Below are positions 1-64,000 of a DNA stretch of 64,000 nt, one piece after another (the first letter of the stretch is position 1; each line of letters opens with the position of its first letter). This stretch comes from Acidimicrobiales bacterium (GTDB lineage Bacteria > Actinomycetota > Acidimicrobiia > Acidimicrobiales > SZUA-35). The stretch is taken from assembly GCA_020630195.1 (NCBI GenBank), contig JAHDBV010000004.1:6990-70989 (forward strand). The letters are read 5' to 3'. The translations under genes and the position numbers were made by a program. A model generated the notes under the pieces. The model had not been told where the DNA came from, ran no database searches, and saw only the letters and a list, made by a program, of their open reading frames with translations.

Positions 1-1
1 C

Positions 2-502
2 CTCGTGGGGCTCACCCAGTCGGAGGCGGCGAACCAGCTCGGCCTCGCCGGTCTGCCGAGCCCCGTCATCGAGCGGGAGTTCTCCTCCGAGGTCGAGGTC
101 GGCCTCGTCATCCGCACCGACCCGGAACCCGGCACCGAGGTCCAGACCGACCGTCAGGTCGTGCTCTGGGTGAGTGAGGGTGTCGAGACCAAGCCGCTGC
201 CGAGTGTGTTGGGCCTCACGGTCGACGCCGCCACCCAGACCCTCGAGAACGACGGGTTCGTCGTGGTGGTCGAAGAGCGTGAGCTGGCCGCCGGATCCTC
301 CGAGATCGGTCGGGTCATCGACATCAGCCCGGGTGCACCGGACGAGCCGATCGAGGTGGGCACCACCGTGACGATCGTGGTGGGTGTGGCCGGCGAAGCC
401 GAGACGACCACGACGACCGAAGCCACGACGACCACCACCGAAGCCGAGTCGACCACGACGACGACCGGTGAGGGCGACGGCGACGGTGGCGACGGGGGCT
501 GA
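2..502 (+). CDS. pknB: Ser/Thr protein kinase, C-terminal PASTA-repeat region (5' partial, continues upstream of window)
   Basis: The frame is open to the window edge. It has two PASTA-like repeats (GLTQSEAANQL...GLVIRTDPEPGTEV...VVLWVSEG and VLGLTVDAATQTLENDGF...IDISPGAPDEPIEVGTTVTIVVG), then a Thr/Glu then Gly/Asp low-complexity tail. The kinase-trpG-crgA synteny is typical of Actinobacteria. Confidence 0.7.
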   Translation, partial: LVGLTQSEAANQLGLAGLPSPVIEREFSSEVEVGLVIRTDPEPGTEVQTDRQVVLWVSEGVETKPLPSVLGLTVDAATQTLENDGFVVVVEERELAAGSSEIGRVIDISPGAPDEPIEVGTTVTIVVGVAGEAETTTTTEATTTTTEAESTTTTTGEGDGDGGDGG

Positions 503-537
503 CCCCGGGCCGACCGGCGGCGATGCGCCGCCGGGGA

Positions 538-1113
538 TCAGCCGCAGCGGTCGAGGAAGTTCTCGAGCAGCTGCATGCCCGACAGGGTGAGCACCGACTC
601 GGGGTGGAACTGCACACCCTCCACGTCGACCTCCCGATGGCGCAGCCCCATGATGAGCCCGTCACGCGAGCGGGCGGTCACCTCGAGGCAGTCGGGCACG
701 GTGGCGGCGTCGACGATGAGGGAGTGGTAGCGGGTCGCCTCGAGGGGCTGGGGCAGGCCCGAGAACACGCCGATGTCGCCGTGTTCGATCTGGGAGGTCT
801 TGCCGTGCATCAGCTCGGGCGCCCGGATCACGTCGCCGCCGTAGAGCTGCCCGATGCTCTGATGTCCGAGGCAGACCCCGAACACGGGCACCTTGCCGGC
901 GAAGTGTTCGATCGCGTCGATGGACACTCCGGCGTCGTCGGGTGTGCCGGGCCCGGGGGAGATGAGCACACCATCGGGTGCCATCGCGTCGAGTTCGTCG
1001 ACGGTGTGGGCGTCGTTGCGGACCACCACCGGCTCGGCCCCGAGCTCACCCAGGTACTGCACGAGGATGTAGACGAACGAGTCGTAGTTGTCGATCACGA
1101 GCACACGGGCCAC
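538..1113 (-). CDS. trpG: Glutamine amidotransferase, anthranilate / aminodeoxychorismate synthase component II
   Basis: Class-I GATase motifs are present: [27 protein letters not shown] (catalytic Cys) and GVQFHPES. The GTG at 1113 ([11 protein letters not shown]) fits family length better than the ORF-track start at 1185. Confidence 0.9.
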
Positions 1114-1178
1114 GGTCCGAGCGTACCGGTGGAGTCCCGACCGCTCGGTGGGGTTTCCGGCACGGCTAGAGTCGGCCC

Positions 1179-1454
1179 GTGGCACGTCCGAAGAAGACCT
1201 CGCGAGTGACGCCCAAGGGCACCAAGTCGACGCCGCCGGCGGCCGAAGCCGAGGGGGTCATCGTCCCCACCGAGGCGCAGCTCTCCGAGGGTTCGCCGCC
1301 ATGGGTGCCGGCTCTCATGTTCGGTGGGCTCGGCCTCGGCGTGGTGCTCATCTTCGTGAACTACCTGATCCTGTCCGACCCGTCGAACTGGTGGCTGCTC
1401 GGTGGCCTGCTGCTCGTCCTGGTCGGGATCGTCGCCGCGACGCGCTACCAGTGA
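1179..1454 (+). CDS. crgA: Cell division protein CrgA
   Basis: 91 aa with a basic N-terminus ([15 protein letters not shown]) and two TM helices ([21 protein letters not shown]; [20 protein letters not shown]). Position next to trpG and the PASTA kinase fits crgA. Confidence 0.85.
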
Positions 1455-1458
1455 TCGG

Positions 1459-1483
1459 CCCTCGGTGCCTCCTGGCGCCGAGG
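1459..1483 (+). terminator. Hairpin after crgA (CCCTCGGTGCC-TCCT-GGCGCCGAGG)
   Basis: A 10-11 bp GC-rich inverted repeat with a 4-nt loop begins 5 nt after the crgA stop. It lies in a convergent intergenic region. There is no U-tract, which is common in high-GC actinobacteria. Confidence 0.45.
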
Positions 1484-1575
1484 TGAATTCCAGGTTGCGG
1501 AACGGCGGCCGCCCACAGTGTTGTCCACAGGATGTGGAAACGCGTTCCGTGGTGTTTTGACCGGAAACCGGTCGG

Positions 1576-2004
1576 TCACATCACGTCGTCGAGGTTGGTG
1601 AGCAACTCCATCTCGTCGGCACAGTGACGAGGCGGATCGGGCACCTGATCGTTCGCGTGGGTCATCCGGAGTTCCGTGCCGCATGACGGGCAGCGGTACT
1701 TGAGCCGCACCCGGCGGAGCTCACCGGCCGGGGGCGCCTCGGGGATCGGTCGGGCGAACGACCCGACGACCCGGAAGCCGAACATCAGCAGCACGTAGGC
1801 CGAGCCGACGGCGATGGCCGCCCGGACCCAGGGTTGACCCAGGCCGAGCGTGAGACCGAGATAGAGCGCGACCGCGGCCACCACCACGATCCGACGCCGA
1901 CGGCGCTGCACGGCGAGGTCACGGCTCTTCGCCGTGCTCTCCACGGGCCGATCGTCGTCGTCGATCCGGTCGGGGAGTTCGGTGGTGGGTTCGAAGTCGG
2001 ACAT
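1576..2004 (-). CDS. Hypothetical membrane protein with C-terminal CxxC...C zinc-ribbon-like motif
   Basis: ATG at 2004 (MSDFEPT). It has two hydrophobic helices (IVVVAAVALYLGLTLGL; AIAVGSAYVLLMFGF) followed by KYRCPSCGTELRMTH...HCADEMEL. No family recognised. Confidence 0.55.
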   Translation of the reverse strand: MSDFEPTTELPDRIDDDDRPVESTAKSRDLAVQRRRRRIVVVAAVALYLGLTLGLGQPWVRAAIAVGSAYVLLMFGFRVVGSFARPIPEAPPAGELRRVRLKYRCPSCGTELRMTHANDQVPDPPRHCADEMELLTNLDDVM

Positions 2005-2035
2005 GGTGCCTCTGCCGGGAGCGTACCGACCCGGG

Positions 2036-2800
2036 TCAGGCCGACGAAGTGTCGGGCGACGAGTCGCCGTCACCCGAGCGCAGATGCCCGATCAGGAAGA
2101 TGGCGCCGAAGAGGCCGAGCCAGGTGAACGGGTTCCTCGCCACACGGATGAAGACCTCGGCGGCACCCTCGGTGGCGGGGATGCGAAGCGCGACCATGGC
2201 GGCCGCCGCCACCGCGGCCGAGACGAGCCCGACGGTGCCGGCCGAGAGCACCACGGCGGTCGCGACCATCGGCCGGCGCCGGGCGATGCCCGGTGTGCCG
2301 GTGGCGAGCACGTCGACCAGCGCCACGGCCGACGCGCCGGCGAGGTAGGCGATGCCCCAGCGGGTGCTCCACGACATGTCGGCCCAGGGGGTCACCCACC
2401 CCTTCGAGCGGAGTGATCGTCCGATCCGTTCGACGGTGCGGGGGAGCAGTCCGGCACCGGTGAGCACCACCACGGCGTCGATCGTCTGGGTGACACCCCA
2501 GAAGAGCGCACCGGTGAGCCCGGCCGCGCCGACGGCCACCAGTCCCCGGCTCCAGCTGTCGCCGTCGTCGACACCGTCGAAGGCCCGGGACACGAACGTC
2601 GGCAGCAGGGCGTCGTTGCCGAAGCCCCACTGGAAGGCGATCCACACGACCATGACGACCGCGGCGACGGCGGCGAGGCCACGGGTCGCGCCGATGTCGG
2701 CCCGGATCGTCGCGATGATGCCCGGCTCGGCGTCGGCAGCATCGGGCGGGCTCACTCGGGTCACAGTAAGCCGTGGGTCGACTCGGCTCCGAGTCGGCAC
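2036..2800 (-). CDS. Hypothetical polytopic membrane protein
   Basis: 254-aa ORF with about 6 hydrophobic segments and GC3-rich codons. No recognisable family. The start is uncertain. Confidence 0.55.
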   Translation of the reverse strand: MPTRSRVDPRLTVTRVSPPDAADAEPGIIATIRADIGATRGLAAVAAVVMVVWIAFQWGFGNDALLPTFVSRAFDGVDDGDSWSRGLVAVGAAGLTGALFWGVTQTIDAVVVLTGAGLLPRTVERIGRSLRSKGWVTPWADMSWSTRWGIAYLAGASAVALVDVLATGTPGIARRRPMVATAVVLSAGTVGLVSAAVAAAAMVALRIPATEGAAEVFIRVARNPFTWLGLFGAIFLIGHLRSGDGDSSPDTSSA

Positions 2801-2856
2801 CCCTCACTAGCTGATTTGGGGTGTTTTCCGGCGGCGAGAGGCCTGGTCGCGGAGGG

Positions 2857-3702
2857 TCAGCCGGCGGTGACGGTGAGTGGCAGATCCGCCGGCAACTCGC
2901 CCCGGAGATGGGCGTGGAGGCGGGCCGCTTCGCTGGGCCACGGCGACTTCAGATCGAGCATCGGGAGGCGAGTGCCACCCCGACTGGTCTCGTCACTCCG
3001 CATGATCGTGGCGAGATACTCCCGGTCGCTCGAGCGAAGCCACGGAGTGCCGTACGGGTGGCGTGGCGAGACGGTCGGTTGGAAGGGGTAGCCCTTGATG
3101 TCGAGCGCCGGTCCGAGATCGACGAAGGGGTAGCCGAACTTCGCGAATGCCCTTCGTGCCGGCGGGTAGATCACCTGCCACGAGCCGAACGCCGCGCACT
3201 CATGGGTCAGGCGCGTGTGCATGCCGACGATGAGCTTCATCGGCCAACCACGGTCGGCGGACCGCCACTCCGGCAACACCGAGAACGTGGCACCCTCGAT
3301 ATACGCGCCGCTCGGATCGAAACCCGCATCACGTAGCAGGTCGAGGCCGTCGAGATCCCAGAAATCCCGGCAGTCGGCGGTCATCTTGTGACCCTCGATC
3401 GGGCCGACAATCGAGCGCACCGACGCCACCGGCGTGCCGGTGGGGTGATGCACGATGAGGGTCCAGATCGACCGGTCGTCGTAGTCCTCGAACTCCTCCA
3501 CGAGCTCGTCCGGGGTGAGGTCGAACTGGTCGGCGAAGACCATGCGTTCGATCCACTCACCGGCGATCGCGAGGCCGGGGTTCGAGGCACTCGAGGCCTG
3601 GTAGACACCCCAGCGACAGTCGGGCCGATCGATGAGATCCGTCGCCAGGCGCTGCGCGTCGGCGAGGCCTGCGGCACCTCCTGGCAGTCGTTGGATCGGC
3701 AT
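2857..3702 (-). CDS. Hypothetical protein (possibly GNAT-like acyltransferase fold)
   Basis: ATG at 3702 is preceded by GGGAGA. The 281-aa product has a non-repetitive sequence. The fold assignment is only a guess. Confidence 0.5.
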   Translation of the reverse strand: MPIQRLPGGAAGLADAQRLATDLIDRPDCRWGVYQASSASNPGLAIAGEWIERMVFADQFDLTPDELVEEFEDYDDRSIWTLIVHHPTGTPVASVRSIVGPIEGHKMTADCRDFWDLDGLDLLRDAGFDPSGAYIEGATFSVLPEWRSADRGWPMKLIVGMHTRLTHECAAFGSWQVIYPPARRAFAKFGYPFVDLGPALDIKGYPFQPTVSPRHPYGTPWLRSSDREYLATIMRSDETSRGGTRLPMLDLKSPWPSEAARLHAHLRGELPADLPLTVTAG

Positions 3703-3899
3703 CGTGGTCTCCCGGGATCTGGCCCCACGCCATGATCGAGGGGCCGGATGATAGGACCGCAGGTCCCTACCGGCCGGTTCGATGCACGTCCTCCGCACCC
3801 CAAGCATGCCGTTCCGTGCCCCGAACCGGTGGGTCGCGGGACGGACGTCACCCGGGCAGATCTGCATGATCCCGGTCAATTCCCACGGAGCGCGGCCGA

Positions 3900-6764
3900 T
3901 TGGCCATTGAGCGTCGTGGACGAATGTCCCGATCTCAACCCGCTCTCATGCCCACTCGAACCCCGGCAGTCGCCCCGGCCAACGGCCCCGACCAGCGATC
4001 GACCATCAGTCGATGGCTGCTCTTGGCGACGCTCGTCGCGGCCGCCTTGCCGTCGCTCGAGGTCTCGTCGACGGTCTCGGCGGGGGTCGGCGGCGTTTCC
4101 TTCCTGGTGGCTCACGGCCTTCTGCGGAAACGCTTCCTGCCGAGATCCCTGAGGGCGCTCCATCTCGCCATGGGTCTCTACGCCGCCGGCATGGTGACCC
4201 GCGTGGTGGAGGCGGGCATCAACGGTGGTGAACTTGTCCTGCCGGGTATCGCCGACCTCTTCACCCTGCCCGCGCTGGCCTTCGGGGTCTATGGGGCGGT
4301 CCGGGCCGCGCTCGCCCGCCACGCCCTCTCCCGGCTCTCCGACGTCGCCGACGCCTTCATCATCGGCATCGCCGCCATGACCCTGGCGATGACGTTCTCG
4401 GCGGCCTATCTGTTCGACGGCACGCTGCCACTCGGCGAACGGGGCACGGGACTGCTCTACTCCTCGATGGAGCTGCTGTTCCTCCCGATCATCGTGCTGT
4501 TGCTGCTCGGCCCGGGTGCCCGGACCTCGGCGTCGCGGTACCTCGCCGGTGTCGGTGTGTTCACCATGGCGCTCGACACCACGATCAACGTGCTCTACGC
4601 CCAGGATCTGCCCGGCGTGGCCGGCAACGTGGTGCGTCTCGCCGGTGTGCCGATCGCTCTCTACGCGATGGCCACGTCGTTCGCCGACTACGAGGACTTC
4701 GCCCGCCCCGGCGTGCGGGAGCAGGAGCACCGTGGCTTCGCCCTGTTCGCCGTGACGGCGGCCGTGGTCGTCGTCACCGTCATCGTGCATCCCTCGACGG
4801 TCAGCGTCGGCGGCGCCCTCGTCTACGCCGTCGCCGTGTCGGTCCGGATCGCCCTCGCCAACTCCGTGGCCACCCGCCTCGAGCTGCTCATCGACACCCA
4901 ACGCGACATGGCCGAGGCCCTCGCCGACGCCGACACCCCCGTCACGGCGCTCGCCGCGGGTCGCGAGGCCTGCCGGAAGATCACCCGTCGCCCGCTCGAG
5001 TCCATCGCCGTGTCGATGGCCGACGGCGACCAGAGTGGTTCCCTGACCAACCCGCACCCCTTCGAACTCGCCTCGCGGAACGGCTCGGTGACGCTGCTGT
5101 TCGACAAGACCCCCGAGAGCAACACCCTGCCCGCACTGTCCCAGCTCGCCGACACCCTCGGCTTCGCCGTCGATGCCGTGTCGGCCCGGGTCGAGCGCAT
5201 CCAGGCCCGGGCCACCGCCGACTGGCGCGCCCTCAGCGGGAGCAGTAGCGAGGTCGCGTTCATCCTCGACGCCGAGGGTGTTGTCACCACGGCCACCCCC
5301 AACGCCGGCGGCATGGTCGGCCGCGAGCCCGTCGGTGAACACCTCAGTCAACTGCTCGGTGCTGATGTCACCCCGCTGCTCGACGGCCAGGACAGCGAAG
5401 CGCTGGTCGAGTCCGACGGTGGCGACCCCAACCGCCCGCAGGATTCCCGATGGGTCGCGTTCTCGATCCAACCCGGCGGCAACGACACCCGGATCTTCAC
5501 CGTGCGCGACGCCACCGACGTCGTGCTCGCCGAACTCACCGACGCCGTCACCGGCCTGTCGAACCTGCGTCGCTTCCACAAGGACGGGGCGATCGAACAA
5601 GCCACGGTCGTCATGTTCCGGATCGAGGGTCTCTCGCGGATCAATGAGGCCATCGGCAAGCAGGCGGGCGACGAGCTCTTCGACACCCTCGCCGACCGAC
5701 TCCGCTCGACCTTCCGCTCCGGCATCGACCGGCTCTACCGCGGCGAGGGCCCGGCTCTGTTGGCCGTCGTGCACGGCGCCGATCAGGCCGACGAGTGGAT
5801 CGCCCAACGAGCCGAAGCGCTCGCCCGTCCGTTCCACGGCCAGGAGCTGCGAGTCCGCAGCTTCGTCCTCCCAGTCGGCGACTCGACCGCGGTCACCACG
5901 GTCATGCGCCGCCTCGAGATGATGGTCGGCCACGCCGGCGGCGCCGACACCCTCGTGCGCTTCTCGCCGGAGCTCGAAGCGAAGGTCGAACGCCGCCTGC
6001 GGATCGAGACCGAACTCGCCATCGCCGTCGACGATCCGGCCGCCGCCGGTCTCGAGGTCCACTACCAGCCGATCGTCGGCTCGACCGACTCCTTCGTCGA
6101 CCGCATCGAGGCGCTCGTGCGGTGGTTCCACCCCGAGCTCGGATTCATCTCCCCGGCGGAGTTCATCCCCGTGGCCGAGGCCACCGGTCACCTCTCGGCG
6201 ATCGACGCCTTCGTGCTCAGCACCGGCCTCCGCGACCTCGTGCGGTTCAAGCGGACCCAGCCCGATCTCCATCTCCAGGTGAACACCAGCCCGGTCGTGA
6301 TGACCGTCGAGCGGTTGGAGGAGATCACCACCGAGATCACCGCCGCCGGCCTCCAGGGTTCGGTGACGATCGAGATCATCGAGTCGGTGATCGGCGACGA
6401 CGCACTCGACCTCCTGCTCTCGGGCTTCCGGAAGCTGCGCGAGGCCGGCATCGGCCTCTCGTGCGACGACTTCGGGACCGGTGAGGCCAACATGCACCGC
6501 CTCAGCGTGTTGCCGCTCACCCAGGTGAAGCTGGCCGGTGCCCTCACCGACAACTACTCCGACACCGCCATGGGTGTGATGGTGGCCACCATCCAGTCGC
6601 TCGGCTACGAGATCGTGGTGGAGAACGTCGAGACCGCCGACCAGGCGATGGCTCTCACCGCGGCCGGTGCCGAATACCTCCAGGGCTGGCTGATCTCGAA
6701 GTCGTTGCCGGCCGACGAGCTGGTGTCGTTCATCGACCAGCACCAGCACACCCGCGCCGGCTGA
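3900..6764 (+). CDS. Membrane sensor protein with degenerate GGDEF domain and intact EAL (c-di-GMP phosphodiesterase) domain
   Basis: The N-terminal ~290 aa are polytopic membrane. The GGDEF-like region (LSNLRRF...AGDELF...) has RGEGP in place of GGDEF. EAL-domain motifs are present: YQPIV, IEALVRW, QVNTSP, IEIIES, CDDFGTG, EYLQGW. Alternative ATG start at 3924. Confidence 0.85.
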   Translation: MAIERRGRMSRSQPALMPTRTPAVAPANGPDQRSTISRWLLLATLVAAALPSLEVSSTVSAGVGGVSFLVAHGLLRKRFLPRSLRALHLAMGLYAAGMVTRVVEAGINGGELVLPGIADLFTLPALAFGVYGAVRAALARHALSRLSDVADAFIIGIAAMTLAMTFSAAYLFDGTLPLGERGTGLLYSSMELLFLPIIVLLLLGPGARTSASRYLAGVGVFTMALDTTINVLYAQDLPGVAGNVVRLAGVPIALYAMATSFADYEDFARPGVREQEHRGFALFAVTAAVVVVTVIVHPSTVSVGGALVYAVAVSVRIALANSVATRLELLIDTQRDMAEALADADTPVTALAAGREACRKITRRPLESIAVSMADGDQSGSLTNPHPFELASRNGSVTLLFDKTPESNTLPALSQLADTLGFAVDAVSARVERIQARATADWRALSGSSSEVAFILDAEGVVTTATPNAGGMVGREPVGEHLSQLLGADVTPLLDGQDSEALVESDGGDPNRPQDSRWVAFSIQPGGNDTRIFTVRDATDVVLAELTDAVTGLSNLRRFHKDGAIEQATVVMFRIEGLSRINEAIGKQAGDELFDTLADRLRSTFRSGIDRLYRGEGPALLAVVHGADQADEWIAQRAEALARPFHGQELRVRSFVLPVGDSTAVTTVMRRLEMMVGHAGGADTLVRFSPELEAKVERRLRIETELAIAVDDPAAAGLEVHYQPIVGSTDSFVDRIEALVRWFHPELGFISPAEFIPVAEATGHLSAIDAFVLSTGLRDLVRFKRTQPDLHLQVNTSPVVMTVERLEEITTEITAAGLQGSVTIEIIESVIGDDALDLLLSGFRKLREAGIGLSCDDFGTGEANMHRLSVLPLTQVKLAGALTDNYSDTAMGVMVATIQSLGYEIVVENVETADQAMALTAAGAEYLQGWLISKSLPADELVSFIDQHQHTRAG

Positions 6765-6793
6765 TCGACCGCACCGTCTCGCCCGACCCCGAG

Positions 6794-7318
6794 GTGCGCC
6801 GCTCGGTAGTGTCGCCGATCGTGATCGTCCGTCGCCGCCTTCCCCGTGTGCTGCTGGCACTCGCGTTGCTGGCGGGCGCCTGCGGTTCGGGCAACGGACT
6901 CGACGAGGAGGCCCGGGCCGATCTGGCCGGTGCGCTGTCGGCGGCCGCCGCAGAGGTCGGGCTCGTGCTCACCACCGACGGGGTCGACTGCGCCGCCGAA
7001 CAGCTCGACGACGAGGCCGCGGCCGCTGCCATGGAGCCCGCGGACTCCTGGGACGATCCGACCGGGGTCGCGGTGGCCGAGGTGCTGGTCTCGTGCGTGG
7101 GCTCGGTGCCCCTGATGCGGGCGGAGATGGATGCCCTCGCCCCGGGTCTCGATCCCGAGTCGTCGGATTGTGTGGCCGAACGCCTCGATGGTGAGGTGGT
7201 CGCCGACCTCATCGACGACGCGCTCCGCCGTCGTGCCCGGAGCGGCCCGGCGGTCGAGGTGGAGCTGAGCGCCGCGCTGGCGTTGTGCCTCAGCCCGAGC
7301 GAGCTGCTCGGGCTCTGA
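6794..7318 (+). CDS. Putative secreted lipoprotein
   Basis: Signal peptide with lipobox (LLALALLAGAC-GSG). The mature part is acidic and contains four Cys. Confidence 0.6.
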   Translation: MRRSVVSPIVIVRRRLPRVLLALALLAGACGSGNGLDEEARADLAGALSAAAAEVGLVLTTDGVDCAAEQLDDEAAAAAMEPADSWDDPTGVAVAEVLVSCVGSVPLMRAEMDALAPGLDPESSDCVAERLDGEVVADLIDDALRRRARSGPAVEVELSAALALCLSPSELLGL

Positions 7319-7330
7319 GCTCGAGCCGGC

Positions 7331-8284
7331 TCAGTACCCCTTCGACCGGTCGATCGCGGTGCCCGGGGTCCGACCGGCCTCGAGGTCGGCCAGGTTCGCG
7401 ACCATGATCTCGGTGGCGCGGGCCACGAAGTCGACGGTGAATCCGGCCACGTGGGGGGTCACGAGCAGACCGGGCACGTTCCACCAGCGGCTGTCGTCCG
7501 GCAACGGTTCGGTCTCGAACACGTCGATGGCGGCCGCCCGGAGCTGGCCCGCCTCGAGCGCATCGGCGACGGCGTCGAGCGACACGATGCCGCCACGGCT
7601 GACGTCGACGAGGAGGGCGCCGCGACGGAGACGACCGATCTCGGCGGCGCCGATGAGTCCCTTCGTCTCCTCGGTGAGCGGCACCACCACCACCACGGCG
7701 TCGGCGCCGTCGAGCACCTCACCGGCACGATCGATCGGCACCACCGTGTCGAACCCGTCGACCGGCCGACCCGAACGGTTGACCCCGTCGACCCGCATGC
7801 CGATCCCCCGGGCGAGCTCCGCGATGTCGGTGCCGATGGCACCGGCACCGACGACGACGAGGCGTTTGCCGTGCAGCACGACGGGAGCGAACAGGCGCCA
7901 TTCCCGTTGGTCCTGGCGTCGCACCATGCCGGGGATGTCACGGGACAACCCGAGCAGCATCGCCAGCACGAACTCCTGCATCTGGGGCCGGTGGATGTTC
8001 GGGGCGTTGCAGACGTGCACGGCATCGGGCAGGTCGGGTGCGGGCAGGATCGAATCGACCCCGGCGGCACCCACCTGGAGCATCCGGAGCTTCGTGGCCG
8101 CGGCCCAGTGATCCCGGGGTGCCCGGAACGCGTAGAGCACCTCGATGTCGCCCATGGCCGCGATGAGCTGGTCGGGCTCGTCGTGGACGACCAGCTCGAG
8201 GTCGGGCCGGGCGGCCGACAGCGGCTCGGTCACCATGGAGGAGAAGTTCGGCAGGTAGACGTCCACCCGCTGCACGGGGGCCAT
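7331..8284 (-). CDS. D-isomer-specific 2-hydroxyacid dehydrogenase family, NAD-binding
   Basis: Rossmann motif VVVGAGAIGTDIAELARGIGMRV, catalytic-region pattern (LLVDVSRGGIV...D; TPHVAG). The start ATG at 8284 (or GTG at 8287) overlaps the stop of the upstream gene. Confidence 0.85.
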   Translation of the reverse strand: MAPVQRVDVYLPNFSSMVTEPLSAARPDLELVVHDEPDQLIAAMGDIEVLYAFRAPRDHWAAATKLRMLQVGAAGVDSILPAPDLPDAVHVCNAPNIHRPQMQEFVLAMLLGLSRDIPGMVRRQDQREWRLFAPVVLHGKRLVVVGAGAIGTDIAELARGIGMRVDGVNRSGRPVDGFDTVVPIDRAGEVLDGADAVVVVVPLTEETKGLIGAAEIGRLRRGALLVDVSRGGIVSLDAVADALEAGQLRAAAIDVFETEPLPDDSRWWNVPGLLVTPHVAGFTVDFVARATEIMVANLADLEAGRTPGTAIDRSKGY

Positions 8285-9189
8285 CACGCCACCGCCTGGT
8301 AGCGGCCGGGCTCGACCTCGGTGGCCTCACCACGGTCGAGCATGCGGGCCACGTGCATCTCCGCCGAGCGGGCCTCGACCGAGTCGGCGAAGGCGTGCTG
8401 CACGTGCGGTCGGTAGATGAACCGGGTGCGGACCATGTCGTCGATCGTGTGCGGCTCGGCGAGGAACGAGAGCATCGCGTCGTGGCGGCGGGCGATCACC
8501 GCGTGGAAGGCGTCGAGGCGCTCCACGAAGGTCTCGCGGCCCTCGATGATGCCCTTGTGATGGAAGGTCACGAACCAGTCGGCCTCCTCGTCACGCATCT
8601 GCACGAGGCTCGCCTCGAAGTCGTCGAGGTCGGACCAGACGTCGCCGTAGTAGGGGCCGAAGCCGGTGAGGTCGATGTCGGCGCAGAAGAACACACCCCC
8701 GTCGATCCGGAAGCCCGAGTGGCCGCGGGTGTGGCCGGGCAGGTGCACCGCCTCGACCCGGACCCCGCCGAGGTCGAACACGTCTCCGTCGCGGAATCCC
8801 GTCGCGTCGGGGCGGGGGGTGTAGTGGAACTCGGTGAGGATCGTCTCGGAGAACGACGTCCTCGCCTCACCCTCGAGGCCGTAGACCTCGAGCAGCCCGT
8901 CGAGGGAGTGGGCGCCGGGCAGGTCCTCGTCGTGGATGTGGACCCGGGCATCGGCGAAGAGGCCGTTGCCGGCCATGTGATCCTCGTGGGAGTGCGAGTT
9001 GAGCACGATCGTCACCGGCACGTGGGCGCCGCCTTCGGCCACCACCGTGACCGACGGGTCGATGATGGCGGTGTCGTCCTCGCCGACGATCACCACCGAG
9101 TTGCCCGAGGGGTACGCCCCCACGTTCTCGCCCTCCAACACCGCCACCCGATCGGTGAGCTTCCGGATGTCCCGTGACCACGTCGTCAT
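8284..9189 (-). CDS. MBL-fold metallo-hydrolase
   Basis: HxHxDH motif (HSHEDHMAG) and a downstream His (LPGHTRGH). ATG at 9189 (MTTWSRD) gives family-typical length. Confidence 0.8.
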   Translation of the reverse strand: MTTWSRDIRKLTDRVAVLEGENVGAYPSGNSVVIVGEDDTAIIDPSVTVVAEGGAHVPVTIVLNSHSHEDHMAGNGLFADARVHIHDEDLPGAHSLDGLLEVYGLEGEARTSFSETILTEFHYTPRPDATGFRDGDVFDLGGVRVEAVHLPGHTRGHSGFRIDGGVFFCADIDLTGFGPYYGDVWSDLDDFEASLVQMRDEEADWFVTFHHKGIIEGRETFVERLDAFHAVIARRHDAMLSFLAEPHTIDDMVRTRFIYRPHVQHAFADSVEARSAEMHVARMLDRGEATEVEPGRYQAVA

Positions 9190-9232
9190 GGCCGGGGAAG
9201 CTACACCGCCGCGCTCGTGCGACACTGCCCGA

Positions 9233-10123
9233 ATGCAGTCGAGTGGAACCGACGAACTCACCTGGTTCGACGTCGCCCCCCTCCGTCGCCCGATCCTGCT
9301 GATCGCGTTGCAGGGCTGGTTCGACGTCGGTGAGGCGGCCACGGGTGCGCTCGACTGGATCCGCGATCACACCGACGCGGAGCCGCTCGCCGAGCTCTCG
9401 CCGGAGGAGTTCTTCGACTTCACCGAGACCCGGCCCACCGTGCATCGGGTCGATGGCGAACGCCGCATCGAGTGGCCCACCGCCACCGCACTCGCGTGTC
9501 GGACCGAGGGTCCACGGGATCTGATCGTGATCTCGGCGATCGAACCGCAGTACCGCTGGCGCTCCTACAGCGACCGGATCGTCGAGCTCGTCCGTCGCAG
9601 TGGCGCCGAGATGGTGGCCACCATCGGCGCCATGGCGGCGCCGGTGCCCCACACCCGCCCGTTCCCGGTGACGGGCAGCGCCATCGACCCCCGCCTGGCC
9701 TCCGGGCTCGGGCTCGGAGCGCCGTCGTACCAGGGGGTGACGGGTGTGATGGGTGCGCTCCACGATCGGCTCGACCACGCCCGGATCCCGGTGATCTCGC
9801 TGCGGGTGTCGGTGCCGCACTACATCGTCTCGGCCCCGAGCCCGCGGGCGACCCGCTCGTTGTTGCGGCGGATCGAACAGATCAGCCGGGTGCCGTTGCA
9901 CTACGCCGAGCTCGATGGCGAGGTGGAGGACTGGCAGCGCCGTGTCGACGGGGCGATCGCCACCGACGACGACCACGCCGCCTACGTGGCGCAGCTCGAG
10001 CGACGGGTCGACTCGACCGAGGAGCTGTTGCCGTCGGGTGAGGATCTGGCCGACGAGCTGGAGGCGTTCCTCCGGGACCACGGCGACGAGGCACCCGACG
10101 ACGGCGACACGCCCGACGCCTGA
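9233..10123 (+). CDS. PAC2 (proteasome assembly chaperone 2-like) family protein
   Basis: ILLIALQGWFDVGEAATGA..., IGAMAAPVPHTRP and VSVPHY are typical of actinobacterial PAC2 proteins. The C-terminus is acidic. ATG at 9233. Confidence 0.75.
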   Translation: MQSSGTDELTWFDVAPLRRPILLIALQGWFDVGEAATGALDWIRDHTDAEPLAELSPEEFFDFTETRPTVHRVDGERRIEWPTATALACRTEGPRDLIVISAIEPQYRWRSYSDRIVELVRRSGAEMVATIGAMAAPVPHTRPFPVTGSAIDPRLASGLGLGAPSYQGVTGVMGALHDRLDHARIPVISLRVSVPHYIVSAPSPRATRSLLRRIEQISRVPLHYAELDGEVEDWQRRVDGAIATDDDHAAYVAQLERRVDSTEELLPSGEDLADELEAFLRDHGDEAPDDGDTPDA

Positions 10124-10177
10124 ACCCGGCCGGCCGGGTGCGATCCGCACCGCGGCGCACCCGGGACTCCGGGGTCG

Positions 10178-11263
10178 TCAGGGCAGGAGCGAGGTGGTGT
10201 GCTGGCGGAGCAGATGGTCGGCGAGGGTGAGCAGCGCCATCGCCTCCACCATCGGGACCGCCCGGGGGAGCACGCACGGATCGTGTCGGCCCTTGGCGGC
10301 GAGCGTGGTGGCCTCACCGTCGGTCGTGACGGTGGTCTGCTCGGAGGCGATCGTGCCGGTGGGCTTGAAGGCGACGCGGCAGACGATGTCGGCACCGTTC
10401 GAGATGCCGCCCTGCACGCCACCCGAACGGTTCGTCGCCGTGGTCGGCCCGTCGGGGCCGGGGACGAACGGATCGTTGTGGGCGAGGCCCGTCATGCGGG
10501 TCCCGGCGAAGCCGGACCCGATCTCGAAGCCCTTCGCCGCGGGCAGCGAGAGCATGCCCTTCGCGAGGTCGGCGTCGAGCTTGTCGAACACGGGCTCACC
10601 GAGGCCGGCCGGCACGCCCCGGGCCACGAGCGTCACCACACCACCGAGGGAGTCGCCGTCTCGTCGGGCCTGTTCGATCGCGGTCGTCATCTCGGCGGCG
10701 GCGGCGGGGTCGGGGCAGCGGGTCGGGTCGGCTTCGACCTGGTCGAGGGTGACCGTGTCGAGGTCGACCTCGGCCTCGATCGTGTGCACGCTGCTCACCC
10801 AGGCGAGCACCTCGGTGCCGGTGGCGGCACGGAGGAGCTGGCGGGCGATGGCGGCGGCGGCGACCCGACCGATGGTCTCGCGGGCCGATGCCCGGCCTCC
10901 CCCACGGTGGTCGCGGAAGCCGTACTTCGCGTCGTAGGTGAAGTCGGCGTGCGAGGGCCGGTAGACGTCCTTCAGGTGGTCGTAGGCGCCGGAGTTCTGG
11001 TCCTTGTTGCGCACGACCAGGGCGATCGGGGTGCCCGTCGTGCGGCCGTCGTACACGCCGGACAGCACCTCGACCTCGTCACCCTCGGCCCGTTGGGTCA
11101 CGAGGCGGCTCTGGCCGGGGCGGCGCCGATCGAGGTCGGCCTGGATCTCGTCGAGGTCGAGGGCGAGCCGCGGCGGGCAGCCGTCGACCACCACGCCCAC
11201 ACCGACGCCGTGGGATTCACCGAAGGTGCTGACCCGGAACAGGGTGCCGAAGCTCGAACTCAC
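10178..11263 (-). CDS. aroC: Chorismate synthase
   Basis: The N-terminus [15 protein letters not shown], plus GRHDPCV and GGISNG motifs, over the full family length (361 aa). Confidence 0.95.
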
Positions 11264-11329
11264 GGTCGCGAACCCTACCCGTGGCCGACCGCCCGACCCG
11301 AGGCGTTCCGGGTGGGCTGACTACCCTCG

Positions 11330-11629
11330 GTGGTCGTGGAACACGATGTGCTCCCCGCCCTCCGGGTGTGGATCGACCAGGACCTGTGCACCGGCGACGG
11401 CATCTGCACCGATCACGCCCCCGAGGTCTTCGTGATCCTCGAGGACGGCATCGCCTACTGCCGCGAGGGTGACAAGACCTTCAACGACCCCGGCGGTTCG
11501 GCCGAGCTGGCCCTCGTGCCGCCGGCGCTCGAGCGGGCCGTGGTCGAGTCGGCGGCGGAGTGCCCCGGCGAGTGCATCTTCATCGAGTTCGACCAGGTGC
11601 CCGAGCTCGTCGAGGGCGACACCGTCTGA
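11330..11629 (+). CDS. Ferredoxin (single-cluster, actinobacterial type)
   Basis: CTGDGIC...ECPGECI cysteine pattern in a small acidic protein. The start may be internal (VWIDQDLC). Confidence 0.75.
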   Translation: MVVEHDVLPALRVWIDQDLCTGDGICTDHAPEVFVILEDGIAYCREGDKTFNDPGGSAELALVPPALERAVVESAAECPGECIFIEFDQVPELVEGDTV

Positions 11630-11666
11630 CATCGGGCGTTCCGGGCCACGGCCTACGCTTCGGGCC

Positions 11667-12863
11667 ATGACGAGCCCGTCCAACCCCGAGGACCGCATCG
11701 ACGGACGGATCGGCTGGATCTACCTCGGCGTGCTGGCCCTCGTGTTCGGTGCCGTGGCGGCCTGGGCGTTCAGCAGCGGCGACGACGACCTCGTCACCGC
11801 CACGCCCCGCTCGACCACCACCCTCGCGGTCGACACCGAGGCGCCGGTGGGCGAGGTCGTGGAGATCCTGCTGGTGGTCGACGGTCCGGCCGTGACCCTC
11901 CAGGGCGCCGTGCCCGACACCGACACCCGGGACCTCGTCCGGGATCTCGCGGTGGCCCGCTACGGCGAGGACGCCGTGATCGACGAACTCCAGGTGCAGC
12001 CCACCCGGGTGCTCGAGGGTGGAGCCGTGTCGGTGACGGGAATCACCGACGTCGGCGACGACGAACCCCAGGGCCTCCAGGCCGACATCGCCGCCGTGCT
12101 CCGCCTCGTGGCCGGTGACGTCGATCTCGAGCTGAACCAGGTCGTGGTGCCACCGGCCGACATCCGGATCGGACTCGATCGCGACGCCATCACCTTCGCG
12201 GGGGAGGTCCCCGATCAGGCTGCGTTCGACGCACTCGTGCAGCCGGCCGTGGTGCAGTGGGGCGACGGCCGCGTCGACTCGTCGGGCCTGAGCATCGGCA
12301 TGACCACCCTCGAGGACGCCACCGTCACCATCGAGGGCACGATCGACGCCGGTGACATCCGCGTCCAGGACTACGAGGCGAGCCTCGGTGCCGCCTTCCC
12401 GACCGTCGTCGTCGACCGCACCACCCTCGCCGTCGACACCAGTGCCGAGGCCCTCGGCCGGCTCGAGGGTCGGCTGCGGGAGCTGGTGGCGGCCAACCCG
12501 ATCCTGTTCGAACTCGGCTCGGCCGAGATCTCCCCGGAGTCGGACGAAACCCTCCAGCGGGTCGCCGCCGCCATCGCCGCCACGCCCGGTATCCAGGTGC
12601 AGGTGGTCGGCCACACCGACGACCAGGGCCCCGAGTCGATCAATCAGCAGCTCTCCGAGGAACGGGCCGGTGCGGTCCAGTCGCGGCTGATCACACTCGG
12701 CATCCCACCCGATCAGTTCCTCCTGCCGCGAGGAGCCGGTGAGTCCGAGCCGATCGCCGACAACTCGACCGAAGAGGGTCAGGCGCAGAACCGCCGGATC
12801 GCCTTCGAGTTCGAAGGTGCGGTCGACGCGCCGGCCGACGACGCCGACGCCGACGAGGGCTGA
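11667..12863 (+). CDS. ArfA/OmpATb-like protein: N-terminal TM anchor, BON-like repeats, C-terminal OmpA/MotB peptidoglycan-binding domain
   Basis: TM helix WIYLGVLALVFGAVAAWAF. Three repeats of the type xVTLxGxVPD...(BON-like). The OmpA_C motif is LFELGSAEISP...VVGHTDDQG...NQQLSEERA...NRRIAFEF. Confidence 0.8.
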   Translation: MTSPSNPEDRIDGRIGWIYLGVLALVFGAVAAWAFSSGDDDLVTATPRSTTTLAVDTEAPVGEVVEILLVVDGPAVTLQGAVPDTDTRDLVRDLAVARYGEDAVIDELQVQPTRVLEGGAVSVTGITDVGDDEPQGLQADIAAVLRLVAGDVDLELNQVVVPPADIRIGLDRDAITFAGEVPDQAAFDALVQPAVVQWGDGRVDSSGLSIGMTTLEDATVTIEGTIDAGDIRVQDYEASLGAAFPTVVVDRTTLAVDTSAEALGRLEGRLRELVAANPILFELGSAEISPESDETLQRVAAAIAATPGIQVQVVGHTDDQGPESINQQLSEERAGAVQSRLITLGIPPDQFLLPRGAGESEPIADNSTEEGQAQNRRIAFEFEGAVDAPADDADADEG

Positions 12864-14381
12864 TCAGGGCCCGAGGTCGATCTCGAACCGGGCGCCGCCG
12901 AGGGCGGCGGTGCCCACCCGGACCGTCGCGCCATGACGGCGGGCGATGTCGCCGACGATGGCGAGCCCGAGCCCGGCACCGCCGTCGCGTCGATTGCGGG
13001 CCTCGTCGAGCCGCGTGAACCGTTCGAACACGAGATCGCGTCGGTCGGCGGGGATTCCCGGGCCGTCGTCGTCGACCCGGATCACGGCCCGCCCGTCGAC
13101 GGTGCGGAGTGACACCTCCACCGACGATGCGGCATGGCGGGCGGCGTTGTCGATGAGGTTGTCGCAGCACCGGCGGAGCAGATCGGCCCGGCCCGGCCGA
13201 CGATGCGGCTCGTCGATCCGGACCTGCACCGGCACCCGGCGCGGGCGGGCGGCGGCGGCGAGCACGATCTCGTCGAGGTCGACCTCGTCGGTGTCGGTGC
13301 CCGGATGATCCCGGTGCTCGTCGAAGGTGGCGAGCAACAACAGGTCGTCGACGAGCCGGGCGAGTTGGTGCTGCTCGGCGGCCACGAGATCCAGCGCCGC
13401 CGATCGCTGGGCCGGCTCGGTCGGCAGGGTCTCGAGGGTGGCCAGGGTGGCCGTGATGGGAGAGCGGAGCTCGTGGCTCGCGTCGGAGACGAATCGCCGG
13501 CGCTGCTCACTGGCGCCGTGGAGGCGGTCGAGCAGGTCGTTCATGGTGTGGGCCAGCTGGTCGATCTCGTCGCGGGCGCCCGTGGTGGGCACATGGCGAT
13601 CGAGGGCATCGGGATCGGTCGCCTCGACCTGCCGCCGCAGTGCCTCGACGGGTCGCAGCGCCCGGGTGGCCGTGAGCCAGGTGGCCGCGGCCACGAGGGC
13701 GACGAGCACCGGGGCGGCCATGAGCCCGAGCCGGGTCGACTCCTCGACCGAACGTCGGATGGGTGCGAGTGGTGTGGAGACCCCCACCGACCCGTCGGTG
13801 TCGCCGATCCGCACGGCCTGGGAGACCACGAGGGTCTCACCGTCGTCGACCACCGTCGGTTCGTCGGCGGTCCGGACGACCCCGACGAAGCTGACCTCCT
13901 GGAAGGCGTCGGTGACCCGTGGGGCGTCGAGCAGCGCCGAGTCGGGCTCGGGGATCGGCTCGACGCCCGGCGCCAGACCGTTCGGGTCGGTGACACTGAA
14001 CGACACGATCCCGTCCGATGCGGTGAGGGCCTGCACGTCGATCGGCCGACCCGCCTCGTCGAGGAGCGGCCCGGCCGCTTCGAGCTCGGCGAGGAACGAG
14101 GAGAAGAGCGCGGCGTCGACCTCCGCCCAGGTGAGCACCTCACCGTCGGGGTCGTAGTAGGCGAGGCGTGGGCTCTCGTCGGGTTCGATGCGGCCGTCGA
14201 CGATGCCGTCGGCCGAGAGGCGCAGGTGCTCGTCGAGCAGCACGCGGGCATTGGCCACGGCGTCGTCCCGGAGGTTCGCCTCGAGGGCGGTGCGCACACC
14301 CCAGCCGGCGACCACGAGGGTCACGAGGAAGACCCCGCTCACGAACACCGTGAGGCGGAGCCGGACCGACGAGCGGCTCAT
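12864..14381 (-). CDS. Sensor histidine kinase (HAMP-HisKA-HATPase)
   Basis: Two TM segments flank a ~200-aa extracytoplasmic region. H-box SHELRSPIT, N-box DNLIDNAARH, G-box GGAGLGLAIV. The start ATG at 14381 overlaps the regulator stop (ATGA). Confidence 0.9.
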   Translation of the reverse strand: MSRSSVRLRLTVFVSGVFLVTLVVAGWGVRTALEANLRDDAVANARVLLDEHLRLSADGIVDGRIEPDESPRLAYYDPDGEVLTWAEVDAALFSSFLAELEAAGPLLDEAGRPIDVQALTASDGIVSFSVTDPNGLAPGVEPIPEPDSALLDAPRVTDAFQEVSFVGVVRTADEPTVVDDGETLVVSQAVRIGDTDGSVGVSTPLAPIRRSVEESTRLGLMAAPVLVALVAAATWLTATRALRPVEALRRQVEATDPDALDRHVPTTGARDEIDQLAHTMNDLLDRLHGASEQRRRFVSDASHELRSPITATLATLETLPTEPAQRSAALDLVAAEQHQLARLVDDLLLLATFDEHRDHPGTDTDEVDLDEIVLAAAARPRRVPVQVRIDEPHRRPGRADLLRRCCDNLIDNAARHAASSVEVSLRTVDGRAVIRVDDDGPGIPADRRDLVFERFTRLDEARNRRDGGAGLGLAIVGDIARRHGATVRVGTAALGGARFEIDLGP

Positions 14382-15046
14382 GGCTCGATCCGGTAGCCGT
14401 GGCCGTGCACGGTGTGGATCAGGCGATCGGCGCCGCCGATGTCGAGCTTGCGGCGCAGGTAGCCGACGTAGACCTCCACCACGTTCGTGCCGCCCTCGAA
14501 CTCGGGCCCCCACACCTGGTCGAGCAGGTAGGGCTTCGAGCAGACACTGCCGGGTTGGCGGCTCAACACCTCGAGCAGGGTGAACTCCCGGCTGGTCAGG
14601 TCGACCGCTTCACCCCGCCGGCGACAGCGACGTTCGTCGAAGTCGATCTCGAGATCGCCGATGATCTGGACCACGGCGTCGCGCGGTCCGGCCCGGCGCA
14701 GCAGCGCCCGGATCCGGGCGGTGAGCACCACGAACGAGAAGGGCTTCGTGAGGTAGTCGTCGGCGCCCGCGTCGAGGCCCTCGGCCACGTCGAACTCGCC
14801 CGCCTTGGCCGTGAGCATCAGGATCGGGGTGGTCGTGCCGCCGGCGCGGAGATCGGCGCACACCCGGTAGCCGTTGCGGCCGGGCAGCATCACGTCGAGC
14901 ACGATCACGCCGTAGTCGACCTCGGTGGCCATCCACACGCCGGTGTCACCGTCGGCCGCGACGTCGACGTCGAGGCCCTCGGCGGCCAGGCCCCGCTCGA
15001 TGGCGGCGGCCACGGCCGGGTCGTCTTCGATCACCAGAACGCGCAC
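14378..15046 (-). CDS. OmpR/PhoB-family response regulator
   Basis: REC domain (MRVLVIEDD...VLDVMLPG...TAK...YLTKPF) plus a winged-helix C-terminus (LTSREFTLLEVL...VVEVYVGYLRRKL...IHTVHGHGY). Confidence 0.95.
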   Translation of the reverse strand: MRVLVIEDDPAVAAAIERGLAAEGLDVDVAADGDTGVWMATEVDYGVIVLDVMLPGRNGYRVCADLRAGGTTTPILMLTAKAGEFDVAEGLDAGADDYLTKPFSFVVLTARIRALLRRAGPRDAVVQIIGDLEIDFDERRCRRRGEAVDLTSREFTLLEVLSRQPGSVCSKPYLLDQVWGPEFEGGTNVVEVYVGYLRRKLDIGGADRLIHTVHGHGYRIEP

Positions 15047-15193
15047 GGATCGAAGTGTCGATCGGGCGGCTGAGAACGCCCTGAGAGTGCCTGAACGGGT
15101 TCTCAGTCGACCACAGACCGTTCTCAGACCGTTCGTGGAGCGTGTCGGTCGGCCGGCGACGTCCGCCGGCCGAACCCACCACAGGAGAACCTC

Positions 15194-15802
15194 ATGCCCA
15201 CCACCCGGACCCCGATCGCCGCCCTGTTGGCCGCGATCCTGCTCCTCGCCGCCGCCTGCGGCTCCGGCGCCGATTCGTCGGCCGACGCCGGTGACACCGC
15301 CGAACTGCCCACGCTGCAGTCCGAGACCGAACCCGAGTCCGCCACCAACGGTGGCGAAGACACCTCCACCGACGCGGACGACGAGCCGGTCGACCCCGAG
15401 ATCGCCATGGCCGAGTACGAACGGTGCCTCGCCGATGCGGGCATCGAGCTGCCGGAGGCCAGCACCGACGGTGACGCGATGGTCCTCGAGTTCGAGGCCG
15501 ACGAGAACGCCGAGGGCGGCTTCGACGACCCCGAGGCGTTCGACGAAGCCTTCGCGAAGTGCGACGAACTCCTCACCGATGCGTTCGGCGAGTTCGAGAT
15601 GACCCCCGAAGAGGAGGCCGAGATGGCCGACCAGATGCTGGAGATGCAGCGGTGCCTCGCCGATCTCGGCTTCGACATCGACTTCGGTGACGGCACCGGG
15701 GCCTTCGAACTCGACCAGTCGATCGACTTCGAGGAATTCGACGCCGCCATGCAGGAGTGCTCGCCCGAGGGCGGCGAGTCGAGCGTGCAGGAAGTCGGAT
15801 GA
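15194..15802 (+). CDS. Acidic secreted lipoprotein with internal two-fold Cys-pair repeat
   Basis: Lipobox LLLAAAC-GSG. It is very rich in Asp/Glu. The pattern E(Y/M)xRCLAD(A/L)G...(K/E)C(D/S) occurs twice. Confidence 0.65.
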   Translation: MPTTRTPIAALLAAILLLAAACGSGADSSADAGDTAELPTLQSETEPESATNGGEDTSTDADDEPVDPEIAMAEYERCLADAGIELPEASTDGDAMVLEFEADENAEGGFDDPEAFDEAFAKCDELLTDAFGEFEMTPEEEAEMADQMLEMQRCLADLGFDIDFGDGTGAFELDQSIDFEEFDAAMQECSPEGGESSVQEVG

Positions 15803-16869
15803 AGCGCCCCGTCCTGATCCTCTGCGCCGCCGGGCTCGTGCTCAGCGGCGTCGCCGGCACCGTGGCCGTCACCGGCCGCGCCGATGCCGCTGCCACCGAC
15901 GAGGTGGCCACCACGTCTCCGACGATCGACACCGAGCGGGCCACCGTGACCCGCGGCGACCTCGTCGAGACCCACGACGCCAACGGCCAGCTCGGCCACG
16001 GCACGGTCCGCACCCTGCCGATCAGTGCCCAGGGCACCGTGACCGACGGTCCGGAGGCCGGCGACGTCCTCCGACCCGGCGACACCGCCGTCGAGATCGA
16101 CAAGCGACCGATCACCCTCGTCGAGGGCGACGCCCCGCTCTACCGGGAGCTGCGGCGGGTCCGGAACTGGGAGCGCGACGCCGCCGACGAGAAGCTCGGC
16201 GAGCAGACCGGCGACGACGTGCGCCAGCTCCAGGAGCATCTGCTCGCCAACGGGTTCGACGACAAGGGCCGGCTCGACGCGGACGGCACCTTCGGCATCT
16301 CGACCGAGCGGGCCGTGAAGGACTGGCAGCGCAGTGTCGGCCATCCGGCGACGGGCAAGGTCGACGGCAGCCAGATCCTGTTCCTCGACGGCCCGGTCCG
16401 GGTCGAGGCCGCACCCGATCGGGGGACGTCGTTCGACGAGCTCCGTGTCACCTCCACCGAGCCCACCGTGTCGGTCACCATCGACCGGCGGGTGCGTAGC
16501 TTCTATCCCGAGGGCGCCACGGTCGAACTCGAGACCGTCAACGGAACCAGCACCGGCACCGTGGCGAAGGTGACCCGCACCGTCGGCAACGACGGCTCGG
16601 CGTCGTACGAGCTCGACATCCGGGTCGACGACCCCGCCGCCCTCGGCGACGCCGACAGCGTGAAGATCGTCGCCAGCGACGTGAAGGCCGACGACGTGTT
16701 GACCCTCCCCGTCCGGGCGTTGCTCGCCCTCGCCGAAGGCGGCTGGGCCGTGCAGGTCGACGTCGAGGGCGACCTCGTGCTGCGAGCGGTCGAGATCGGC
16801 GAGATCGTCGACGGCCGGGTCGAGATCAACGGCCTCGCCGAAGGCGACGAGGTGGTGGTGCCGGTATGA
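15799..16869 (+). CDS. Peptidoglycan-binding-domain / HlyD-like periplasmic adaptor protein
   Basis: The ATG at 15799 overlaps the upstream stop (ATGA). It has an N-terminal anchor, a PG_binding_1-like segment (VRQLQEHLLANGF...DGTFGISTERAVKDWQ) and a beta-barrel adaptor-like C-terminus (VEIGEIVDGRVEI.GL.EGDEVVV). Confidence 0.7.
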   Translation: MKRPVLILCAAGLVLSGVAGTVAVTGRADAAATDEVATTSPTIDTERATVTRGDLVETHDANGQLGHGTVRTLPISAQGTVTDGPEAGDVLRPGDTAVEIDKRPITLVEGDAPLYRELRRVRNWERDAADEKLGEQTGDDVRQLQEHLLANGFDDKGRLDADGTFGISTERAVKDWQRSVGHPATGKVDGSQILFLDGPVRVEAAPDRGTSFDELRVTSTEPTVSVTIDRRVRSFYPEGATVELETVNGTSTGTVAKVTRTVGNDGSASYELDIRVDDPAALGDADSVKIVASDVKADDVLTLPVRALLALAEGGWAVQVDVEGDLVLRAVEIGEIVDGRVEINGLAEGDEVVVPV

Positions 16870-17558
16870 CGCCGCCCGTGATCGAGCTCCGCGGCGTGGT
16901 GCGCACCTACCCCGGCGAGCCCCCCGTCCGGGCCCTCGACGGGGTCGATCTCCGGATCGACACCGGCGAGATGGTCGCCATCGTCGGCCCGTCGGGCTCG
17001 GGCAAGTCGACGCTGCTGAACGTGATGGGCACCCTCGACCGCCCCACCGAGGGGTCGGTGCTGATCGACGGGGTCGACACCCGCCGTCTCGCCGAGCGTC
17101 ACCTGTGTGGCCTGCGGGCCACCCGGCTGGGGTTCATCTTCCAGTCGTTCCATCTGCTCGAGTCGGCCCGGGTGATCGACAACGTCGCCAACGGTCTGCT
17201 CTACCAGGGTGTGTCCCGGCGGGAACGCGAACGTCGGGCGCAGCGGGCGCTCGACCTGGTCGGCCTCGGCGATCGGGGCACGACCAAGCCACCCAAGCTC
17301 TCCGGCGGTCAGCGCCAGCGGGTGGCGATCGCCCGGGCGATCGTGGCCGAACCCTCGCTGATCCTCGCCGACGAGCCGACGGGCAACCTCGACTCCCGGA
17401 CGAGCGACGACGTGCTCGGCCTGCTCGACCGGCTCAACACCGAGCTCGGGGCGACCATCGCCATCATCACCCACGACCACGAGGTGGCCGAACGGGTGCC
17501 CCGGCGGATCGCCGTGCACGACGGCCGGGTGTCGGAGCTCGTGGGGGCGACCGCATGA
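16866..17558 (+). CDS. ABC transporter ATP-binding protein (MacB/LolD type)
   Basis: Walker [10 protein letters not shown], signature LSGGQRQRV, Walker [13 protein letters not shown]. The start overlaps the upstream stop. Confidence 0.95.
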
Positions 17559-18793
17559 GCGCCACCATGACCTCCACGGCCCCGACGCCCGAGGCCACCG
17601 ACGTGCGTCTCCGACGCTCCCGACTGCGGCCGTCGGATCGAGTCCGCACCGGACTCGGCGGGCTCGCCTCCCGTCCGGGCCGGACCCTGCTCACCGCACT
17701 CGGGATCGCCATCGGCATCGCCTCGATGGTGACCGTGGTCGGCATCTCCTCGTCGTCGAAGGCCGATCTGCTGGCCGAACTCGACGAGCTCGGCACCAAC
17801 CTGCTCCAGGTCCGCCCCGGGCAGAGCCTCTTCGGTGACTCGGCCACCCTGCCGCCCGATGCCGACGCCATGGTGCGGCGGGTGGCGACGGTGGAGGACA
17901 CCGCCGGCATCATCAGCATCCCGGGCGACGTCCAACGCAACGACCACGAGGACGAACCCAACGGGCTCGGCATCGTGGCCACCGACGGCCGGGTGAACGA
18001 CACGCTCGGGCTCACCGCCCGCACGGGTCGGGTGCTCGGCTCGTCCGAGCAGCACCTGCCCGTGGTGGTGCTCGGGTCGCTCGCGGCCGAACGGCTCGGC
18101 ATCGACGACCTCACCGGTGGACCGACGATCACCCTCGGCGACGACCGCTACCAGGTGATCGGCATCCTCGACTCCCATCCCCTGCATCCCGATCTCGACC
18201 GGTCGGTGATGATCGGGGAGGCCTGGGCGAAGCAGCGCTACGGCATCGATCCCAACCACTCGGCGATCTACGTGCGGGTGGCGAAGGACCGGGTCGAGGT
18301 GACCCGACCGCTGCTGGCCCGCACGTCCAATCCCGCCGCCCCCAACGAGGTGGAGGTGTCCCGTCCGTCCGACGCCCTCGAGGCGCAGACCAAGGTCGAC
18401 GACAACCTCCAGAACCTGCTGCTCGCCCTCGGCGGTGTGGCACTGCTCGTCGGTGGGGTGGGGATCGCCAACATCATGGTGATCTCGGTCATCGAACGCC
18501 GGGCGGAGATCGGCCTGCGACGGGCCCTCGGTGCGAGCCGCGGCCACATCCGCTCACAGTTCGTGATCGAGTCGGCCGCACTCTCGACCCTCGGTGGTGC
18601 GCTCGGCATCGCCCTCGGGGTCGGGGCGACCGCGGCCTACGCGTCGAGTCAGGGGTGGACGTTGTCCGTGCCCGCCGCCGCCCTCGGTGGCGGGGTGCTG
18701 GCGGCGCTCGCCATCGGTGCGCTCGCCGGGCTCTATCCGGCGGCCAAGGCGGCACGCCTCGACCCGGCCGATGCCGTCCGCCCGCACGCCTGA
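17555..18793 (+). CDS. ABC transporter permease, FtsX/MacB-like
   Basis: The ATG at 17555 overlaps the ATPase stop (ATGA). It has an N-terminal TM, a large extracytoplasmic domain and a C-terminal FtsX 3-TM bundle (IGLRRALGA...). Confidence 0.9.
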
Positions 18794-18804
18794 GCCTGGG
18801 TGAT

Positions 18805-18850
18805 CCGGGGGTTCCGATGGTCCTGCGACACCGGGCCATCGAACCCCCGG
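18805..18850 (+). terminator. Long imperfect hairpin after ABC permease
   Basis: CCGGGGGTTCCGATGGTCC-(loop)-GGGCCATCGAACCCCCGG forms a ~18-bp stem with one mismatch, 12 nt after the stop at 18793. Confidence 0.5.
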
Positions 18851-18969
18851 ACCCGAGGGCCAGGCAGACGGGCGGGAGTTCATTCGTGGGAGACGGTCGC
18901 GTCATGACGAAGGACCCTGCCGGCCCGCCCTGTTCCGTGGTGTGGTCGGGGTGACCGCATCACGAGGAG

Positions 18970-19329
18970 ATGTTGATGATGACGACCGACTATCGGAGCC
19001 GCCGCGAAGAGCTCGTGCGTGGACTCGGCCGACTCGGCGAGGCGCAGCCCGAACTGATGAGCGGCTTCGCCGCCCTGCACAGCGCCGCGGCGAGCGACGG
19101 GGTACTCGACGCGAAGACGAAGGAGCTCATCGCTCTCGCCACCGCCATCACGGCCCACTGCGACGGGTGCATCGCCTTCCACACCCACGATGCGATCTCG
19201 GCGGGCGCGACCCGCGAGGAGATCGCCGAAGCCATCGGTGTCGCCGTGCTGATGGGTGGCGGTCCGGCGGTGGTCTATGGCTCCGACGCACTCGATGCCG
19301 CGGATCAGTTCTTCGCCGGTCAGCCGTGA
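18970..19329 (+). CDS. Carboxymuconolactone decarboxylase / AhpD-like family protein
   Basis: 119 aa with the CxxC core (AHCDGCIAFH) typical of the AhpD/CMD fold. GAGGAG lies upstream of the ATG. Confidence 0.8.
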   Translation: MLMMTTDYRSRREELVRGLGRLGEAQPELMSGFAALHSAAASDGVLDAKTKELIALATAITAHCDGCIAFHTHDAISAGATREEIAEAIGVAVLMGGGPAVVYGSDALDAADQFFAGQP

Positions 19330-19351
19330 TCGTGGACCGCGCCCCCTCGGC

Positions 19352-20053
19352 CTAGGCAGTGTCGAGCTTGCGGAATCCTTCGGCCAGGCGGCCATCGTCG
19401 AATCCGGCGGTGGCCGCCATGCCCTTGCCCCAGTCGTGCATCAGGGTGCGGATGCGTTCCGGGTCGGAGATCTGCGACTCGTGTGAGACGAGCGCCTCGA
19501 TCTTGGCGTCGAAGGCGTCGGTGATGTCGACGAAGGTGTCGGCGTCGGGCCCACCGACGAGCCAGACCTCGGGCACCGCATGGGGCTCGAGCCCCTCGTC
19601 GTCGAGCAGACTCGGGAACGCGAACGGGTTCCGGGCATCGGGGTAGACCGCACACAGTGCCGCCTCACCGGTGGCGGTGTGGTCGGGGTGGGAGCCGTAG
19701 ATCCGGTCGAGGTTCCGGGTCGGCTGCTGGGTCACCACCCGATCGGGGCGCACCACCCGGATCACCCGGGAGATCGCTTCACGCAGCGCGAGGTTCGCTT
19801 CCACCGCACCGTCGGCGAACCCCAGCCAGTGGATCTCGGTCACGCCGACCCGTTCGGCCGCGGCGGTCTGTTCGGCTCGACGGATCCGGGCCATCTCGTC
19901 CCGTGGCATGTTCCGATCGGAGCCTCCGGCCTGGCCGTCGGTGACGATGCAGTAGACGACCTCGTCGCCCGCGGCGACCCAGGTGGCGGTCGATCCGGCA
20001 CAGCCGAAATCGAGATCGTCGGGGTGGGCGGCGACGGCGAGGATCTTGGCCAT
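19352..20053 (-). CDS. PIG-L (LmbE) family deacetylase
   Basis: ATG at 20053 (MAKILAVAAHPDDLDFGCAG), with the AHPDD motif and a later HPDH motif. The long N-terminal extension in the ORF track is not protein-like. Confidence 0.85.
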   Translation of the reverse strand: MAKILAVAAHPDDLDFGCAGSTATWVAAGDEVVYCIVTDGQAGGSDRNMPRDEMARIRRAEQTAAAERVGVTEIHWLGFADGAVEANLALREAISRVIRVVRPDRVVTQQPTRNLDRIYGSHPDHTATGEAALCAVYPDARNPFAFPSLLDDEGLEPHAVPEVWLVGGPDADTFVDITDAFDAKIEALVSHESQISDPERIRTLMHDWGKGMAATAGFDDGRLAEGFRKLDTA

Positions 20054-20100
20054 GGGCGTGACGGTACCGCCCCGCTTCCGGCCGCCCGGAGTCCGGGGAG

Positions 20101-20159
20101 GACCCGACAACGGCACAACATGTATAGCACTTGTCTTAGAATTGGTATAGGACAGATGC
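20101..20159. promoter_or_regulatory. AT-rich divergent promoter region between the PIG-L and TauE genes
   Basis: This is the lowest-GC stretch of the window (ACAACATGTATAGCACTTGTCTTAGAATTGGTATAGGACAGATGC). It has a -10-like TAGAAT at 20137-20142 and two GTATAG direct repeats. Confidence 0.4.
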
Positions 20160-20891
20160 ATGGGCATCGAACTGGTCGTCATCGCCGTCGCCGCCTTCGT
20201 CACCGCGGTCATGTCGGCCGTGGCCGGCTTCGGCGGGGGGCTCGTGCTCCTCGTCGTGCTCGTGCAGTTCCTCGATCCGGTGGAAGCCGTGCCCGTCCAC
20301 GGCGCGATCCAGATCGCCTCCAACGCCAGCCGAGCCCGACTGCTGCGGGAGCACATCGATCGTCGCATCGTCGCCCACCACGCCGTGCTCCTGATCCCCG
20401 GCGGCATCGTCGGTCTCGCCATCGCCGACCGGCTGCCGCGGGAGATCGGCCGGGCCCTCATCGGTGTGTTCGCCCTCATCCTCGGGTGGCGTCCGAGCCT
20501 GATCACACCCCGCCTCGATCGACCGGTGCCGCCGCGGTGGTTCCTCTGGGTCGGGGGCTTCCAGGGCGTGATCAACATGCCCCTCGGCGCCACGGGTCCG
20601 CTGATCTCCCCCTTCTTCCGATCGGCGGTCGAGGGGCGTCACGCGATGGTGGCGACCTTCGCCACCTCCCAGGTGGTGGGCCACGTCGTGAAGGTGGCGA
20701 TCTTCGGGGGCGCCGGCTTCGCGTTCGGCGACTTCTGGGCGGTGATCCTCGCCGGCGCGGCAGCCGTCACGGCCGGGTCGTTCGTGGGTACCCGGATCCT
20801 CGGGCGCGTGTCGGAGGCCCAGTTCGGCTGGATCTTCCGGATCGTGCTCACCGTGACGGCCCTCCGGCTCGTCATCGGGCTCCTCGCCTGA
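20160..20891 (+). CDS. TauE/SafE (DUF81) family anion exporter
   Basis: 243 aa with 7-8 TM segments and a family-typical N-terminus (...AFVTAVMSAVAGFGGGLVLLVVL). Confidence 0.8.
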   Translation: MGIELVVIAVAAFVTAVMSAVAGFGGGLVLLVVLVQFLDPVEAVPVHGAIQIASNASRARLLREHIDRRIVAHHAVLLIPGGIVGLAIADRLPREIGRALIGVFALILGWRPSLITPRLDRPVPPRWFLWVGGFQGVINMPLGATGPLISPFFRSAVEGRHAMVATFATSQVVGHVVKVAIFGGAGFAFGDFWAVILAGAAAVTAGSFVGTRILGRVSEAQFGWIFRIVLTVTALRLVIGLLA

Positions 20892-20897
20892 ACGGGA

Positions 20898-21134
20898 TCA
20901 GGCCCGGGTGCGTCCGCTCCGGCGTCGGGGCGACGGTGGGGCCTTCGGGCTCGCCATGGGCGCGGCCGACGGATGCCGGCGACGGGCCCGGCCGGTGCGC
21001 AGCGATCGGCGTGCCGCGGCCACACCGCGACGGCCGGTGCTGCGGGTGTCGTCGTCGACCCACCACTCGGGTCGTTCCTCGAAGAGGCGTGGCTGTTCGA
21101 CGTCGGGGCTGGTGGTCGGATCTCGACGCTCCAT
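20898..21134 (-). CDS. Hypothetical small protein (acidic N-terminal half, Arg-rich C-terminal half)
   Basis: The only ORF in this ~480-bp gap with GC3-rich codon usage. There is no family match and the RBS is weak. It may be non-coding. Confidence 0.25.
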   Translation of the reverse strand: MERRDPTTSPDVEQPRLFEERPEWWVDDDTRSTGRRGVAAARRSLRTGRARRRHPSAAPMASPKAPPSPRRRSGRTRA

Positions 21135-21380
21135 GTGGAGAGTCTTCCGCCTGCAGCAGGCCCGTCGTCAGGGTCGAAGGACCCGGATTCGACGCGCAGG
21201 GTGAGCTGACTCCGATCCGCGGTGGTCCCCTGCGGTCGGGGATGGGCCGGGTCCCGCTGAGGGCGAGCAGCCGGCCCCCGGCTCGACGATCCGAGCCGGT
21301 ACGCCAGCGCGCACGGTCGGATTCCCGATCCGGGTCCTTCGTCACTGTGCAGGCGCCTCGGTCCTCATCATCCTCCGGAC

Positions 21381-22112
21381 ATGACCATCCCTCCCACCAC
21401 CGATCCTGACCGTCCCGGCGAAGGCCCTCCCCTCGAGCTCTCGGCCAGCGGGGACGTGCCGGACGGAGCCGGGGACCACGTGGAGGAGGCGCTCGACCGG
21501 GCGCTGACACCGGTGGCTCGTCAGGTGCGATCCCGTGCGGCGAGACTCGTCGTCGACGAGCGGCATGGTCCGCCCCACCGATGCCGGTGCAGGGTCACCG
21601 TGCGGCTGCGGGGGCGCACGCTTCGAGCCGAAGCCGTGCACGAGCATCTCGACGGTGCGATCGACCTCGCGACGACGAGGATCCGACAGCAGGTCGAGCA
21701 TCTGCGGCGATCGCCGCGGGAGCGGGCGCCGTTGCCCCCTCCTCCCCGGCGTCCGTCCCTACGTCCGCTCGACGGAGGCGAGCTCGTCCGTCGGAAGTCG
21801 TTCACGACCCGGCTCACCGATCTGGAAGAGGCGCGTTTCGACGCCGATCTCCTCGGCCACGACTTCTTCTTGTTCACCGATGCGACGACGCGCGAGACCC
21901 GCCTGCTCGACCGGACCGCCGAGGACGAGGTGGTGCACGAGCTGGCCGATGCTCCGCGGATCGGGCTCGAGGAAGCCCGGTTCCGCCTGCGTGAGGCGGC
22001 GGTGCCGTTCGTGTTCTTCAAGACCGACGAGTTCCCGACCGGAGCGGTGGTCTACGCCCGTCTCGACGGCAACGACGGGTTGCTGGAGCCCCGGGGCCTG
22101 GAGCCGAGATGA
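21381..22112 (+). CDS. HPF/RaiA-family ribosome-associated protein with duplicated S30AE C-terminal-like domain
   Basis: The N-terminal half resembles the HPF core. The C-terminal half contains RRKSF...LEEARFDADLLGHDFFLFTD... and a second copy, IGLEEARFRLREAAVPFVFFKTDE...VVYARLDGNDGLLEP. The stop overlaps the next gene's ATG (ATGA at 22109-22112). Confidence 0.7.
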   Translation: MTIPPTTDPDRPGEGPPLELSASGDVPDGAGDHVEEALDRALTPVARQVRSRAARLVVDERHGPPHRCRCRVTVRLRGRTLRAEAVHEHLDGAIDLATTRIRQQVEHLRRSPRERAPLPPPPRRPSLRPLDGGELVRRKSFTTRLTDLEEARFDADLLGHDFFLFTDATTRETRLLDRTAEDEVVHELADAPRIGLEEARFRLREAAVPFVFFKTDEFPTGAVVYARLDGNDGLLEPRGLEPR

Positions 22113-23044
22113 CACTCGTCGTCTCCCGTCTCCGACGCAGTTTCGGCGATCGCGTGGCCGTCGATGATCTGTCGTTGCGGATCGACGATGGTGAGCGGTA
22201 CGGCCTGCTCGGCCCGAACGGCGCGGGCAAGACCACGGCCATCTCCATGATCTGCGGACTGCTGCGGCCCGACGCCGGCCGGATCATGGTCGGAGATCGG
22301 GAAGTGACGACCGACGCGGTCGAGGCGAGGCGCGAGATCGGCTTCGTGCCGCAGGAGATCGCCGTGTACGGCGATCTGACGGCGGCGGAGAATCTCCGGC
22401 TGTTCGGTCGCCTCCACGGATCGCGGGGTGCCGAACTCGATCGCCGTGTCGCCGAAACGCTCGAACTGCTGGGGCTCGCCGGCAGGGCGCACGATCGGGC
22501 GGAGACCTTCTCGGGAGGGATGCAGCGCCGGTTGAACATCGGCATCGGGTTGCTGCATCGTCCGAGCTTGCTGGTGCTCGACGAACCGACGGTGGGGGTC
22601 GATCCGCAATCCCGCAATGCCATCCTCGACGCCGTCGAGCGGCTTGCAGCCGACGGCATGTCGCTGCTCTACACCACGCACTACATGGAGGAGGCCGAGC
22701 GGTTGTGTGACCGGGTCGGGATCCTCGACGAGGGCGTGATGATCGCAGAGGGTTCCCGGCGGGAGCTCGTGGCCGAGCTCGGCCAACTCGACCGGCTCCG
22801 ACTCTCGCTGGATCGTCCGGTCGACGAGGAGGTGATCCGCTCTGCGCCCGGTGTCGCCGATGCCGTGTTCGATGGGGTGAACGGCGAGGTCTCGGTCGAC
22901 GATGCTCGCCATCGCCTCACGGCCCTCCTCGCCGCCATCGCCGACCAGGGGGCGGCCGTCCGGTCGGTCGAGGTGATCGAACCCGACCTGGAGGCCGTGT
23001 TCCTCCACCTGACGGGCCGAGCACTCCGCGATGGTGGGGCATGA
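22109..23044 (+). CDS. ABC transporter ATP-binding protein (DrrA/ABC-2 type)
   Basis: Walker A GPNGAGKTT, signature FSGGMQRRL, Walker B LLVLDEPTVGVD. Confidence 0.95.
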   Translation: MTLVVSRLRRSFGDRVAVDDLSLRIDDGERYGLLGPNGAGKTTAISMICGLLRPDAGRIMVGDREVTTDAVEARREIGFVPQEIAVYGDLTAAENLRLFGRLHGSRGAELDRRVAETLELLGLAGRAHDRAETFSGGMQRRLNIGIGLLHRPSLLVLDEPTVGVDPQSRNAILDAVERLAADGMSLLYTTHYMEEAERLCDRVGILDEGVMIAEGSRRELVAELGQLDRLRLSLDRPVDEEVIRSAPGVADAVFDGVNGEVSVDDARHRLTALLAAIADQGAAVRSVEVIEPDLEAVFLHLTGRALRDGGA

Positions 23045-24156
23045 CGGCGCTGTTCGTGGTGGCGTTCGCCGACCTGCGTCGGTTCGTCCGGAGCCGCTCC
23101 GTGCTGGTCTTCGCGGTGCTCGCGCCGCTGGCGATCATGGGAGCCTTCGCGGCCACGATCGGTTCCGCGTTCGGCTCGATCGGCGTCCCCGATCTCGTGG
23201 TCGTGGAGCAGGACGGCGACCCGCTGCTTGGGCCGCTCGTCGACGGACTCCGTGACGAGGGGTTCGAGGTGCTCACCGTGGTCGACGACCCGGATCTGGC
23301 TCGAACCCTCGTCGAAGACGGCACCCACGACGCCGCACTTCTCCGCGCTCCGGATGCTGCGTCCGACGAGATCGAGTTGCTCGTGCTCGGCAACACCGAC
23401 AGCAGCGCCGAGTTGTCCGTCGGCGTCGCCGAGGTGCTCGCACGCCGCGCCGCCGCCGCCATCGCGACCGCACAGGCGCTGGACGCCCTCGACGCCCCTG
23501 CGGGAACGACCCTGCCGGCGTCCTCGTTCGTCGTGGTGGAGGAGCAGGCCCCGGCGCGAGTCCTGCTCGACGAGACCTACTTCGCGGTCGGGACAGCCGG
23601 GTTCTTCCTCTGCATGGCGGCCGTGTCGGTGGCGGCGACCATGCACGAGGACCGGGCGAACGGCACCCTCGGACGACTTCTGATGGCCCCGGTCGGTCGG
23701 GAGCTTCCCGTGCTCGCGAAAGCCGTGGCGTGTGGCGTCGTGGTGGCGCTGGCCTTCACGACGCTCCATCTCGGCTCCGTGGTGTTCCTCGGTGCCGACT
23801 GGGGCCCGATCGCCGGCGTCGCCCTGCTCGGGGGTGCGTTGGTGATCACCGCCGTCGGGCAGGCGATGGCCATCACCACCGTGGCGGTGAGCCAGCACGC
23901 CGCGGGTGCGATCGGCACCGCGCTGAACACCGCATGGGCGGTCTTCGGTGGCGTGTTCCTCGTCATCCCGAGGACCGGGTTCCTGAACACCCTCTCCCGG
24001 TTCTCCCCGTTCCGTTGGTTACTCGACGGTGTCGGGGTCAACGCCGGTGTCGGCTTCGGTGCCGAGGTGGTGGTCCACGCCGGCGGCGTCGCGAGCTTCG
24101 GGCTCGTCGCTGCAGCGGTCGCCGCCTCCCGTCGGCGGGAGGTCCGGGCCGGATGA
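23041..24156 (+). CDS. ABC-2 type transporter permease
   Basis: It has an N-terminal TM, a ~150-aa external loop and a C-terminal 5-TM bundle. It overlaps both neighbours by 4 nt. Confidence 0.85.
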   Translation: MTALFVVAFADLRRFVRSRSVLVFAVLAPLAIMGAFAATIGSAFGSIGVPDLVVVEQDGDPLLGPLVDGLRDEGFEVLTVVDDPDLARTLVEDGTHDAALLRAPDAASDEIELLVLGNTDSSAELSVGVAEVLARRAAAAIATAQALDALDAPAGTTLPASSFVVVEEQAPARVLLDETYFAVGTAGFFLCMAAVSVAATMHEDRANGTLGRLLMAPVGRELPVLAKAVACGVVVALAFTTLHLGSVVFLGADWGPIAGVALLGGALVITAVGQAMAITTVAVSQHAAGAIGTALNTAWAVFGGVFLVIPRTGFLNTLSRFSPFRWLLDGVGVNAGVGFGAEVVVHAGGVASFGLVAAAVAASRRREVRAG

Positions 24157-25256
24157 TCGCGATCTCGGCCACGATCCTCCGTCGATACTTCCGGGACCGA
24201 TCGAACCTGTTCTTCGTCTTCGTCCTGCCGTTCGTGATCATCCTGCTCGTCGGGGTGTCCGCCGGCTCCTCACTCGAGACCGAGATCGGGGTGGTCGGTG
24301 CGCGGACGCCGACCGGCCAGATCGTGCTCGAGGAGCTCGGGTCCGACGATCTGCGGTTCTTCGACGGTGACGCCGCGATCTCCGACGCGACACGAGCCGT
24401 CGGTACGGGCCGGCTCGCCGGAGCCATCGTGTTCCCCGAGCGGCTCGCGGACCCCATCGAGTACGTCCGCCTGCCCGGATTCGGCAGCGATGGTGCGGCA
24501 CGACTCGACGATGCCGTGGAGCTCGTCAACGCTCGCGCCGGTCTCCGTGCGGTGGCCCGCGATCTCGGTCGCGAGGCCGAGGCGGCGGACGTGGCCGCCG
24601 CCGGTGTGACGATGCCGATGGTGCGGACCGAGCGGATCGGCGACGACCTCTGGGGTGGGCTCGACGACTCGGCCTCGGCCGCGCTGACCCAGACGGTCCT
24701 GTTCACCTTCCTCGCCGGGCTCACCGCGTCGGTCCTCCTCGTCGAGGATCGGGCGTCGGGGATCTCCCGCCGGCATCTGACCGCGCCGGTGCCGACCTGG
24801 CGGATCGTCGCCGGCGAGATCGTCGGACGATTGTTGATCACCACGGCCCAGGCGGCACTCATCGTCGTGGCCACGGCCGTGTTCTTCGATGTCGACTGGG
24901 GTGATCCGTTCGCAACCGGCGCTGTCGTGGTGCTGTTCGCCGCGGTGGCGGCGTCCTGCTCGGTGCTGCTGGGTTCGATGGTCCGCCGACCGGAGTCGGC
25001 GACGGCCATCGGGGTCACGGCGGCGCTCGTGCTCGCGGCGCTCGGTGGTGCCATGGCACCGATCGAGATCTTCCCGCCGACGATGCAGGTGATCGCCCGA
25101 TTCACGCCGCACTTCTGGGCGATCGACGCACTCACCGTCACGATGGCCGGCGGTGGCATCGGCGATGTCGCGGCGGAGCTCGGGGTGTTGCTCGCCGTCA
25201 CCGCCGCGCTGCTCGGTACCGCGGCGGTCGTCCGACGTCGCCTGTTGACGAGATGA
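24153..25256 (+). CDS. ABC-2 type transporter permease (second subunit)
   Basis: The ATG at 24153 overlaps the upstream stop (ATGA). It has the same topology as the preceding permease. N-terminus MIAISATILRRYFRDRSNLFFVFVLPF. Confidence 0.85.
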   Translation: MIAISATILRRYFRDRSNLFFVFVLPFVIILLVGVSAGSSLETEIGVVGARTPTGQIVLEELGSDDLRFFDGDAAISDATRAVGTGRLAGAIVFPERLADPIEYVRLPGFGSDGAARLDDAVELVNARAGLRAVARDLGREAEAADVAAAGVTMPMVRTERIGDDLWGGLDDSASAALTQTVLFTFLAGLTASVLLVEDRASGISRRHLTAPVPTWRIVAGEIVGRLLITTAQAALIVVATAVFFDVDWGDPFATGAVVVLFAAVAASCSVLLGSMVRRPESATAIGVTAALVLAALGGAMAPIEIFPPTMQVIARFTPHFWAIDALTVTMAGGGIGDVAAELGVLLAVTAALLGTAAVVRRRLLTR

Positions 25257-25281
25257 CTCCGGCTCTCGGCTCCCGGCGCGG

Positions 25282-26216
25282 ATGCGCCCTCTAGGGTCGG
25301 TGGCCGTGCGACCGTCGGCGATCTGCTCACGAGGGTTGACCTTCGAGTACGCCCCGGGGTCGGGGCCATCGACCTCGATCTCGAGGTGCCCGCCGGAGCG
25401 GTCTATGGGTTCCTCGGTCCGAACGGTGCCGGCAAGTCGACTGCGATGCGGCTGCTGTGCGGCCTCGTGCGGGCCCAGCGGGGGGACGTCGAGGTGCTCG
25501 GACTCGACCCCTGGCACGACGCCGCCGAGGTACACGACCGGATCGGTGTGCTCGCCTCGGACCAGCCCGCTCCCCGGCACCACACCGGCGCGTCCCTGTT
25601 GGGCCTGATCGCCCGACTCCGCCGTCGACCCGAGGTGGCCCGGCGCGGGCGGGAGCTCGCGGAACGCCTCGAACTCGATCTGGGCAAACGGGGCCACGAG
25701 CTCTCGCTCGGGAATCGCCAGAAGCTCGGGCTCGTGCTCGCCTTGGCGCACGACCCCGAGCTGGTGATCCTCGACGAGCCCTCGAGCGGTCTCGATCCAC
25801 TGCTGCAACGCGAGATCCGGTCGATGCTCCGCGAGATCGTGCGAGACGGCCGAACCGTCATGCTGTCGTCGCACTCGATGCCCGAGGTCGAGGCCGTCGC
25901 CGATGTCGTCGGGTTCATCCGTGGCGGTCGGCTGGTGGTGCAGGCACCCCTCGCCGAGATCGCCGATCGGGCGGTTCGGCGGCTCTCCCTCCGGTTCGCG
26001 ACGACGGTCGATGTGGCGAGGTTCGTCGAGCTCGAGTCGGTGATCGAGCTCGACGTGGACGACGACGGTCTCGGGGTGCACGTGATCCATCGCGGGTCGG
26101 TCTCTCCGGTGCTCGAGGTGGCGGCCAACCTCGAGGCGCAGACGATCGAGGCGAGCCCCGCCGATCTCGAAGCGACGTTTCTCGCGCTCTACCGGGGCGA
26201 GGAGCCTCGCCCGTGA
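25282..26216 (+). CDS. ABC transporter ATP-binding protein, apparently frameshifted near 25355-25367
   Basis: The family-typical N-terminus (RGLTFEYAPGSG) is in the frame of the ATG at 25282. The continuation (AIDLDLEVPAGAVYGFLGPNGAGKST, LSLGNRQKL, LVILDEPSSGLD) is in the frame of the ORF 25386..26216. The switch falls in a CCCCGGGGTCGGGGCC run. Confidence 0.75.
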
Positions 26217-26995
26217 TCGCACTCACCGCCGATCTCGTGCGGTCCCGCCGTGTTCTGCTGGGTGGAGTCGGCCTCGCGCTGGTCGCGATCGCCGTGGGGT
26301 ACCTGGCCCTCTATCCGAGCCTCGAGGAGCAACTGGCGAACATGGCGGCCGATCTGCCCGATGTCTACCGGGCGTTGTTGGGTGACGTCGATCTCGCGAG
26401 TCCGACCGGTTACATCCGAAGCCAGGTGTACAGCCTGCTCGGCCCGCTCCTCGTCGCCGGTGGGTGCATCGCCGCCGGGTCGAGCCTCGCACGGGCCGAG
26501 CGAGATCGGACGCTGGCCGTCATGGTCGTGACGCCGCTCGGACGGCGTCGGGTCGCCGCCGCCTGGGCGGGGTTCGTCGTCGTCGCCGCCCTGCTCGCCG
26601 GTGTGGCGATCGTGGTGGGCGTGACCCTCGGAGCACCGTTGGCGGGAACACCGGTGTCCCTGATGTCGACGCTCGGCGCCACGATCCCGGTCGTGGTGTT
26701 CGGTGTCGCAGCCGGCGCTGCGGCGCTTCTCGGTTCGGTGGCGACGGGATCACCCGGCGTCGCCACGGCGCTCGGGTGGTCCGTCGTCGTGTGGGGGTTC
26801 GTCTCCAACTCGATCTCGGAGCTGATCGTGTCCGCCTCGTGGCTCGCCTCCGTGAGCCCGTGGGCCTGGCACGGGTCGGGCCGGGGGATCGGCGGCCCCG
26901 TCGACGCCACGGGTCTCGTGCTCCTCACGACGATGTCGATCGTGCTGGTGACGGCGTCGGTCCACTGGTTCCAACGCCGGGACCTCCACGTCTGA
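26213..26995 (+). CDS. ABC-2 type transporter permease
   Basis: The GTG at 26213 overlaps the ATPase stop (GTGA). It has 6 predicted TM helices. The rest of the 512-aa ORF upstream is an off-frame shadow of the ATPase gene. Confidence 0.75.
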   Translation: MIALTADLVRSRRVLLGGVGLALVAIAVGYLALYPSLEEQLANMAADLPDVYRALLGDVDLASPTGYIRSQVYSLLGPLLVAGGCIAAGSSLARAERDRTLAVMVVTPLGRRRVAAAWAGFVVVAALLAGVAIVVGVTLGAPLAGTPVSLMSTLGATIPVVVFGVAAGAAALLGSVATGSPGVATALGWSVVVWGFVSNSISELIVSASWLASVSPWAWHGSGRGIGGPVDATGLVLLTTMSIVLVTASVHWFQRRDLHV

Positions 26996-27020
26996 GGCCG
27001 TCCCGGGCGTGGTGCGCGGC

Positions 27021-28277
27021 TCAGCCGAACGTGGGCTGTCGGGTGGTGGCGACCACCCGGGCCCAGACGTCGCCGTGCGGGTCGAGCTGGCGACGACGTC
27101 CGGTCGCCAGCTCGATCGGCAGGATCGTGGCGTGCCCGGACCAGTGTCCGATGACGACGTCGGTGAAGCCGGCGATCGCCGCATGGGCGGCGTCCTGGCC
27201 GAGTGCGGTGCAGAAGGCCGAGTCCTCCGCGTTCGCTCGACAGCCCCGGATCAGGTAGCTCGGATCGATGTAGCGGATCGAGGCCCCGGTGAGACGCCGA
27301 GCGAGTTCGTCGCGGAGATGGGCTCCGATGTCGCCCAACCGGGCGTTGCCCGACGCATCCCTGCCCTCGGTGGGGACGAGCTGTTGGCCGGCACCCTCGG
27401 CCACCGCGATCACGGCGTGACCCCGGGCGTCCAGGCGGCGATCGAGGTGCGCCACCAGTCCGGTCGGCCCCTCGAGCTCGAGGGGGATCTCGGGCACGAG
27501 GCAGACGTTGACGTCGGGGTCCGCGATCGTGGCCTGGGCGGCGATGAACCCGGAGTGTCGGCCCATCAACCGGACGATGCCCACCCCTCGATCCACCCCA
27601 CGGGCTTCGTCGTGGGCGACCTCGATCGCCTCGGTGGCACGTTGGACCGCGGTGATGAATCCGAAGGACCGTTCGATCCAGTCGATGTCGTTGTCGATCG
27701 TCTTCGGGACCCCGACGACGGCGAGGCGGAGGTCGCGACCCAGCGCTTCCCGGGCGATCGCCGAGGCGCCCCGGAGCGTGCCGTCGCCACCGATGCAGAT
27801 CAGGATCGAGACGCCGTCCGCGGCGAGGGTGTCGACCATCTCGGCGACGTCCTGTGGGCCCCGGCTCGAGCCGAGCAGGGTGCCGCCGTGCCGGTGGATC
27901 GCGTCCACGGCGTCATGGGTGAGCGCGATCGGCGCCGCTCGCCCGGTGGCGAGGCCCGCGAAGCCGTAGCGATAGCCGAGCACTTCTTCGACGCCGTGAT
28001 CGTGGCGAAGTGTCAACGTCACACTCCGGATCACGTCGTTGAGTCCCGGACACAGGCCGCCACAGGTCACGATGCCGGCCCGGACGCCCGTTGGCTCGAA
28101 GGCCCGGTCGGCGCGTCGTCCGGCGGGCACGAAGGTCGCCGTCGTCGCCTCCAGCTCCGCGTCGGTCCGTGCGACCAGCACAGCGGGCCGGTCGGTTCGG
28201 TCCTCGGCGAGACCCGGCAGACGGGTGGGTGTCGTCTGATGCGGTCGGAGCGGAGTGGTCGCCGGGCGTGTCGTCAT
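27021..28277 (-). CDS. 6-phosphofructokinase (PfkA family, ATP- or PPi-dependent)
   Basis: Motifs GIVTCGGLCPGLN, IGGDGT, PKTIDNDI and MGR over the full length. The start overlaps the stop of the upstream small ORF (ATGA). Confidence 0.9.
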   Translation of the reverse strand: MTTRPATTPLRPHQTTPTRLPGLAEDRTDRPAVLVARTDAELEATTATFVPAGRRADRAFEPTGVRAGIVTCGGLCPGLNDVIRSVTLTLRHDHGVEEVLGYRYGFAGLATGRAAPIALTHDAVDAIHRHGGTLLGSSRGPQDVAEMVDTLAADGVSILICIGGDGTLRGASAIAREALGRDLRLAVVGVPKTIDNDIDWIERSFGFITAVQRATEAIEVAHDEARGVDRGVGIVRLMGRHSGFIAAQATIADPDVNVCLVPEIPLELEGPTGLVAHLDRRLDARGHAVIAVAEGAGQQLVPTEGRDASGNARLGDIGAHLRDELARRLTGASIRYIDPSYLIRGCRANAEDSAFCTALGQDAAHAAIAGFTDVVIGHWSGHATILPIELATGRRRQLDPHGDVWARVVATTRQPTFG

Positions 28278-28513
28278 CCGACGGCGAGGAACAGGGTCTC
28301 GACCGTGGTGGTGGTCGTGGTGGTCTCGTCCACGAGATCGACGAGCCGTGGGTCGGGCAGACCGGCGATCCGCTGACGCACGATCATGTCGCGATCGTCG
28401 CCCATCACCCAGCCCTCGGGGAGCAGGCCGGCGACGATCGCCAACTCCTGGAGGTCACGGATGCGTTCGAAGAGAAGGGCTTCCATCTCGTGCCGTGTTG
28501 CGGTGGGAAGCAT
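28274..28513 (-). CDS. Hypothetical small protein (79 aa) translationally coupled to pfk
   Basis: ATG at 28513, with the stop overlapping the pfk ATG. Coding-like codon usage. It contains a Thr7 run. No family recognised. Confidence 0.45.
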   Translation of the reverse strand: MLPTATRHEMEALLFERIRDLQELAIVAGLLPEGWVMGDDRDMIVRQRIAGLPDPRLVDLVDETTTTTTTVETLFLAVG

Positions 28514-28614
28514 GGGCTGACCTTTCGTCATGTTGGGTCGGATGGGTCGGTGGACCGTCCCGTTGTCATGGTCGCCTGCATCGGCTGGTGTCGACAGGGT
28601 CTTCGGTCCTTGCG

Positions 28615-29049
28615 TCACCGGGGTCGGACGAGCACCACACATGCATCGACGGTCGACGGCAGGAACCGGGCCAGACGGGGACGAGCCGTGGCCAGATCGC
28701 CGAGGAGACGTTCCGTCGTCGTCGGGTCCATGTCCCCGCGGTGAGCCGTTGCCCGGCCCCGCACGGTCGATCCCCGCAGGATCAGCCGGAGCTCGTGCCC
28801 ATCGCCCGTGAAGTTCCGCCACCACGTCTTGTGCTCGTGGCCTCCGGCGAGGATCAGGACCGCACCGTCGGGTCGCTCGCCGTACTGGGTTGGCGTGCGG
28901 TACCGCCGGCCGCTCCGTCGCCCCCGGTAGTCGATGACGCAGAACCACCGGGACCACGGGCGATGCCATCTGGATGTGAGCAGCCGGATCATCATCCGGT
29001 TGGCCAGCCCGGTGCTGGCCGGGCCCACCGGTCGGCCGGGCCCGGTCAC
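28615..29049 (-). CDS. Deazaflavin-dependent nitroreductase-like (DUF385 / split beta-barrel flavin fold) protein
   Basis: The DUF385-like core is YRGRRSGRRYRTPTQY...VLILAGGHEHKTWWRNF. 144 aa. It overlaps the upstream gene's stop by 4 nt. Confidence 0.6.
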   Translation of the reverse strand: MTGPGRPVGPASTGLANRMMIRLLTSRWHRPWSRWFCVIDYRGRRSGRRYRTPTQYGERPDGAVLILAGGHEHKTWWRNFTGDGHELRLILRGSTVRGRATAHRGDMDPTTTERLLGDLATARPRLARFLPSTVDACVVLVRPR

Positions 29050-30155
29050 CGGGCGTCCCCCGGGTTCGTGGCTCGGCCGCGTTCGGCCGGGGCGAGTTCG
29101 GCGACCTTCGCGGAGCGTCCGAGTCCGAGGGACCGACTTGCGAGAGCGCCGGGGATGATCCGGTCCTCGATGAGGTGGACCCGTTCGTCGAAGTGGAGGA
29201 ACGCGCTCTTCGCGGCGTTGAGTTGGAGCTGCTCGACGTCGCGCAGATCGAGGTCGCCCTCCTCGCAGACCCGGGCGAGCACCTCCGAGAGCGGTCCGCT
29301 GCGATGCCGTTCGCCGGTGTTGACCGTCACCCGGAACCGCAGATCGTGGAGCTGCCGCAGATCATCGACGGTGCTCGTACCCGGGTGGGTGCCGCCGGCA
29401 CACCATTCGATGGCGAGTCGCCGATCCCGGACCTCGCTCGCGAGCGGTCCGAGCGTGGGTTCGGAGTCATCCGAGCGGTCGATGTCGGAGATGACCGGGA
29501 CGGATGGCCCCAGCCGTCGTGCGCCGTGCTCAGTGACGGTCATGCCGGCCGTCTCCTTGTCGCCGGCATCGATCGTGATCGGCAGATGGGCCGCCCGCAC
29601 CAGGGCGAGAGCCGCCTGTGCACGGGCCGGCGGGTGGCCGTGGGGGTAGGCGGTTTCGAGCGCGAAACCGACCACGCCACCGTCGCGCCAGCGGATCGCG
29701 AGATGGGCGAGATCCTCGATGTGTTCGGAGGTCTCGTGGGCGGCGCACACGATGCGCAGGTCGATCGGGGCCGCCGCCATGGCCAGATGGAACCCCTCGA
29801 AGGCGGCGCCGAGCACGGTGTCGAGCGTCAGACCCGCCCCGAGATGATGCTCCGGATGCACCTGGACCTCGGCATGCACGACGCCGTCCGCGGCGAGGTC
29901 GAGCCCGCACTCGCGAGCCACCCGCACGATCGAGTCGCGGGTGCGGAGCAGCTCGCCCGTGGCGGCGTGCAGCTCCTCGATCGGGCCGGTCGCCAGTTGC
30001 CGGTGGAGCGCTCGGGGGTCGGCCGTGCCGAGATCGACGCCGGCCTCGGCGGCCAGGTCGAGAAGCGTGGACGGGCGGACACCGGCGTCGAGGCGATCCC
30101 GGAGAAGGACCTTCGGCAGGGTCCGGAGTTCGGTGAGGCTCGGTGGGGAGGACAT
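29046..30155 (-). CDS. Adenosine/AMP deaminase-family protein with degenerate metal/catalytic motifs
   Basis: It is collinear with the adenosine deaminase family (LPKVLLRDRLDAGVRPSTLLDLA...). However, HxH becomes RDR, HAGE becomes DAGDKE, and TDDP becomes TGER. Confidence 0.7.
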   Translation of the reverse strand: MSSPPSLTELRTLPKVLLRDRLDAGVRPSTLLDLAAEAGVDLGTADPRALHRQLATGPIEELHAATGELLRTRDSIVRVARECGLDLAADGVVHAEVQVHPEHHLGAGLTLDTVLGAAFEGFHLAMAAAPIDLRIVCAAHETSEHIEDLAHLAIRWRDGGVVGFALETAYPHGHPPARAQAALALVRAAHLPITIDAGDKETAGMTVTEHGARRLGPSVPVISDIDRSDDSEPTLGPLASEVRDRRLAIEWCAGGTHPGTSTVDDLRQLHDLRFRVTVNTGERHRSGPLSEVLARVCEEGDLDLRDVEQLQLNAAKSAFLHFDERVHLIEDRIIPGALASRSLGLGRSAKVAELAPAERGRATNPGDAR

Positions 30156-30203
30156 GTCCCGAGCCTCACCCGGGCGATCGGCCGCTCCCAGGGCCGAAAG
30201 GCC

Positions 30204-31103
30204 TCACCGGGTGGCCGCGGCGCGGTGAGCAAGCCGTTCGTCGATCGAGGTGAGGATCTCCGCTGTCGACCGTCGGATCGTCCGCTCGCCGTCGCCGAAC
30301 CACACTTCGATGGGCGGGAGCCTCGGGTCGTCGGTTCGGCCAGCCGGCTCCGGCGGCCGATCGGGACGTAGGTCGGACACCACGACGTCGGCGTCGTCGC
30401 GCAGCGCGCAGCTCTCGCCACGGCGAATCGGACAGTGCTCCCCTGATCCGGCCATGGCGGTGCAGATGGCCCACTCCACCTCCCGTTCCTCGAGTTGGGC
30501 TTCGGCGAACCAGCGGGTCCGTTCCGACTCGATCAGCACCCGCGGCCGGCCGCTCGTCGACCAGACGGGAACGTCACCCGTCGTCGGCATCGTGAGCTGC
30601 ACACATCCCCACTCGGGATGCCCGGTCACGGCGAAGCCTCGTCGCCGCGCGAGGCCGAGCATGGCTGCGTTGTTCGCCCGGACAACCGCGTCGACCCGGT
30701 CGACGCCCCGCGCCCGAGCGTGCGCGAACAGCCGGTCGAGCAGTTCGTGGCCGAGCCCACCCCGGACCCGTGATGAGAGTGCGATGCCGAGCTCGAGCCC
30801 GCCGGAACTCGTGGGCGCGAGTCCGGCATCGCCCACGATCTCCGCACCGTTGCCGGTCAGTCGCTCGACGACGAGGAGGACACCTCCGTCGTCCTCGATC
30901 GTGAGCCAGCGGTCGTAGAACCCCGATCCGGGTGTCATCGGGCGGAAGAAGCGGAACTGGCGATCCCGGTCGGAGAGCTCCTCGTAGAGGCGCTCGAGTC
31001 CGGATCGGTCGTCTTGGACGGCGTGGCGGACCCGCAGCATCGAGCCGTCGGCGCGCGCGAGCTCGGGGCCGCACTGCTCACACCGGGTGTCGTCAGTCTC
31101 CAT
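30204..31103 (-). CDS. GNAT-family N-acetyltransferase with C-terminal extension
   Basis: The acetyl-CoA binding region is LSSRVRGGLGHELLDRLFAHARARG...ANNAAMLGLARRRGF. The start overlaps the upstream USP stop by 11 nt. Confidence 0.7.
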   Translation of the reverse strand: METDDTRCEQCGPELARADGSMLRVRHAVQDDRSGLERLYEELSDRDRQFRFFRPMTPGSGFYDRWLTIEDDGGVLLVVERLTGNGAEIVGDAGLAPTSSGGLELGIALSSRVRGGLGHELLDRLFAHARARGVDRVDAVVRANNAAMLGLARRRGFAVTGHPEWGCVQLTMPTTGDVPVWSTSGRPRVLIESERTRWFAEAQLEEREVEWAICTAMAGSGEHCPIRRGESCALRDDADVVVSDLRPDRPPEPAGRTDDPRLPPIEVWFGDGERTIRRSTAEILTSIDERLAHRAAATR

Positions 31104-31536
31104 GGATGATCAGCACGTTCGTCCGCGCGTGGTTGCTGACCTTCGACGAGACGCTGCCCCGGAGAAATCGGGTCGTCGCCCCGACACCCCGGCTCCCCAC
31201 ACAGATGAGATCGGCGTGCGTCGTCTCCGCCACGTCGAGAATCGCCGACGCGGGGTCGTCGGAGACCAGGTGGGTTTCACAGCGCAGGCCGAGCCGCTCG
31301 CATGCCCGGGCCGCGTCCCGGAGGGCCGTCTGGGGAGCGGCCACCGGATCGATGGTCGACTTGAACTCGTCGGGGACCGACGCCAGCAACGTGGCGACCT
31401 CGCGGGCGGACGGTGGGTCGAACGCGGTCACGACGTGCACCGTGGCCGCGGCTGGAACGATCCGGGCCACGGCGTCGATCGCTGCCTCGGCATGGGGGGA
31501 GCCGTCGAACCCGACGACGATGTTGTTGAGTTCCAT
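31093..31536 (-). CDS. Universal stress protein (single USP domain)
   Basis: IVVGFDGSPHAEAA...ICVGSRGVGATTRFLRGSVSSKVSNHARTNVLIIH. The G-2x-G-9x-G(S/T) ATP motif is present. Confidence 0.9.
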   Translation of the reverse strand: MELNNIVVGFDGSPHAEAAIDAVARIVPAAATVHVVTAFDPPSAREVATLLASVPDEFKSTIDPVAAPQTALRDAARACERLGLRCETHLVSDDPASAILDVAETTHADLICVGSRGVGATTRFLRGSVSSKVSNHARTNVLIIHGD

Positions 31537-31598
31537 TGGATGTTCCTCTCGCAGTGCTGGTCGTTCTCGACGATGTGGCGGAGGTCCGTTCCCCGCCA

Positions 31599-31612
31599 GG
31601 GCCCTAGGGCCC
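31599..31612. promoter_or_regulatory. Perfect 14-bp palindrome GGGCCCTAGGGCCC (DosR-box-like) in the divergent USP/pckG promoter region
   Basis: Exact palindrome, flanked by the inverted repeat GGAGGTCC (31580-87) / GGACCTCC (31632-39). It lies 63-76 nt from the USP ATG and 68-81 nt from the pckG ATG. Confidence 0.45.
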
Positions 31613-31679
31613 GATCGCGAGAGGACGGTCGGGACCTCCGCCTCTGCCCGGGTGTCGGAGGGTTCGTGATCGTTCGGAC

Positions 31680-33554
31680 ATGGCTTCGATCACCGACCGC
31701 ACTGTCACGAACCACCCCCCGACGGCCTTGCGTCACGCCGGCGTCCGCTCGTGGGTCGACGAGATCGCGTCGCTGACCTCGCCGGAGGAGGTGCGATGGT
31801 GTGATGGCAGTGCCGGGGAGTACGCAGAGCTCTGTGACGCCCTCGTGGACGCCGGCACGTTCGTCCGCCTGGATCCGGTCTTGAGGCCCAACAGCTTCCT
31901 CGCACGGACCGACCCGAGCGATGTCGCCAGGGTCGAGGATCGCACCTTCATCTGCTCACAGACCGCTGAGGACGCGGGACCCACGAACAACTGGGTGGAA
32001 CCGGCGGAGATGCGTCGGGAGCTCCGGGCCTGGTTCTCCGGCTCGATGCGGGGCCGGACCCTCTACGTCATTCCGTTCTCGATGGGCCCCGTGGGTTCGC
32101 CGATCTCTCAGATCGGGATCGAGATCACCGACTCGCCGTATGTCGTGGTGAACATGGCGATCATGGCCCGGGTCGGTGACGAGGTGCTCGAGGCCCTGGG
32201 TGCCGACGGCGAGTTCGTGCGATGCCTCCACTCCGTGGGTGCCCCGCTCGAGTCCGGCGCGCAGGACGTGGCCTGGCCGTGCAACCCGGACGTGAAGTAC
32301 ATCTCCCACTTCCCGGAGGATCGGGAGATCTGGAGCTATGGCTCCGGGTACGGCGGCAACGCGTTGCTCGGCAAGAAGTGTCTCGCATTGCGGATCGCCT
32401 CGACGATGGGTCGTGACGACGGCTGGATGGCCGAACACATGGCGTTGATCGGTGTCCGCTCGCCCGATGGGGCGACGAGCTACGTCGCGGCGGCGTTCCC
32501 GTCGGCCTGTGGCAAGACCAACTTCGCGATGCTCATCCCACCAGCGGAGATGGCGTCCAAGGGCTGGGCGGTCACGACCGTCGGCGACGACATCGCCTGG
32601 ATCAAGCCCGACGAGCAGGGCAGGCTGCGGGCGATCAACCCCGAGGCCGGCTACTTCGGGGTCGCCCCCGGCACCTCGGAAGCGACCAACCCCAGTGCGA
32701 TGGCGACGATCCGGGAGAACACGATCTTCACCAACGTGGCCCTCACCGACGCTGGTGACGTCTGGTGGGAGGGGATGGGCGTCGACGCCCCCGAGCATCT
32801 GATCGACTGGCGGGGGCAGGACTGGTCACCCGGTTCGGACACCCCCGCCGCCCACCCGAACGCCCGCTTCACCGCGCCGGCCGACCAGAACCCGGTGATC
32901 GACGACCGCTGGGACGACCCGGACGGTGTGCCGATCTCGGCGTTCGTCTTCGGCGGTCGGCGCTCGGGCACGATGCCCCTCGTGGTCCAGGCTCCGAACT
33001 GGGCCTACGGCGTGTACCTGGCCGCCACGATGGGTTCGGAGACCACCGCCGCCGCCTTCGCGCAGCAGGGGGTGGTGCGGCGTGACCCCTTCGCCATGCG
33101 CCCGTTCGCCGGCTACCACATGGGGAGCTACATCTCGCACTGGCTCAACGTCGGTCGGCGACTGTCGGCCCCACCGCGGATCTTCGCGGTGAACTGGTTC
33201 CGACGTGACGAGAACGGCGACTTCACGTGGCCGGGCTTCGGAGAGAACATGCGGGTGCTGGCGTGGATCGTCGAGCGTGCCGAAGGCGGCGCGGGAGCCA
33301 TCGAGAGTCCGCTGGGTTGGATGCCGACGCATCGCGATCTCGACTGGGACGGGCTCGACCATCCCGAGGAGGCGTTCCTCGAGGCCATGTCGGTCCACCG
33401 GGACGAATGGGCCGCCGAGCTCACCGCCCACGACGAGCTCTTCGTGAACCTGTGGGATCGCATCCCGAAGGAGATGCTGGCGGTCAAGGAGCTGCTCACG
33501 AGCGGCCTGTGGCGGTCGCCCGAGGACTGGGCGATGCTCCCCGACCCGACCTGA
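31680..33554 (+). CDS. pckG: Phosphoenolpyruvate carboxykinase (GTP)
   Basis: 624 aa with the kinase-1a loop FPSACGKTN and GTP-PEPCK-specific blocks (WMAEHM, GDDIAW, NPNARFT, FGGRR). Confidence 0.95.
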
Positions 33555-33569
33555 ACGGCAGACCTCGAC

Positions 33570-33601
33570 GGGCCCGGACCTCCGCGGGAGGATTCGGGCC
33601 C
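33570..33601 (+). terminator. Hairpin after pckG (GGGCCCGGACCTCC-GCG-GGAGGATTCGGGCCC)
   Basis: A ~14-bp stem with one mismatch begins 16 nt after the stop, in a convergent intergenic region. Confidence 0.55.
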
Positions 33602-33682
33602 GCTCCGCGCTGCCGGCCCGCGCCGCGCGGCGGGCACACACCTGGGGGCGGCATCCGCGGCGACCAGTCGGGCCGGCGTCGT

Positions 33683-33991
33683 TCAGATGCGTCGTTCCAG
33701 GCGCCCGACGAGGTCGGCCACCGCAGCCCTGGCGGTCGTGGCGGTCGCCCGGAAACACACGGCGGCACCGTCGCGGTCGACGGTCGTCTCGGCGACGATC
33801 AGGTCGCCCTGTCGATCCGGCAACGTCCGGAGCCGAACGGCGAGGAGCGATCGAGCGGGTGTCCCGGCGCGCAGCACCATCGTGACCCGACTCGAGAGCT
33901 CGTCCACGAGCGCCGGGTCGAGGTGTGGGTCCGACACGACCTCGACGAGCGAGGTGGCGTCGTCGCTCCGGGGAGGCCGTCGATCGGTCAT
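33683..33991 (-). CDS. Small HPF/RaiA N-domain-like protein
   Basis: ATG at 33991. 102 aa with a beta-alpha-beta-beta-beta-alpha-like pattern ending ...TTARAAVADLVGRLERRI, as in the HPF core. Low sequence certainty. Confidence 0.45.
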   Translation of the reverse strand: MTDRRPPRSDDATSLVEVVSDPHLDPALVDELSSRVTMVLRAGTPARSLLAVRLRTLPDRQGDLIVAETTVDRDGAAVCFRATATTARAAVADLVGRLERRI

Positions 33992-34013
33992 CTCGCCACC
34001 ACACGCATCGGCG

Positions 34014-34874
34014 CTACGGCACGACGACCGTGACGGTCGGCGGGTGACTGATGAGGCTCGTGGCAACCGATCCGAGCAGCAGGTGGGCGATGCCCCGGAA
34101 CCCCCGGGAGCCCACCACGAGGAGGTCGCACTCGGTTTCGGTCAGGACGGCTCGTGCGTCGCCCTCGAGCACCACGGGTCGGACCCGATCGGCACCCTCG
34201 AGATCGGCCACGGCGGCGAGCGTGCGGTCGAGCGCCTGGACGGCGGCCTGGCGCAGCACGACCTCGACCGACGGTGCGAGGTCGGCGGGTGCGTTGGGGA
34301 TGCGGAACGTCGTGATCGCGGTGATCCTCGTGGCCGGGTCTGCCCGCTCGAGCAGCCAGCGCAGCGCCCGCTCGGCATGCTCGGACCCGTCGATGCCGAC
34401 GACGGCGTGGTCGATCCGTGCGTCGGGGTCGGTGTCGTCGGGGACGACGACGACCGGAACGGTCGCCGCCTTCGAAAGGCGGGTACCGGTCGTGCCGAGC
34501 AGGGCCCGTCCTCGATGGGTTCGTGCCCCCACGACCACGGCGTCCGCGTCCACCGCGATGTCGGCGAGGGCGGTTCCCCGACGCCCCAACACCGTACGCA
34601 GGTCGTCCAGGCGAGCGTCGTTGATACCGGCGAGCCCACGGTGGCCGCGCTCGTGTGCCGCCCGTTCGAAGATCTCGGGCGCGGGGGGTGCGGGCATGCC
34701 CGGTGCCGGCATCGGATAGGCCCCGATGGGGGCGGACCATGTGATCACCGGGCTCACGCGTGTGTCGGCCGGTGCGTGTTCGAGTGCCCAACGAAGCGCC
34801 ACGCGAGCCGCCTCACTGTCGTCGACCCCGACCACCACGGTCCGGGTCAAGATGTCGTCGTCGTCGTGGTGCAT
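34014..34874 (-). CDS. Tandem universal stress protein (two USP domains)
   Basis: ATG at 34874 (MHHDDDD). It has two repeats: VVVGVDDSEAARVALRWA...VVVGARTH...VPVVVV and VVGIDGSEHAERALRWL...LLVVGSRGFRGIAHLLLGSVATSLISH..TVTVVV. Confidence 0.9.
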   Translation of the reverse strand: MHHDDDDILTRTVVVGVDDSEAARVALRWALEHAPADTRVSPVITWSAPIGAYPMPAPGMPAPPAPEIFERAAHERGHRGLAGINDARLDDLRTVLGRRGTALADIAVDADAVVVGARTHRGRALLGTTGTRLSKAATVPVVVVPDDTDPDARIDHAVVGIDGSEHAERALRWLLERADPATRITAITTFRIPNAPADLAPSVEVVLRQAAVQALDRTLAAVADLEGADRVRPVVLEGDARAVLTETECDLLVVGSRGFRGIAHLLLGSVATSLISHPPTVTVVVP

Positions 34875-34978
34875 GGTCGGTCCTTCCGGTGGTCGTCTCC
34901 ATCGTCGGGTCGACCGCCGGCGTCGATCAGAGGCGAACGTCCCGAGTGGGTGATGCCGATCGGTGTCAGGATCGGCGC

Positions 34979-36298
34979 ATGCCCCCGATCGCCGACGAAC
35001 TCCGACGCACCCTCGCTCCGGGGGAGGGCGACTCCGCCGAGCGTCTGGCCGATGTCCTGGTGGACCAGATTCCTGCCGGTGCCGAGCTCGTCGTGCCGAT
35101 CGCGAACGGTGAGCCGGTGGCGATGCTCGATGCACTCGAGGCCCGAGCCGATCGACTCCGCTCGGTCCGCGTCCACCAGATGCACGCCATCCGTGATCGG
35201 CCGATGCTGCACGGGGCCTCGGCGGGCCGGTTGGACCACGTGTCGTGGTTCCTGTCGCACGTGACCCGCCCGGCCTTCCACGAGGGAGGTTGCCAGTTCG
35301 CACCCGCCAACTTCTCCGAGGTGCCCCAGTTGTTGCGGGAGCTCCGCCCGTTCGCGGTGCTCGCCGCGGCGAGCCCACCGGATGTGCACGGGTACTACTC
35401 GCTCGGGACCTGCGCCGACTACGTCGTGCCCCTGATCGGATTGGTCCCGTTCATCCTCGAGATCAATCCCAACGTCCCACGGACGCATGGGACGAACCGA
35501 CTGCACCACACCGATGTGGTCGCGACCTGTCGCGGGTCTGCTCCTCTCGTGACCTTCGAGCCAGCGCCGGTCGGCGACGAGGACCGGCGAATCGGCGCCG
35601 CGGTCGCCGAGCGTGTCCCGGACGGTGCATGTGTGCAGCTCGGTATCGGCTCGATCCCGTCGGCGGTCGCCCAGCAGCTCGACGGCCATCGCGATCTCGG
35701 TGTGCACACCGAACTCATGTCCGATCCGATCGTCGACCTCGTCGAGCAGGGCGTCGTGAACGGTGTGCGGAAGGCGACCAATCGGGGCCGAATCGTCACG
35801 ACCTTCGCGCTGGGCTCGAGCAGGCTCCACGAGTTCTGCCGGGACAATGACGTCGTCCGCTTCCTCGGTGTCGATGAGGTGAACGATCCGAGGAAGATCG
35901 GGCTCGAGCCGAACTTCGTGTCGATCAACGCGACACTCGAAGTCGACCTCTTCGGCCAGTGTGCGTCGGAGACCCTCGGCGATCGCTACTACTCCGGCAG
36001 CGGCGGCCAGGCCGACTTCGCCCGTGGGGCCCAGTACTCGCCCGGTGGTGCGGGGTATGTGGTCCTGCGGGCCACCGCCAAGGGCGGCACGATCTCGACG
36101 ATCGTGCCTCGTCTCACTCCCGGCGCGGTCGTGACCACCATGAAGAACACGATCGACAACGTCGTCACCGAGCACGGTGTGGCCGAGCTGCGGGGACGCA
36201 CGATGTCCGAGCGGGCCGAGGCCCTCATCCGGGTCGCGGCGCCGGAGTTCCGGGAGGAGCTCCGACGCGAGGCGGCCGCGATGCATCTGCTGCGGTGA
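34979..36298 (+). CDS. Acetyl-CoA hydrolase/transferase family protein (CoA-transferase)
   Basis: The C-terminal family block is SGSGGQADFARGA...VVTEHGVAELRGRTMSERAEALIRVAAPEFREEL. ATG at 34979. Confidence 0.85.
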   Translation: MPPIADELRRTLAPGEGDSAERLADVLVDQIPAGAELVVPIANGEPVAMLDALEARADRLRSVRVHQMHAIRDRPMLHGASAGRLDHVSWFLSHVTRPAFHEGGCQFAPANFSEVPQLLRELRPFAVLAAASPPDVHGYYSLGTCADYVVPLIGLVPFILEINPNVPRTHGTNRLHHTDVVATCRGSAPLVTFEPAPVGDEDRRIGAAVAERVPDGACVQLGIGSIPSAVAQQLDGHRDLGVHTELMSDPIVDLVEQGVVNGVRKATNRGRIVTTFALGSSRLHEFCRDNDVVRFLGVDEVNDPRKIGLEPNFVSINATLEVDLFGQCASETLGDRYYSGSGGQADFARGAQYSPGGAGYVVLRATAKGGTISTIVPRLTPGAVVTTMKNTIDNVVTEHGVAELRGRTMSERAEALIRVAAPEFREELRREAAAMHLLR

Positions 36299-36388
36299 CG
36301 GTGCCATCCGGGCTCGGGCCGAAGGACCCTACGTCCCTGTTGCTCCCTCGTTCATGCTGACGGGGGACGAACAGAGACGAGGACATCC

Positions 36389-37381
36389 ATGGCCACGATC
36401 GCCGTGTTCAGCACGCGCCCCCACGACGAGCTGTTCCTCCGGGGTGCCGATCCCGACGAACGCCACGAGCTGCGCTTCTTCGAGACGGCCCTGCAACCCG
36501 ACACCGCGGTGCTGGCCGTCGGGGCCGACGTCGTGGTCCCCTTCGTCAACGACGACCTGTCGAGCGAGACCATCGACCGTCTGGCGGACGCCGGGGTGCG
36601 GGGTGTGGCCCTGCGCTGTGCCGGGTTCAACCACGTCGATCTCGAGCGGGCCCGCGAGCGTGGGCTCGTCGTGGCCCGGGTTCCCGAGTACTCCCCGTAC
36701 GCCGTGGCGGAGCACTGTGTCGGACTGATCCTGTCGCTGAACCGTCGGATCCACCGGGCCCACGCCCGTGTCCGTGATGCGAACTTCACGCTCGGTGGCT
36801 TGCTCGGCTTCGACCTGCACGGCACCACCGTGGGCGTGGTCGGCACGGGGCGGATCGGGACCTGCTTCGCTCGGATCATGCGGGGTTTCGGATGCTCGGT
36901 GCTGGCCCACGACCCGGTGGAGTCCGATGAGTGCCGCTCGCTCGGCGTCGACTACGTCGCGCTCGACGAGTTGTTCCGCCGCGCCGACATCGTGGCGTTG
37001 CACTGTCCCCTGACCCCGGCGACCCACCATCTCGTCGACGCCGCGGCCATCGCGACGATGAAGCCCGGCGTGATGCTGATCAACACGAGCCGTGGGGGGC
37101 TCGTCGACACCGCGGCCGTCATCGACGGACTGAAGAGTGGTCGGCTCGGCCACGTTGGTCTCGACGTCTACGAGGAAGAGGCGGGCGTCTTCTTCGAGGA
37201 TCTCTCCGACCGGGTCGTCGCCGACGACGACCTCATGCGACTGCTCACCTTTCCCAACGTGCTCATCACGAGCCATCAGGCCTTCTTCACCCGGGAGGCG
37301 CTGACCGCCATCGCCCAGACCACCATGGAGAATGCCGATGCGATCGCCGAGGGTCGGCCCCCCGTCGCCCCGGTGGAGTGA
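36389..37381 (+). CDS. ldhA: D-lactate dehydrogenase (fermentative 2-hydroxyacid dehydrogenase)
   Basis: [10 protein letters not shown]...FNHVDL...[12 protein letters not shown]...[10 protein letters not shown]...INTSRG..VD...DVYE.E...TSHQAFFT matches LdhA-type D-LDH over the full length. Confidence 0.85.
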
Positions 37382-37405
37382 TCGGCCGGAACGAACCCCG
37401 ACGCC

Positions 37406-38491
37406 ATGACCCGACGCTCGCCCATCACGACCCGAACGGCGCACCGGACGCTCCGCATGGTGTCCGAGGCCGCCGCGCTCGAGGCGTTGGCCCGAGCCGG
37501 CGCCTCACGGACGGACGGTTCGGTCGACCGGGAGATCGTCCGGTTCGGGCCGGTCGAAGCCCGTCGTGACGGCGCGCAGGTGCATCTCACGGTCACGGCC
37601 TCCGATCGCGGTACGGCCGAGGTGCGGCTCGAGGAGGTCGCGGAGCGGTTGCTGCCCGACGTGATCCGGACGGATCCCGAACGTCCGGTCGCCCCGGGGG
37701 CCGAGTTGCTCCCCGACCTGCGATCGGCATCGGTCGCCGAGGATCTGCGGCGCATCGTCCGATGCCTCGACCTGACGACGCTGCGCGGCGACGACACCCG
37801 GGGTCGCGTGCGCCGCCTCTGCGCGCGGGCCGTCCGTCCGGACGGCACCGACGCCTCGGTCGGGCCCGTGGCGGCGGTCTGTGTCTACCCGAGGCTCGTG
37901 CCGGTGGCGGTCCACGCCACGGCCGGCACGCCGGTTGCCGTCGCGAGCGTCGCCGGATCGTTCCCGACCGGATTGTCGGACCTCGACACCCGTCTGAGGG
38001 ACATCAGCGCCGCGGTCGGCGCCGGTGCGAGCGAGATCGACGTCGTCCTCGATCGGTCGGCGTTCCTCGATGGCCGGGACGACGAGGTGTCGGCCGGTCT
38101 CCTCGCGGCGAGGGAGGTCTCGGCGGGCACGACCCTCAAGGTGATTCTGGAGACGGCCGAGCTCGGCTCGCCGGCGGCGATCGCGGCGGCGGCGGAGCTG
38201 GCCATCGGTTCTGGCGCCGACTTCATCAAGACGTCCACCGGGGCCGTTGGCGGCGCGACGCCGCTGGCCGTGCGGACCATGGCGGAGGTGATCCGGGCGG
38301 AGTCGGAGCGGTCGGGTCGGGTGATCGGCCTGAAGGTGTCCGGTGGTGTGCGAACGGCCGACGAGGCCCTCGGCCACCTCGAGATCATCCGATCGGTGCT
38401 CGGACCTGCGTGGCTCCGTGCCGATCGGCTCCGGTTCGGAGCGTCGTCGTTGCTCGACGATCTACTCGTGGCACTCGACTCGACCGAGTGA
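37406..38491 (+). CDS. deoC: Deoxyribose-phosphate aldolase with ~100-aa N-terminal extension
   Basis: DeoC blocks are CLDLTTL, AAVCVYP, FPTG, EIDVV, LKVILET, FIKTSTG (Schiff-base Lys) and GLKVSGGVRT. Confidence 0.8.
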   Translation: MTRRSPITTRTAHRTLRMVSEAAALEALARAGASRTDGSVDREIVRFGPVEARRDGAQVHLTVTASDRGTAEVRLEEVAERLLPDVIRTDPERPVAPGAELLPDLRSASVAEDLRRIVRCLDLTTLRGDDTRGRVRRLCARAVRPDGTDASVGPVAAVCVYPRLVPVAVHATAGTPVAVASVAGSFPTGLSDLDTRLRDISAAVGAGASEIDVVLDRSAFLDGRDDEVSAGLLAAREVSAGTTLKVILETAELGSPAAIAAAAELAIGSGADFIKTSTGAVGGATPLAVRTMAEVIRAESERSGRVIGLKVSGGVRTADEALGHLEIIRSVLGPAWLRADRLRFGASSLLDDLLVALDSTE

Positions 38492-38535
38492 TCTCGCGCA
38501 GCACGACCGGCCATCGGCGCCCGTGACAGACTGCG

Positions 38536-39192
38536 GTGATGGCCGACCTCATCCGTGTCCTCCTGCTCGATGATCACGAGATCGTTCGGCGCGGGGTGAA
38601 GGATCTGCTCGAGGCGGAGGATGATCTCACCGTCGTGGCCGACACCGGCACCGGGGCCGAGGCGATCCGAATCTGTGGTCACACCGACATCGATGTGGCC
38701 GTGCTCGACGTTCGGCTCGAAGAGAGCAACGGCATCGCGGTGTGCCGTGAGATCCGGGCAGCGCATCCGGAGATCGCCTGTCTCATCCTGACGTCGTACG
38801 CGGATGACCAGGCCCTCATCGACGCCTCCGTGGCCGGCGCTGCCGGGTACGTGCTGAAGCAGATCCGGTCCGATGACCTGGTCGAGGCCATCCGGAAGGT
38901 CGCGGCTGGGGCGACGCTGCTCGATGCGGCCCAGGTGCGCCTCGGCATGGAACGACTCCGCGGCACCGACGAGGGCCGGGTCGACCAGCTCACCTCCCAG
39001 GAGCGCCGGATCTTCGACCTCATCGGTGAAGGACGATCGAACCGCCAGATCGCCGACGAGCTCTACCTCGCCGAGAAGACCGTGAAGAACTACGTCTCGA
39101 ACATGCTGGCGAAGCTCGGGATGGACCGACGCACCGAGGCGGCCGCATTCGCGGCCCGCCTCGAGGAGCGCCAGCGGCTCCGGTACGACTGA
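38536..39192 (+). CDS. NarL/LuxR-family response regulator, DosR/DevR-like
   Basis: By recollection of the sequence, it is collinear and highly similar to M. tuberculosis DevR. Shared blocks: LLDDHEIVRRG, DVAVLDVRL..NGI..CR, CLILTSY.D, GA.GYV.K, LT.QER, QIAD.L.LAEKTVKNYVS..LAKLGM.RRT.AA.FA. Confidence 0.9.
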   Translation: MMADLIRVLLLDDHEIVRRGVKDLLEAEDDLTVVADTGTGAEAIRICGHTDIDVAVLDVRLEESNGIAVCREIRAAHPEIACLILTSYADDQALIDASVAGAAGYVLKQIRSDDLVEAIRKVAAGATLLDAAQVRLGMERLRGTDEGRVDQLTSQERRIFDLIGEGRSNRQIADELYLAEKTVKNYVSNMLAKLGMDRRTEAAAFAARLEERQRLRYD

Positions 39193-39194
39193 GC

Positions 39195-39572
39195 TCAGTC
39201 GGCCAGGAGCTCCAGCAGGTCGAACGGCGTCAGGATGCCGACGGCTCGGTGGTGATCGAGCACCACGAGGTGATGGAGCCGCTCGTCCAGGAAGCGGCCG
39301 GCGGCCGCCCGGACCGTGGCGGTCGTGTCGATCGTGCAGACCGGCCGGCTCATGCAGGGTGCGATCGGTTCGCTCTCGTAGGCCACTTCCTGGAGGTCGG
39401 CCAAGGTCACGATCCCGACGGGGTGGTCGTCCTCGTCCAGGACCGGCACCGCACCGATCGGGAGGTGCGTGAGCTGCTGACGGACCCGGCCGATCTGGTC
39501 GTCGGGCTTGGCGGCGACGAGATCGGCGGTCATCAGATCGCCGACCCGGAGGTCACGTGGTTCGGTGGTCAT
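39195..39572 (-). CDS. CBS-domain pair protein (Hrp1-like)
   Basis: 125 aa with two CBS motifs (VGDLMT..LV...P; GAVPVLDEDDHPVGIVT..DL; VCTID....V......F......HHLVVLD....VGILT..DL). Confidence 0.85.
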   Translation of the reverse strand: MTTEPRDLRVGDLMTADLVAAKPDDQIGRVRQQLTHLPIGAVPVLDEDDHPVGIVTLADLQEVAYESEPIAPCMSRPVCTIDTTATVRAAAGRFLDERLHHLVVLDHHRAVGILTPFDLLELLAD

Positions 39573-39598
39573 GGGGGGATCTCCCGTGTCTCGATCGG

Positions 39599-40069
39599 TC
39601 AGGCGTGCGCCCGGAGATGGGCGTCGGTCATGCGGAGTCGATGGGCCAGCTGCCGGGCGATCGCCCGCACCAGCGTCGGATCGGCGTCCATGACGGCGTC
39701 CATCCGGTTGAAGGGGATGACCAGGGCATCGATCTCGGTCGCGGCGGCGACGGTGGCGTTGGCGGGCCGTCGTTCGAACAGGCTCAGCTCGCCCGTGATC
39801 TCGCCGTCGCCGAGGCGTGCGACCTCGGTGGTGCCGACCGTGACGACGGCTTCCCCGGCCACGATCACGAAGAGCTCGGCGTGCAGCCGGCCTTCCTTGA
39901 TCAGCACGGTGCCGGCGGGCACGGTGATCTCGTCCGCCACGTGGGCGAGCTCACGGATCGCCGCGCCATCGGCGTGCTCGAAGATGGGGATCCGTGCGAG
40001 TCGTTCGATCTTCGGGTCGGTGTGGTGGAACATCTCCATGGCCTCCGATGGCTCGTCGAGTGTCACCAT
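39599..40069 (-). CDS. Cyclic-nucleotide-binding domain protein
   Basis: cNMP-binding fold: IPIFEH.D..AI.ELA......VPAGTVLI.EG......FVIV.GEA.V......ARLG.GEI.GELSLF...P..ATV.A.T...ALV. Alternative ATG starts at 40039 and 40033. Confidence 0.8.
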   Translation of the reverse strand: MVTLDEPSEAMEMFHHTDPKIERLARIPIFEHADGAAIRELAHVADEITVPAGTVLIKEGRLHAELFVIVAGEAVVTVGTTEVARLGDGEITGELSLFERRPANATVAAATEIDALVIPFNRMDAVMDADPTLVRAIARQLAHRLRMTDAHLRAHA

Positions 40070-40119
40070 CGTCCGCCCGAGCCCGGCTCGGACACAGAGG
40101 CGAAGGTCCTGAGGTCCGG

Positions 40120-41784
40120 TCATCGTTCTCGACGTGCAGCGGCGACGGCGTCCGCGATGGTCGGGTGGAGGTGTGTCGCCCCGATCGTCTCCTGCAGGCC
40201 GGATCGCTCGAATGCCCGTCGCACGGCGTCGTTGGCCCGGGCCACGCGGACCGACAGCCCTTCGGATCGCAGTGCGAGGACCAGCGTGTCGAGATGGTCC
40301 GATGCGGTGATGTCGATCGAGCCGATGCCCTCGAAGTCCAACACGACCCCGTCCTCGGTGGCCGAGGTGGCCTCGAGGTGGCTGCGGAGCCGTCGTTCGT
40401 ACAGGCGGGCATTGGCGAAGAACAGTGGCGCATCGAATCGGAAGACGAGGATGCGGGCGTCCGGGGTCCCGCCGTGTGCCGCCGACACCCACCCGGGCGG
40501 ATCGTCCGACCAGACCAGGAAGTCGTCGTGCGGACGGCCCAACCGGGTCATCACGAGCACCATGGAGGCGAGCACCGCTGCGCCGACGCCGATCAGGAGT
40601 CCGGCGACGACGGCGAGCCCTCCCGTCCCCAGCGCCAGCGCGAGTTCGGCGTTGTCCTGGCGGGCGAGGCGACGGAACGACGACGGTGCGAGCAACCCGA
40701 TTCCCGCCGCCATGACGACACCGGCCAATGCCGGGATCGGGATGACCGTGAGTGCGTCCCGACCGAGGAGCAACACGAGGACCACGGCGACCCAGGAGAT
40801 CAGCGCTGACACCTGACTCCGGGCACCGAGCAACGCCGGTGTCGCCGACCTCGACGCACTCGACGACGCGACGAAGCCGCCGGAGAGGCCGGCAGCGATG
40901 TTCATCGCACCGAGGGCCCGCATCTCCGCGTCGGCATCGAGTGCCACCCGCTGGTCCGTCTCGACCGCCCGTGCGGTGAGGACGTTGTCCGTGAAGCCGA
41001 TCAGGAGGACGCCGACGGCGCCGGGCAGCACGGTGCGCAGGGTGTCGGCCTCGATCGGGGGGAACCCGGGGACCGGGAATGCCCCGTCGACGGGTCCGAC
41101 CCGTGCGACGTCGAGGTCGAAGACCGCGACGACACCGGCGGCTCCACCGAGCGCGAGCAGCGCGCCGGGTACCTGCGGCGCACGGTCGCGGAGCACCAGG
41201 ATCGTCGCGGTGACGCCGGCCCCGACGGCCGTCGCGGCGAGTTCGGGTGTGAACGATCCATCGACGATCTCGAGCAGGCGCTCGGGGACGGACGAGGCGG
41301 AGAACGAGGTGCCGGTGAGCGGAGCGAGCTGGCTGACGACGAGGGTGATCGCCACGCCCGTGACGTAGCCGATCAGGACCGGCGCGGACAGCAGTTCGGC
41401 GAGCACACCGAGGCGGAGCAGTGAGGCGGCGACGCCCAGCACTCCGACGCAGAGGGCGAGGGTCGCCATGAGCTCGGCGGGCCGGGTCGGGTCCGAGGCG
41501 GCGATCGGCGCCACGATGCTGGCGGCGAGTACCGCCGTGCCCGGCTCCGGCCCGACGCCGAGGAAGCGGCTCGAGCCCAGGAGGCCGTAGACCGGGATGG
41601 TGACCAGCGCCACCCGGAGCCCGATGGCAGGGTCGAGTCCGCCGAGCTCGGCGTAGGCCATCGCCTGGGGGATCAGCATCGCCGCAACCGTGAGGCCGGC
41701 GGTGGTGTCCGATCGGAGCAGCGACCGAATGCCGTACCGGTGGACCGCCCGACGGAGACCGGTGGTGGGAACAGCCCTCGGCAT
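40120..41784 (-). CDS. SulP-family anion transporter with C-terminal STAS domain
   Basis: The ATG at 41784 is followed by AGLTVAAMLIPQAMAYAELGGL (SulP signature) and ~11 TM segments. The STAS end is VVLDFEGIGSIDITA...L...G....VARAN..V...FERSG. Confidence 0.9.
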   Translation of the reverse strand: MPRAVPTTGLRRAVHRYGIRSLLRSDTTAGLTVAAMLIPQAMAYAELGGLDPAIGLRVALVTIPVYGLLGSSRFLGVGPEPGTAVLAASIVAPIAASDPTRPAELMATLALCVGVLGVAASLLRLGVLAELLSAPVLIGYVTGVAITLVVSQLAPLTGTSFSASSVPERLLEIVDGSFTPELAATAVGAGVTATILVLRDRAPQVPGALLALGGAAGVVAVFDLDVARVGPVDGAFPVPGFPPIEADTLRTVLPGAVGVLLIGFTDNVLTARAVETDQRVALDADAEMRALGAMNIAAGLSGGFVASSSASRSATPALLGARSQVSALISWVAVVLVLLLGRDALTVIPIPALAGVVMAAGIGLLAPSSFRRLARQDNAELALALGTGGLAVVAGLLIGVGAAVLASMVLVMTRLGRPHDDFLVWSDDPPGWVSAAHGGTPDARILVFRFDAPLFFANARLYERRLRSHLEATSATEDGVVLDFEGIGSIDITASDHLDTLVLALRSEGLSVRVARANDAVRRAFERSGLQETIGATHLHPTIADAVAAARRER

Positions 41785-41795
41785 CGATCGGTGGG

Positions 41796-42995
41796 TCAGC
41801 CGACGTCTCGGCTGGTCAACGCTCGGATCCGAAGCCGCAGCCAGGTCCAGCGATCGCTCGCGATCCACGGCGAGGGGTCGTGGGTCCAGGCCCGGCGCAT
41901 CACGGCCGGATCGGCGATCGGCTCGAGGGTGCCGTGGGCGACGACGCTCCACCCACGACGACGATCGGGGTCGAACTCGTCGACCTCGAGACACACCGGG
42001 ACACCGAGCCCGGCGAGTGTCGCCTTCGTCCCGGGGAGGCTCCGGATGACGAGGTCCCGGTCGACGACGGCGAACTGCACCGGGACGATCGTCGGACGAC
42101 CGTCGACCACGTAGGCGAGCCGGCCGAGGTCGGCGGCCGCGAGGCGGTCGAGACTGGTGCGTTCGTCGGTGCCGTCGTGCCTGTCGTCTGGCTCGTCGTG
42201 GGTTGGCGTTTCTCCGCCCGTGCAGAGGAGCGCGGTGTCGGAGCCCAGCGCCCGTTCGCCCAGCGGTCCGTCGACGAGTGGTCCACTCGGCACCACCATG
42301 GCCATCGCGCCTCGGCCGCCCCACATCTCGATGGCGTGGAGGTCGGTGCTCACGTGCTCCTCGATCACCACACGCACGCCGAGTTGTCGGAGGTTCCTCG
42401 CGACGGTGCGGCCCCGATCGTCGTCGGTGCCGTCATCGGCGTCGAGGGCGACCCGGATCGGCACGTCGAGCGCCAATGCCCACACCGCGGCGACCGGGGC
42501 GGTCAGTTCCGCCACGTCGTCGGCGTCGTGGAGCGACAACGGGAGCACCAGCGGGCCCGGGACCCAGCGTCGGGAGCCGGGCGGAACGAGCAGCGTCGTG
42601 TAGGGGGAGTCCCGTTCGGCCGCCAGGCCCTCGTCGTCGAGGGTGTCGACGACGAGAACCGGTCGCTCGATCTGGTCCTCCAGTCCGGTGATGTGCGACA
42701 TCCTGGGGGGTGCGGTCGGCACGCCCCGAGCCTGGGTGGTGGTCGCGGCCACCTCGAGTCCGGCGGGGTCCGATGCGACGACCTGGAGCGTGGTCCCGGT
42801 CCAGTTGACGAGCACCGCTGCCGCGGCGACCCGTGTCTCGAGCGTCTGGTCGTCGGTCTGCTCACCGGGACGGACTGCGACGACGACCGTTCGGAAGGGG
42901 GTGAACTGGTCGATCCGGGCGCCGAGCTCCGGACCATCGCCCCGGGGGCGGAAGGCCGGAGAGTGGTTGGGCTGAGGTGAAGAGGTCGTGGGCAT
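41796..42995 (-). CDS. Fusion protein: two degenerate USP-like domains plus a C-terminal pyridoxamine-5'-phosphate-oxidase-like (PPOX/split-barrel) domain
   Basis: The N-terminal ~270 aa have USP-like strand patterns (VVVAVRPG...; VLVVDT...LLVPPG; LVLPLS...) but lack the ATP-loop glycines. The C-terminal ~125 aa are LAYVVDGRPTIVPVQFAVVDRDLVIRS..G.K......VCLEVDEFD....GWSVVAHG (Pyridox_ox_2-like). Confidence 0.7.
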   Translation of the reverse strand: MPTTSSPQPNHSPAFRPRGDGPELGARIDQFTPFRTVVVAVRPGEQTDDQTLETRVAAAAVLVNWTGTTLQVVASDPAGLEVAATTTQARGVPTAPPRMSHITGLEDQIERPVLVVDTLDDEGLAAERDSPYTTLLVPPGSRRWVPGPLVLPLSLHDADDVAELTAPVAAVWALALDVPIRVALDADDGTDDDRGRTVARNLRQLGVRVVIEEHVSTDLHAIEMWGGRGAMAMVVPSGPLVDGPLGERALGSDTALLCTGGETPTHDEPDDRHDGTDERTSLDRLAAADLGRLAYVVDGRPTIVPVQFAVVDRDLVIRSLPGTKATLAGLGVPVCLEVDEFDPDRRRGWSVVAHGTLEPIADPAVMRRAWTHDPSPWIASDRWTWLRLRIRALTSRDVG

Positions 42996-43105
42996 GTGAG
43001 GGCTCCGGGTCGGGCGGACAGGGGCTACTCAAGGGGCGGTCCGGGTCCGGTGGCCAGGGACCTCCGACCCTGTTCGCGGATCGCCATCGGCGCTGGGCTG
43101 GTGAC

Positions 43106-43531
43106 ATGACACGCACGATTGTCGGAATCGACGGCTCGGCCTCCTCGGTGGCCGCACTCCGCTGGGCGGTCGATGCCGCCCGGCCCGGCGACGAGATCGT
43201 CGCCGTGATGGCCTGGAGCATCTACCCGGTCGGGGGCCTCGAGGCGCCTGGCATCAATCCCGCCGAGGTGGAGGTGGCGACCCGTCGCGACCTCGCCGAC
43301 GTGCTCGCCCCGGTCGAGGCGCCGGAGGGCGTGACGATCACGTCGTCCGTCGTGCACGGCCGGCCGGCCGGGGTGTTGACGACGGCGTCTCGCGATGCCG
43401 ACCTCGTGGTCGTCGGTCGACGCGGGCTCGGCGGCTTCCTCGGTCTGGTCCTCGGCTCGGTGTCGGACCAGGTCGTCCACCACGCCCGTTGTCCTGTCGT
43501 CGTGGTCTCGGCACCGGACGACGATGCGTGA
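43106..43531 (+). CDS. Universal stress protein (single USP domain)
   Basis: ATG at 43106 (MTRTIVGIDGSASSVAALRWA...LVVVGRRGLGGFLGLVLGSVSDQVVHHARCPVVVV). Confidence 0.9.
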   Translation: MTRTIVGIDGSASSVAALRWAVDAARPGDEIVAVMAWSIYPVGGLEAPGINPAEVEVATRRDLADVLAPVEAPEGVTITSSVVHGRPAGVLTTASRDADLVVVGRRGLGGFLGLVLGSVSDQVVHHARCPVVVVSAPDDDA

Positions 43532-44226
43532 TGACCGTCCCGGGTGAGGTCGTGGCGGCGGTCGAGGATCCTCGTCGACCCGGTCCGGTCGCGGCGGTGG
43601 CGGAGTCGGTCGCTGCGCTGCTCGGTGTTCCGGCCCGGATCCTCCACACCGATGACGACGACGTCGTCAGCCGGGTTCTCGAGGAAGTGCGATCGACCTC
43701 CATGCTGGTGTTGGGGTCGCGTCATGCGAATCGGTGGAGTGGGAAGCACTCCGTGGCCGAACAGTGTCTCGACGGCCATGACGGCCCGACCATGGTGGTC
43801 GGTCCGAGGTCCGCCGGTGCTCTCGGCGAGGGTGACGTGCTCGTGCCGCTCGACGGGTCGTCCGCTGCCCTCGCAGCGGTGCCGTTCGCCCGTGAGCTCG
43901 CCACTCGGCTCGCTCGGGGTGTCTCCACCGTCCGGGTCGTTCCTCCGGATGGGGGCTCTGGAAGGACCTCACCCGAGCCCGTCGAGCCGCACCCGGGCCC
44001 ACTCGACCTCCGCGTCGAGATCGTGGTCTCCGACGACGTGATCGACGGCCTCGCCGAGGTGGTCGCCGAAGCTGATCCAGCATGTGTCGTGATGTCGTCG
44101 CGAGGGGATCGCTCGCATCGCCGATCGACGATCTCGCGAGTCTGTACGGGGCTCATCGCCGCGTCGACCCGGCCGGTCGTCGTCGTCCCCGAGTCGGGTG
44201 GCGAGCCGGTTCAGCGCAACGGCTGA
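43531..44226 (+). CDS. USP-like protein, two degenerate domains
   Basis: The start overlaps the upstream stop (GTGATGA). It has USP-like repeats (...MLVLGSRH...PTMVV; VLVPLDGSSAALAAVPFA...CVVMSSRG...RPVVVV) without a complete ATP motif. Confidence 0.65.
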   Translation: MTVPGEVVAAVEDPRRPGPVAAVAESVAALLGVPARILHTDDDDVVSRVLEEVRSTSMLVLGSRHANRWSGKHSVAEQCLDGHDGPTMVVGPRSAGALGEGDVLVPLDGSSAALAAVPFARELATRLARGVSTVRVVPPDGGSGRTSPEPVEPHPGPLDLRVEIVVSDDVIDGLAEVVAEADPACVVMSSRGDRSHRRSTISRVCTGLIAASTRPVVVVPESGGEPVQRNG

Positions 44227-45245
44227 CTCCACTCGATCCGCGTTCCGCCACCCTGACCGGGACCGATGTGGAAGCTCCCGTCGGCGTCTTCCGCTCGGCT
44301 GGCGAGGTTCCGGAGTCCGTTGCCCGACCCGTCGGTGCGTCCGCTCGTGTCGATGCCCCCCGGGCCGATGCCGTTGTCGGTCACGATCACCTCGACCCGG
44401 TCATCGTCGGCGCGGACCTCGACCTGGGCGGCTGATGCGCTTGCGTGACGGGCCACGTTCGTGAGGGCCTCACCGACGACCGCGGCGAGTTCCTGGGCGA
44501 CGTGTCGTGCCCGGGCGTCGATCCGATGGTCGATGCGCAGCGTCGGCGTGAACCCGAGGGCGGCGGCGGCCCCCACCACGGTGCGAAGCACGAGTTCACT
44601 CGGCGTCTGGTTCGAGGAGTCACCGCCGTGCAGCTCGAAGATCGTCCGCCGGAGCGACGAGATGGCGGTGTCGATGTCGTCGACGGACATCGAGAGCCGA
44701 TCCCGGATGACCGGGTCGACGATCCGAGGCAGAAGCGCCTGGAGGCTCATGCCGGTGGCGAAGAGCTGCTGGATCACCGAGTCGTGCAGGTCGCGGGCGA
44801 TCCGCTCACGGTCGTGCATGAGTTGGAGCAGTTCCTGCGCGCTCTGCAGTTGGAGGTCACCGTGGCGGCGGGCCACGGCGTATCGCACGGCCCGGTCGAC
44901 CGTCTCGACGTCGACGGCCTGCTTCGTGAGGTAGTCCTGAGCGCCGCGCTCCACCGCGGCCTGGGCGGTGCGGGGATCGTCGAGGCCGGTGAGCACCACC
45001 ACGGGGACGTCGGGAGCGACCTCGCCGAGTTTCGCGATCGACGCCAGACCGGAGGCATCGGGGAGTGACAGATCGAGCAGGATCGCGGCGAAGTCGCCGG
45101 GCAGCGCGGCGCAGGCCGACTCGAGATCGGTGACGTGCTCGACGTCGTAGTCGGTGTCGGCCCGCTCGAGCATCCGTCGCATGGTGCGGGCGTCGAGCGG
45201 GTTGTCTTCGACGAGCAGCACCCGGTGGACGTCGGCGGTACTCAC
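44211..45245 (-). CDS. Hybrid REC - HisKA_3 - HATPase histidine kinase (receiver domain as the only input domain)
   Basis: The N-terminal REC is VLLVEDNPLD...ILLDLSLPD...VVVLTG...DYLTK. The HisKA_3 H-box is RERIARDLHDSVIQQL. HATPase motifs are EALTNVARHA, DNGIG and GNGLRNL. The GTG start overlaps the upstream stop (GTGA). Confidence 0.9.
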   Translation of the reverse strand: MSTADVHRVLLVEDNPLDARTMRRMLERADTDYDVEHVTDLESACAALPGDFAAILLDLSLPDASGLASIAKLGEVAPDVPVVVLTGLDDPRTAQAAVERGAQDYLTKQAVDVETVDRAVRYAVARRHGDLQLQSAQELLQLMHDRERIARDLHDSVIQQLFATGMSLQALLPRIVDPVIRDRLSMSVDDIDTAISSLRRTIFELHGGDSSNQTPSELVLRTVVGAAAALGFTPTLRIDHRIDARARHVAQELAAVVGEALTNVARHASASAAQVEVRADDDRVEVIVTDNGIGPGGIDTSGRTDGSGNGLRNLASRAEDADGSFHIGPGQGGGTRIEWSQPLR

Positions 45246-45673
45246 CGGTCGGTGGCGTCGCCGGGGACCGTGGCGATCGAGAACCAGAAGCCATCGATGG
45301 CCTGGACGACGTCGACCCAGCCCGCGAGGCCCACGGGCTTGGTCACGTAGGCGTTGGCGCCGAGGCCGTAGGCGGCTTCGACGTCGCTGGTCGAAGCCGA
45401 GCTCGTGAGCACCACCACCGGGATCGACCTGAGGTCGTCATCGCTGCGCATCGCGTCGAGCACGGCCCGCCCGTCGAGCCCGGGCAGGTTGAGGTCGAGC
45501 AGCACCAGCTCGGGGCGGGGGCGTTCGGCCAGTCGCTCGAGCGCGGCCTCGCCGGAGGTGACGTGCTCGATCTCGTTGGCGAGCTGGATCTTCGCTGCGG
45601 CGTTGATCGTCGACCGGGCGTCGAGGAGGTTGTCCTCGACGAGCAGGACGCGGATGGATCGGGAGTCAGGCAT
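45242..45673 (-). CDS. Single-domain (CheY/Rcp1-like) response regulator
   Basis: ATG at 45673. VLLVEDNLLDAR...LVLLDLNLPGLDG...PVVVLTSS...NAYVTKP. There is no output domain. It overlaps the upstream kinase stop by 8 nt. Confidence 0.9.
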   Translation of the reverse strand: MPDSRSIRVLLVEDNLLDARSTINAAAKIQLANEIEHVTSGEAALERLAERPRPELVLLDLNLPGLDGRAVLDAMRSDDDLRSIPVVVLTSSASTSDVEAAYGLGANAYVTKPVGLAGWVDVVQAIDGFWFSIATVPGDATDR

Positions 45674-47273
45674 CGTGGGTCTCGATGATCGGGAGGGTGA
45701 AGATGAACGTGGCGCCATCGCCGGGTTCGGAATGCACCGAGATGGTTCCGCCGTGCCGCTCGACGATCCGCTGGCACAGCGCGAGCCCGATCCCGACGCC
45801 GTCGTAGCCGGCATGGGCCCGCTTGAAGAGCTCGAAGACCCGCTCGTGGTGGGCGGCATCGATCCCGACGCCGTTGTCGGCCACGGCGATCCGCCAGGTG
45901 CCATCGGCCTCGTCGCCGGCGATGGAGATCACCGGCGGCCGATCATCGGCCCGGTATTTGATCGCGTTCTCGACGAGGTTCTGGAGGAGCTGCTCGAGCA
46001 TGGTCGCGTGTCCACGCACGGTCGGGAGGGCCCCGAGTTCGATCCGTCCGCCGAGGTCGTCGAGCGTCGGGCGGACGCGGGCCACGACGAGATCGGCGAG
46101 GGCGTCGAGGTCGACCGGAGTCCCGTCCTCGATCTGGGGCCCCTGGACACGTGAGTAGGACAGCAGCGCCTGGATGAGACGTTCCATCCGCCCGACCGCG
46201 TCCGACGTGAGCTGCTTCAGCTCGAGCGCCTCGTCGTCGAAGCCCGTGCCGATGGTGTTCGTGAGGTGCTCGTCGAGCAGGTCCATTCCCTGGCGGACGT
46301 TGCGGAGCGGCGTCTGGAGATCGTGGGAGGCGATGTAGGCGAACTGCTCGAGATCGCGGTTCGAGCGGGCGAGATCGGCCATCGACCGGCGCAGCTCGGC
46401 GGTGCGTTCGGCGACGCGGGACTCGAGTACGTCGTTGGCCTCGGTGAGTCGGCGTTCAGCCTCGACCCGTTCGGTCAGGTCGTGGAGCACACCCGTGAAA
46501 ACCCGGCCGTTCGGGGTGACGACCTCGCTGACCGCGAGCGCGACGGGGAACGTCGTGCCATCGGCCCGCAGCGCCGTGACGTCCCGGCCGATGCCGATGA
46601 TGTGCGGTTCACCCGAGGTGAGATAACGCTCGAGATAGCCGGCGTGCTCGGAGCGGAACGGCTCCGGCATGAGTTTGGTGACGTTCCGGCCGACCAGCTC
46701 GCTCGCAGGCCATCCGAACAGCTCCTCGGTGGCGTCGTTCACCTCGAGCACGAGTCCGGTCTCGTCGATGAGAACGATCGGGTCGACAGCGGTCCGGAGC
46801 ACGGCCCGGAGCAGGTCCTCCGATCGGGTGGCGCCCCGGATCCGCTCGCGTTCCCGGGTGACGTCCCGGGCGAGGAGAACGACCCGGTCACCGTCCGGGA
46901 TGAGGGTCCACCACCCGAATCGGCCGGCCTCGGTCGTGAAGAGCCGCCGGGGTTCGGTGTCGGCCGCGGCCGCCTGGACCAGTTCGGTGAACGTCCGCTC
47001 GTCGGGCTCGCCGTCGTCGCCGAGCACGGTCGGCTCGAGCACGTTGCCGACCGCGAGCCCCCAGGACGCGCCGACGGCGTTCGTCGCGAGGATCCGTCCC
47101 CCGGTGTCGACCACGACCACCGGATCCGGCCCGGCGGTCGTCCACGGGGGGAGGTCGATGTCGATGTTGTTCTCCCCCGGCATCCGCCCATGGTCGACCA
47201 TCGGGACCCGTGTGGCAACCATCCGCGACGACGTGGCCGCGACGGTCTTTGGGCCCTGTTCGAGCGTTGCCAT
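45666..47273 (-). CDS. PAS-PAS sensor histidine kinase; second PAS is FixL-type (heme/O2-sensing-like)
   Basis: By recollection, the second PAS (LMPEPFRSEHAGYLERYLTSGEPHIIGIGRDVTALRADGTTFPVALAVSE...VFTGVLHDLTE) is near-collinear with the Bradyrhizobium FixL heme domain. The match includes the proximal His (codon 46644-46646). HisKA H-box ASHDLQTPLRNV, HATPase N/G boxes (NLVENAIKY, DNGVGI, GIGLALC). The start is uncertain (ATGs at 47273, 47222, 47201, 47183). Confidence 0.85.
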   Translation of the reverse strand: MATLEQGPKTVAATSSRMVATRVPMVDHGRMPGENNIDIDLPPWTTAGPDPVVVVDTGGRILATNAVGASWGLAVGNVLEPTVLGDDGEPDERTFTELVQAAAADTEPRRLFTTEAGRFGWWTLIPDGDRVVLLARDVTRERERIRGATRSEDLLRAVLRTAVDPIVLIDETGLVLEVNDATEELFGWPASELVGRNVTKLMPEPFRSEHAGYLERYLTSGEPHIIGIGRDVTALRADGTTFPVALAVSEVVTPNGRVFTGVLHDLTERVEAERRLTEANDVLESRVAERTAELRRSMADLARSNRDLEQFAYIASHDLQTPLRNVRQGMDLLDEHLTNTIGTGFDDEALELKQLTSDAVGRMERLIQALLSYSRVQGPQIEDGTPVDLDALADLVVARVRPTLDDLGGRIELGALPTVRGHATMLEQLLQNLVENAIKYRADDRPPVISIAGDEADGTWRIAVADNGVGIDAAHHERVFELFKRAHAGYDGVGIGLALCQRIVERHGGTISVHSEPGDGATFIFTLPIIETHDA

Positions 47274-47316
47274 CGGTGGGACAACGGAGTGAGACACCAG
47301 CGTTCCTGGAGGAATC

Positions 47317-48888
47317 ATGTCCGTGCTCGAGACAGCCACCGTCGACGAACCCGTCGCCGTTCGTCATCCGTCGCCACCGGTTCAACCCGCCTCGTCGGGC
47401 TTCGTGCTGGCGATCGTGTTGGGCCTGGGGGCGATCTTCATGCTCGGCCTGGTGGCGATCGCCGGCATCGGTCTCGCCACGGCCGACGGTGCGCCACCGA
47501 CGCCATCGACGACGATCGACGTGTCGCTGAGTGAGTTCCGGATCGATGGTGCACTCGTGGCGCCGGCCGGAGAGGTGACCCTGCGGATCACGAACGCGGG
47601 CTCGATGTCGCACAACGTGGCGGTCACCGAGCTCGACGTCGTCAGCCAGAACGTCGGCCCGGGTGGGGTGACCGAGCTGGCGCTCGGCGAGCTCGCGCCC
47701 GGCGCGTACGAGCTGTTCTGCGACATCGCCGGCCATCGCGAGTCCGGCATGGTCACCACGCTGACGATCACGGGCGACGGGTCTGAACTCGCCGCCGACG
47801 GACACGCCGGCCATGGCCACGGTGCCGACACCGACTGGCAGGCGATGGACGAGGCGATGATGGCGACGATGCTCGCCTTCCCGGCTGAGACCGAGGGCAC
47901 CGGCAATCCGGTGCTCGAACCGACCGAGATCCTCGCCGACGGCACCAAGGTCTTCGATCTGACCGCCGAGATCGTCGACTGGGAGGTCGAGCCGGGCAAG
48001 TTCGTGGAGGCCTGGACGTACAACGGCGTCGTGCCGGCCCCCCAGATCCTGCTGGATCGGGGCGACACCGTCGACATCCGCATCCACAACGAGCTCCCGA
48101 TGAGCACCGACGTCCACTGGCACGGGGTACACACCCCGAACGACATGGACGGCGTGGCGCCCTACACCCAGGAGATGATCACGCCGGGTGAGACCTTCAC
48201 CTACTCGTTCACCGCCCACCACGATGCGATCGGGATGTATCACGCCCACCACCACGGGCAGATGCAGGTCGTGAACGGCATGTTCGGTGCCATCCGGATC
48301 GGGGAGAACCCCGTTCCCTACGGCGGCACCTTCAGCGGCGTGTACATCCCGGAGGACCTCGAGCTCGCCGCCGACATCCCGATGGTGCTCAACGACGCCG
48401 GCACGATCGGTCTGAGCCTCAACGGCAAGAGCTTCCCGGCGACCGAACCTCTCGTGCTCGAGCAGGGCGACTGGGCGTCGGTCACGTACTACAACGAAGG
48501 GCTCCAGATCCATCCGATGCACCTGCATCAGTTCCCGCAGCTGGTCTACGCGAAGGACGGCGTGCCGCTCGACCATCCGTATTGGGTCGACACACTGAAC
48601 GTGGCACCCGGCGAGCGGTACACCGTGCTGTTCCGGGCCGACGATGCGGGCACCTGGGTCTGGCACTGCCACATCCTGAACCACGTCGAGCGTGACACCG
48701 GGATGTTCGGCATGGTCACGGCGATCGTCGTCACACCGAACCCCGGGTTCGATCCCGAGGAGAATCCGGTGGCGCCGAGCAACTGGCGCAATGTCGGCAC
48801 CAGCGCCGACGGCCCGGTGACGGCCGACGTCGATCGCGATCACGGAGCGGGCGACGGCGCACACACCCACAGCGCCGACGGCGCCTGA
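47317..48888 (+). CDS. Membrane-anchored multicopper oxidase with N-terminal cupredoxin (type-1 Cu) domain
   Basis: TM anchor FVLAIVLGLGAIFMLGLVAIAGI. The cupredoxin has H/C/H/M ligands (SMSHNV...FCDIAGHRESGM). The MCO copper motifs are HWHG, MYHAHHHG, HPMHLH and WHCHILNHVERDTGM. Confidence 0.85.
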   Translation: MSVLETATVDEPVAVRHPSPPVQPASSGFVLAIVLGLGAIFMLGLVAIAGIGLATADGAPPTPSTTIDVSLSEFRIDGALVAPAGEVTLRITNAGSMSHNVAVTELDVVSQNVGPGGVTELALGELAPGAYELFCDIAGHRESGMVTTLTITGDGSELAADGHAGHGHGADTDWQAMDEAMMATMLAFPAETEGTGNPVLEPTEILADGTKVFDLTAEIVDWEVEPGKFVEAWTYNGVVPAPQILLDRGDTVDIRIHNELPMSTDVHWHGVHTPNDMDGVAPYTQEMITPGETFTYSFTAHHDAIGMYHAHHHGQMQVVNGMFGAIRIGENPVPYGGTFSGVYIPEDLELAADIPMVLNDAGTIGLSLNGKSFPATEPLVLEQGDWASVTYYNEGLQIHPMHLHQFPQLVYAKDGVPLDHPYWVDTLNVAPGERYTVLFRADDAGTWVWHCHILNHVERDTGMFGMVTAIVVTPNPGFDPEENPVAPSNWRNVGTSADGPVTADVDRDHGAGDGAHTHSADGA

Positions 48889-48941
48889 GCTCCGTCCGAG
48901 GCGGTCGGGGCGGAGTCCGCTCCGACCGCCTCGGGTGTCCG

Positions 48942-50180
48942 TCAGGCGGCGGCGCGGGTCTTGCGGAGCACCGGGTCGGCGGCTGCCAGGGTCCGGTCGG
49001 CCAGTCGCAACACCGTGCCGGCGGCGCCCGGGGTCTCGGAGTCGACGAGGTTGCCCATCACCTGGAGGGTGATGTCGGCGATGGCCTGGGTGCCCACGGC
49101 CACCCGCAGCCCGGAGCGCAGGATCCAGGGGTGGCCGATGAGGAACGAGAAGCGGCGGCCGGTGCGGAGGAAGGCATCGAAGCGTTCCCCGACCTCCACG
49201 TCGTATCGCTCGGCGGCGGTGGCCGGGTCGGCGAGGAAGAGGTCGCTGAGGAGCATCCCCGACTCGAGGCCGTAGTCGATGCCCTCGCCGTTCATCGGGT
49301 TGACGAGACCGGCGGCGTCGCCCACGGCCACCCAGCCGGGGCCGTGGCGCTTCTGGGTCGACATCGGCAGACGCCACGCCCGGGGCCGTTCCTCGAACTC
49401 GCCCAGTTCCCACTCGTCCTGCACGAGCCCGCGGTAGGCCTCGAGCAGCTTGTTGAGGTTGAGCTTCTTGAAGCCCTTCATGGTCGACAGTGCGCCACAA
49501 CCGATGTTCACGGTGCCGTCGCCGGCGGGGAACATCCAGCCGTAGCCCGGCACGGCGGTGCCGTGTTCGTCCGAGAGCGTGAGGCACGCCTCGAGGTGGG
49601 CATCCGCGTGGCGGGGCGAGGTCGCGTAGGTGCGGATGGCGAGGCCGAACGGCTCGTCCTCCATGCGGACCGCGCCCAGCATGCGGGCGACCTTGCCGGG
49701 GGCGCCGGTGGCGGCGACGGTCATGGGGGCGCGCACCTCACCACCGGGGTGACGGACGCCGATCACGCGGTCGCCGTCGAGCACCGGTTCGGCTTCGACC
49801 GAATAGCGGATGTCGGCACCGGCCTCGGCGGCGGCGTCGATGAGTGCGGCGTCGAGGCGGCGGCGGGGCCAGACGGCACCGTGCCCCGGGAAGCGGGCCG
49901 AGGAGGGCCAATCGAGTTCGCGACGGGTCTTGCCGGCGATCATCCGCAGGCCCTGGATCCGGTGGGCGTCGTCGAGGTCGATGTCGAGTTCGTTCAGCGC
50001 CGCCACGGCGCGGGGAGTGAGGCCGTCGCCGCAGACCTTGTCGCGGCCGTGGGCGCCCTTCTCGAACACGATCACCTTCGCTCCGCCACGGGCGGCGCGA
50101 ATGGCGGTGGCGGCCCCCGCGGGCCCGCCGCCGATCACGACGACGTCGGCGGTTTCGTGAGCGTTGCCGGTGGTGTCCAC
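48942..50180 (-). CDS. Geranylgeranyl reductase family FAD-dependent oxidoreductase (MenJ-like)
   Basis: GTG at 50180 is preceded by GGAGGG. FAD motif DVVVIGGGPAGAATA, and CGDGLTPRAV typical of the family. About 412 aa. Confidence 0.8.
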   Translation of the reverse strand: MDTTGNAHETADVVVIGGGPAGAATAIRAARGGAKVIVFEKGAHGRDKVCGDGLTPRAVAALNELDIDLDDAHRIQGLRMIAGKTRRELDWPSSARFPGHGAVWPRRRLDAALIDAAAEAGADIRYSVEAEPVLDGDRVIGVRHPGGEVRAPMTVAATGAPGKVARMLGAVRMEDEPFGLAIRTYATSPRHADAHLEACLTLSDEHGTAVPGYGWMFPAGDGTVNIGCGALSTMKGFKKLNLNKLLEAYRGLVQDEWELGEFEERPRAWRLPMSTQKRHGPGWVAVGDAAGLVNPMNGEGIDYGLESGMLLSDLFLADPATAAERYDVEVGERFDAFLRTGRRFSFLIGHPWILRSGLRVAVGTQAIADITLQVMGNLVDSETPGAAGTVLRLADRTLAAADPVLRKTRAAA

Positions 50181-50308
50181 CCCTCCAGCGTGCCCGATCC
50201 CGGCGGTCTTTCCCTGATCGAACGACCGTGTCGCCCGACACGTGGTCGCCGGGTCGATCGGGCGGCCCACTGGACCGCTGGCCCGCCCCGCGGGACACTG
50301 GCTGCGTG

Positions 50309-51859
50309 ATGCAACAGTTGAGCGGGCTGGATGCGAGCTTCCTCTCGATGGAGAGCAGCACGACGGTGGGTCATGTCACCGGCGTGTTGTTCCTCGATCC
50401 GTCGACCTCACCGGAGCCGTGGACCTTCGAACGATTCCAGCGCCACCTGCGCTCGGTGCTGGCCGATCTCGGCCCGTTCAGCCGCAAGTTGGTGGAGGTC
50501 CCCTTCGGGCTCGACCGGCCGTATTGGATCAACGATCCCGATGTCGACTTCGACTACCACGTGCGCCATGTCGCCGTGCCGGGGGACGGCACGCGGGATG
50601 ATCTGGCCGATCTGGTGGCCCGGATCCACGCCCGCCCACTCGACCGTCGACGTCCGCTCTGGGAGGCCTACGTCGTCGACGGGGTCTTCGGCGACAAGAT
50701 CGCCCTGATCACCAAGATCCACCACGCCGCCATCGACGGGCTCTCCGGGCAGGAGATCCTCGCCGCGCTCGTCTCGCTCGATCCGGCCGAGCCGGTGAAG
50801 GACGACCCGGGCACGATCGAACGCGAAGAGGCGCTCTCGTCCGAGGAGGTGCTCGGTCGGGCACTGCTCGGGCTCGTGTCGTCGCCGGTCCGCATGATCC
50901 AGGTGGGCACCCAACTCGCCCGGGCCCTGCCGGTGCTCGGCCCCAGCCTCGGCCGTCTGTCGCCGGTGGCTCGGGGCGACGAGTCGCGTCGGGAGCTCGT
51001 GTCCCGTGTCGGTTCGGCGCCTCGCACCCCGTTCAACGCCATGATCGGCCCGCATCGGCGCTGGTCGTTCGTGTCGGTGCCGCTCGCCGATGTGAAGGCG
51101 ATCAAGAACGAAGCCGGCACCACCGTGAACGACGTCGTCCTGGCGATCGTGTCCGGCGTGCTGCGCCGCTGGCTCGAGGAGAACGGCGGCGTTCCGGACC
51201 GACCGCTCGCGGCGATGGTGCCGCTCTCGGTCCGCCGTCCGGATCAGGCCAACGCGGTCGGCAACTTCGTCTCGTCGACGATCGCCACCCTCGCCACCCA
51301 CCTCGAGTCGCCGGGTGAGCGCCTGTCGGCGATCCACGACGGCATGGTGCACGCGAAGACGACGTCGGGTGCGCTCGGCGCCGACATCCTCGCTGACATC
51401 ACCCAGGTGGCCCCGCCAGCGGTGGCCGCACTCGCCGGCCGGTTGATCGCCTCGACGAAGCTCGCCGACCGGATGACGCTGCCGTTCAACGTGGTGGTGT
51501 CGAACGTGCCCGGCCCGCCCGTGCCGCTCTACCTGGCCGGTGCCGAGGTGATCGGCCACTACCCGGTGTCGGCCATCGTCGACGGGGTCGGTCTGAACAT
51601 CACGGTGGTGTCGACCAACGGCAATCTCGACTTCGGCTTCGTGTCCGATCGGGATCTGGTGGCCGACCTGTGGGCGATGTCCGACGTCATCCCGGAGGTC
51701 GTGGCCGAGCTCGCCGAGTCGGTCGGGGCGACCCTGCCGTCGGCGGCTGCCGCGGCCCCGGCGAAGAAGAAGCCCGCCGCGAAGAAGGCCGCGCCGAAGA
51801 AGGCCACCAAGAAGCCGGCGGCCAAGAAGAAGCCGGCGGCGAAGAAGTCGGCCGGCTGA
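50309..51859 (+). CDS. Wax ester synthase / diacylglycerol acyltransferase (WS/DGAT) with C-terminal Lys/Ala/Pro-rich tail
   Basis: ATG at 50309 (MQQLSGLDASFLSMES). Active-site HHxxxDG (HHAAIDGLSG). C-terminal family blocks NVPGP..PLY.AGA. The last 37 aa are PAKK-type repeats. Confidence 0.9.
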   Translation: MQQLSGLDASFLSMESSTTVGHVTGVLFLDPSTSPEPWTFERFQRHLRSVLADLGPFSRKLVEVPFGLDRPYWINDPDVDFDYHVRHVAVPGDGTRDDLADLVARIHARPLDRRRPLWEAYVVDGVFGDKIALITKIHHAAIDGLSGQEILAALVSLDPAEPVKDDPGTIEREEALSSEEVLGRALLGLVSSPVRMIQVGTQLARALPVLGPSLGRLSPVARGDESRRELVSRVGSAPRTPFNAMIGPHRRWSFVSVPLADVKAIKNEAGTTVNDVVLAIVSGVLRRWLEENGGVPDRPLAAMVPLSVRRPDQANAVGNFVSSTIATLATHLESPGERLSAIHDGMVHAKTTSGALGADILADITQVAPPAVAALAGRLIASTKLADRMTLPFNVVVSNVPGPPVPLYLAGAEVIGHYPVSAIVDGVGLNITVVSTNGNLDFGFVSDRDLVADLWAMSDVIPEVVAELAESVGATLPSAAAAAPAKKKPAAKKAAPKKATKKPAAKKKPAAKKSAG

Positions 51860-51868
51860 GGCCGGCGG

Positions 51869-52996
51869 CTACTCCCAGAGCGAGACGACGAGCCCGCGGT
51901 CGGCGGGGATGTCCCCCTGCACGACCGACACCCAGGCCCCGGCGACACTCTCGGCCGACACGGCGTGGTCGACCGCGATCCAGTCGGCCGCGGCCTCGAT
52001 GAAGGCGGCCCAGGAGGTGGCGAGGCGGGCCTCGTACTCCTCGCGGCCCCACTCTCCGATGCGGTTGACGATGTGGTCGGGGGCGAAGAAGAACTCGCGG
52101 TCGGGGCCGGGCATCTCGGCCTGCCCACCGAGGGCTTCCCAGTGGGTGCCGCCCACGATGACCGAGCGCAGGAGGTGGGTGCCGGCAGCGGTGTGGGCCT
52201 CGGCGACCACCTCGCTGTTGCCGGCGAAGTCGATGAGGGCCGACGGGCCGACGGGTGACCAGTCGGCGATGGCGTCGTAGCCGATCACCTGGTCGTACAC
52301 GCCGGTGCTCTCCACCTGCTCGATCCGGCTCGGTGAGGTGAACCCGACGACCCGGGCCCGGCCGCTCGCGTGCAGCAGGTGGGCGAGTGCGAGGGCCGTC
52401 TTCGACGAGGCGCTCGTGAGGGCGACCTCGGCGAGCTCGTCGCCGGTGGCGAGGGCGGCGTCGATGAGGAACGAGGTGGTGAACAGTGGCCGGAACAACA
52501 TCTGGTCGTCCTCGGTGCCGATCTCGAAGCCCGGGTCGGCGGCGACGCGGGTGTAGCCGTTGTAGACCGGCGGCAGGGCGGCGCGGTGCTCGGCGGCGTC
52601 GACGAACGACGTCGGGCCGACCTTGGCCGGAGTGACCGTGAGGTGGGTCGACATCGGGAAGTAGCCGTAGATGCGTTCGCCGACGGCGAGTTCGTCGACG
52701 GTCGACTCGCTGATGTCGGCGAAGCCCCACACCGGGACGCGGCCCCAGCCCTCGGGGGCGGGGAAGAACTTCCAGTAGCCCATCATCTCGCCGAAGGCGG
52801 CGTAGGTGACGTTGTTGGCCGTGAGGCTGAAGGTGTCGATGCGCAGCCGCACCTCACCATCGGCGAGGGGAGCGAGCTCCTCGGTGACGATGTCGGTCCG
52901 GGCGATGTCGCCGGGGGCGACCAGGACGTGTTCGTTGCGGGCTTCGTGAGCGGCGTCGTCGGCGATGGCCATGCCGGCGACGCTAGCGACGAACAT
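51869..52996 (-). CDS. DUF2855 family protein (MDR-like fold, function unknown)
   Basis: The pattern ...FSLTANNVTYAAFGEMMGYWKFFP...WGRVPVWGFADI..S....L.VGERIYGYFPM..HL is as in DUF2855 proteins. The start may be the ATG at 52972. Confidence 0.65.
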   Translation of the reverse strand: MFVASVAGMAIADDAAHEARNEHVLVAPGDIARTDIVTEELAPLADGEVRLRIDTFSLTANNVTYAAFGEMMGYWKFFPAPEGWGRVPVWGFADISESTVDELAVGERIYGYFPMSTHLTVTPAKVGPTSFVDAAEHRAALPPVYNGYTRVAADPGFEIGTEDDQMLFRPLFTTSFLIDAALATGDELAEVALTSASSKTALALAHLLHASGRARVVGFTSPSRIEQVESTGVYDQVIGYDAIADWSPVGPSALIDFAGNSEVVAEAHTAAGTHLLRSVIVGGTHWEALGGQAEMPGPDREFFFAPDHIVNRIGEWGREEYEARLATSWAAFIEAAADWIAVDHAVSAESVAGAWVSVVQGDIPADRGLVVSLWE

Positions 52997-53110
52997 GCGA
53001 CGGATCGAACGGCGGCATGCGGTGACCTCCGGCAGCCGCGCTGGTGAGGACGAGGAGCAGTCGCACGTGTCCGACCATCGGATGAATCCGATCGGGTGGC
53101 TGCACCGGAT

Positions 53111-54034
53111 TCACCCTGCGGCCTCCGCATCCGATGCGTTCTCGGGACGAACGACGAGCACGGGGCACGGCGATTCACGCACAACTCGCATCGCGACACT
53201 CCCGAAGAGGAGGCGAGCGATCGACGGTCGGCGGTGACTCGCGACGATCACGGCGGCGATGGCCGGATCGGCGGCTCGCCGGACGATCGCATCGGCGGGA
53301 TCCCGGCCTTCCTCGATGACCAGCTTCGCCAGCCGACCGGAGTCGTCGTGCATGGCCTGCGCGGTTCGCGTGTGGTGCCTGAGACGCTCCCGGGTCGAGC
53401 GCCAGGTGGCGTGCTCGACGATCCGGTCCGCGGTGCTGCCGGTCCGGACGTGGACGAGGTCGACGTCGAGGCCATAGGCGTGCGACCAGCCTGTCGCGAG
53501 GTGTGCGATCCGATCATTGAGGTGTGCGTCGTCCGCGCCGACGATCAGGCGCCCGGCACCAGGTGTGGCGGCGGTCGTCCGCTGGCAACCCTGGCCCACG
53601 ATCAGAACCGGACCGCCGGTGAGCTGGAGGACGTTCTCGGCGAATGATCCGCGGAGCTCGCCGGTGCGGGCGTGTCCGGGGTCGGTGCACACGACGAGGG
53701 TGTTGTCCTCGCTTGTCTGCTCGCGGTGCATCATCTCGGCGATCCACGACGAGGCGGACCTCGACGTCGTCTCGACGATGCGTTGGTCGGCCGTCACGTC
53801 CGCCTCGAGTAGCTGACGGTCGATGATGCGGGTGATCTCGCGCTCCGACCCCGGATTCACGGCCGAGAAGGTCACGAGCTCCGCATCCGAGGCCTTCGCG
53901 AGGGCGGCGGCGGTCGGGATCGCCGCTGCGCCGCGGTCGCTCCCATCGAGCGCCACGACGATCCGTGTGTAAGGCGGAGCGGCGACCGGGTGCCGCTGCA
54001 TCGGATGGTCCGGTTTCTCGGTATGACCCTGCAT
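53111..54034 (-). CDS. Tandem universal stress protein (two USP domains)
   Basis: ATG at 54034 or 54001. The repeats are RIVVALDGSDRGAAAIPTA...LVVCTD...GPVLIVG and LIVGADDAHLNDRIAHLA...VIVASHRRPSIARLLFGSVAMRVVRESPCPVLVV. Confidence 0.85.
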   Translation of the reverse strand: MQGHTEKPDHPMQRHPVAAPPYTRIVVALDGSDRGAAAIPTAAALAKASDAELVTFSAVNPGSEREITRIIDRQLLEADVTADQRIVETTSRSASSWIAEMMHREQTSEDNTLVVCTDPGHARTGELRGSFAENVLQLTGGPVLIVGQGCQRTTAATPGAGRLIVGADDAHLNDRIAHLATGWSHAYGLDVDLVHVRTGSTADRIVEHATWRSTRERLRHHTRTAQAMHDDSGRLAKLVIEEGRDPADAIVRRAADPAIAAVIVASHRRPSIARLLFGSVAMRVVRESPCPVLVVRPENASDAEAAG

Positions 54035-54070
54035 GGACGTGAGATTGGACGGCGTCTGTTCTCGCGAACA

Positions 54071-54084
54071 GGGCCTGAAGTCCC
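54071..54084. promoter_or_regulatory. DosR-box-like element GGGCCTGAAGTCCC upstream of the tandem USP gene
   Basis: It matches 12 of 14 positions of the core of the M. tuberculosis DosR consensus (GGGACTWWAGTCCC). It lies 37-50 nt upstream of the ATG at 54034 on the minus strand. Confidence 0.4.
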
Positions 54085-54164
54085 GGAGGTCGTCGGCACC
54101 CCATCCGGGTCCGTTGGCTCCGCGAGCTCGCGGGGGACTCGCCGAGGGATCGGTGGTGTCGGGT

Positions 54165-54782
54165 GCGTCGTATGTGTGGAGTGGGTCGACATCGGAAGGG
54201 CGCGGGTTGGAACGTCCGGATGGTGGACGGTTCGCGGCGACGGTGTTCGACAGTGCGGCGGTCGAGATCGATGTGACGTTCACTGAGGACTGGTCGGGTC
54301 CGGTGCACGTGTATTCGTTGGATTGGGATTGGGGTGGTCGTGCTCAGTCGGTGTCGGTGGGTGATGGTGCTGCGGTTGGGGTGAGCTCGTTCGGTGGTGG
54401 CGTGTGGACCTCGGCGATGGTTGATGCCGTTGCGGGTGAGACGGTGCGGGTGCGTGTGGAGCGAACCGCCGGCGCGAACGCGGTGGTGTCGGCGGTGTTG
54501 CTTGGTGATGCGGTGCCGTCGGGTGGTGCGGTGGCGTTGCCGCCGGTCGAGTCGGGTTCGGGTGATTGGTCGGGTCTGGTTGGTGCTGATGGGGCGTTCG
54601 TGGCCGGCCGGTTGCCGTCGCCGACGTTGCCGGGTGGTGTGGCGTCGTTCTCTGTGGCTGGTGGTGCGGCCTATACGTGGAACTGGGACTCGTCGGAAGA
54701 TCGGGCTGTCGAGGATCCGGGTCGGGACGGGCGCATCGGCGCCGCCTGGTACGCGGCTGGTGAGGTCGCGATCGATGCCCGA
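54165..54782 (+). pseudogene. Internal fragment of a larger secreted-protein gene (one full and one truncated repeat of a W/D-rich beta domain), no start or signal peptide
   Basis: The repeat is ASYVWSGSTSEGRGLE...AATVFDSAAVEIDVTF...VHVYSLDWDWGGRAQSVSVGD...VRVRVERTAGANAVVSAVLLGD. A second copy starts GAAYTWNWDSSEDRAVED...AAWYAAGEVAIDA and then decays. The strand is strongly GT-rich with T-ending codons, unlike the rest of the window. No plausible start codon precedes it. Confidence 0.5.
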
Positions 54783-55126
54783 TGTATTGGTCGATTGCGG
54801 TGGCTCGGCGGAGGAAGTCCGTGCGATCGCTGCAGCGGTCGCTGGGTTCTGCGCCGCTTCGCCTTGGTGGCCGTTGGGAGAGTGACGGGTGTGAGCCTTC
54901 CGTGGTGGTGGACGGCGCCGGCAGAACAGCCGCCCGGTTCGAGATGGGTGTCATCGGGGCTCACTACGATCGACGCCGTCGAACGTCAACGTCGCGATCG
55001 CCGTGGACGATGGTCGTGACATCGGTTGGGATGCCTCGAGCGGCTCGCAAACGAGCTTCTACATCGTGACCGTCAAGCCGGGTGAAGGCGTGTGGACTGC
55101 TCATCCGGGGCTGCGAGGGTGGGCGG

Positions 55127-55435
55127 ATGATTGCACTGTCGATACGTCGGAGCCTCTTCGATCCGGGCAGCGAGGTCGATCTCGTCACCGGGATCACGAT
55201 TCCCGACTGGGATGACCTCGAGGGTGTGAGCCTTCTCCGCTCTGTGGACTACTACGAAGACTCAGCCTTCAACTACCACCTCCTTGAGAAGCTCCTCGAG
55301 GAAGTGGATGGCTGGTTGGCCTATGAACGAGGTCGCTCGGACTCGGAAGACCGTTGTGGGACGATCGCTGCGGTGCGAGAGGCCCTGGCCGGGGCCTACA
55401 GCCGGCGACAGTACGCGGTCTTCTTGTCGCTCTAG
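55127..55435 (+). CDS. Hypothetical small protein (102 aa)
   Basis: ATG at 55127 is preceded by GGGTGGGCGG. The sequence is protein-like and non-repetitive (MIALSIRRSLFDPGSEVDLVTGITIPDWDDLEGVSLLRSVDYYEDSAFNYHLLEKLLEEVDGWLAYE...). GC is lower than its surroundings. Confidence 0.5.
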   Translation: MIALSIRRSLFDPGSEVDLVTGITIPDWDDLEGVSLLRSVDYYEDSAFNYHLLEKLLEEVDGWLAYERGRSDSEDRCGTIAAVREALAGAYSRRQYAVFLSL

Positions 55436-55619
55436 CTCGGGAAGACCCCGGATCGTCGTCCTCCCCGCCCGAGATCCTGTCGGCGCCCTCTCGGAAGATC
55501 CTCCACTGCGAGGTGACCGAGCACCGCGACCCCGCACGTCGGCGATGATCAGAGACGGGCGCCCATCGGGGTGTGACAGTGGTGCATGCCTAGCGCCATT
55601 TGGCGGGTAGGAGGCTCTA

Positions 55620-56162
55620 GTGGGAGAGAGTGCAGTGCTGGGTTCAGCCGACGAGGCCGGCAAGAAGGAGTACGTCGGGTATGTCTGGGTCGATGATGAG
55701 CCGGGGATCAGGTTGAGTGTCTGGGCCGAGTCAGCTACCGAGGCCGGTGAGCTCATTGACGCCGAGTTTGGCGAAGGCAGCGTTCATTCCGTCTGGAACG
55801 AAGAAGACGCGTCCCGGCCGCGATCAGCTGAGGAAGTCAGTGAGCCTTCCGGCGCTGAGCACGTAGGGAGCGAAGATGTCGGGGAGGTGGAGCCGCCAGA
55901 GGCGCGCCCGCATCGCAGACAGCCAGGCATAACTACGACGTGGACCATGAGTCTTCGTGTGTGGTGTCCTCGTTGCGGCCAGGGCTGGGTGCAGCTGTAC
56001 GACGACGGTTCGCGTCGTCCCTTCTGGGTTTGCGACGAGTGCGAAGGTGTCTGGGTGCGGGACGAGATCGACCCCTCGCCCGACGATGATCTCGAGACAT
56101 TCCTCCGCCGTGAGCGAGGCGGTGGTGGGTGGTCGTCGCTGCGTCTCTGGGATGCCGGATGA
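55620..56162 (+). CDS. Hypothetical protein with C-terminal CxxC...CxxC zinc-ribbon
   Basis: The GTG at 55620 lies 5 nt after a strong AGGAGG. The N-terminal module is KEYVGYVWVDDEPGIRLSVWAES.... The C-terminal module is VWCPRCGQGWVQLYDDGSRRPFWVCDECEGVWV. No family recognised. Confidence 0.5.
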   Translation: MGESAVLGSADEAGKKEYVGYVWVDDEPGIRLSVWAESATEAGELIDAEFGEGSVHSVWNEEDASRPRSAEEVSEPSGAEHVGSEDVGEVEPPEARPHRRQPGITTTWTMSLRVWCPRCGQGWVQLYDDGSRRPFWVCDECEGVWVRDEIDPSPDDDLETFLRRERGGGGWSSLRLWDAG

Positions 56163-56214
56163 CAGAGTCAGGTCGTCCGGCGCTCGTTTCCGCTGAGCGC
56201 CCCTCCCCGTCGCC

Positions 56215-56913
56215 TCAGCCGAATTTGGTGCGGGGGCGGTCCTGCTGGACTCCGTCGATGCGGACATCGACCTTCTCGTCGAAGAACGCCACCCGGCCGC
56301 CGACGGCCATCGACTCCGGCAGTGGGGTGTCGTATCCCCACACGATGTCGGTGTGCTCCGTCCCGTCGACCGTCACCGACCAGTACCGGGCCACCCCCTT
56401 GTACGGGCAGGCCGATTCGGTGTCGGTGGGGGTGAGCAGATCGAGGCGGACGTCGGTCTTGGGGAGATACCAGCGGGTCGGCAGGCCGGTCTCGTAGAGG
56501 GCGATCGCGTTCGTCGAGTCGGCCACGACCTCCCCGTCGATCTCGATCTCCACCCGACGCGACGAGGCCAGAGCGTCGACTCGCACGTAGGGGCTGCGGG
56601 CGTGCACGAAGATCTCGACCTCCTCCTCGAACCAGTGATCCGCGGCGTCGAACCGGATCGACAGATGGCCGTCCAGCTCGCCGTCGCGGCGGGTGACGGC
56701 TCCGGTGGCCACCCGACCGTCGACCACGAGATCGTCGCCACGGATCAGCGCGGTGCGGACGTCGGCCTCGGGGAAGGCGTAGGCGGGGTAGTAGGGCACG
56801 TCCCAGACGAGCCGGGCGTCGGTGGTGTCGACCACGGTCTCACCGGCGAACACGACACGGACGCGCTTGCGGGTCGGCTCGTGGTGACCGACGGCGACGG
56901 GGGAGGGCTGCAT
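56215..56913 (-). CDS. DUF427 domain protein (two DUF427 repeats)
   Basis: ATG at 56913. The repeats are VRVVFAGETVVDTTDARLVWD.PYYPAYAFP..DV and VEIEIDGEVVADSTNAIALYETGLPTRWYLP..DV......T....CPYKG.ARYWSV. Confidence 0.8.
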   Translation of the reverse strand: MQPSPVAVGHHEPTRKRVRVVFAGETVVDTTDARLVWDVPYYPAYAFPEADVRTALIRGDDLVVDGRVATGAVTRRDGELDGHLSIRFDAADHWFEEEVEIFVHARSPYVRVDALASSRRVEIEIDGEVVADSTNAIALYETGLPTRWYLPKTDVRLDLLTPTDTESACPYKGVARYWSVTVDGTEHTDIVWGYDTPLPESMAVGGRVAFFDEKVDVRIDGVQQDRPRTKFG

Positions 56914-56993
56914 GAGGGCGACAACCACGGCCGTTCGACGGACCTTCCCGGCCGTTCGACGGGCCGGGCACCCCACACGTTCTCCCCGAGGGT

Positions 56994-58034
56994 GTGGCCG
57001 GCGTGGCGGCGGGCCATCCTGAGGGGGTGAGCTTGCCGTGGCGCCTTCGCCCCGCCACACCGGCCGATGAACCACTCCTCCGGGAACTGCTCGGGGTGTC
57101 GCTGTTCGTCCCGGCCGGTGATCCCGCGGTGCCCGCCGAGATGATCGGCCAGCCCGCCTACGCCCGCTACGTCTCCGACTTCGGGCGCCGGGCCGGCGAC
57201 ATGGGGCTCGTCGCCGAGCTCGATGGTGAACCCATCGGTGGTGCTTGGGTCCGGTTGCTCGGCCCCGACGACCGCGGCTTCGGCTGGGTCGATGACGTCG
57301 TGCCCGAACTCACCCTCGCCGTCGACCCCCGCCATCGTGGCGTCGGGCTCGGGACCGCCATGCTGCGCCGCCTGTTGTCGAAGGTCGGCACCGTCTCGTT
57401 GTCGGTGCACCACGACAACCCGGCACGTGCGCTCTACCAGCGGCTCGGGTTCATCGACGTCGCCCGGCACCGCGAATCGAGCGTGATGGAACGCATCGGC
57501 GACCCCGTCACCACCGCGCTGATCATGGAGGTCCCGGCCGTCCCCGACGAGATCGAGCGCATCCGGGTCGAACACGACCCGCTCGCCCTCGCCGGCATCC
57601 CGCCGCACCTCACCGTGTTGTTCCCGTTCCGCTCCGCCGAGTCGATCGACGACGACCTCCGTCGCGCACTCGCCGACGAGATCGGCCGAACCGAGACGAT
57701 CACCGTGGAACTCGCCCGCGTCGGCCGGTTCCCCGAGTTCGTGTGGCTCGGCCCCGAAGACCCGGCGCCCATCGCAGACCTGACCCGGCGCCTGTCGATC
57801 CGCTTCCCCGACTGTGTGCCCTACGACGGGCGCCACCAGACCGTGATCCCCCACCTCACCGTCGCCCACGGCTCGGTGGCGCACATGGACGCGGTCGAAG
57901 CCGAGCTGCGTGAGGTCATGGACCGCGACGGACCGATCCGGTTCGAGGCGCGCTACGTCTCGTTGTTCGTGCAGGACTCGACGCGACGGTGGTCGAGCAA
58001 CGAGGCGTTCCGCCTCAGTTCCGACCTGCGCTGA
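56994..58034 (+). CDS. Fusion of GNAT acetyltransferase and 2H phosphoesterase (LigT / 2'-5' RNA ligase-like) domains
   Basis: The GNAT core is LAVDPRHRGVGLGTAMLRRLL...NPARALYQRLGF. The C-terminal half has the two HxT motifs of the 2H superfamily (PPHLTVLFPF and IPHLTVAHG). The start is uncertain (GTG at 57027 is possible). Confidence 0.7.
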   Translation: MAGVAAGHPEGVSLPWRLRPATPADEPLLRELLGVSLFVPAGDPAVPAEMIGQPAYARYVSDFGRRAGDMGLVAELDGEPIGGAWVRLLGPDDRGFGWVDDVVPELTLAVDPRHRGVGLGTAMLRRLLSKVGTVSLSVHHDNPARALYQRLGFIDVARHRESSVMERIGDPVTTALIMEVPAVPDEIERIRVEHDPLALAGIPPHLTVLFPFRSAESIDDDLRRALADEIGRTETITVELARVGRFPEFVWLGPEDPAPIADLTRRLSIRFPDCVPYDGRHQTVIPHLTVAHGSVAHMDAVEAELREVMDRDGPIRFEARYVSLFVQDSTRRWSSNEAFRLSSDLR

Positions 58035-58086
58035 GCGCGGGGCCGATCTGCGGCGAGCGCAGCGCCGGCGTCTCGATCCGTCGCCG

Positions 58087-59247
58087 TCAGCGGTGGGCCG
58101 GCGCCATGTAGAACCAGACGGGGAACGGCCCCTCCTGATCCTTGATCGCCGCACGGGCCGCCATCACGGTCTTGCCGGCCTCGGTCTGTTCGTGGAACCA
58201 CGCCTCCATCGCCCGACCGGCGGGCGGCGGCCCATCGGAGAGCTCGAGTGCGGCCTCTTCGTAGTAGGTCCGGATGTCGTGACACACCGCGATGGTGTTG
58301 CCGCCCGGGATGGTCTCGTCGTCCTTCCAGTGGGCGCCGTTGGCGATCCGGTCGAACATGGCGAGTGCGTCGGCCACGCCGTCGGCACCGTCGAGGATGC
58401 GACCCACGTCGGTGTGGCCACGGGCCTCGACCGCCCGCTCCCAGGCCTTGCGGATGCCTCGGGCCTCGTCGACGGCCGGGGGTGCCTCGGCGTCGAACCG
58501 GGGCGGGAGCTGGCACGACATGCCCTCTTCGATGCCCTCGATCACCTCGGGGTGGTCGGCGAGCACGGGTCCGTCCGACTCGAGGAGGGCGAACGCCCGG
58601 CGGAGCACGTCGTGCTGGAACTCGGCGTCACCGGGATGGCCGAGCGGGCGGCCGAGCGGGAACTCGCAGTAGAGCACCCGGGGAGCGGCCATACGTTCGG
58701 CGACACTCCGGCTGGAGGCGAGCACCACCGTGGCGATGCCGGCGGCTTCGAGGACGTGGGCGAGCACACACACGGTGCGCGTGCAGAGGGGTCAAACCGG
58801 GGTGAGGATCGCGACGTCGACCCCCTCGGCCTTCAACGCCGCTGCGGCGGCGGGGCCGGTGTCGTGACGGATCGTCGCCACGTCGTCGGGCTGGTTGCCG
58901 GCGAAGCTGAGATGGTGGGGGGCGACGGCGCCGATGGTGCCATCGGCGGCGAGCTCGTCGAGCCGGTCGATCGGGTAGACGACGTTGAGGTCGAGCTTCA
59001 CGCCGGAGCGGTCGAAGTTCGGGCTCCAGTGCCCGAGCACCAGGTTGCGCTCCGCCGCATCGAGCACCCGGTACGAGGTGTCGCCGGCCGTGAACTCGTC
59101 GCGGCCCGCCGGATGCAGGGCGGCGGAGGTCACGATGGCGACCGTCGCCTCGGCCAGGGGCACGGGGTCGACCCAGGCGGGGTCGTCGAAGGTGGGGACG
59201 GCGAGGCCGTCCTGCATGTTCCGCATCGCGATGTCACCGGCGCTCAT
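58087..59247 (-). CDS. Glycine/sarcosine/betaine/D-proline reductase selenoprotein B (GrdB) family protein with in-frame TGA (putative selenocysteine) at 58792-58794
   Basis: ORFs 58792..59346 and 58087..58773 are in the same frame and separated only by TGA. Read through, they give ...LKAEGVDVAILTPV-U-PLCTRTVCVLAHVLEAAGIATVV. By recollection, this is collinear with the GrdB Sec site (...VILTST-U-GTCTRC...). A hairpin follows the TGA. The start is uncertain (ATGs at 59247, 59226, 59217). Confidence 0.65.
58764..58784 (-). promoter_or_regulatory. Candidate SECIS-like hairpin downstream of the in-frame UGA
   Basis: The mRNA sequence GCACGCGC-ACCGU-GUGUGUGC gives an 8-bp stem (5 GC, 1 AU, 2 GU) and a 5-nt loop containing GU. 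It starts 8 nt after the UGA. Confidence 0.4.
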
Positions 59248-59305
59248 GGCATCGACACTGGCACAACCGGTGGGCGACTCGAAAGCCGGCGAGACCTCGG
59301 GCGGC

Positions 59306-60337
59306 TCAGGCCCGGGTGCGGTTGTCGCCCCAATGGTCCATCGCACCGGGACGGGCGAAGCGGGCGGGGCGATCCTCCGGGCCGAGCACCGAGGTCGCCA
59401 GCCACAGCCGCTTCAGGTAGCGGACCCGACCGGTGGCCGGATCGTCGACGTAGCTCCGCCGCCCGTGCACCACGTGGAAGTTGTTGATGAACTGGATGTC
59501 GCCGGGGCCGAGCGTCATCTCGAGCTGGAGGTCGGCGTCGGCGATCAGCTCGTCGAGGGCCGCCATCGCCGCCACCTGACGGTCGGTCAGGCGGGGAGCA
59601 TCCGCGTGCCGCTGCGAGGCACGGATGAACGTCGGGATGTACCGCACGAACAGGCGACCCCGGTGCTCGGTGAACGCCGGAACCAGATACCAGGGCTTCT
59701 GCCCGGGAGCCTGCTCACCCCGGAAGTCGTAGGGCAGTGGTTCGTGGAGGGCGGCCACGAGATCCGGATCCCGTTCGACGAGGCGGTTGTGGGCCGTCAC
59801 CACGTTGGCGATCCGACTCTCGCCACCGGACACCCCGTCGACCAGGCACATCAGGCCGACCAGGTCGCTGCCGTCGGAGTGGAACGGCAACGCGACCCCA
59901 CCCATCTCGTTGCCCCGAGCGGTCGGGTCGTCGAGGGCCTTGCCCTGGTCGCGCACCGTGCCGAGCACGTGGCCCTTGGCGTTCTGGGGCCACGGCTCAC
60001 CGAGGTGCCGGCCGATGGTCCAGTAGGCAGCGGTGGCGAGCTCCTCGCCGAGCTCGTCGACGGGCAGCCCGGCGATCCGGGCGAACCCCCGTCCTTCCAT
60101 CAGTTCGCGCTCGATCGTGGCCAGCTCGGGCCCGAGGCGGGGGAGCGGCACGTCATCGGCGGTGATGTCGAGCAGATCGTCGTGGCGGTCGAGCGCCGCA
60201 CGCACGCCACCGATCAGCTCCTCGAGATGCCCGTCGTCGAGCTGGAGCGTCCACCGCTCGGGATCGGCGACCTCGTCGGCGGTCCAGGCGACCTCGGGTT
60301 CGAGCGGTCGGATCTCTGCAGCGGTGATCGTGGTCAT
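59306..60337 (-). CDS. TauD/TfdA-family Fe(II)/2-oxoglutarate-dependent dioxygenase
   Basis: ATG at 60337 is preceded by AGGGGAA. The HxD facial triad (LPFHSDGSD) and distal His/Arg (FHVVHGRRSY) are present. 343 aa. Confidence 0.8.
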   Translation of the reverse strand: MTTITAAEIRPLEPEVAWTADEVADPERWTLQLDDGHLEELIGGVRAALDRHDDLLDITADDVPLPRLGPELATIERELMEGRGFARIAGLPVDELGEELATAAYWTIGRHLGEPWPQNAKGHVLGTVRDQGKALDDPTARGNEMGGVALPFHSDGSDLVGLMCLVDGVSGGESRIANVVTAHNRLVERDPDLVAALHEPLPYDFRGEQAPGQKPWYLVPAFTEHRGRLFVRYIPTFIRASQRHADAPRLTDRQVAAMAALDELIADADLQLEMTLGPGDIQFINNFHVVHGRRSYVDDPATGRVRYLKRLWLATSVLGPEDRPARFARPGAMDHWGDNRTRA

Positions 60338-60445
60338 GACGGTTCCCCTGAGCGACGGCGCGTCGATCCATGGTGGCCCGGAACGGCTCGCCCAAGCGAG
60401 CGGAACCCGCTTGGCCGCGGCGTCGGTGACGACGATCATGCGTCG

Positions 60446-61078
60446 ATGCCGACCGGATCGTCGCTCCTCGCCTTCACCCTGCTCAGTGCGGCGATCATCG
60501 CCGTGCCCGGCCCGAGTGTGATGTTCGTGATCGGTCGGGCGCTCGCACTCGGACGTCGCCCGGCCCTGCTCACCGTCGTGGGCAACGCCGCCGGTGCCTG
60601 CGCCCAGGTGGTGCTCGTGGCGGTCGGTCTCGGCGCCGTGCTCGAGCGGTCGATCGTCGCCCTCACCGTCGTGAAGTACGTGGGTGCCGCCTATCTCGTG
60701 TGGCTCGGGGTGCAGGCGATCCGGCACCGAACCGAGCCCGCCGCGGTGGACGGGCGCGAGGCCCGGCCGTCGGGTCGGGTGCTGCGTGAGGGGTTCGTCG
60801 TGGGTGTGACGAACCCGAAGCTCATCGTCTTCCTCTCGGCCTTCCTGCCCCAGTTCGTCGCCACCGACGGGTGGGCCCTGCCGCTCCAGATGCTGCTGCT
60901 CGGTGTCGTCTTCGTGGCCGTGGCCCTCGTGCTCGACAGCCTGTGGGCGATCGGTGCGGCGACGGCCCGCGACGTGCTCGTGTCCTCCGACACCGGACTC
61001 GCCCGGATCCGTCTCGTCGGCGGGCTCACGATGATCGGCCTCGGTGCCCAACTGGCGGTGTCGGGCCGGTCCGACTGA
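60446..61078 (+). CDS. LysE/RhtB-family amino-acid exporter
   Basis: ATG at 60446. N-terminus LLAFTLLSAAIIAVPGPSVMFVI, NPK motif (VTNPKLIVFL), 6 TM segments, 210 aa. Confidence 0.85.
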   Translation: MPTGSSLLAFTLLSAAIIAVPGPSVMFVIGRALALGRRPALLTVVGNAAGACAQVVLVAVGLGAVLERSIVALTVVKYVGAAYLVWLGVQAIRHRTEPAAVDGREARPSGRVLREGFVVGVTNPKLIVFLSAFLPQFVATDGWALPLQMLLLGVVFVAVALVLDSLWAIGAATARDVLVSSDTGLARIRLVGGLTMIGLGAQLAVSGRSD

Positions 61079-61079
61079 C

Positions 61080-62027
61080 TCAGCGGATCAGCAGCGCGGC
61101 CCCGGCGACGGTGAGGGCGGCCCCGGCCCAGGCCGGCCACGGCGGCCGGCGTCGGGTGCTCGCCCACAACATCGGCAACATCAGCACCGGAGTGGTCGCC
61201 GAGAGGATCGTGGCGACGCCCACGTCGCCCTCGCCGAGGGCGTAGAGCAGCAGCGTCATGCCGATGACCATGGCGATCATGCCGCTCGCGAACAGGATGA
61301 CGGCGTAGCGCCAGGTGAACGGCGCCCGCCGGGTCACCCCGGCGATCCGGTCGAGCTGCGGCGCGAAGATCCACAGCGCCACCGTGGCGATCACGGCCCG
61401 CCAGGCCGCGGCGGCGATCGCGTCGGCACCCTCGACGGCGGGTTTGGCGAGGATGCCGCCGAGTGCCTGGCCGACGGCGCCGATCAGGCCCCAGATCACA
61501 CCCGCCCGCATCGTGCCCTCGACGACCTCGAAGCGATGCGTGTCGCCCCGGGCGGTGCCGAAGGCGACGGCGATCATGACCCCGGCCACCGTGGCGGTGG
61601 CGCCCAGCAGGGCGAGCCACGTGAACCGCTCACCGAACACGACCACACCGAGCACGGCGGCCATCGGGGCGTTGGTGGTGAACAACACCGAGGTCCGGCG
61701 TGGGCCGATCCGTGCGAACGCGGTGAACAGCGCGGCGTCACCGATCAGCAGCCCGACGAGGCCCGACAGGCCGAGCAGGACGATGTCGCCCGTCGGGAGG
61801 CGCCACGTGCCCTGGGCGATGGTGATCGCGCCGAGCACGATCGTGACGAACACCATGCGGATCCGGGTGAACCGGGGGCCACCGAGCTCTCGTGCGGGAC
61901 CCGCCGCGATCAATCCGCCGACGGCCCACAGCGCAGCGGCCCCGAGGGCGGCGAGTTCGTACGGCACGGCCGGCAGGATCGCAGCCGACGCCGGCGACCG
62001 TCGGCGGATTCCTAGTCTTCGGGACAT
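61080..62027 (-). CDS. EamA/DMT-family transporter
   Basis: 10 TM segments in two EamA repeats. The ATG at 62027 would overlap the divergent racemase ATG. A later in-frame GTG (AVPYE) is an alternative start. Confidence 0.8.
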   Translation of the reverse strand: MSRRLGIRRRSPASAAILPAVPYELAALGAAALWAVGGLIAAGPARELGGPRFTRIRMVFVTIVLGAITIAQGTWRLPTGDIVLLGLSGLVGLLIGDAALFTAFARIGPRRTSVLFTTNAPMAAVLGVVVFGERFTWLALLGATATVAGVMIAVAFGTARGDTHRFEVVEGTMRAGVIWGLIGAVGQALGGILAKPAVEGADAIAAAAWRAVIATVALWIFAPQLDRIAGVTRRAPFTWRYAVILFASGMIAMVIGMTLLLYALGEGDVGVATILSATTPVLMLPMLWASTRRRPPWPAWAGAALTVAGAALLIR

Positions 62028-62727
62028 GACGAGCCAGGTACGCACGATCGGTCTGCTCGGCGGCATGAGTTGGGAGTCGTCGATCGAATACGAGCGACGG
62101 ATCAACGAGGGAGTGCGGGCCGCCCTCGGAGGCACCCACTCCGCCGACCTCGTGATCCGCAGCTACGACTTCGCCGCCATCGAAGCCCTCCAGGCCGCCG
62201 GCGACTGGGACGCCGCGGGCGAGCGGCTCGCGGCCGACGCGGCGAACCTCGAACGGGCCGGCGCCGAGGCGATCGTGTTGTGCACCAACACGATGCACGT
62301 GGTCGCCCCGGCGATCGAGGCCGCCATCACCGTCCCCTTCCTCCATCTCGCCGATGCCACCGCGGCGGCCGTCGTCGAGGCCCGTGTCGACACCGTCGCT
62401 CTGCTCGGCACCCGCTACACGATGGAGCAGGACTTCTACCGGGCGCGGCTCGAGGCCCGTGGACTGGAGGTCCTGGTGCCTGACGAACCCGATCGGACCG
62501 TCGTGCACGATGTGATCTACGACGAGCTCGTGCAGGGCCGGGTCGAGTCGTCGTCGAAGACGGCCTATCTCGGGATCATCGAACGGCTCCTCGCCCGGGG
62601 TGCCACCGGCGTGATCGCCGGCTGCACCGAGATCGAACTGCTCGTCGGGCCCGACGATGTCGAGGTCGCCTACTTCCCGACCACCGCACTGCACGCCGAG
62701 GCGGCGATCAGCTTCGCCCTCGGCTGA
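62026..62727 (+). CDS. Aspartate/glutamate racemase family protein
   Basis: IGLLGGMSWESSIEYERRIN, with two catalytic-Cys blocks (VLCTNTMH and IAGCTEIELL). 233 aa. Confidence 0.85.
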   Translation: MTSQVRTIGLLGGMSWESSIEYERRINEGVRAALGGTHSADLVIRSYDFAAIEALQAAGDWDAAGERLAADAANLERAGAEAIVLCTNTMHVVAPAIEAAITVPFLHLADATAAAVVEARVDTVALLGTRYTMEQDFYRARLEARGLEVLVPDEPDRTVVHDVIYDELVQGRVESSSKTAYLGIIERLLARGATGVIAGCTEIELLVGPDDVEVAYFPTTALHAEAAISFALG

Positions 62728-63212
62728 TCGCCCGACCCAGATCGTCCCACCAGGCCGAGAGGGCGGTTGCCGGGTCGTCCGGATGGTCGCCGTCGAAGCG
62801 GTCGAGGCCGTCGGCCATGGCGTCGAGCCCGGGGTGTTCGCGGCGGGCGAGCGCGGCGGAGTTCCGATCCGGAAAGACGCGGAGTGTGAAGCTCATCGGC
62901 AGCAGGCGGGCGAACGCCGCGAGGCGGCCATCGGGGTCGAGCGTGGCCGGGGCGATGTCGGGGAGGCGCGCCGCGGTGACCGGATGGGCCCGCCACGTGT
63001 CGACGAGGTCATCGCGGCGAAGGCGTTCATCTCCGCATGTGCCGTCATGTTCCCGCTCAGTCGGCCGGGGACGTCGTCGTACTCGCCGACGCGATTCCGG
63101 CCCGTGGCGACGATCGTGGCGTCGCTCGGATCGACGAGGACGGCGTCCACGCGAGGTCGAACGCGTGACGCCACGGCTCGTCGAGCGCGGCCCACGCGTC
63201 GGATGCGGTCAT
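62708..63212 (-). pseudogene. Decayed cytidine/nucleoside-deaminase-like gene (at least two frame changes, PCxxC motif missing)
   Basis: The ATG at 63212 overlaps the upstream stop (ATGA) and opens MTASDAWAALDEPWRHAFDLAW. The next frame carries VDAVLVDPSDATIVATGRNRVGEYDD...MTAHAEMNAFAAM (HAE zinc motif). A third frame carries a further protein-like ~95 aa ending at 62708. No frame contains PCxxC. Confidence 0.5.
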
Positions 63213-64000
63213 CCGGCGAGCAACTCCGCCACGGCGGCCCGAGTGCGCGGGTCGTCACCTCGCCACCCGAGACGGAGTTCGGTGGCGCCGGCATCGACGT
63301 AGGCCTGCACCCCGGCTCGGATGGCCTCCTGATCGCCGGCGACGATGAGCTGCGCCCCCGACTCGAGCCCTTCCCGGTCGAGCATGGCCCGGTAGGCGGG
63401 GAGGTCCTTGTAGAGCCCGTCGGCGGCGGTCGCCTCGGCGATGTAGGTGTCGGGGTCGTCGGTGCAGGCCACCTGGACGAACGCCTTGATCCGGGGAGCC
63501 GGCCGACCCGCATCGGTTGCGGCGGCGGTGATGGTCGGGGTGATGTGAGATCGGATCGTGGCGGGCCCCACGGCCTGGCCGAGAGACGTCCCCGCGGTGT
63601 GCCGCCCGGCGAGCTCGAGCATCCGGCTGCCCATCGCGGCGAGCAGCACCGGGGTGGGTGGAGCGTCGATGGTGAGCCACGCCTTCGTGGTGACCTGTTC
63701 GCCGTCGTGGTCGACCGCGTCCCCGGCGAGCAGGGGCAGGAGACCGGCGAGATGGTCGGCGGTGAACGCCCGCGGCCGGTCGTAGGCGAGCCCCATCAGG
63801 CCTTCGACGAACACCTGGTGGCTCGGCCCGATGCCGAGCACGAACCGGCCGTCGACCGCTGCCTGGGCGGTGCGCACGCTGGCCGCGAGCGCGAGGGGAT
63901 GCCGGCCGTAGAGCGGCACCACCGAGGTCCCCACCTCGGCGAACCCGGTGAGGTCCGCCGCCACGGCCGCGAGTGCGGTGATGGGGTCGAGCCCGAAGAT
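63209..64000 (-). CDS. Luciferase-like monooxygenase (LLM) class oxidoreductase, possibly F420-dependent (5' partial, continues beyond window end)
   Basis: The frame is open to the window edge. LLM-type blocks are RFVLGIGPSH and MLELAGRHTAGT, with a C-terminal ...YVDAGATEL.L. Confidence 0.7.
   Translation of the reverse strand: MFGLDPITALAAVAADLTGFAEVGTSVVPLYGRHPLALAASVRTAQAAVDGRFVLGIGPSHQVFVEGLMGLAYDRPRAFTADHLAGLLPLLAGDAVDHDGEQVTTKAWLTIDAPPTPVLLAAMGSRMLELAGRHTAGTSLGQAVGPATIRSHITPTITAAATDAGRPAPRIKAFVQVACTDDPDTYIAEATAADGLYKDLPAYRAMLDREGLESGAQLIVAGDQEAIRAGVQAYVDAGATELRLGWRGDDPRTRAAVAELLAG

Follow-up and report, generated by a model that had tools for sequence, protein, structure and literature searches.

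A probable DevR/DosR-type stress regulon core with a proposed FixL-type sensor relay in an uncultured Acidimicrobiales bacterium

Described low-oxygen regulons and the cluster compared

The DosR regulon of Mycobacterium tuberculosis is largely grouped into sub-clusters, one of which, Rv3126c-Rv3134c, surrounds devR, and dosT is unlinked to devR. Its families include multiple USPs, the CBS-pair protein Rv2626c, the HPF/RafH-type Rv0079 and the WS/DGAT tgs1, and the DosR box has the consensus TTSGGGACTWWAGTCCCSAA. We analyzed 64 kb of DNA (the window) from an uncultured Acidimicrobiales bacterium (class Acidimicrobiia) known from metagenomes only. Between about 21 and 54 kb, some 25 stress, ribosome-hibernation and fermentation-type genes adjoin a DevR/DosR-like regulator. 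USPs, a CBS pair, an HPF/RafH-type factor, WS/DGAT and a DosT/DevS-like kinase catalytic domain are common to both regulons, as are a regulator with an identical recognition segment and a similar box. The likeness drawn in an earlier note thus stands for these families, but elsewhere it is one of analogy, not homology: the phosphofructokinase (PFK) is PfkA-type, whereas Rv2029c belongs to the PfkB family, and the flavoproteins are split-barrel Pyridox_ox_2/Ddn-like proteins rather than Acg-type nitroreductases. The hallmark genes hspX (alpha-crystallin), narK2/narX, fdxA and nrdZ, and those for Acg-type nitroreductases, are missing from the window. Its DosT/DevS-like kinase lacks a GAF-haem sensor and has instead a receiver domain, which would receive the signal of a separate haem-PAS kinase.

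The core OsdR regulon of Streptomyces coelicolor occupies the chromosomal region SCO0167-SCO0219, which carries 8 of the 11 USP genes of that organism, and its box is AGGGCCGATCGGCCCT (Urem et al. 2016, PMC5069765). Both loci have a NarL-type, DevR-orthologous regulator (autoregulating in Streptomyces, PMC5069765) surrounded by most of the USP genes; a cNMP/Crp-type protein and redox enzymes are also encoded there, and the palindromes have the core GGGNC-N4-GNCCC in common. In contrast to the window, Streptomyces has an adjacent sensor kinase, OsdK (a possible DosT orthologue, PMC5069765), and the Nar2 nitrate reductase with a transporter; no nitrate respiration genes were found in the window. 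The window, from a host of a different class, has a FixL-type relay in place of the adjacent kinase and adds genes for HPF, PEPCK, a D-LDH-like enzyme, DeoC and a CoA-transferase.

The lxa locus of B. cenocepacia is a compact, co-regulated low-oxygen locus of 50 genes, among them six USPs, a sulphate-transporter family protein, a phosphofructokinase, and storage-polymer, fermentation-type and regulatory genes; it has a common promoter motif at 17 intergenic points and is required for survival without oxygen (Sass et al. 2013, PMC3721108). Compactness, USPs, a sulphate transporter, PFK and a common motif are shared with the window. However, lxa is proteobacterial, and its motif is Anr/FNR-type (TGA-N6-TCA), with a CRP/FNR regulator instead of a DevR-type response regulator. 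Clusters of this kind have precedents in Streptomyces and mycobacteria, and the earlier claim that such a compact dormancy island had not been described does not hold, SCO0167-SCO0219 being homologous and lxa analogous.

Gene content and the regulator

Gene identities are from Pfam, NCBIfam or PDB searches (window coordinates, strand, product, evidence):

21381-22112, +, long HPF, S30AE plus C-terminal domain (Pfam; PDB matches HPF/RafH)
22109-23044, +, ABC ATPase (Pfam; 4-bp overlap with long HPF)
23041-24156, +, ABC-2 permease (Pfam; 4-bp overlap with ABC ATPase)
27021-28277, -, ATP-dependent 6-phosphofructokinase, PfkA family (Pfam; NCBIfam NF005301, 509 bits)
28615-29049, -, small Ddn-like deazaflavin oxidoreductase (TIGR00026, deazaflavin-dependent nitroreductase, sub-threshold at 29.8 bits versus a cutoff of 46)
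29046-30155, -, adenosine deaminase (Pfam; 4-bp overlap with Ddn-like gene)
30204-31103, -, GNAT acetyltransferase (Pfam; 11-bp overlap with USP 31093-31536)
31093-31536, -, USP (Pfam)
31680-33554, +, GTP-dependent PEP carboxykinase, PEPCK (Pfam; NF003253, 961 bits)
33683-33991, -, small HPF-fold protein (fold only; 3' of tandem USP 34014-34874)
34014-34874, -, tandem USP (Pfam)
34979-36298, +, acetyl-CoA hydrolase/transferase (Pfam; best NCBIfam match butyryl-CoA:acetate CoA-transferase, under cutoff)
36389-37381, +, D-lactate-dehydrogenase-like (D-LDH-like) D-2-hydroxyacid dehydrogenase (best NCBIfam matches D-lactate dehydrogenases, all under cutoff)
37457-38491, +, DeoC aldolase (Pfam)
38539-39192, +, NarL-type DevR/DosR-like regulator (Pfam, PDB), last gene of the operon 36389-39192 (+) with the preceding two
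39195-39572, -, CBS-pair protein (Pfam)
39599-40033, -, cNMP-binding protein (Pfam)
40120-41784, -, SulP-STAS transporter (Pfam; 3' of Pyridox_ox_2 gene)
41796-42995, -, 399-aa protein, C-terminal Pyridox_ox_2 (Pfam), N-terminal alpha/beta region of no assigned family
43106-43531, +, USP (Pfam)
43531-44226, +, USP (Pfam, weak match, 41 bits)
44211-45245, -, receiver-HisKA_3-HATPase kinase (Pfam; PDB DosT/DevS)
45242-45673, -, single-domain receiver (Pfam)
45666-47297, -, FixL-type haem-PAS HisKA kinase (Pfam; PDB FixL)
47317-48888, +, membrane-anchored cupredoxin plus two-domain multicopper oxidase (Pfam; PDB two-domain laccase 2zwn, E 1e-41)
48942-50270, -, geranylgeranyl-reductase family/MenJ-like flavoprotein
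50309-51859, +, WS/DGAT (Pfam)
51869-52996, -, DUF2855
53111-54034, -, tandem USP (Pfam)

The long HPF and ABC transporter genes probably form a single operon (21381-24156, +). Most identities proposed earlier were confirmed, including the CBS pair, cNMP-binding protein, SulP-STAS transporter, larger HPF, WS/DGAT, PFK, PEPCK, CoA-transferase and DeoC; the D-lactate dehydrogenase stands at the level of its family. The nitroreductase-like flavoproteins are clear for the C-terminus of 41796-42995 and weak for 28615-29049. Five of six claimed USP genes were verified, and all five in the window fall inside 31-54 kb. The supposed sixth, the N-terminal 275 residues of 41796-42995, gave no Pfam or phmmer signal, an hhalign probability of 12% against the USP profile and an AlphaFold pLDDT below 50. 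The range also holds genes beyond the earlier list: adenosine deaminase, GNAT, the kinase/receiver operon, multicopper oxidase, the MenJ-like protein and DUF2855.

The small HPF-like protein claimed at 33683-33991 had no match in sequence-family searches and is confirmed only by its predicted fold. Its AlphaFold model (pLDDT 71.5) has the order beta-alpha-beta-beta-beta-alpha, and the top 36 PDB matches in Foldseek are all HPF/YfiA/RafH (RafH 8whx, TM 0.71).

The regulator, the sole NarL-type regulator in the window, has DevR (3c3w) as its best PDB match (E 1e-60), followed by VraR (1.8e-38). Alignment with M. tuberculosis DevR (51.5% identity over 206 residues) showed that D8, D9, D54, T82 and K104 are kept along with K179/K182/N183, that is, all phospho-acceptor and DNA-contact residues; the latter three lie in the DNA-contacting segment LAEKTVKNYVS, and the recognition helix is identical. 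In sister Acidimicrobiales, 15 orthologous regulators adjoin GAF-HisKA_3 kinases, one of which, studied in detail, matches the haem GAF domain of DosT (E 3e-45). Because of this identity, the recognition helix and these neighboring GAF kinases, the sequence supports the earlier assignment of the regulator as a DevR/DosR-family orthologue.

Could the cluster be a horizontally acquired, mobile hypoxia island? Its right end is flanked at 54.0-56.2 kb by 2.2 kb that are lower in GC, strongly skewed between strands and without clear genes, and gene order differs among relatives. However, GC is uniform over 21-54 kb (0.69-0.72) and the same as in the flanks, tRNA and Rfam searches gave no match, no integrase or transposase was found among the proteins scanned, and close homologues are all from the same order. 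We regard such an origin as highly improbable.

Predicted regulator boxes

Boxes were scored with a matrix (aGGGAC-CTTG-GTCCCt) built solely from sites in other genomes, 26 in all, 5' of homologous genes. At least eight promoters of clustered genes have a predicted site (window coordinates, scores in parentheses):

21171-21184 (15.9) and 21332-21345 (10.9), two boxes 5' of long HPF; matrix and exact GGGNCNNNNGNCCC match
28597-28610 (12.0) and 28544-28557 (3.9), candidate boxes far 5' of PFK; matrix
30191-30204 (9.5), -43 of the adenosine deaminase/Ddn-like unit; matrix
31599-31612 (17.0) and 31631-31644 (7.6), divergent USP/PEPCK promoter region
34930-34943 (9.2), weaker box where the tandem USP and CoA-transferase genes diverge; matrix
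36316-36329 (16.5) and 36324-36337 (14.4), overlapping boxes at -66/-58 of the regulator operon
40097-40118 (3.3-3.5), weak boxes of the cNMP-binding/CBS pair; matrix
43043-43056 and 43057-43070 (the latter 17.6, the window maximum), adjoining boxes in the divergent promoter region between 41796-42995 and 43106-43531
47243-47256 (10.2), box-like site at -67 of the multicopper oxidase gene; matrix
54071-54084 (14.7, -44) and 54107-54120 (3.3), tandem USP 53111-54034; matrix

These boxes bear on whether the cluster is instead a loose neighborhood of stress and metabolic genes without a common regulator, held together by chance or shared segment ancestry, with boxes that are noise in GC-rich DNA. 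Consistent with noise, matches to the relaxed pattern, which was picked after inspection of the window and agrees with the published OsdR consensus, are at chance over the whole window (7 versus 7.6 expected), the strict M. tuberculosis core GGGACNNNNGTCCC is under-represented (5 matches with at most one mismatch versus 12 expected), and gene content around the regulator varies strongly among relatives. However, the top eight matches of a matrix made from other genomes are all intergenic, in 11.7% of the window, and all in promoters of cluster genes at 21-54 kb. Eight intergenic matches score at least 10.5, versus 0.21 expected in shuffled intergenic DNA (0 of 500 dinucleotide shuffles reached eight), and five of the seven exact GGGNCNNNNGNCCC sites are intergenic (0.8 expected). 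Unconstrained matrix positions recover the DosR/OsdR box, with A at -1 in 61% of sites and a W-W center in 84%. The box is also conserved before homologous genes elsewhere: of 190 upstream windows from 80 related loci, 28 (15%) contain the exact form, versus a background of 2.5%. A chance neighborhood is thus very unlikely.

The earlier note had suggested comparing related genomes, and there the common theme is kept despite the variable content. One or more of these gene types occur within 10 kb of the regulator in 59 of 80 loci (USP in 39, Pyridox_ox_2 in 22, PEPCK in 12, multicopper oxidase in 9), and HPF homologues adjoin it in L003, L025, L035 and L084. The claimed storage-lipid link is less well supported: just 2 of 80 loci have WS/DGAT near the regulator, and no convincing box was found for WS/DGAT, DUF2855 or the MenJ-like reductase, the sole candidate (50271-50284) having one mismatch. 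The cNMP/CBS pair has no strong box.

The boxes point to co-regulation of the regulon core by the DevR-type regulator, and those at -66/-58 imply autoregulation. We postulate that the phosphorylated regulator binds this 14-16 bp palindrome, 40-75 bp 5' of most start codons, and from there activates about ten transcription units. Predicted targets are the USPs and two ribosome-hibernation factors, PEPCK and the CoA-transferase, the Pyridox_ox_2 protein with SulP, adenosine deaminase with the Ddn-like protein, and, as positive autoregulation, the D-LDH-like/DeoC/regulator operon. The multicopper oxidase and PFK are probable targets, although membership of PFK is uncertain because its box is at -327.

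The relay operon as proposed sensor input

We consider the locus likely to be the core chromosomal part of a stress regulon of the DevR/DosR type, with a FixL-type relay as input. The earlier note had placed a different kind of oxygen sensor in the locus, and the window indeed has a haem-PAS relay and no GAF kinase. In the relay operon (44211-47297, -), genes for the FixL-type kinase, the receiver and the receiver-HisKA_3 kinase overlap by 8 and 4 bp. The PAS domain is homologous to that of B. japonicum FixL (PDB, E 1e-33) and keeps the proximal histidine and the FG-loop IIGIGR with its arginine. FixL is the top NCBIfam match through this domain, but the whole protein scores 173 bits versus the family cutoff of 850, and its core also resembles bacteriophytochrome kinase cores. 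In contrast to rhizobial FixL-FixJ, there is no adjoining FixJ-type partner, and the downstream partner would be the receiver domain of another kinase. Identity is 41% between the two operon receivers and 25-30% between these and the receiver of the regulator.

A similar arrangement is BphP1-AgR-ExsG-ExsF of Rhizobium NT-26 and Agrobacterium, where the sensor kinase has two phosphorylation targets, a free receiver and the receiver domain of ExsG (Wojnowska et al. 2013, PMC3899027). Both clusters have the same four parts: a sensor kinase of HisKA type, a receiver on its own, a second kinase that begins with a receiver domain, and a response regulator at the end of the chain. However, a bilin photoreceptor for red light supplies the input there instead of haem-PAS, the second kinase is HWE-type rather than HisKA_3, and ExsF, at the output, consists of a single receiver, in contrast to a DNA-binding NarL-type regulator. 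ExsG is inhibited by phosphorylation of its own receiver (PMC3899027), so the response of the relay in the window could run in either direction.

The FixL-type kinase could sense O2, and possibly NO or CO, and pass phosphate to two receivers: the free one and the N-terminal one of the DevS/DosT-like HisKA_3 kinase, which in turn would set the phosphorylation state of the regulator. The signal would then come from this co-transcribed relay and not from a GAF-haem DevS/DosT kinase. Under hypoxia, the cell might shut down translation as oxygen is exhausted and direct carbon flow to redox-balancing reactions.

Because 5 kb separate the regulator from the relay operon, which is on the other strand, we pair the two on grounds of protein family and co-occurrence. 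Alternatively, the regulon could be real and the relay operon a mere member that signals elsewhere, with the true kinase unlinked (as dosT is from devR in M. tuberculosis) or several kinases acting. The distance from the regulator would fit this, as would the conventional PAS- or GAF-HisKA_3 kinase beside the regulator in 55 of 80 related loci, and the operons in L083 and L085 that have no DevR-like regulator within 10 kb. Nevertheless, 44211-45245 encodes the sole HisKA_3 kinase in the 64 kb, alongside the sole NarL-type regulator, and its catalytic domain has DosT and DevS as best PDB matches. We think signaling elsewhere unlikely and propose the relay operon as sensor input for the regulator, an oxygen-sensing input that looks unusual and is the distinctive part of the cluster. 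The operon recurs widely in Acidimicrobiales (also in L006, L083, L084 and L085). It lies within 3.5-5 kb of a DevR-like regulator in the window, L006 and L084, with a 62%-identical regulator 3.5 kb upstream in L084, and in L083-L085 the best boxes are 5' of the transcription unit that holds it. In the window, the box-like site at 47243-47256 falls inside the first 18 codons of the FixL-like kinase gene as annotated; translation may in fact begin at a later ATG.

The DevR-type regulator and its predicted binding sites

Chance does not account for the cluster, which is real and very probably co-regulated by an orthologue of DevR (DosR). The regulator is a NarL-family protein encoded by the last gene of an operon.

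36389-39192 (+), operon for a D-lactate dehydrogenase-like (D-LDH-like) protein, DeoC and the regulator
38539-39192 (+), DevR/DosR-like regulator; the database model, of 217 aa, begins one codon after a 218-aa form

Against the PDB, the regulator matches DevR (3c3w) at E 1e-60, compared with 1.8e-38 for VraR, the best match other than DevR, and 1.4e-30 for NarL. It is 51.5% identical to DevR across 206 residues. The alignment to 3c3w shows that the active site of the receiver is kept (phospho-acceptor Asp54, D8/D9, T82 and K104). In the GerE helix-turn-helix, the recognition segment LAEKTVKNYVS is identical in the two proteins, including K179, K182 and N183, which we take to be the DNA-contacting residues in the DosR-DNA structure. 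The alignment to DevR that the earlier note proposed as a check finds all of these residues conserved. Close homologues carry the name DevR in JGI, and the nearest relatives (73-76% identical) come from Acidimicrobiales/Acidimicrobiia MAGs, which places the window in an uncultured member of this order; among the GTDB representatives scanned, a set from which the window's own species is absent, the best match has 75% identity. Fifteen orthologues in other Acidimicrobiales adjoin GAF-HisKA_3 kinases. In the one kinase examined (locus L053), the GAF domain matches the GAF-A domains that bind haem in DosT (E 3e-45) and in DevS (E 2e-42). Within the reach of these tools we regard DevR orthology as established, closeness to DevR being judged from pairwise identity and from matches to NarL-family proteins of the PDB.

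The strict M. tuberculosis core of the DosR box, GGGACNNNNGTCCC, with 1 or 2 mismatches, has fewer matches in the window than in shuffled sequence and is not enriched. In its place we searched with the relaxed core GGGNCNNNNGNCCC, which fits AGGGCCGATCGGCCCT, the consensus published for OsdR (PMC5069765). The window has seven exact matches to the relaxed core, no more than chance predicts, but five of them fall between genes, where 0.8 would be expected. To avoid circularity, a matrix of 20 positions was trained on other genomes only, from 26 exact sites lying at most 250 bp upstream of homologues of window genes in 80 related loci (regulator loci of other Acidimicrobiales). An exact box is present in 28 of 190 upstream windows of these loci, against a background of 2.5%. 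At positions that the pattern leaves unconstrained, the training sites have A at -1 in 61% and A or T in the central pair in 84%, in genomes of about 70% G+C, and thus reproduce the DosR/OsdR box. The eight best matches of the matrix in the window are all intergenic, and all are in promoters between 21 and 54 kb. In dinucleotide-shuffled intergenic DNA 0.21 such matches are expected, and none of 500 shuffles gave eight.

Table. Predicted DosR/OsdR-type boxes from the matrix scan of the window (position; location; rank)
43057; divergent promoter of the Pyridox_ox_2-protein and USP genes; top eight
31599; divergent promoter of the USP and PEPCK genes; top eight
36316 and 36324; promoter of the D-LDH-like/DeoC/regulator operon; top eight
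21171 and 21332; promoter of the long HPF gene; top eight
54071; promoter of the tandem USP gene; top eight
28597; PFK gene, far upstream; top eight
47243; -67 of the multicopper oxidase gene; plausible, below top eight
30191; -43 of the adenosine deaminase gene; plausible, below top eight
34930; divergent tandem USP / CoA-transferase; plausible, below top eight

Four promoter regions of the five USP genes have boxes scoring at least 9. In contrast, the matrix scan gave no convincing box before the genes for WS/DGAT, DUF2855 and the MenJ-like reductase or before the cNMP/CBS pair; upstream of WS/DGAT there is a one-mismatch site at -31, which is not within the top 45 matrix matches. We conclude that about ten transcription units form the predicted core of a DevR-type regulon with autoregulation. 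The earlier note had described a DosR-organised cluster at 27021-54084. Boxes before most units agree with this description, but the genes at 48.9-53.0 kb, the right-hand part of that range, have no convincing sites and may be merely adjacent to the regulon core. What we say of hypoxia throughout is inferred from homology and promoter motifs.

Two box-like sites, at 3754-3767 (score 10.4) and 3917-3930 (score 9.3), flank the start of 3900-6764, which encodes a 954-aa GGDEF-EAL protein and has a divergent neighbour (2857-3879). The GGDEF-EAL gene may be a regulon member outside the range of the earlier note, tying the regulator to c-di-GMP signalling.

Gene content and comparison with described regulons

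The host organism is known solely from metagenome assemblies. Genes in the window (70% G+C) were called from third-position GC and cross-checked against the models on two metagenome contigs with an identical locus (L001 and L002). Runs SRR14415275 and SRR14415273 also contain the locus. Nearly all of the gene types that had been read from the sequence were borne out at their positions by Pfam, NCBIfam and PDB searches; WS/DGAT, for example, was identified by TIGR02946 (456 bits). Rfam and tRNA scans of the window gave zero RNA genes. Five of the six proposed USP genes are firm, all within 31-54 kb, but the sixth, in 41796-42995, has no USP signal at its N-terminus (Pfam to E 1, phmmer; hhalign 12%). 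Its AlphaFold model, from a two-sequence alignment, has a pLDDT of 43 overall and below 50 across almost all of the N-terminal 275 residues; the homologue search gave two proteins, too few for a deeper alignment. The flavin/nitroreductase-like protein proposed at 28615-29049 matches a Ddn-type deazaflavin oxidoreductase, but below threshold.

The small HPF-like gene at 33683-33991 has no detected sequence similarity to any family, including HPF, and it was fold comparison that supported the assignment. Its single-sequence AlphaFold model (pLDDT 71.5) has the element order of HPF, beta-alpha-beta-beta-beta-alpha, and HPF/YfiA/pY proteins make up all of its top 36 Foldseek matches in the PDB. 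Among them is M. smegmatis RafH, which acts on the ribosome in hypoxia (TM 0.70-0.71, 25-26% identity). Ribosome-hibernation factors of the Rv0079/RafH type are thus present as a long HPF with boxes and a small HPF-fold protein.

Several features of the M. tuberculosis DosR regulon are missing in the window: PfkB, Acg-type nitroreductases, alpha-crystallin and the genes for nitrate transport and reduction. In the Pfam scans of the window, HSP20, Nar and nitroreductase families were all without a match. M. tuberculosis has a PfkB-family phosphofructokinase in its regulon; that of the window is a PfkA-type ATP-PFK (PF00365), and the window's flavoproteins are PF12900 and Ddn-like. The resemblance of the PFK and the "nitroreductase-like" proteins to the M. 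tuberculosis regulon is functional analogy, not homology.

The claim that such a compact island is an undescribed unit is wrong, because two comparable regions have already been described. The core regulon of OsdR in S. coelicolor is the region SCO0167-SCO0219, with 8 of 11 USP genes and with gene synteny to the devR region (PMC5069765, Urem et al. 2016), and the OsdR box closely resembles that of the window. The low-oxygen (lxa) locus of B. cenocepacia has 50 genes, including six USPs, a sulphate-transporter gene and PFK, with a shared promoter motif, and was compared explicitly with the DosR regulon (PMC3721108, Sass et al. 2013). The cluster is a lineage-specific version of a known type of unit with an unusual sensor arrangement, and the concept of clustered DevR-type regulons and USP-bearing low-oxygen loci is unchanged. 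What is new is the particular set of metabolic genes (PEPCK, D-LDH-like, DeoC, CoA-transferase, adenosine deaminase and two HPFs) and, going by the literature searched, the taxon and the relay-type input.

Acidimicrobiia, often encountered in water, soil and activated sludge, are a deep-branching and mostly uncultured class of actinobacteria. The DevR/DosR-type regulon is here extended, together with its box, to this class, and the boxes and gene list provide a marker set for hypoxia responses in metatranscriptomes of these organisms.

A proposed relay-type sensor input

The window has one HisKA_3 kinase and one NarL-type regulator in the whole 64 kb. There is no GAF kinase in the window; whereas the HisKA_3 partner in the DevS/DosT system is a GAF-haem kinase, the sole HisKA_3 kinase here has an N-terminal receiver. 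It is encoded in a three-gene operon (44211-47297, -) joined by 8- and 4-bp overlaps.

45666-47297 (-), FixL-like PAS-HisKA kinase
45242-45673 (-), free receiver
44211-45245 (-), receiver-HisKA_3 kinase; predicted acceptor Asp in ILLDLSLPD

The PAS domain of the first kinase matches B. japonicum FixL (8js5/1dp6) at E 1e-33. In the alignment the proximal His and the distal/FG-loop arginine are kept, "MPEPFRSEH" stands opposite "MPEPDRSRH", and "IIGIGR" is conserved. By the residue criteria for FixL haem-PAS domains, this is a putative haem-binding domain. With 173 bits, the whole kinase falls far short of the cutoff for the FixL equivalog (850) and, unlike FixL with its FixJ-type partner, adjoins a stand-alone receiver and the receiver-HisKA_3 kinase. 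The HisKA_3-HATPase catalytic domain of the latter is closest to DosT and DevS. The relay's two receivers are 41% identical to each other and 25-30% identical to the receiver of the regulator.

The most economical reading, and the one we prefer, is a cascade in which the haem-PAS kinase would signal to the receiver of the DevS-like kinase, which in turn would act on the DevR-like regulator. Four parts are wired alike in the BphP1-AgR-ExsG-ExsF system, whose sensor kinase phosphorylates a free receiver and the receiver of a second kinase; the second kinase is thereby inhibited (PMC3899027), so the sign of the window's relay could go either way.

Many Acidimicrobiales proteins have the receiver-HisKA_3 architecture (at least 118 protein clusters, 44-52% identity, full length). 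Three long contigs found via the receiver-kinase (L083-L085) again have the FixL-like kinase and the receiver-kinase in one transcription unit, in most cases with the free receiver, and these genes adjoin USP, HPF, CBS, Pyridox_ox_2 and DeoC genes. The top matrix matches in these loci are upstream of the units to which the relay belongs, and L084 also has a DevR-like regulator (62% identical). Among the 80 related loci, three sensor designs occur on the same DevS-like HisKA_3 core: the partner has a directly fused PAS domain in about 40 (FixL-like in several inspected), a DosT/DevS-type GAF domain in 15, and an N-terminal receiver in one (L006), which has the same three-gene operon with PEPCK adjacent.

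We speculate, rating the chance somewhat short of even, that the haem sensor which acts directly in the DevRS/DosT hypoxia system has given way, in many Acidimicrobiales, to two tiers of kinases, a FixL-type haem-PAS HisKA kinase gating a DevS/DosT-like HisKA_3 kinase through the N-terminal receiver of the latter, with the free receiver perhaps a phosphate sink or modulator and the cascade under DosR-box feedback. If this is true, the order, with its relay, PAS-fused and GAF-fused designs, offers a natural series for the rewiring of sensors onto a conserved dormancy-type regulon. The comparison suggests that control of USPs, ribosome hibernation and redox-balancing metabolism by a single NarL-type regulator is of old standing in actinobacteria, with a plastic sensor input. 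The literature searches gave no relevant paper on DosR/DevR in Acidimicrobiia or on a relay from FixL to a receiver-HisKA_3 kinase, which is weak evidence of absence as the library is incomplete.

If the FixL-like kinase starts at its annotated GTG, only 19 bp separate its gene from that of the divergent multicopper oxidase, and box 47243 falls within the kinase coding sequence; a start at one of the in-frame ATGs (47222, 47201 and 47183) would leave the box 28-67 bp upstream. Homologues of the kinase in L083-L085 are 134-155 residues shorter. In these three loci, a gene of about 500 aa for an AAA_33/zeta-toxin-like P-loop kinase always adjoins the relay operon (L083 11083-12681, L084 6929-8416 and L085 11129-12778), with a box in its promoter in L085. 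This gene is absent from the window.

Conservation and borders of the cluster

Gene types of the cluster recur near the regulator in other Acidimicrobiales, as a check by comparative genomics had been meant to establish, but fixed synteny was not found: gene order and content around the regulator differ between loci. The neighbourhood of the regulator is a recurring theme and not a fixed syntenic block.

Table. Gene types within 10 kb of the regulator in 80 regulator loci of other Acidimicrobiales (regulators 56-75% identical)
At least one gene of these types; 59/80
USP (at most five per locus); 39/80
Pyridox_ox_2; 22/80
PEPCK; 12/80
Multicopper oxidase; 9/80
cNMP-binding; 6/80
CBS; 5/80
HPF; 3/80
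CoA-transferase; 3/80
WS/DGAT; 2/80

At 11153-13074 of L084, a USP gene is followed by a gene for an M50 peptidase with CBS domains, the same architecture as in M. tuberculosis Rv2624c/Rv2625c, a pair of the DosR regulon.

We rejected the reading of the cluster as a mobile island, as composition and Pfam scans gave neither a compositional nor an integrase signal. On the right, neither a convincing gene nor a Pfam, Rfam or tandem-repeat signal was found in 54035-56214 (2.2 kb). Its GC is 0.60-0.68, against about 0.70 elsewhere, and between 54.2 and 54.7 kb the strands are very strongly biased (GC skew to +0.44, AT skew to -0.6). At the cluster's right border, this stretch could be the remains of a gene or DNA of foreign origin. 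On the left, 24270-27020 contains an ORF of 650 aa with high first-position GC and without a Pfam or NCBIfam match, followed by a 798-bp stretch without a called gene directly left of the PFK gene. Further left, the longest ORFs for a PIG-L deacetylase (19352-20593, -) and a TauE/SafE exporter (20160-20891, +), both Pfam-supported, overlap by about 430 bp, so at least one of their starts must be further in.

Follow-up and report, generated by a model that had tools for sequence, protein, structure and literature searches.

By which route would an operon that encodes two histidine kinases and a stand-alone receiver (REC) pass its signal on, and to which regulator? The question is raised by three minus-strand genes in the window, i.e., the 64,000-nucleotide stretch of Acidimicrobiales DNA analysed here: a soluble sensor histidine kinase, HK1 (45666..47273; Pfam, structure and family-model matches), a stand-alone single-domain receiver of 143 aa (45242..45673; Pfam and structure matches) and a Rec-controlled histidine kinase of 344 aa, HK2 (44211..45245; Pfam, alignment and AlphaFold model). 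The genes overlap end to end as described in the earlier note, the HK1 stop overlapping the REC start by 8 nt (ATGCCTGA at 45666-45673) and the REC stop overlapping the HK2 start in the GTGA at 45242-45245. The catalytic residues of all three proteins are intact.

A multicopper oxidase gene (47317..48888, plus strand; Pfam and 2zwn match) is divergent to HK1 and encodes a membrane-anchored, cupredoxin-fused two-domain enzyme (Pfam) with the two-domain laccase 2zwn as its best solved relative (1e-41). A DosR/DevR-like response regulator is encoded at 38539..39192 on the plus strand (Pfam, DevR 3c3w match), and its gene ends at 39192, 5,019 bp from HK2. When all window ORFs were searched with phmmer, HK2 was the only HisKA_3 kinase and the DosR-like gene the only NarL/GerE-type regulator, with no further member of either class, in agreement with the earlier view that this is the sole NarL-type regulator in the window. 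The window has one further two-component pair, made up of a HAMP-HisKA kinase and an OmpR-type regulator (12864-15046). Genes of the kind found in the DosR regulon (USP, CBS, hibernation factor, PFK, and WS/DGAT) are abundant nearby.

The Sensor Kinase

HK1 had been described as a FixL-like PAS-PAS kinase of the HisKA type, a description that holds for its second PAS and its HisKA domain. Pfam assigns a PAS (6e-23), a HisKA (3.6e-6) and a HATPase_c domain (3e-27), corresponding on the minus strand to a FixL-type haem-PAS at 46479-46811 (Pfam, 8js5/1dp6), a HisKA at 46143-46352 with His339 in 'ASHDLQTPLR', and a HATPase_c at 45687-46007. The first PAS, at about 46845-47135 on the same strand, is marginal, scoring 23.3 bits with PAS_4 against a cut-off of 23.1, and was found in none of the HK1 orthologs. 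The FixL haem domains 8js5 and 1dp6 match the HK1 PAS with E-values of 1e-33 and 4e-32, the haem proximal His is invariant among 15 orthologs and the Arg of IIGIGR is kept in at least 90% of them. The likeness to FixL is limited to this sensor, however, as the best matches of the kinase core are 8f71 and bacteriophytochrome kinases (E 1e-39 to 1e-30), with the FixL core in 4gcz reaching only 7e-14; the LvrA core model scores 141 bits on HK1, and the NCBIfam FixL model 174 bits against a cut-off of 850. HK1 is therefore a chimera of a FixL-like sensor and a phytochrome/LvrA-type transmitter, which strengthens the case for the two RECs, and not the regulator, as its targets.

The start of HK1 is uncertain: besides 47273, the ATGs at 47222, 47201, and 47183 are possible, and GC3 in the HK1 frame exceeds 0.8 only below about 47250. 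Starts at 47339 and 47297 are unlikely because the divergent oxidase gene begins with the ATG at 47317 behind a GGAGGA ribosome-binding site.

The Two Receivers and the HisKA_3 Kinase

That the second gene encodes a stand-alone receiver is borne out by its single Response_reg domain (1.5e-18), in which the acidic pair, the phospho-Asp, the Thr and the Lys are all present and which ends in an FWF motif. Its best solved relatives are 5te9 (2e-29), RcpA 1k68, Rcp1 1i3c, and RphyB 4zyl, and the receiver is of the phytochrome-response-regulator (Rcp) type. It contains no cysteine and therefore cannot bind an Fe-S cluster of the FixT kind. The stand-alone REC and the receiver of HK2 are 36% identical and have RVLLVEDNxLDAR (beta1-alpha1) in common, and both are of Rcp type.

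HK2 consists of a REC with Asp58 (44916-45221; Response_reg 5e-19), a HisKA_3 domain with His154 and the DxxxQ motif D155/Q159 (44625-44810; 6e-13) and a HATPase_c domain (44217-44495; 1e-10), all on the minus strand. Pfam found no other input domain, and HK2 is thus, as first proposed, a HisKA_3 kinase with a receiver as its sole input. An alignment of 20 homologs shows no variation at E13, D14, D58, K108, D155, Q159, N263, D290, and G292, while at least 90% of the homologs share T86 and H154; the length of the REC-DHp linker is invariant and no indels were found between K108 and H154. In the AlphaFold model (pLDDT 86.5) a single helix spans residues 113-174, and a continuous signalling helix is thereby predicted to join the REC to HisKA_3. 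Among full-length folds the model is matched best by LvrB (8vc9, E 3e-16) and then by DesK. With the LvrB family model HK2 reaches 41 bits, where the cut-off is 500. DosT 3zxq and DevS 3zxo are the nearest relatives of the ATPase domain, and the kinase core is DevS/DosT-like, with equal similarity (42-48%) to single-GAF and single-PAS HisKA_3 kinases. That His154 and the ATP-binding motifs are conserved speaks for a genuinely active kinase. REC-gated kinases are a recognised and common class, and the design is therefore not as unusual as the earlier note implied.

The DosR-Like Regulator and its Candidate Sites

The DosR-like regulator is composed of a REC and a GerE HTH (Pfam). Its best solved relative is Mycobacterium tuberculosis DevR 3c3w (E 1e-60), to which it is 51% identical over 207 residues, with an identical recognition helix (AEKTVKNYVS). 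It is encoded by the last gene of an operon that also specifies an acetyl-CoA hydrolase/transferase family protein, a 2-hydroxyacid dehydrogenase and a DeoC-type aldolase, and no kinase gene adjoins it in the window. It is the predicted target of HK2. The step from a HisKA_3 domain to a NarL-type partner is not an exclusive one, since FixL, a HisKA kinase, phosphorylates the NarL/FixJ-type regulator FixJ.

Strict GGGNC-N4-GNCCC boxes are found at 43057..43070, in the divergent promoter of a Pyridox_ox_2 gene and a pair of USP genes, and at 36316..36329, where it separates the 2-hydroxyacid dehydrogenase, DeoC and regulator genes from the acetyl-CoA hydrolase/transferase family gene and could permit autoregulation of the regulator. 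The divergent region between HK1 and the oxidase gene contains a palindrome of the DosR-box type that has one mismatch (47244..47257; CGAACAGGGCCCAAAGACCGTC when read on the minus strand) and may serve in feedback. A start of HK1 at 47273 would place this palindrome inside the HK1 gene. The flank CGAACAGGG is common to the sites at 47244, 43057, and 54071. Boxes precede USP genes, the gene for a ribosome hibernation factor and the Pyridox_ox_2 gene, the first of a cluster that includes the CBS gene, and the phosphofructokinase gene is preceded by a relaxed match. In four related loci (L003, L008, L011, and L013) strict boxes are found 60-200 bp upstream of HK1. The total of strict boxes in the window is not above chance (7 vs 8 expected) and only their positions are skewed, 6 of the 7 lying in the non-coding 17%; nor is the window enriched in the M. 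tuberculosis box in its exact form (5 vs 12). The occurrence of DosR-box-like palindromes before the operon and several dormancy-type genes suggests feedback.

Conservation of Gene Order

Synteny was counted over 17 distinct Acidimicrobiia loci, with flanks limited to the fetched sequence. HK1 and HK2 are found in one operon in 14 of them. HK1 directly adjoins HK2 without a stand-alone REC in L003, L004, and L014, and a DUF5671 gene replaces the REC between them in L012 and L015; at all these loci the HK2 REC is the sole neighbouring receiver. The stand-alone REC is dispensable, since six relatives that lack it retain HK2. At L010 HK2 is present while HK1 is not nearby, and HK2 may therefore take other inputs.

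An ortholog of the regulator (59-67% identical) lies within the fetched flank at 11/17 loci, and was not found within the fetched flanks of six, of which one contig is too short to judge. It is 11-59 nt from HK2 in L004, L007, and L011, where HK2 is the only kinase adjoining it, and 0.6-5.4 kb away in L009, L010, L012, L013, L014, L015, and L087. Where the two genes adjoin they are convergent and not co-transcribed. A NarL-type regulator gene is located directly 3' of a Rec-HisKA_3 gene and on the same strand in L016-L018, L020, L021, L023, and L024, which represent Terriglobia and other Acidobacteriota, Planctomycetota, and Nitrospira MAGs. The DeoC aldolase gene, which adjoins the regulator in the window, adjoins HK2 or HK1 in L010 and L003. 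L014 has an extra PAS-GAF-HisKA_3 kinase beside the module and near the same regulator, and HK2 therefore need not be the only kinase of the regulator. A one-step PAS-HisKA_3 kinase, P0136 (L084), keeps the haem His and is flanked by a 55% identical regulator and a 46% identical multicopper oxidase; this locus is a one-step version of the same system.

Wiring of the Operon

Conserved gene order, domain classes and experimentally studied systems of the same layout lend most support to the relay put forward in the earlier note, i.e., from HK1 to the REC of HK2, on to its HisKA_3 core and from there to the DosR-like regulator, with the small REC as a side branch. We estimate the probability that the locus encodes such a three-tier oxygen-sensing cascade feeding a DosR-type dormancy regulon at about 60%. 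The phosphotransfer steps, their sign, haem binding and DNA binding are predicted from sequence and synteny. HK1 would bind haem in its FixL-type PAS and autophosphorylate at low O2, the sign being that of FixL by analogy. Because its transmitter is of the phytochrome/LvrA class, HK1 would pass the phosphate to the Rcp-type receivers encoded just downstream, i.e., the stand-alone REC and the N-terminal REC of HK2. The phosphorylated HK2 REC would act through the continuous helix on the DHp and toggle the DevS-like HisKA_3 core between phosphatase and kinase, as in LvrB, and HK2~P would then phosphorylate the DosR-like regulator 5 kb away. The regulator would bind GGGNC-N4-GNCCC boxes upstream of several dormancy-type genes, and boxes before its own operon and the sensor operon would provide positive feedback. 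The stand-alone REC would act as a competing sink for the phosphate of HK1~P, setting the threshold and speeding shut-off. The position of the regulator within the window, 5 kb off and in another operon, counts against the relay.

It is possible, but rather unlikely, that the system is branched, with the stand-alone REC serving as the output of HK1 through protein-protein contacts, and the HK2 REC acting as an intramolecular sink that receives phosphate from the His of HK2 itself or from small phosphodonors, while HK2 senses something else. The HK1 core and the stand-alone REC do form a canonical phytochrome-kinase/Rcp class pair, and L010 retains HK2 without HK1. On the other hand, HK1 is found directly before HK2 without the stand-alone REC (L003, L004, L014) or with only the DUF5671 gene between them (L012, L015), HK2 is without another input domain, and in LvrB, the closest structural match, a separate kinase feeds the REC input (PMC13269768). 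It is similarly doubtful that HK2 is mainly a phosphatase or one of several kinases, with the principal kinase, a DosS/DosT-like GAF or PAS HisKA_3 kinase, encoded elsewhere in the genome and the operon only modulating the output. The invariant DxxxQ phosphatase motif, the PAS-GAF-HisKA_3 kinase of L014, the single-GAF and single-PAS kinases with the same core that are common in related bacteria and the use of two kinases by M. tuberculosis are consistent with such a role, whereas the loci at which HK2 is the only kinase adjoining the regulator (L004, L007, L011) and the conserved His154 and ATP-binding motifs speak against it.

Far less probable are two further arrangements. HK1 might phosphorylate the REC of HK2, and HK2~P the stand-alone REC, the DosR-like regulator being unrelated; CheA3/CheS3/CheY3 offer a precedent (PMC3868531) and all three genes are translationally coupled, but the Rcp-type stand-alone REC fits the HisKA class of HK1 and not HisKA_3, six relatives retain HK2 without it, and NarL-type regulators adjoin Rec-HisKA_3 genes in several phyla. 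It is just as hard to envisage that HK1 phosphorylates the DosR-like regulator directly, with the REC and HK2 as feedback modulators only. HK1 carries the FixL-type haem-PAS and FixJ is itself a NarL/FixJ-type regulator. In Caulobacter FixL is inhibited by FixT, which is a single-domain receiver (PMC7078487), but the REC found here, without cysteine, cannot bind a FixT-type Fe-S cluster, the HK1 transmitter matches phytochrome-type cores far better (1e-30 to 1e-39) than it does the FixL core (7e-14), and the FixL family model stays far under its cut-off (174 vs 850 bits).

Relation to Known Systems

M. tuberculosis has two kinases, DosS and DosT, acting on DosR. The present locus resembles this system in its regulator, in the ATPase domain of HK2 and in its DosR-regulon-type neighbourhood, but the kinases of the operon are without GAF domains, haem sensing would reside on a separate PAS kinase and the signal would reach the HisKA_3 core through a receiver domain. 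With FixL-FixJ of rhizobia and Caulobacter it shares a haem-PAS with proximal His and distal Arg, and differs in the transmitter class of HK1, the lack of a FixJ partner and of a FixT-type Fe-S receiver, and the FixL model score below cut-off.

The order of the proposed relay is supported by analogy with systems of the same layout (PMC13269768, PMC3868531, PMC6879726). LvrB of pathogenic Leptospira is the prototype Rec-controlled histidine kinase, in which REC phosphorylation switches phosphatase and kinase states (PMC13269768). HK2 has the LvrB order of REC, signalling helix, DHp and CA, the HK1 core resembles that of LvrA, and a PAS kinase is encoded upstream beside the Rec-HK. However, the DHp of HK2 is HisKA_3 (DesK/DevS-like) and that of LvrB HisKA, LvrB has the anti-sigma factor LvrC as partner where a DosR-type DNA-binding regulator is predicted for HK2, and LvrA, unlike HK1, is a hybrid kinase. 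The Lhf system of Rhodopseudomonas palustris (PMC6879726) comprises BphP2/BphP3, LhfD, to which a role as phosphate sink is ascribed, LhfE as Rec-HK and LhfA as regulator. It shares the four-part layout of the present locus, in which a kinase with phytochrome-type transmitter is accompanied by a single-domain Rcp-type REC that is dispensable, by a REC-HK and by a DNA-binding response regulator; its input is a bilin phytochrome instead of a haem-PAS and its output light-harvesting genes instead of a dormancy-type regulon. In Rhodospirillum centenum, CheA3 was found experimentally to phosphorylate the REC of CheS3, and CheS3 alone phosphorylates the final regulator CheY3, in control of a dormancy programme, the formation of cysts (PMC3868531). 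The likeness is one of wiring, from a kinase to the receiver of a second kinase and on to a final regulator, and of dormancy output, whereas CheA3 is a chemotaxis-like CheA kinase, the final acceptor is a single-domain CheY and receiver phosphorylation in CheS3 follows a different logic. The relay design is thus already known from LvrA/LvrB, CheA3/CheS3, and Lhf, and the operon is a variation of it and not a new type of system.

The Three-Gene Operon and Its Surroundings

Three ORFs occupy the minus strand between 44211 and 47339, in a window with a G+C content of about 70%, and encode a PAS kinase (HK1, 45666-47273), a stand-alone receiver (REC, 45242-45673) and a second kinase (HK2, 44211-45245). 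Both gene overlaps described in the earlier note are found: the GTG start of HK2 overlaps the REC stop codon at 45242-45245 ('...gac cgG TGA gt...'), and the HK1 stop codon (45666-45668) is overlapped by the REC ATG at 45673 ('...gAT Gcc TGA...'). Pfam places PAS (177-287), HisKA (330-399) and HATPase_c (445-551) domains in HK1, which is up to 557 aa long, a Response_reg domain in REC (143 aa), and Response_reg (9-110), HisKA_3 (146-207) and HATPase_c (251-343) domains in HK2 (344 aa). A start of HK1 at 47339 or 47297 is unlikely, because the divergent oxidase gene has its ATG at 47317, with a GGAGGA ribosome-binding site ahead of it, and because the HK1 frame has a GC3 of no more than 0.60-0.65 above about 47250; possible starts are 47273, 47222, 47201, and 47183. 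HK1 had been read as a PAS-PAS kinase. The N-terminal one of these two domains is marginal, with a score of 23.3 bits where the cut-off is 23.1, and lineage-specific, with no counterpart in any ortholog of the related loci. A promoter and terminator scan of 43900-47500 gave no sites, such a scan being uninformative at 70% GC, and Rfam and tRNA scans of the whole window gave no match.

The oxidase gene divergent from HK1 (47317-48888, plus strand) encodes a membrane-anchored, cupredoxin-fused two-domain multicopper oxidase. An identity as the nitrite reductase NirK was considered and rejected, since two-domain laccases are the closest solved structures and the score with the NirK model is 83 bits against 296; the protein is laccase-like and not clearly a NirK. 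On the other side of the operon two plus-strand USP genes (43106-43531 and 43531-44226) overlap by stop and start, and the second is convergent with HK2, the 3' ends of these two genes sharing 16 nt (44211-44226). The two USP ORFs at 43.1-44.2 kb do not represent a frameshift, as public gene calls have them as separate genes with overlapping stop and start.

HK2 as a Probable Rec-Controlled Kinase

Pfam finds just the receiver, HisKA_3 and HATPase_c domains in HK2, so that the receiver is the only input, as had been proposed. Its pocket is intact: E13, D14, D58, and K108 do not vary among 20 homologs (43-52% identical). The same holds for N263, D290, and G292 and for D155 and Q159 of the DxxxQ phosphatase motif, and at least 90% of the homologs retain T86 and His154. 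The stretch from K108 to H154 is free of indels in the same 20 homologs, i.e., the linker has a fixed length, and in an AlphaFold model (pLDDT 86.5) receiver helix alpha5 is predicted to run into the DHp as a single helix (113-174). An intact receiver as sole input and an alpha5 signalling helix that continues into the DHp are the features of a Rec-controlled histidine kinase (Rec-HK), and in a full-length fold search the prototype of that class, LvrB, is the top match (8vc9, E 3e-16), followed by DesK. The HisKA_3 domain is recognised at 6e-13, and among solved structures the ATPase domain comes closest to DosT (3zxq) and DevS (3zxo). By sequence and model, HK2 is predicted to be a Rec-controlled kinase whose core is DevS-like.

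HK2 is neither an LvrB ortholog nor a member of the DosS/DosT group. With the model for LvrB orthologs (NCBIfam NF047466) it scores 41 bits against a cut-off of 500, and its DHp is of the HisKA_3 and not the HisKA type. It has the same HisKA_3 DHp and DevS-type ATP-binding domain as DosS/DosT (DevS), but these carry tandem GAF domains with haem in GAF-A, whereas HK2 has a receiver at its N-terminus and no GAF. The core alone is 42-48% identical to single-GAF or single-PAS HisKA_3 kinases of 330-365 aa, some of them labelled DevS by JGI, and is equally close to the REC-bearing orthologs. In a library of 50%-identity representatives 462 clusters match HK2 at E<=1e-30, and about 30 full-length compact Rec-HisKA_3 proteins are found among the best 150 of these. 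The exact protein is present in Logan assemblies SRR14415275 and SRR14415273, and its nearest relatives come from Acidimicrobiia MAGs. No NCBIfam model reaches its cut-off for HK1, REC, HK2 or the DosR-like regulator, and none of the four proteins is therefore filed under a named equivalog.

HK1 and the Stand-Alone Receiver

Residues 174-300 of HK1 match the haem domains of FixL (8js5, 1e-33; 1dp6, 4e-32). All of the 15 orthologous HK1 PAS domains that were aligned have the proximal His, and at least 90% of them have the Arg of 'IIGIGR', which corresponds to the distal Arg of FixL. HK1 is thus predicted to bind haem through a FixL-type PAS domain with proximal His and distal Arg. Its transmitter matches 8f71 and bacteriophytochrome kinases at 1e-39 to 1e-30, compared to 7e-14 for the FixL core (4gcz), and the NCBIfam LvrA model matches the HK1 core with 141 bits, below its cut-off. 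The description of HK1 as FixL-like accordingly stands for the haem-PAS and not for the transmitter, which is nearer to the phytochrome kinases. The NCBIfam FixL model (sens_FixL_Rhizob) covers the PAS domain only, with 174 bits against a cut-off of 850, which excludes a FixL ortholog, and no FixJ gene is adjacent to HK1. HK1 is a chimera that joins a FixL-type haem-PAS to a transmitter of the phytochrome type.

The closest solved structures to REC are 5te9 (2e-29), RcpA (5e-24), Rcp1 (1.5e-22), and RphyB, and its catalytic residues are all intact; REC is a phytochrome-type single-domain response regulator of the Rcp1/RcpA class. REC and the HK2 receiver share 36% identity and, in the beta1-alpha1 region that contacts kinases, the sequence RVLLVEDNxLDAR. 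FixT of Caulobacter is an inhibitory receiver with an Fe-S cluster on cysteines (PMC7078487); because there is no cysteine among the 143 residues of REC, a FixT-like Fe-S receiver is excluded.

The DosR-Like Regulator and Its Candidate Regulon

A phmmer search of every window ORF showed that HK2 is the sole HisKA_3 kinase in the window and that the gene at 38539-39192 (plus strand) encodes its sole GerE/NarL-type regulator, the latter as the earlier note had it. The regulator gene ends 5,019 bp from HK2, in line with the 5 kb first estimated, and is indeed an orphan, its neighbours being a CBS gene and a DeoC/LacD-type aldolase gene (37457-38491, plus strand), with no kinase. One other two-component pair in the window, a HAMP-HisKA kinase and an OmpR-type regulator with overlapping ORFs (12864-15046, minus strand), is unrelated to the finding. 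The regulator is 51% identical over 207 residues to M. tuberculosis DevR (3c3w, E 1e-60) and the recognition helix AEKTVKNYVS is identical in the two, so that it is assigned, by homology, to the DosR/DevR type (REC and GerE HTH with the DevR recognition helix).

Genes of the DosR-regulon type are dense in the window: six USP genes and genes for a CBS protein, Pyridox_ox_2, a ribosome hibernation factor, phosphofructokinase, WS/DGAT, a SulP transporter, and a cNMP-binding protein. The last is a small stand-alone protein of 144 aa (39599-40033, minus strand), in a Pyridox_ox_2, SulP, cNMP, and CBS cluster that is convergent with the regulator gene. DosR-box-like palindromes are not enriched in the window, with 5 matches to the exact M. 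tuberculosis box GGGAC-N4-GTCCC (up to one mismatch) against 12 expected and 7 to GGGNC-N4-GNCCC against 8 expected. Six of these seven are intergenic, non-coding DNA making up 17% of the window, and only this placement and the recurrence of boxes in orthologous loci are informative. Strict boxes lie upstream of the hibernation factor gene (21171), between the PEPCK gene and a USP gene divergent from it (31599), ahead of the 2-hydroxyacid dehydrogenase, DeoC, and regulator genes (36316), in the divergent promoter of the Pyridox_ox_2 and USP genes (43057), and upstream of a tandem USP gene (54071). A further box lies at 19582, a relaxed one upstream of the PFK gene (28596), and a copy with one mismatch between HK1 and the oxidase gene (47244-47257); weaker boxes of the class of these last two are found at 30190 and 34927. 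The flank CGAACAGGG is common to the 47244-47257 copy and two strict sites, and the boxes, almost only intergenic, are often preceded by CA. In the related loci L003, L008, L011, and L013 strict boxes nearer the mycobacterial consensus (e.g., GGGACGTTGGTCCC) lie 60-200 bp upstream of HK1. The pattern suggests that the regulator, through predicted DNA binding, controls both its own operon and that of the sensor. The region 19000-54300 looks like a DosR-type regulon island of about 35 kb.

Three genes in this region (48942-50270, minus; 50228-51859, plus; 51869-52996, minus) encode a geranylgeranyl-reductase-family (MenJ-like) protein, a WS/DGAT wax-ester/triacylglycerol synthase, and a DUF2855 protein. 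The first of these proteins scores 252 bits with the MenJ equivalog model, against a cut-off of 700. By analogy the stretch recalls mycobacterial dormancy lipid storage and menaquinone remodelling. Beyond it about 2 kb (54300-56200) with a lower G+C content of 0.65 and a strong GC skew of +0.21 holds no ORF with the GC3 signature of the genome and no Rfam or tRNA match, and may be a degraded or foreign segment.

Gene Order in Related Loci

Seventeen distinct Acidimicrobiia loci, including the window, were assembled from a genome scan, tblastn mapping, and annotated contigs. HK1 and HK2 are in one operon in 14 of the 17; HK1 is divergent and within 1.5-3 kb in two (L013, L089) and missing from the flank in one (L010). 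HK1 is directly upstream in 12 of the 14 operon loci, and a DUF5671 gene lies between the two kinase genes in L012 and L015. An ortholog of the regulator (59-67% identical) is found within the flank in 11 of 17 loci. It is convergent with HK2 and 11-59 nt away in L004, L007, and L011, and 0.6-5.4 kb from HK2 in L009, L010, L012, L013, L014, L015, and L087. This synteny, with three loci adjacent and seven more nearby besides the window, supports the prediction that HK2 phosphorylates a DosR/DevR-type regulator. The DeoC aldolase gene that adjoins the regulator in the window adjoins HK2 in L010 (9243-9980) and HK1 in L003 (7498-8235), and so links two otherwise separate operons.

A one-step version of the same system, giving a link of the Rosetta-stone kind, is found in Ilumatobacteraceae (L084). 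Here the PAS-HisKA_3 kinase P0136, one of the kinases found with the HK2 core, keeps the haem His, and its gene is flanked by a regulator gene (55% identical to that of the window) and, on the 3' side, by a multicopper oxidase gene (9069-10448) with 46% identity to the HK1-divergent oxidase of the window. More distant relatives of HK2 (31-34% identical) occur in MAGs of Terriglobia and other Acidobacteriota, Planctomycetota, and Nitrospira. In seven such loci (L016-L018, L020, L021, L023, and L024) a NarL-type regulator gene is 3' of the Rec-HisKA_3 gene on the same strand; ahead of the latter L016 and L020 have a kinase with an HK1-like core and then a single REC, and L024 has a single REC.

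Besides its HK1-HK2 pair L014 has a further kinase of 953 aa (3367-6228), encoded 2.5 kb upstream of the pair and close to the same DosR-like regulator. Its domains are PAS-PAS-PAS-GAF-HisKA_3 and its core resembles that of HK2; several kinases may converge on one regulator. A gene of about 500-550 aa for a Zeta_toxin/AAA_33 P-loop kinase-like protein adjoins the HK1/HK2 module in L003 (11083-12681), L087 (3929-5416), and L088 (8129-9778), and no such gene was noticed close to the window's own module.

A Model for Signal Flow

The kinase-to-kinase relay that the earlier note had suggested is supported by comparative genomics, and a four-step relay from HK1 via the receivers and HK2 to the DosR-like regulator is, as a whole, the best explanation, with a probability of roughly 0.6. 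Low O2 would activate HK1, which would phosphorylate both Rcp-type receivers, the stand-alone REC and that of HK2. The phosphorylated receiver would switch HK2 via the signalling helix, as in LvrB, and HK2 would in turn phosphorylate the regulator, with feedback through the boxes. For the stand-alone REC the model proposes the part of a phosphate sink that can be dispensed with, similar to LhfD. Receiver-input kinases are a recognised and common class, with LvrB as structural prototype and PhcR as another named example (PMC13269768), and work on CheA3 and CheS3 has demonstrated that one kinase can phosphorylate the receiver of another (PMC3868531). The same four-part layout is found in the Lhf system of R. 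palustris, with phytochrome-type kinases, the single receiver LhfD, the REC-HK LhfE, and the DNA-binding regulator LhfA; LhfD is dispensable and described as a sink, and the action of BphP on LhfE itself is unresolved (PMC6879726).

Other routes have to be weighed beside this relay. The system could be branched, so that the HK2 receiver is not fed by HK1; in L003, L004, and L014 HK1 abuts HK2, and the HK2 receiver is therefore the only adjacent acceptor there. HK1 could also act on the regulator directly, as in FixL/FixJ. In a Che3-like scheme HK2 would phosphorylate the stand-alone REC, which is present in 11 of the 17 loci and absent from six. Finally, HK2 might be mainly a phosphatase or just one among several kinases, and the extra PAS-GAF-HisKA_3 kinase in L014 speaks for the latter.

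One may speculate further, although this is less likely than not, that the DevS-like HisKA_3 core of Acidimicrobiia is a plug-in module whose single input slot takes a GAF, a haem-PAS or a receiver domain. The receiver version would then be a whole upstream oxygen-sensing two-component pair, i.e., a FixL-type sensor on a phytochrome-type transmitter together with a decoy receiver, spliced before the DosR pathway, and box feedback on both operons would make it a thresholded, possibly bistable, hypoxia-to-dormancy switch.

Implications for a Proposed Dormancy Control in Acidimicrobiia

No description of the HK1-HK2-DosR wiring was found for any DosR system in the literature searched, although absence is not proof; as far as searched, the combination of a FixL-type sensor on a phytochrome-type transmitter with a HisKA_3 Rec-HK and a DosR output is new. 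Studies of DosR-type dormancy control have, to our knowledge, dealt almost entirely with mycobacteria, whose Dos kinases sense gas directly through GAF-haem. Acidimicrobiia are a large and mostly uncultured class of actinobacteria, and the locus in the window and at least 16 related loci point to another arrangement, in which a haem-PAS sensor would feed the same output via a Rec-controlled kinase. The value of the finding is comparative and mechanistic. The recently solved mechanism of LvrB would be extended to the HisKA_3 class, and with one-step versions, PAS or GAF, in closely related lineages there is a natural series in which to ask how input modules swap on a fixed kinase core, and what an extra phosphotransfer tier and a decoy receiver may add, e.g., a threshold, faster kinetics or integration of signals.

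What the first reader, a model, noticed from the sequence alone, without database searches (positions are those of the whole stretch)
46470..46817. Second PAS domain of the kinase conserves the FixL heme pocket, including the proximal histidine
The segment is DPIVLIDETGLVLEVNDATEELFGWPASELVGRNVTKLMPEPFRSEHAGYLERYLTSGEPHIIGIGRDVTALRADGTTFPVALAVSEVVTPNGRVFTGVLHDLTE. It can be laid residue by residue on the Bradyrhizobium japonicum FixL heme-PAS domain, which I recall as ...NILMPEPDRSRHDSYISRYRTTSDPHIIGIGRIVTGKRRDGTTFPMHLSIGEM...YFTGFVRDLTE.

The conserved positions include the heme-ligating His (here codon 46644-46646) and the Arg in the GIGR block that contacts bound O2. FixL-type O2 sensors are classically proteobacterial and paired with FixJ. 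A FixL-type heme PAS in a high-GC actinobacterial context, next to a DosR-like output, would merge two textbook hypoxia pathways.
Basis: partly seen in the sequence, partly recalled or inferred. Interest (0 to 1): 0.65.

Follow-up and report, generated by a model that had tools for sequence, protein, structure and literature searches.

The report
FixL-type haem sensor kinase near DosR
A sensor kinase in this high-GC, Acidimicrobiia-like genome carries an oxygen-sensor domain whose haem pocket matches rhizobial FixL, and its conserved gene cluster suggests that it controls a DosR-type dormancy regulator through a second, receiver-controlled kinase.

Summary
The peptide is encoded on the minus strand of 46470-46817. 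It aligns without gaps to the Bradyrhizobium FixL haem domain (47% identity over 127 aa, E 4e-32). A confident structure model superposes on FixL haem domains at 1.5-1.6 A. The proximal His (codon 46644-46646), the O2-contacting Arg (46584-46586), both propionate anchors and the distal hydrophobic residues are conserved. They are invariant or nearly so in more than 100 relatives, mostly from Acidimicrobiales. It is the second of two PAS folds, as in FixL.

The whole protein is not a FixL orthologue. Its transmitter is phytochrome-like and there is no FixJ. It overlaps, in one operon, an Rcp1-type single receiver and a sensor-less REC-HisKA_3 kinase. The catalytic domain of that kinase resembles DosT/DevS most closely among solved structures.

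A true DosR homologue (51% identity, identical DNA-contact motif) lies 5 kb from the end of the operon (about 6.5 kb from the kinase gene), not adjacent. This association recurs in 12 of 16 related loci. DosR-box-like palindromes precede USP, ribosome-hibernation and dosR-like genes.

The most likely mechanism is an O2-inhibited haem kinase that feeds the Rec-HK and then DosR. This wiring is inferred and untested. FixL-signature PAS modules are widespread in metagenomes, so the novelty is the wiring: a new variant of a known kind.

The parts
45666..47222 (-). FixL-like sensor histidine kinase gene (PAS-A, haem PAS-B, coiled-coil linker, HisKA, HATPase). The stop codon is at 45666-45668. The start is uncertain: ATG at 47222, 47201 or 47183. 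The longest ORF starts with GTG at 47339, but that would overlap the divergent gene starting at 47317.
   Evidence: ORF list; Pfam domains; start-codon candidates; family alignment.
46863..47144 (-). PAS-A, the first PAS fold (residues about 66-159 of the 557-aa numbering). It is divergent, has no cofactor signature and its ligand is unknown.
   Evidence: AlphaFold model with strands and helices typical of PAS, pLDDT 80-93. Foldseek superposes both domains on BjFixL PAS-A/PAS-B 8js5.
46440..46820 (-). PAS-B, the FixL-type haem-PAS domain (residues 174-300).
   Evidence: Ungapped alignment to BjFixL 1dp6, E 4.2e-32, 47% identity. Rmsd 1.5-1.6 A to BjFixL haem domains. Pfam PAS E 6e-23.
46644..46646 (-). 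Codon of His232, equivalent to BjFixL His200, the proximal haem ligand.
   Evidence: invariant in the 35-sequence family alignment.
46584..46586 (-). Codon of Arg252, equivalent to BjFixL Arg220, which hydrogen-bonds bound O2 in FixL.
   Evidence: invariant in the family alignment.
46350..46475 (-). Helical linker from the DLTE motif of PAS-B to the phospho-acceptor region. The distance from Asp287 to His339 is 52 residues.
   Evidence: The length is 52 in 33 of 34 relatives and 45 (one heptad shorter) in one. The model ends in a long helix.
46143..46352 (-). HisKA dimerisation/phosphotransfer domain. The H-box is FAYIASHDLQTPLRNV, with His339 at codon 46323-46325, of the phytochrome-kinase type.
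   Evidence: Pfam HisKA. The best PDB matches of the kinase core are 8f71 and bacteriophytochrome kinases.
45687..46007 (-). HATPase_c catalytic domain of the FixL-like kinase.
   Evidence: Pfam E 3.2e-27.
45242..45673 (-). Single-domain receiver (143 aa) of the Rcp1/RcpA phytochrome-response-regulator type. Its ATG overlaps the kinase stop codon (ATGCCTGA). The phospho-acceptor Asp lies in LLDLNLPG. It contains no cysteine.
   Evidence: Pfam Response_reg. PDB hits: 5te9 at 1.7e-29, RcpA, Rcp1 and BphP-RR fusions. Gene junction.
44211..45245 (-). Receiver-controlled histidine kinase (REC-HisKA_3-HATPase, 344 aa) with no sensor domain. Its GTG overlaps the stop of the preceding gene (GTGA). Among solved structures, its catalytic domain is closest to DosT/DevS.
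   Evidence: Pfam. PDB: DosT 3zxq at 7.6e-13, DevS 3zxo at 5.1e-12, LvrB 8vc9 for the REC part. Gene junction.
38536..39192 (+). DosR/DevR-like response regulator (REC + GerE/LuxR HTH). It is probably the third gene of the operon 36389-39192.
   Evidence: PDB 3c3w DevR at E 1e-60. 51% identity and identical AEKTVKNY motif. Pfam.
36313..36340 (.). Two overlapping DosR-box-like palindromes (17.0 and 13.6 bits). They lie upstream of the 2-hydroxyacid dehydrogenase / DeoC-aldolase / dosR-like operon.
   Evidence: Scan with a PWM learned from related loci; gene map.
43054..43073 (.). DosR-box-like palindrome CCAGGGACCTCCGACCCTGT (16.2 bits). It lies between the divergent USP-PNPOx gene (start 42995, -) and a USP gene (start about 43106, +).
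31596..31615 (.). DosR-box-like palindrome (18.1 bits). It lies between a USP gene (31093-31536, -) and the PEPCK gene (31680, +).
21168..21187 (.). DosR-box-like palindrome (14.6 bits). It lies upstream of the long HPF/S30AE ribosome-hibernation gene (21381-22112, +).
54068..54087 (.). DosR-box-like palindrome (12.2 bits). It lies 34-67 bp upstream of the likely ATG (54034 or 54001) of a tandem-USP gene on the minus strand.
47240..47259 (.). Weak, imperfect DosR-box-like site (9.3 bits; one good half-site). It lies in the divergent promoter region between the FixL-like operon and the multicopper oxidase gene.
   Evidence: Suggestive only.

Best explanation
The gene encodes a cytoplasmic haem-based O2 sensor kinase. 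PAS-B most likely binds haem b through His232. Arg238 and His246 would hold the propionates, Ile247/Leu268/Val270 would form the distal pocket, and Arg252 would be positioned to hydrogen-bond bound O2.

By analogy with FixL, O2 binding shifts the FG loop. The change passes down a roughly 50-residue coiled-coil linker and switches off autophosphorylation at His339. The deoxy form is therefore the active kinase.

The phosphoryl group then goes to two related receivers encoded in the same overlapping operon. One is an Rcp1-type single-domain receiver, which may act as a sink, modulator or shuttle. The other is the receiver of a sensor-less REC-HisKA_3 kinase. Phosphorylation of that receiver activates its DosS/DosT-like kinase core, following the LvrB paradigm.

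The activated kinase phosphorylates the DosR-like regulator. DosR then binds GGGNC-N4-GNCCC palindromes and induces USP genes, a ribosome-hibernation factor, its own operon and probably other hypoxia genes.

Shown here: the sequence and fold identity of the pocket, the operon structure, the family assignments, the synteny and the motif positions. Inferred: haem binding, the direction of O2 regulation and every phosphotransfer step.
For: Haem pocket:
- Ungapped alignment to BjFixL, E 4e-32, 47% identity.
- All ligand and pocket residues are conserved and invariant or nearly so across 35 relatives.
- The model (pLDDT 89.6) superposes on BjFixL haem domains at 1.5-1.6 A and ranks them above EcDosP.
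- The tandem PAS-A/PAS-B layout matches 8js5.
- A heptad-sized indel in the linker fits a coiled-coil signalling helix.

Operon:
- The stop and start codons of the three genes overlap (ATGCCTGA, GTGA).

Partners:
- The small receiver is of the phytochrome-RR type, matching the phytochrome-type transmitter.
- The second kinase is REC-HisKA_3-HATPase with no sensor. Its catalytic domain is closest to DosT/DevS among solved structures.
- Rec-HKs are activated by receiver phosphorylation from an upstream kinase (PMC13269768).
- Both receivers share a conserved LLVEDNxLDAR beta1-alpha1 signature across loci. The DosR-like receiver has a different one (FLLDDHEIVRRG).

Link to DosR:
- The DosR homologue matches DevR at E 1e-60.
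- It is the only HisKA_3-class partner pair in the window.
- In 16 Acidimicrobiia loci the FixL-like gene is followed by the Rec-HK in 13.
- A DosR-like gene (62-67% identity) lies within about 6 kb in 12 of them, and directly abuts the Rec-HK in L003, L007 and L009.

Regulon:
- A PWM learned from the relatives (cTAGGGACCWWGGTCCCTAg, essentially the mycobacterial DosR box as I recall it) gives 6 window sites of at least 12 bits. Mononucleotide shuffles give about 1.
- All six are promoter-proximal to USP, HPF/S30AE and dosR-operon genes.
- Similar boxes sit in front of DosR-like and FixL-like genes in the relatives.
Against: - No experiment: haem binding, ligand specificity and the sign of regulation are extrapolated from FixL.
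- The transmitter differs from FixL's. The linker is 52 residues, against 36 in BjFixL by my recollection of His291, so the coupling could be inverted.
- In this window the DosR-like gene is 5 kb from the operon, with five or six genes in between.
- Some relatives lack the Rec-HK (L002, L011, L013) or lack a DosR-like gene within 10 kb (L001, L008).
- Some relatives have an additional PAS-GAF-HisKA_3 kinase that could serve DosR directly (L004). A similar kinase could lie outside this 64-kb window.
- The boxes next to FixL-like genes fit equally well with the operon being merely a DosR target.
- The total count of relaxed palindromes in the window is not above chance (7 found, 8 expected). Only their positions and flanking bases are non-random. 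The PWM core positions were imposed by the pattern used to select the sites.
Confidence: 0.55

Rival explanations
1. The kinase and the Rcp1-type receiver form a self-contained two-component system, like Cph1-Rcp1, whose output is protein-protein signalling unrelated to DosR. The cluster is co-located with dosR only because the operon is itself a member of the DosR regulon. In that case the Rec-HK would receive input from another kinase.
For: The transmitter and the small receiver both belong to the phytochrome-associated pair type. DosR-box-like sites lie directly upstream of FixL-like genes in L001, L007, L008 and L012, and a weak site lies in the window promoter. Some loci have the FixL-like gene plus the small receiver without a Rec-HK (L011, L013).
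Against: The Rec-HK gene overlaps the receiver gene in the same operon. It follows the FixL-like gene in 13 of 16 loci, in several of them directly and with no small receiver (L001, L003, L004, L006, L016). It has no sensor domain of its own. Its receiver shares the alpha1 signature of the small receiver.
Confidence: 0.2
2. The haem-PAS domain binds haem but reports something other than O2 tension: NO, CO or the redox state of the iron (as debated for DosS versus DosT). Alternatively, O2 activates the kinase rather than inhibiting it.
For: FixL haem domains also bind CO, NO and CN (PDB entries 1lsv, 1dp8 and 1lt0, listed). The transmitter and the linker length differ from FixL, so the sign of coupling cannot be transferred with certainty.
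Against: Arg220, which gives FixL its O2-specific response according to the established FixL literature, and the whole distal triad are conserved and invariant in the family. The downstream gene set (USPs, HPF, WS/DGAT, DosR) is typical of a hypoxia response.
Confidence: 0.15
3. The FixL-like kinase phosphorylates the DosR-like regulator directly, as FixL phosphorylates the LuxR-type FixJ. The Rec-HK and the small receiver would be accessory modulators or phosphate sinks.
For: Classical FixL, a HisKA-type kinase, pairs with a LuxR/GerE-type regulator. In L002 the order is FixL-like, small receiver, DosR-like, with no Rec-HK nearby.
Against: The beta1-alpha1 region of the DosR-like receiver differs from that of the two operon-encoded receivers. 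DosR-type regulators are served by HisKA_3 kinases, and the Rec-HK has exactly that core, closest to DosT/DevS. L001 and L002 lie on the same chromosome, so the Rec-HK is present in that genome.
Confidence: 0.07
4. PAS-B does not bind haem. The similarity would be residual ancestry, and the domain would bind another ligand or none.
For: There is no direct evidence of the cofactor. PAS domains change ligands readily.
Against: 47% identity with every haem-contacting residue retained, and purifying selection on exactly those residues across more than 30 diverged relatives. The predicted backbone is within 1.6 A of holo-FixL.
Confidence: 0.03

Closest known systems
FixL of Bradyrhizobium japonicum / Sinorhizobium meliloti (haem-PAS O2 sensor kinase of the FixLJ system)
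   Same: The tandem PAS-A/PAS-B layout is the same, and the haem-PAS sequence is 47% identical. The proximal His, Arg206, His214, Ile215, Arg220 and Leu236 are identical. The fold superposes at 1.5-1.6 A. The PAS domain is followed by a helical linker to a HisKA kinase.
   Different: The transmitter is phytochrome-type (H-box SHDLQTPLR) rather than FixL-type. The NCBIfam FixL equivalog scores 173 against a cut-off of 850 and matches only the PAS part. No FixJ or FixK was found among the genes annotated in the window. The partners are a single-domain receiver and a Rec-HK. The host is Acidimicrobiia-like rather than a proteobacterium.
DosS/DosT-DosR (DevS/DevR) hypoxia system of Mycobacterium tuberculosis
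   Same: The response regulator is a close DosR homologue (E 1e-60, 51% identity, identical DNA-contact motif). The HisKA_3 kinase has a catalytic domain closest to DosT/DevS. DosR-box-like palindromes precede genes for USPs, an S30AE/HPF protein and the dosR operon. A CBS protein and a WS/DGAT are encoded nearby.
   Different: The HisKA_3 kinase has a receiver domain where DosS/DosT have their two GAF domains, one of which binds haem. The haem sensor is a separate FixL-type PAS kinase. The dosR gene is not adjacent to its presumed kinase in this window.
[quoted passage not shown]
   Same: A sensor kinase sits upstream of a REC-DHp-CA kinase with no sensor of its own. Receiver phosphorylation is the activating input (PMC13269768). 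LvrB appears among the PDB matches of the window's Rec-HK. NCBIfam gives weak LvrA/LvrB hits.
   Different: The DHp family (HisKA_3), the upstream signal (haem/O2) and the output (a DosR-type transcription factor rather than an anti-sigma factor) all differ. Similarity to LvrB is low and mostly confined to the receiver.
Cph1-Rcp1 and bacteriophytochrome kinase / response-regulator pairs
   Same: The kinase core (E 2e-30 to bacteriophytochrome kinases) and the adjacent single-domain receiver (RcpA 4.7e-24, Rcp1 1.5e-22) both belong to this pair type.
   Different: There is no PAS-GAF-PHY photosensory module or bilin-binding site. The sensor is a haem PAS domain.
EcDosP (EcDOS) haem-PAS
   Same: It is a haem-binding PAS fold with the proximal His at the same position.
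   Different: It is only about 25% identical and ranks below FixL. It lacks the IIGIGR loop, and its output is a c-di-GMP phosphodiesterase.

Membership tests
FixL-type haem-PAS domain | Proximal haem ligand His (BjFixL His200) on the F helix | tested here: met
   His232 aligns with His200 in an ungapped alignment. It is invariant in 35 relatives.
FixL-type haem-PAS domain | FG-loop/G-strand motif H-I-I-G-I-G-R, containing the O2-contacting Arg220 and the Ile215 gate | tested here: met
   HIIGIGR is identical (residues 246-252). I, G, G and R are invariant in the family.
FixL-type haem-PAS domain | Propionate anchors Arg206 and His214 (Arg in RmFixL, from memory) | tested here: met
   Arg238 and His246 are present in the window protein. 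In relatives the first is mostly Arg (a few have H/A/N/D/S) and the second is H/R/K/N.
FixL-type haem-PAS domain | Distal hydrophobic residues (Ile215, Leu236, Ile/Val238) | tested here: met
   Ile247, Leu268 and Val270.
FixL-type haem-PAS domain | PAS fold superposable on FixL haem domains, closer than to other haem-PAS proteins | tested here: met
   Foldseek: BjFixL haem domains at rmsd 1.5-1.6 A and TM 0.90-0.94. EcDosP haem domains score lower: rmsd 1.8-2.4 A, TM 0.82-0.88, only about 25% identity.
FixL-type haem-PAS domain | Actually binds haem b and O2 | not testable with these tools
   This needs expression and UV-vis spectroscopy.
FixL/FixJ two-component system (orthologue of rhizobial FixL) | Full-length match to the FixL equivalog model | tested here: not met
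   NF041777 scores 173 bits against a cut-off of 850, and only profile positions 113-251 (the PAS part) match.
FixL/FixJ two-component system (orthologue of rhizobial FixL) | Cognate FixJ regulator (and the FixK cascade) encoded with it | tested here: not met
   The neighbours are a REC-only protein and a REC-HisKA_3 kinase. The only LuxR-type regulator found scores 65 bits against the FixJ cut-off of 255 and is DosR-like.
FixL/FixJ two-component system (orthologue of rhizobial FixL) | Kinase inhibited by O2 | not testable with these tools
   This needs autophosphorylation assays in oxy and deoxy conditions.
DosR/DevR response regulators | Full-length similarity to DevR above other NarL-family regulators | tested here: met
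   3c3w gives 208 bits (E 1e-60); the next hit, VraR, gives 136 bits. Identity is 51% over 209 aa.
DosR/DevR response regulators | DNA-contacting Lys179/Lys182/Asn183 motif | tested here: met
   AEKTVKNYVS is identical to DevR. The residue numbering is from the literature as I recall it.
DosR/DevR response regulators | DosR-box palindromes upstream of hypoxia or dormancy genes | tested here: inconclusive
   Six sites of at least 12 bits, against about 1 in shuffles, all promoter-proximal to USP, HPF and dosR-operon genes. However, the strict box GGGACN4GTCCC and the relaxed pattern are not over-represented in total, and no binding data exist.
DosR/DevR response regulators | Partner kinase of the DosS/DosT type (GAF-GAF-HisKA_3-HATPase) | tested here: not met
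   The only HisKA_3 kinase in the window has a REC domain instead of GAF domains. Its catalytic domain nevertheless resembles DosT/DevS most closely.
Rec-controlled histidine kinases (LvrB type) | REC-DHp-CA architecture with no other sensor, with the phospho-acceptor Asp and His present | tested here: met
   Pfam: REC 9-110, HisKA_3 146-207, HATPase 251-343. LLDLSLPD and DLHD motifs are present in the translation.
Rec-controlled histidine kinases (LvrB type) | Kinase activated by receiver phosphorylation from an upstream kinase | not testable with these tools
   Inferred from the LvrB paradigm (PMC13269768) and from the operon structure.

The most novel reading that the evidence does not exclude
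Acidimicrobiia (and perhaps other non-mycobacterial Actinomycetota) run their DosR dormancy/hypoxia regulon from a FixL-type haem-PAS oxygen sensor instead of the GAF-haem sensors DosS/DosT. The signal would pass through a three-tier phosphorelay: haem-PAS kinase, then a receiver-controlled DosS/T-like kinase (plus an Rcp1-like receiver), then DosR. If so, the sensing module of a conserved stress regulon has been exchanged between the two textbook haem-sensor classes, and the two-kinase step adds a point for signal integration.
Probability: 0.45. Interest if true: 0.7.

Novelty: new variant of a known kind. Interest (0 to 1): 0.55.

Why it matters
FixL and DosS/DosT are the two textbook haem-based O2 sensor kinases. 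They use unrelated folds (PAS and GAF) and have each been studied in one lineage. This cluster suggests that a whole actinobacterial class couples a FixL-type sensor to a DosR-type output through a sensor-less kinase whose catalytic core resembles DosS/DosT.

If that is confirmed, it would show that the sensing module of the dormancy regulon can be exchanged. It would give Rec-controlled kinases a physiologically defined input. It would also offer a way to study how abundant but poorly cultured Acidimicrobiia cope with oxygen fluctuations in sediments, sludge and waters.

Every step can be tested with purified proteins. The finding also has a practical consequence for annotation: automatic labels such as 'FixL' (JGI KO) or 'sensor histidine kinase' (NCBI) hide the real architecture.

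Tried and rejected
- Plus-strand reading of the stated coordinates gives an unrelated peptide; the feature is on the minus strand.
- My first residue mapping was off by one. The correct relation is BjFixL number = ORF number minus 32.
- The strict mycobacterial DosR core GGGACN4GTCCC with at most 1 mismatch gave 5 hits against 12 expected. The relaxed pattern GGGNCN4GNCCC gave 7 against 8 expected. There is no overall enrichment; only the positions and flanks are informative.
- My GC3-based coding mask for the related loci was too conservative (47% 'non-coding'), so I do not use the intergenic/coding ratio as a statistic.
- A homologue search with the 127-aa domain alone returned only 10 hits because of the word index. 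The full-length query was needed.
- The exhaustive phmmer list is dominated by giant multi-PAS proteins, so its counts (4,196 at E up to 1e-30) are upper bounds.
- An exact-sequence look-up of the DosR-like protein found no record. The source organism is therefore not identified beyond 'Acidimicrobiia-like'.
- The NCBIfam best names MadS/MadR for the Rec-HK and the DosR-like protein are a generic enterococcal envelope-stress pair, far below cut-off. I rejected them as meaningless.
- A FixT-like role (Fe-S receiver) for the small receiver is unlikely because it has no cysteine. General inhibition of the kinase by a receiver remains possible.
- Literature searches for FixL + DosR + Actinobacteria, FixL + haem + PAS + Actinobacteria, DosR + Acidimicrobi*, and FixL + Acidimicrobiia genera found no paper describing this arrangement. 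The library is incomplete, so this is absence of evidence only.
Full report
**1. Observation**

The coordinates 46470-46817 give an unrelated peptide on the plus strand. The segment lies in an intact ORF, 45666..47339(-), 557 aa at its longest. Pfam finds one PAS domain (residues 177-287, E 6e-23), HisKA (330-399) and HATPase_c (445-551).

A phmmer search of all PDB sequences aligns residues 174-300 without a single gap to the B. japonicum FixL haem domain (1dp6 and relatives, E 4.2e-32). It also hits S. meliloti FixL (1d06, 3.4e-26). E. coli DosP is far weaker (about 4e-9). Identity to BjFixL is 60/127 = 47%.

With the mapping BjFixL number = ORF number minus 32, the following residues are identical: His200, Tyr203, Arg206, Tyr207, His214, Ile215, Ile216, Gly217, Ile218, Gly219, Arg220 and Leu236. 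Ile238 is Val.

**2. Structure**

I aligned the sensor region (residues 53-305) with 34 relatives. AlphaFold2 gave a confident model (mean pLDDT 89.6) with two PAS folds joined by a long helix. Foldseek against the PDB ranks the recently solved BjFixL PAS-A/PAS-B dimers first (8js5/8js6, TM about 0.65-0.70 over about 255 columns). The isolated BjFixL haem domains come next (rmsd 1.5-1.6 A, target TM 0.90-0.94, 47-50% identity). All of these rank ahead of DosP, PpsR, LOV and other PAS proteins. The haem-PAS is therefore the second of two PAS domains, as in FixL.

**3. Conservation**

A full-length search of the 5.8-billion-protein collection found 4,985 proteins with E up to 1e-40. Over 100 of the 120 best listed are relatives at 48-64% identity over the shared region. 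They come in two architectures: about 400 aa (one PAS) and about 510 aa (two PAS). Most are unnamed. NCBI calls them 'sensor histidine kinase' from Acidimicrobiales MAGs, and JGI's automatic KO label is 'FixL' for some.

In the 35-sequence alignment the His, the Tyr207 equivalent, the I-G-x-G-R motif and the Leu236 equivalent are invariant. The Arg206 equivalent is mostly Arg, and the His214 equivalent is H/R/K/N. The distance from the DLTE motif to the phospho-acceptor His is 52 residues in 33 of 34 relatives and 45 in one. That is exactly one heptad shorter, as expected for a coiled-coil signalling helix.

**4. What the protein is not**

The NCBIfam FixL equivalog scores 173 bits against a cut-off of 850 and matches only the PAS part. 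The kinase core is most similar to PDB 8f71 (E 1e-39) and to bacteriophytochrome kinases (E about 2e-30). Its H-box is FAYIASHDLQTPLRNV. No FixJ is present.

An exhaustive phmmer scan of 1.84 billion cluster representatives shows that the FixL-signature PAS is a widespread mobile module. Of 30 close representatives, 29 carry one to four copies. These are fused to at least four transmitter types, including the phytochrome type in 7 of 30. The domain, and even its fusion to this transmitter, are therefore not unusual in sequence space.

**5. Operon and partners**

The kinase stop overlaps the ATG of a 143-aa single-domain receiver (ATGCCTGA). That gene's stop overlaps the GTG of a 344-aa REC-HisKA_3-HATPase protein (GTGA).

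The small receiver belongs to the phytochrome-associated family (5te9 at 1.7e-29, RcpA 4.7e-24, Rcp1 1.5e-22, BphP-RR fusions). This matches the transmitter type. It has no cysteine, so it is not an Fe-S FixT-type inhibitor.

The third protein has no sensor domain. Among all solved structures, its catalytic domain is most similar to M. tuberculosis DosT (3zxq, 7.6e-13) and DevS (3zxo, 5.1e-12). Proteins with this REC-DHp-CA layout are 'Rec-controlled histidine kinases'. For the prototype, LvrB, receiver phosphorylation by the upstream kinase LvrA releases the catalytic domains and activates the kinase (PMC13269768).

**6. The DosR connection**

The only LuxR-type regulator I found in the window, at 38536-39192(+), matches DevR/DosR (3c3w) at E 1e-60. 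That is 208 bits, against 136 for the next hit. It is 51% identical over 209 aa and has an identical AEKTVKNY recognition motif. It lies 5 kb from the end of the operon. A CBS-pair protein, a SulP-STAS transporter, a USP-PNPOx fusion and two USPs lie in between. No other HisKA_3 kinase is detectable in the 64 kb.

The genome scan gave 16 related loci, nearly all from Acidimicrobiales or Acidimicrobiia MAGs, at 49-63% identity. All 16 keep the FixL signature. The FixL-like gene is followed by the Rec-HK in 13 and by the small receiver in 8. A DosR-like gene of 62-67% identity lies within about 6 kb in 12. In L003, L007 and L009 it abuts the Rec-HK directly.

L001 and L002 are two loci of one 6.3-Mb chromosome. 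One has the FixL-like gene plus the Rec-HK; the other has the FixL-like gene, the small receiver and the DosR-like gene.

The small receiver and the Rec-HK receiver share a conserved beta1-alpha1 signature (LLVEDNxLDAR). The DosR-like receiver has a different one (FLLDDHEIVRRG). Because alpha1 carries much of the kinase-specificity code (established knowledge), this fits one kinase serving both receivers and a different kinase serving DosR.

**7. Regulon**

Neither the strict mycobacterial core nor a relaxed palindrome is over-represented in total. The relaxed sites in the relatives, however, sit just upstream of DosR-like genes (L002, L004, L006, L016) and next to FixL-like genes (L001, L007, L008, L012, L014, L015).

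A PWM built from those sites has the consensus cTAGGGACCWWGGTCCCTAg. The flanking A/T and central WW positions were not imposed by the selection pattern. The consensus is essentially the DosR box as I recall it from the literature.

In the window the PWM gives six sites of at least 12 bits; mononucleotide shuffles give about 1 (range 0-4). All six are promoter-proximal:
- upstream of a long HPF/S30AE ribosome-hibernation gene;
- between a USP gene and PEPCK;
- a double site before the 2-hydroxyacid dehydrogenase / aldolase / dosR-like operon;
- between divergent USP genes;
- before a tandem-USP gene.

These gene families, together with the nearby WS/DGAT and CBS genes, are typical members of the mycobacterial DosR regulon (my knowledge). 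A weak half-site lies in the promoter region of the FixL-like operon.

**8. Mechanism and rivals**

The best-supported model is as follows. A haem b on His232 binds O2, with Arg252 contacting it. O2 switches the kinase off and the deoxy kinase phosphorylates both receivers. The phosphorylated Rec-HK then activates the DosR homologue.

Shown here are the pocket, the fold, the operon, the family assignments, the synteny and the motif positions. Haem binding, the sign of regulation and each phosphotransfer are inferred.

The main rival is that the kinase and the Rcp1-type receiver form an independent system, and that the operon is merely a DosR target. Other rivals are a ligand other than O2, direct phosphorylation of DosR, and (unlikely) no haem at all.

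Caveats:
- Some relatives lack one component.
- L004 carries an extra PAS-GAF-HisKA_3 kinase that could feed DosR directly.
- Genes outside the window are unseen.

**9. Novelty**

Four literature searches found no description of a FixL-type sensor in Acidimicrobiia or one linked to DosR. The haem-PAS domain itself is a new member of a known, widespread kind. The conserved wiring to a sensor-less DosS/T-like kinase and to DosR is a new variant of known systems.

I score interest at 0.55. The domain result is solid but unsurprising given how widespread the module is. The pathway hypothesis is attractive and directly testable, but still inferential.

Noticed in passing
window 21168-21187, 31596-31615, 36313-36340, 43054-73, 54068-87: DosR-box-like palindromes (12-18 bits with a PWM learned from relatives), all promoter-proximal. 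They precede an HPF/S30AE hibernation factor, four or five USP genes and the operon containing the dosR-like gene. Together they outline a DosR-type hypoxia island spanning about 21-54 kb. The island also holds PFK, PEPCK, a D-2-hydroxyacid dehydrogenase, a CBS-pair protein, a USP-PNPOx fusion and a WS/DGAT.
   Followed up: partly
window 47317-48888 (+): A multicopper oxidase with an extra N-terminal cupredoxin domain is transcribed divergently from the FixL-like operon. It makes partial hits to the CopA, CueO and Cu-nitrite-reductase models, all far below cut-off. The two genes share a promoter region of about 100-130 bp, so a copper/O2-dependent enzyme may be co-regulated with the O2 sensor.
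   Followed up: no
L004:4594-7455 (+); similar hits in L006 about 4300-6515 and L016 about 6800-9025: Some relatives encode a PASx3-GAF-HisKA_3-HATPase kinase just upstream of the FixL-like gene. One of its PAS domains has His at the FixL proximal position but an R-x-M-G-E-G-L loop with no Arg220 equivalent. It may be a second, different haem or ligand sensor feeding the same DosR. No such gene is detectable in this window.
   Followed up: partly
P0178, P0186, P0188, P0195, P0201, P0210 and others: Many metagenomic kinases carry two to four tandem copies of the FixL-signature PAS (LMPEPY.SEHD.Y...Y..TG..KIIGIGRE). These are fused to classical HisKA, hybrid, HWE and phytochrome-type transmitters. 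Multi-haem-PAS arrays of this kind do not appear in the FixL literature I know.
   Followed up: partly
L001 and L002 (both on OZ244139.1, a 6.3-Mb Acidimicrobiales chromosome): One genome has two FixL-like paralogues at separate loci. One is paired with the Rec-HK; the other is paired with the small receiver plus the DosR-like gene. The components of the proposed cascade can therefore be split between loci.
   Followed up: no
L014:11206-12600 (+), same arrangement in L015 and probably L012: A DUF5671 protein is inserted between the FixL-like gene and the Rec-HK, and is preceded by a perfect GGGACCTTGGTCCC box.
   Followed up: no
window 41796-42995 (-): A 399-aa protein has a PNPOx-like (Pyridox_ox_2) C-terminal domain and a long N-terminal extension. 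A relative in L007 matches 85% of its length. It is divergent from a USP gene and shares a DosR-box-like site with it. NCBIfam gives no match.
   Followed up: no
window 12864-15046 (-): A separate, conventional HAMP-HisKA kinase and OmpR-type regulator pair. It is unrelated to the finding.
   Followed up: no
L013 (CAXMRH010000282.1): A contig labelled 'Chthoniobacterales' carries a kinase 57% identical to the window protein with the full FixL signature and the small receiver. Either the contig was mis-binned from an Acidimicrobiia genome or the gene was transferred horizontally.
   Followed up: no
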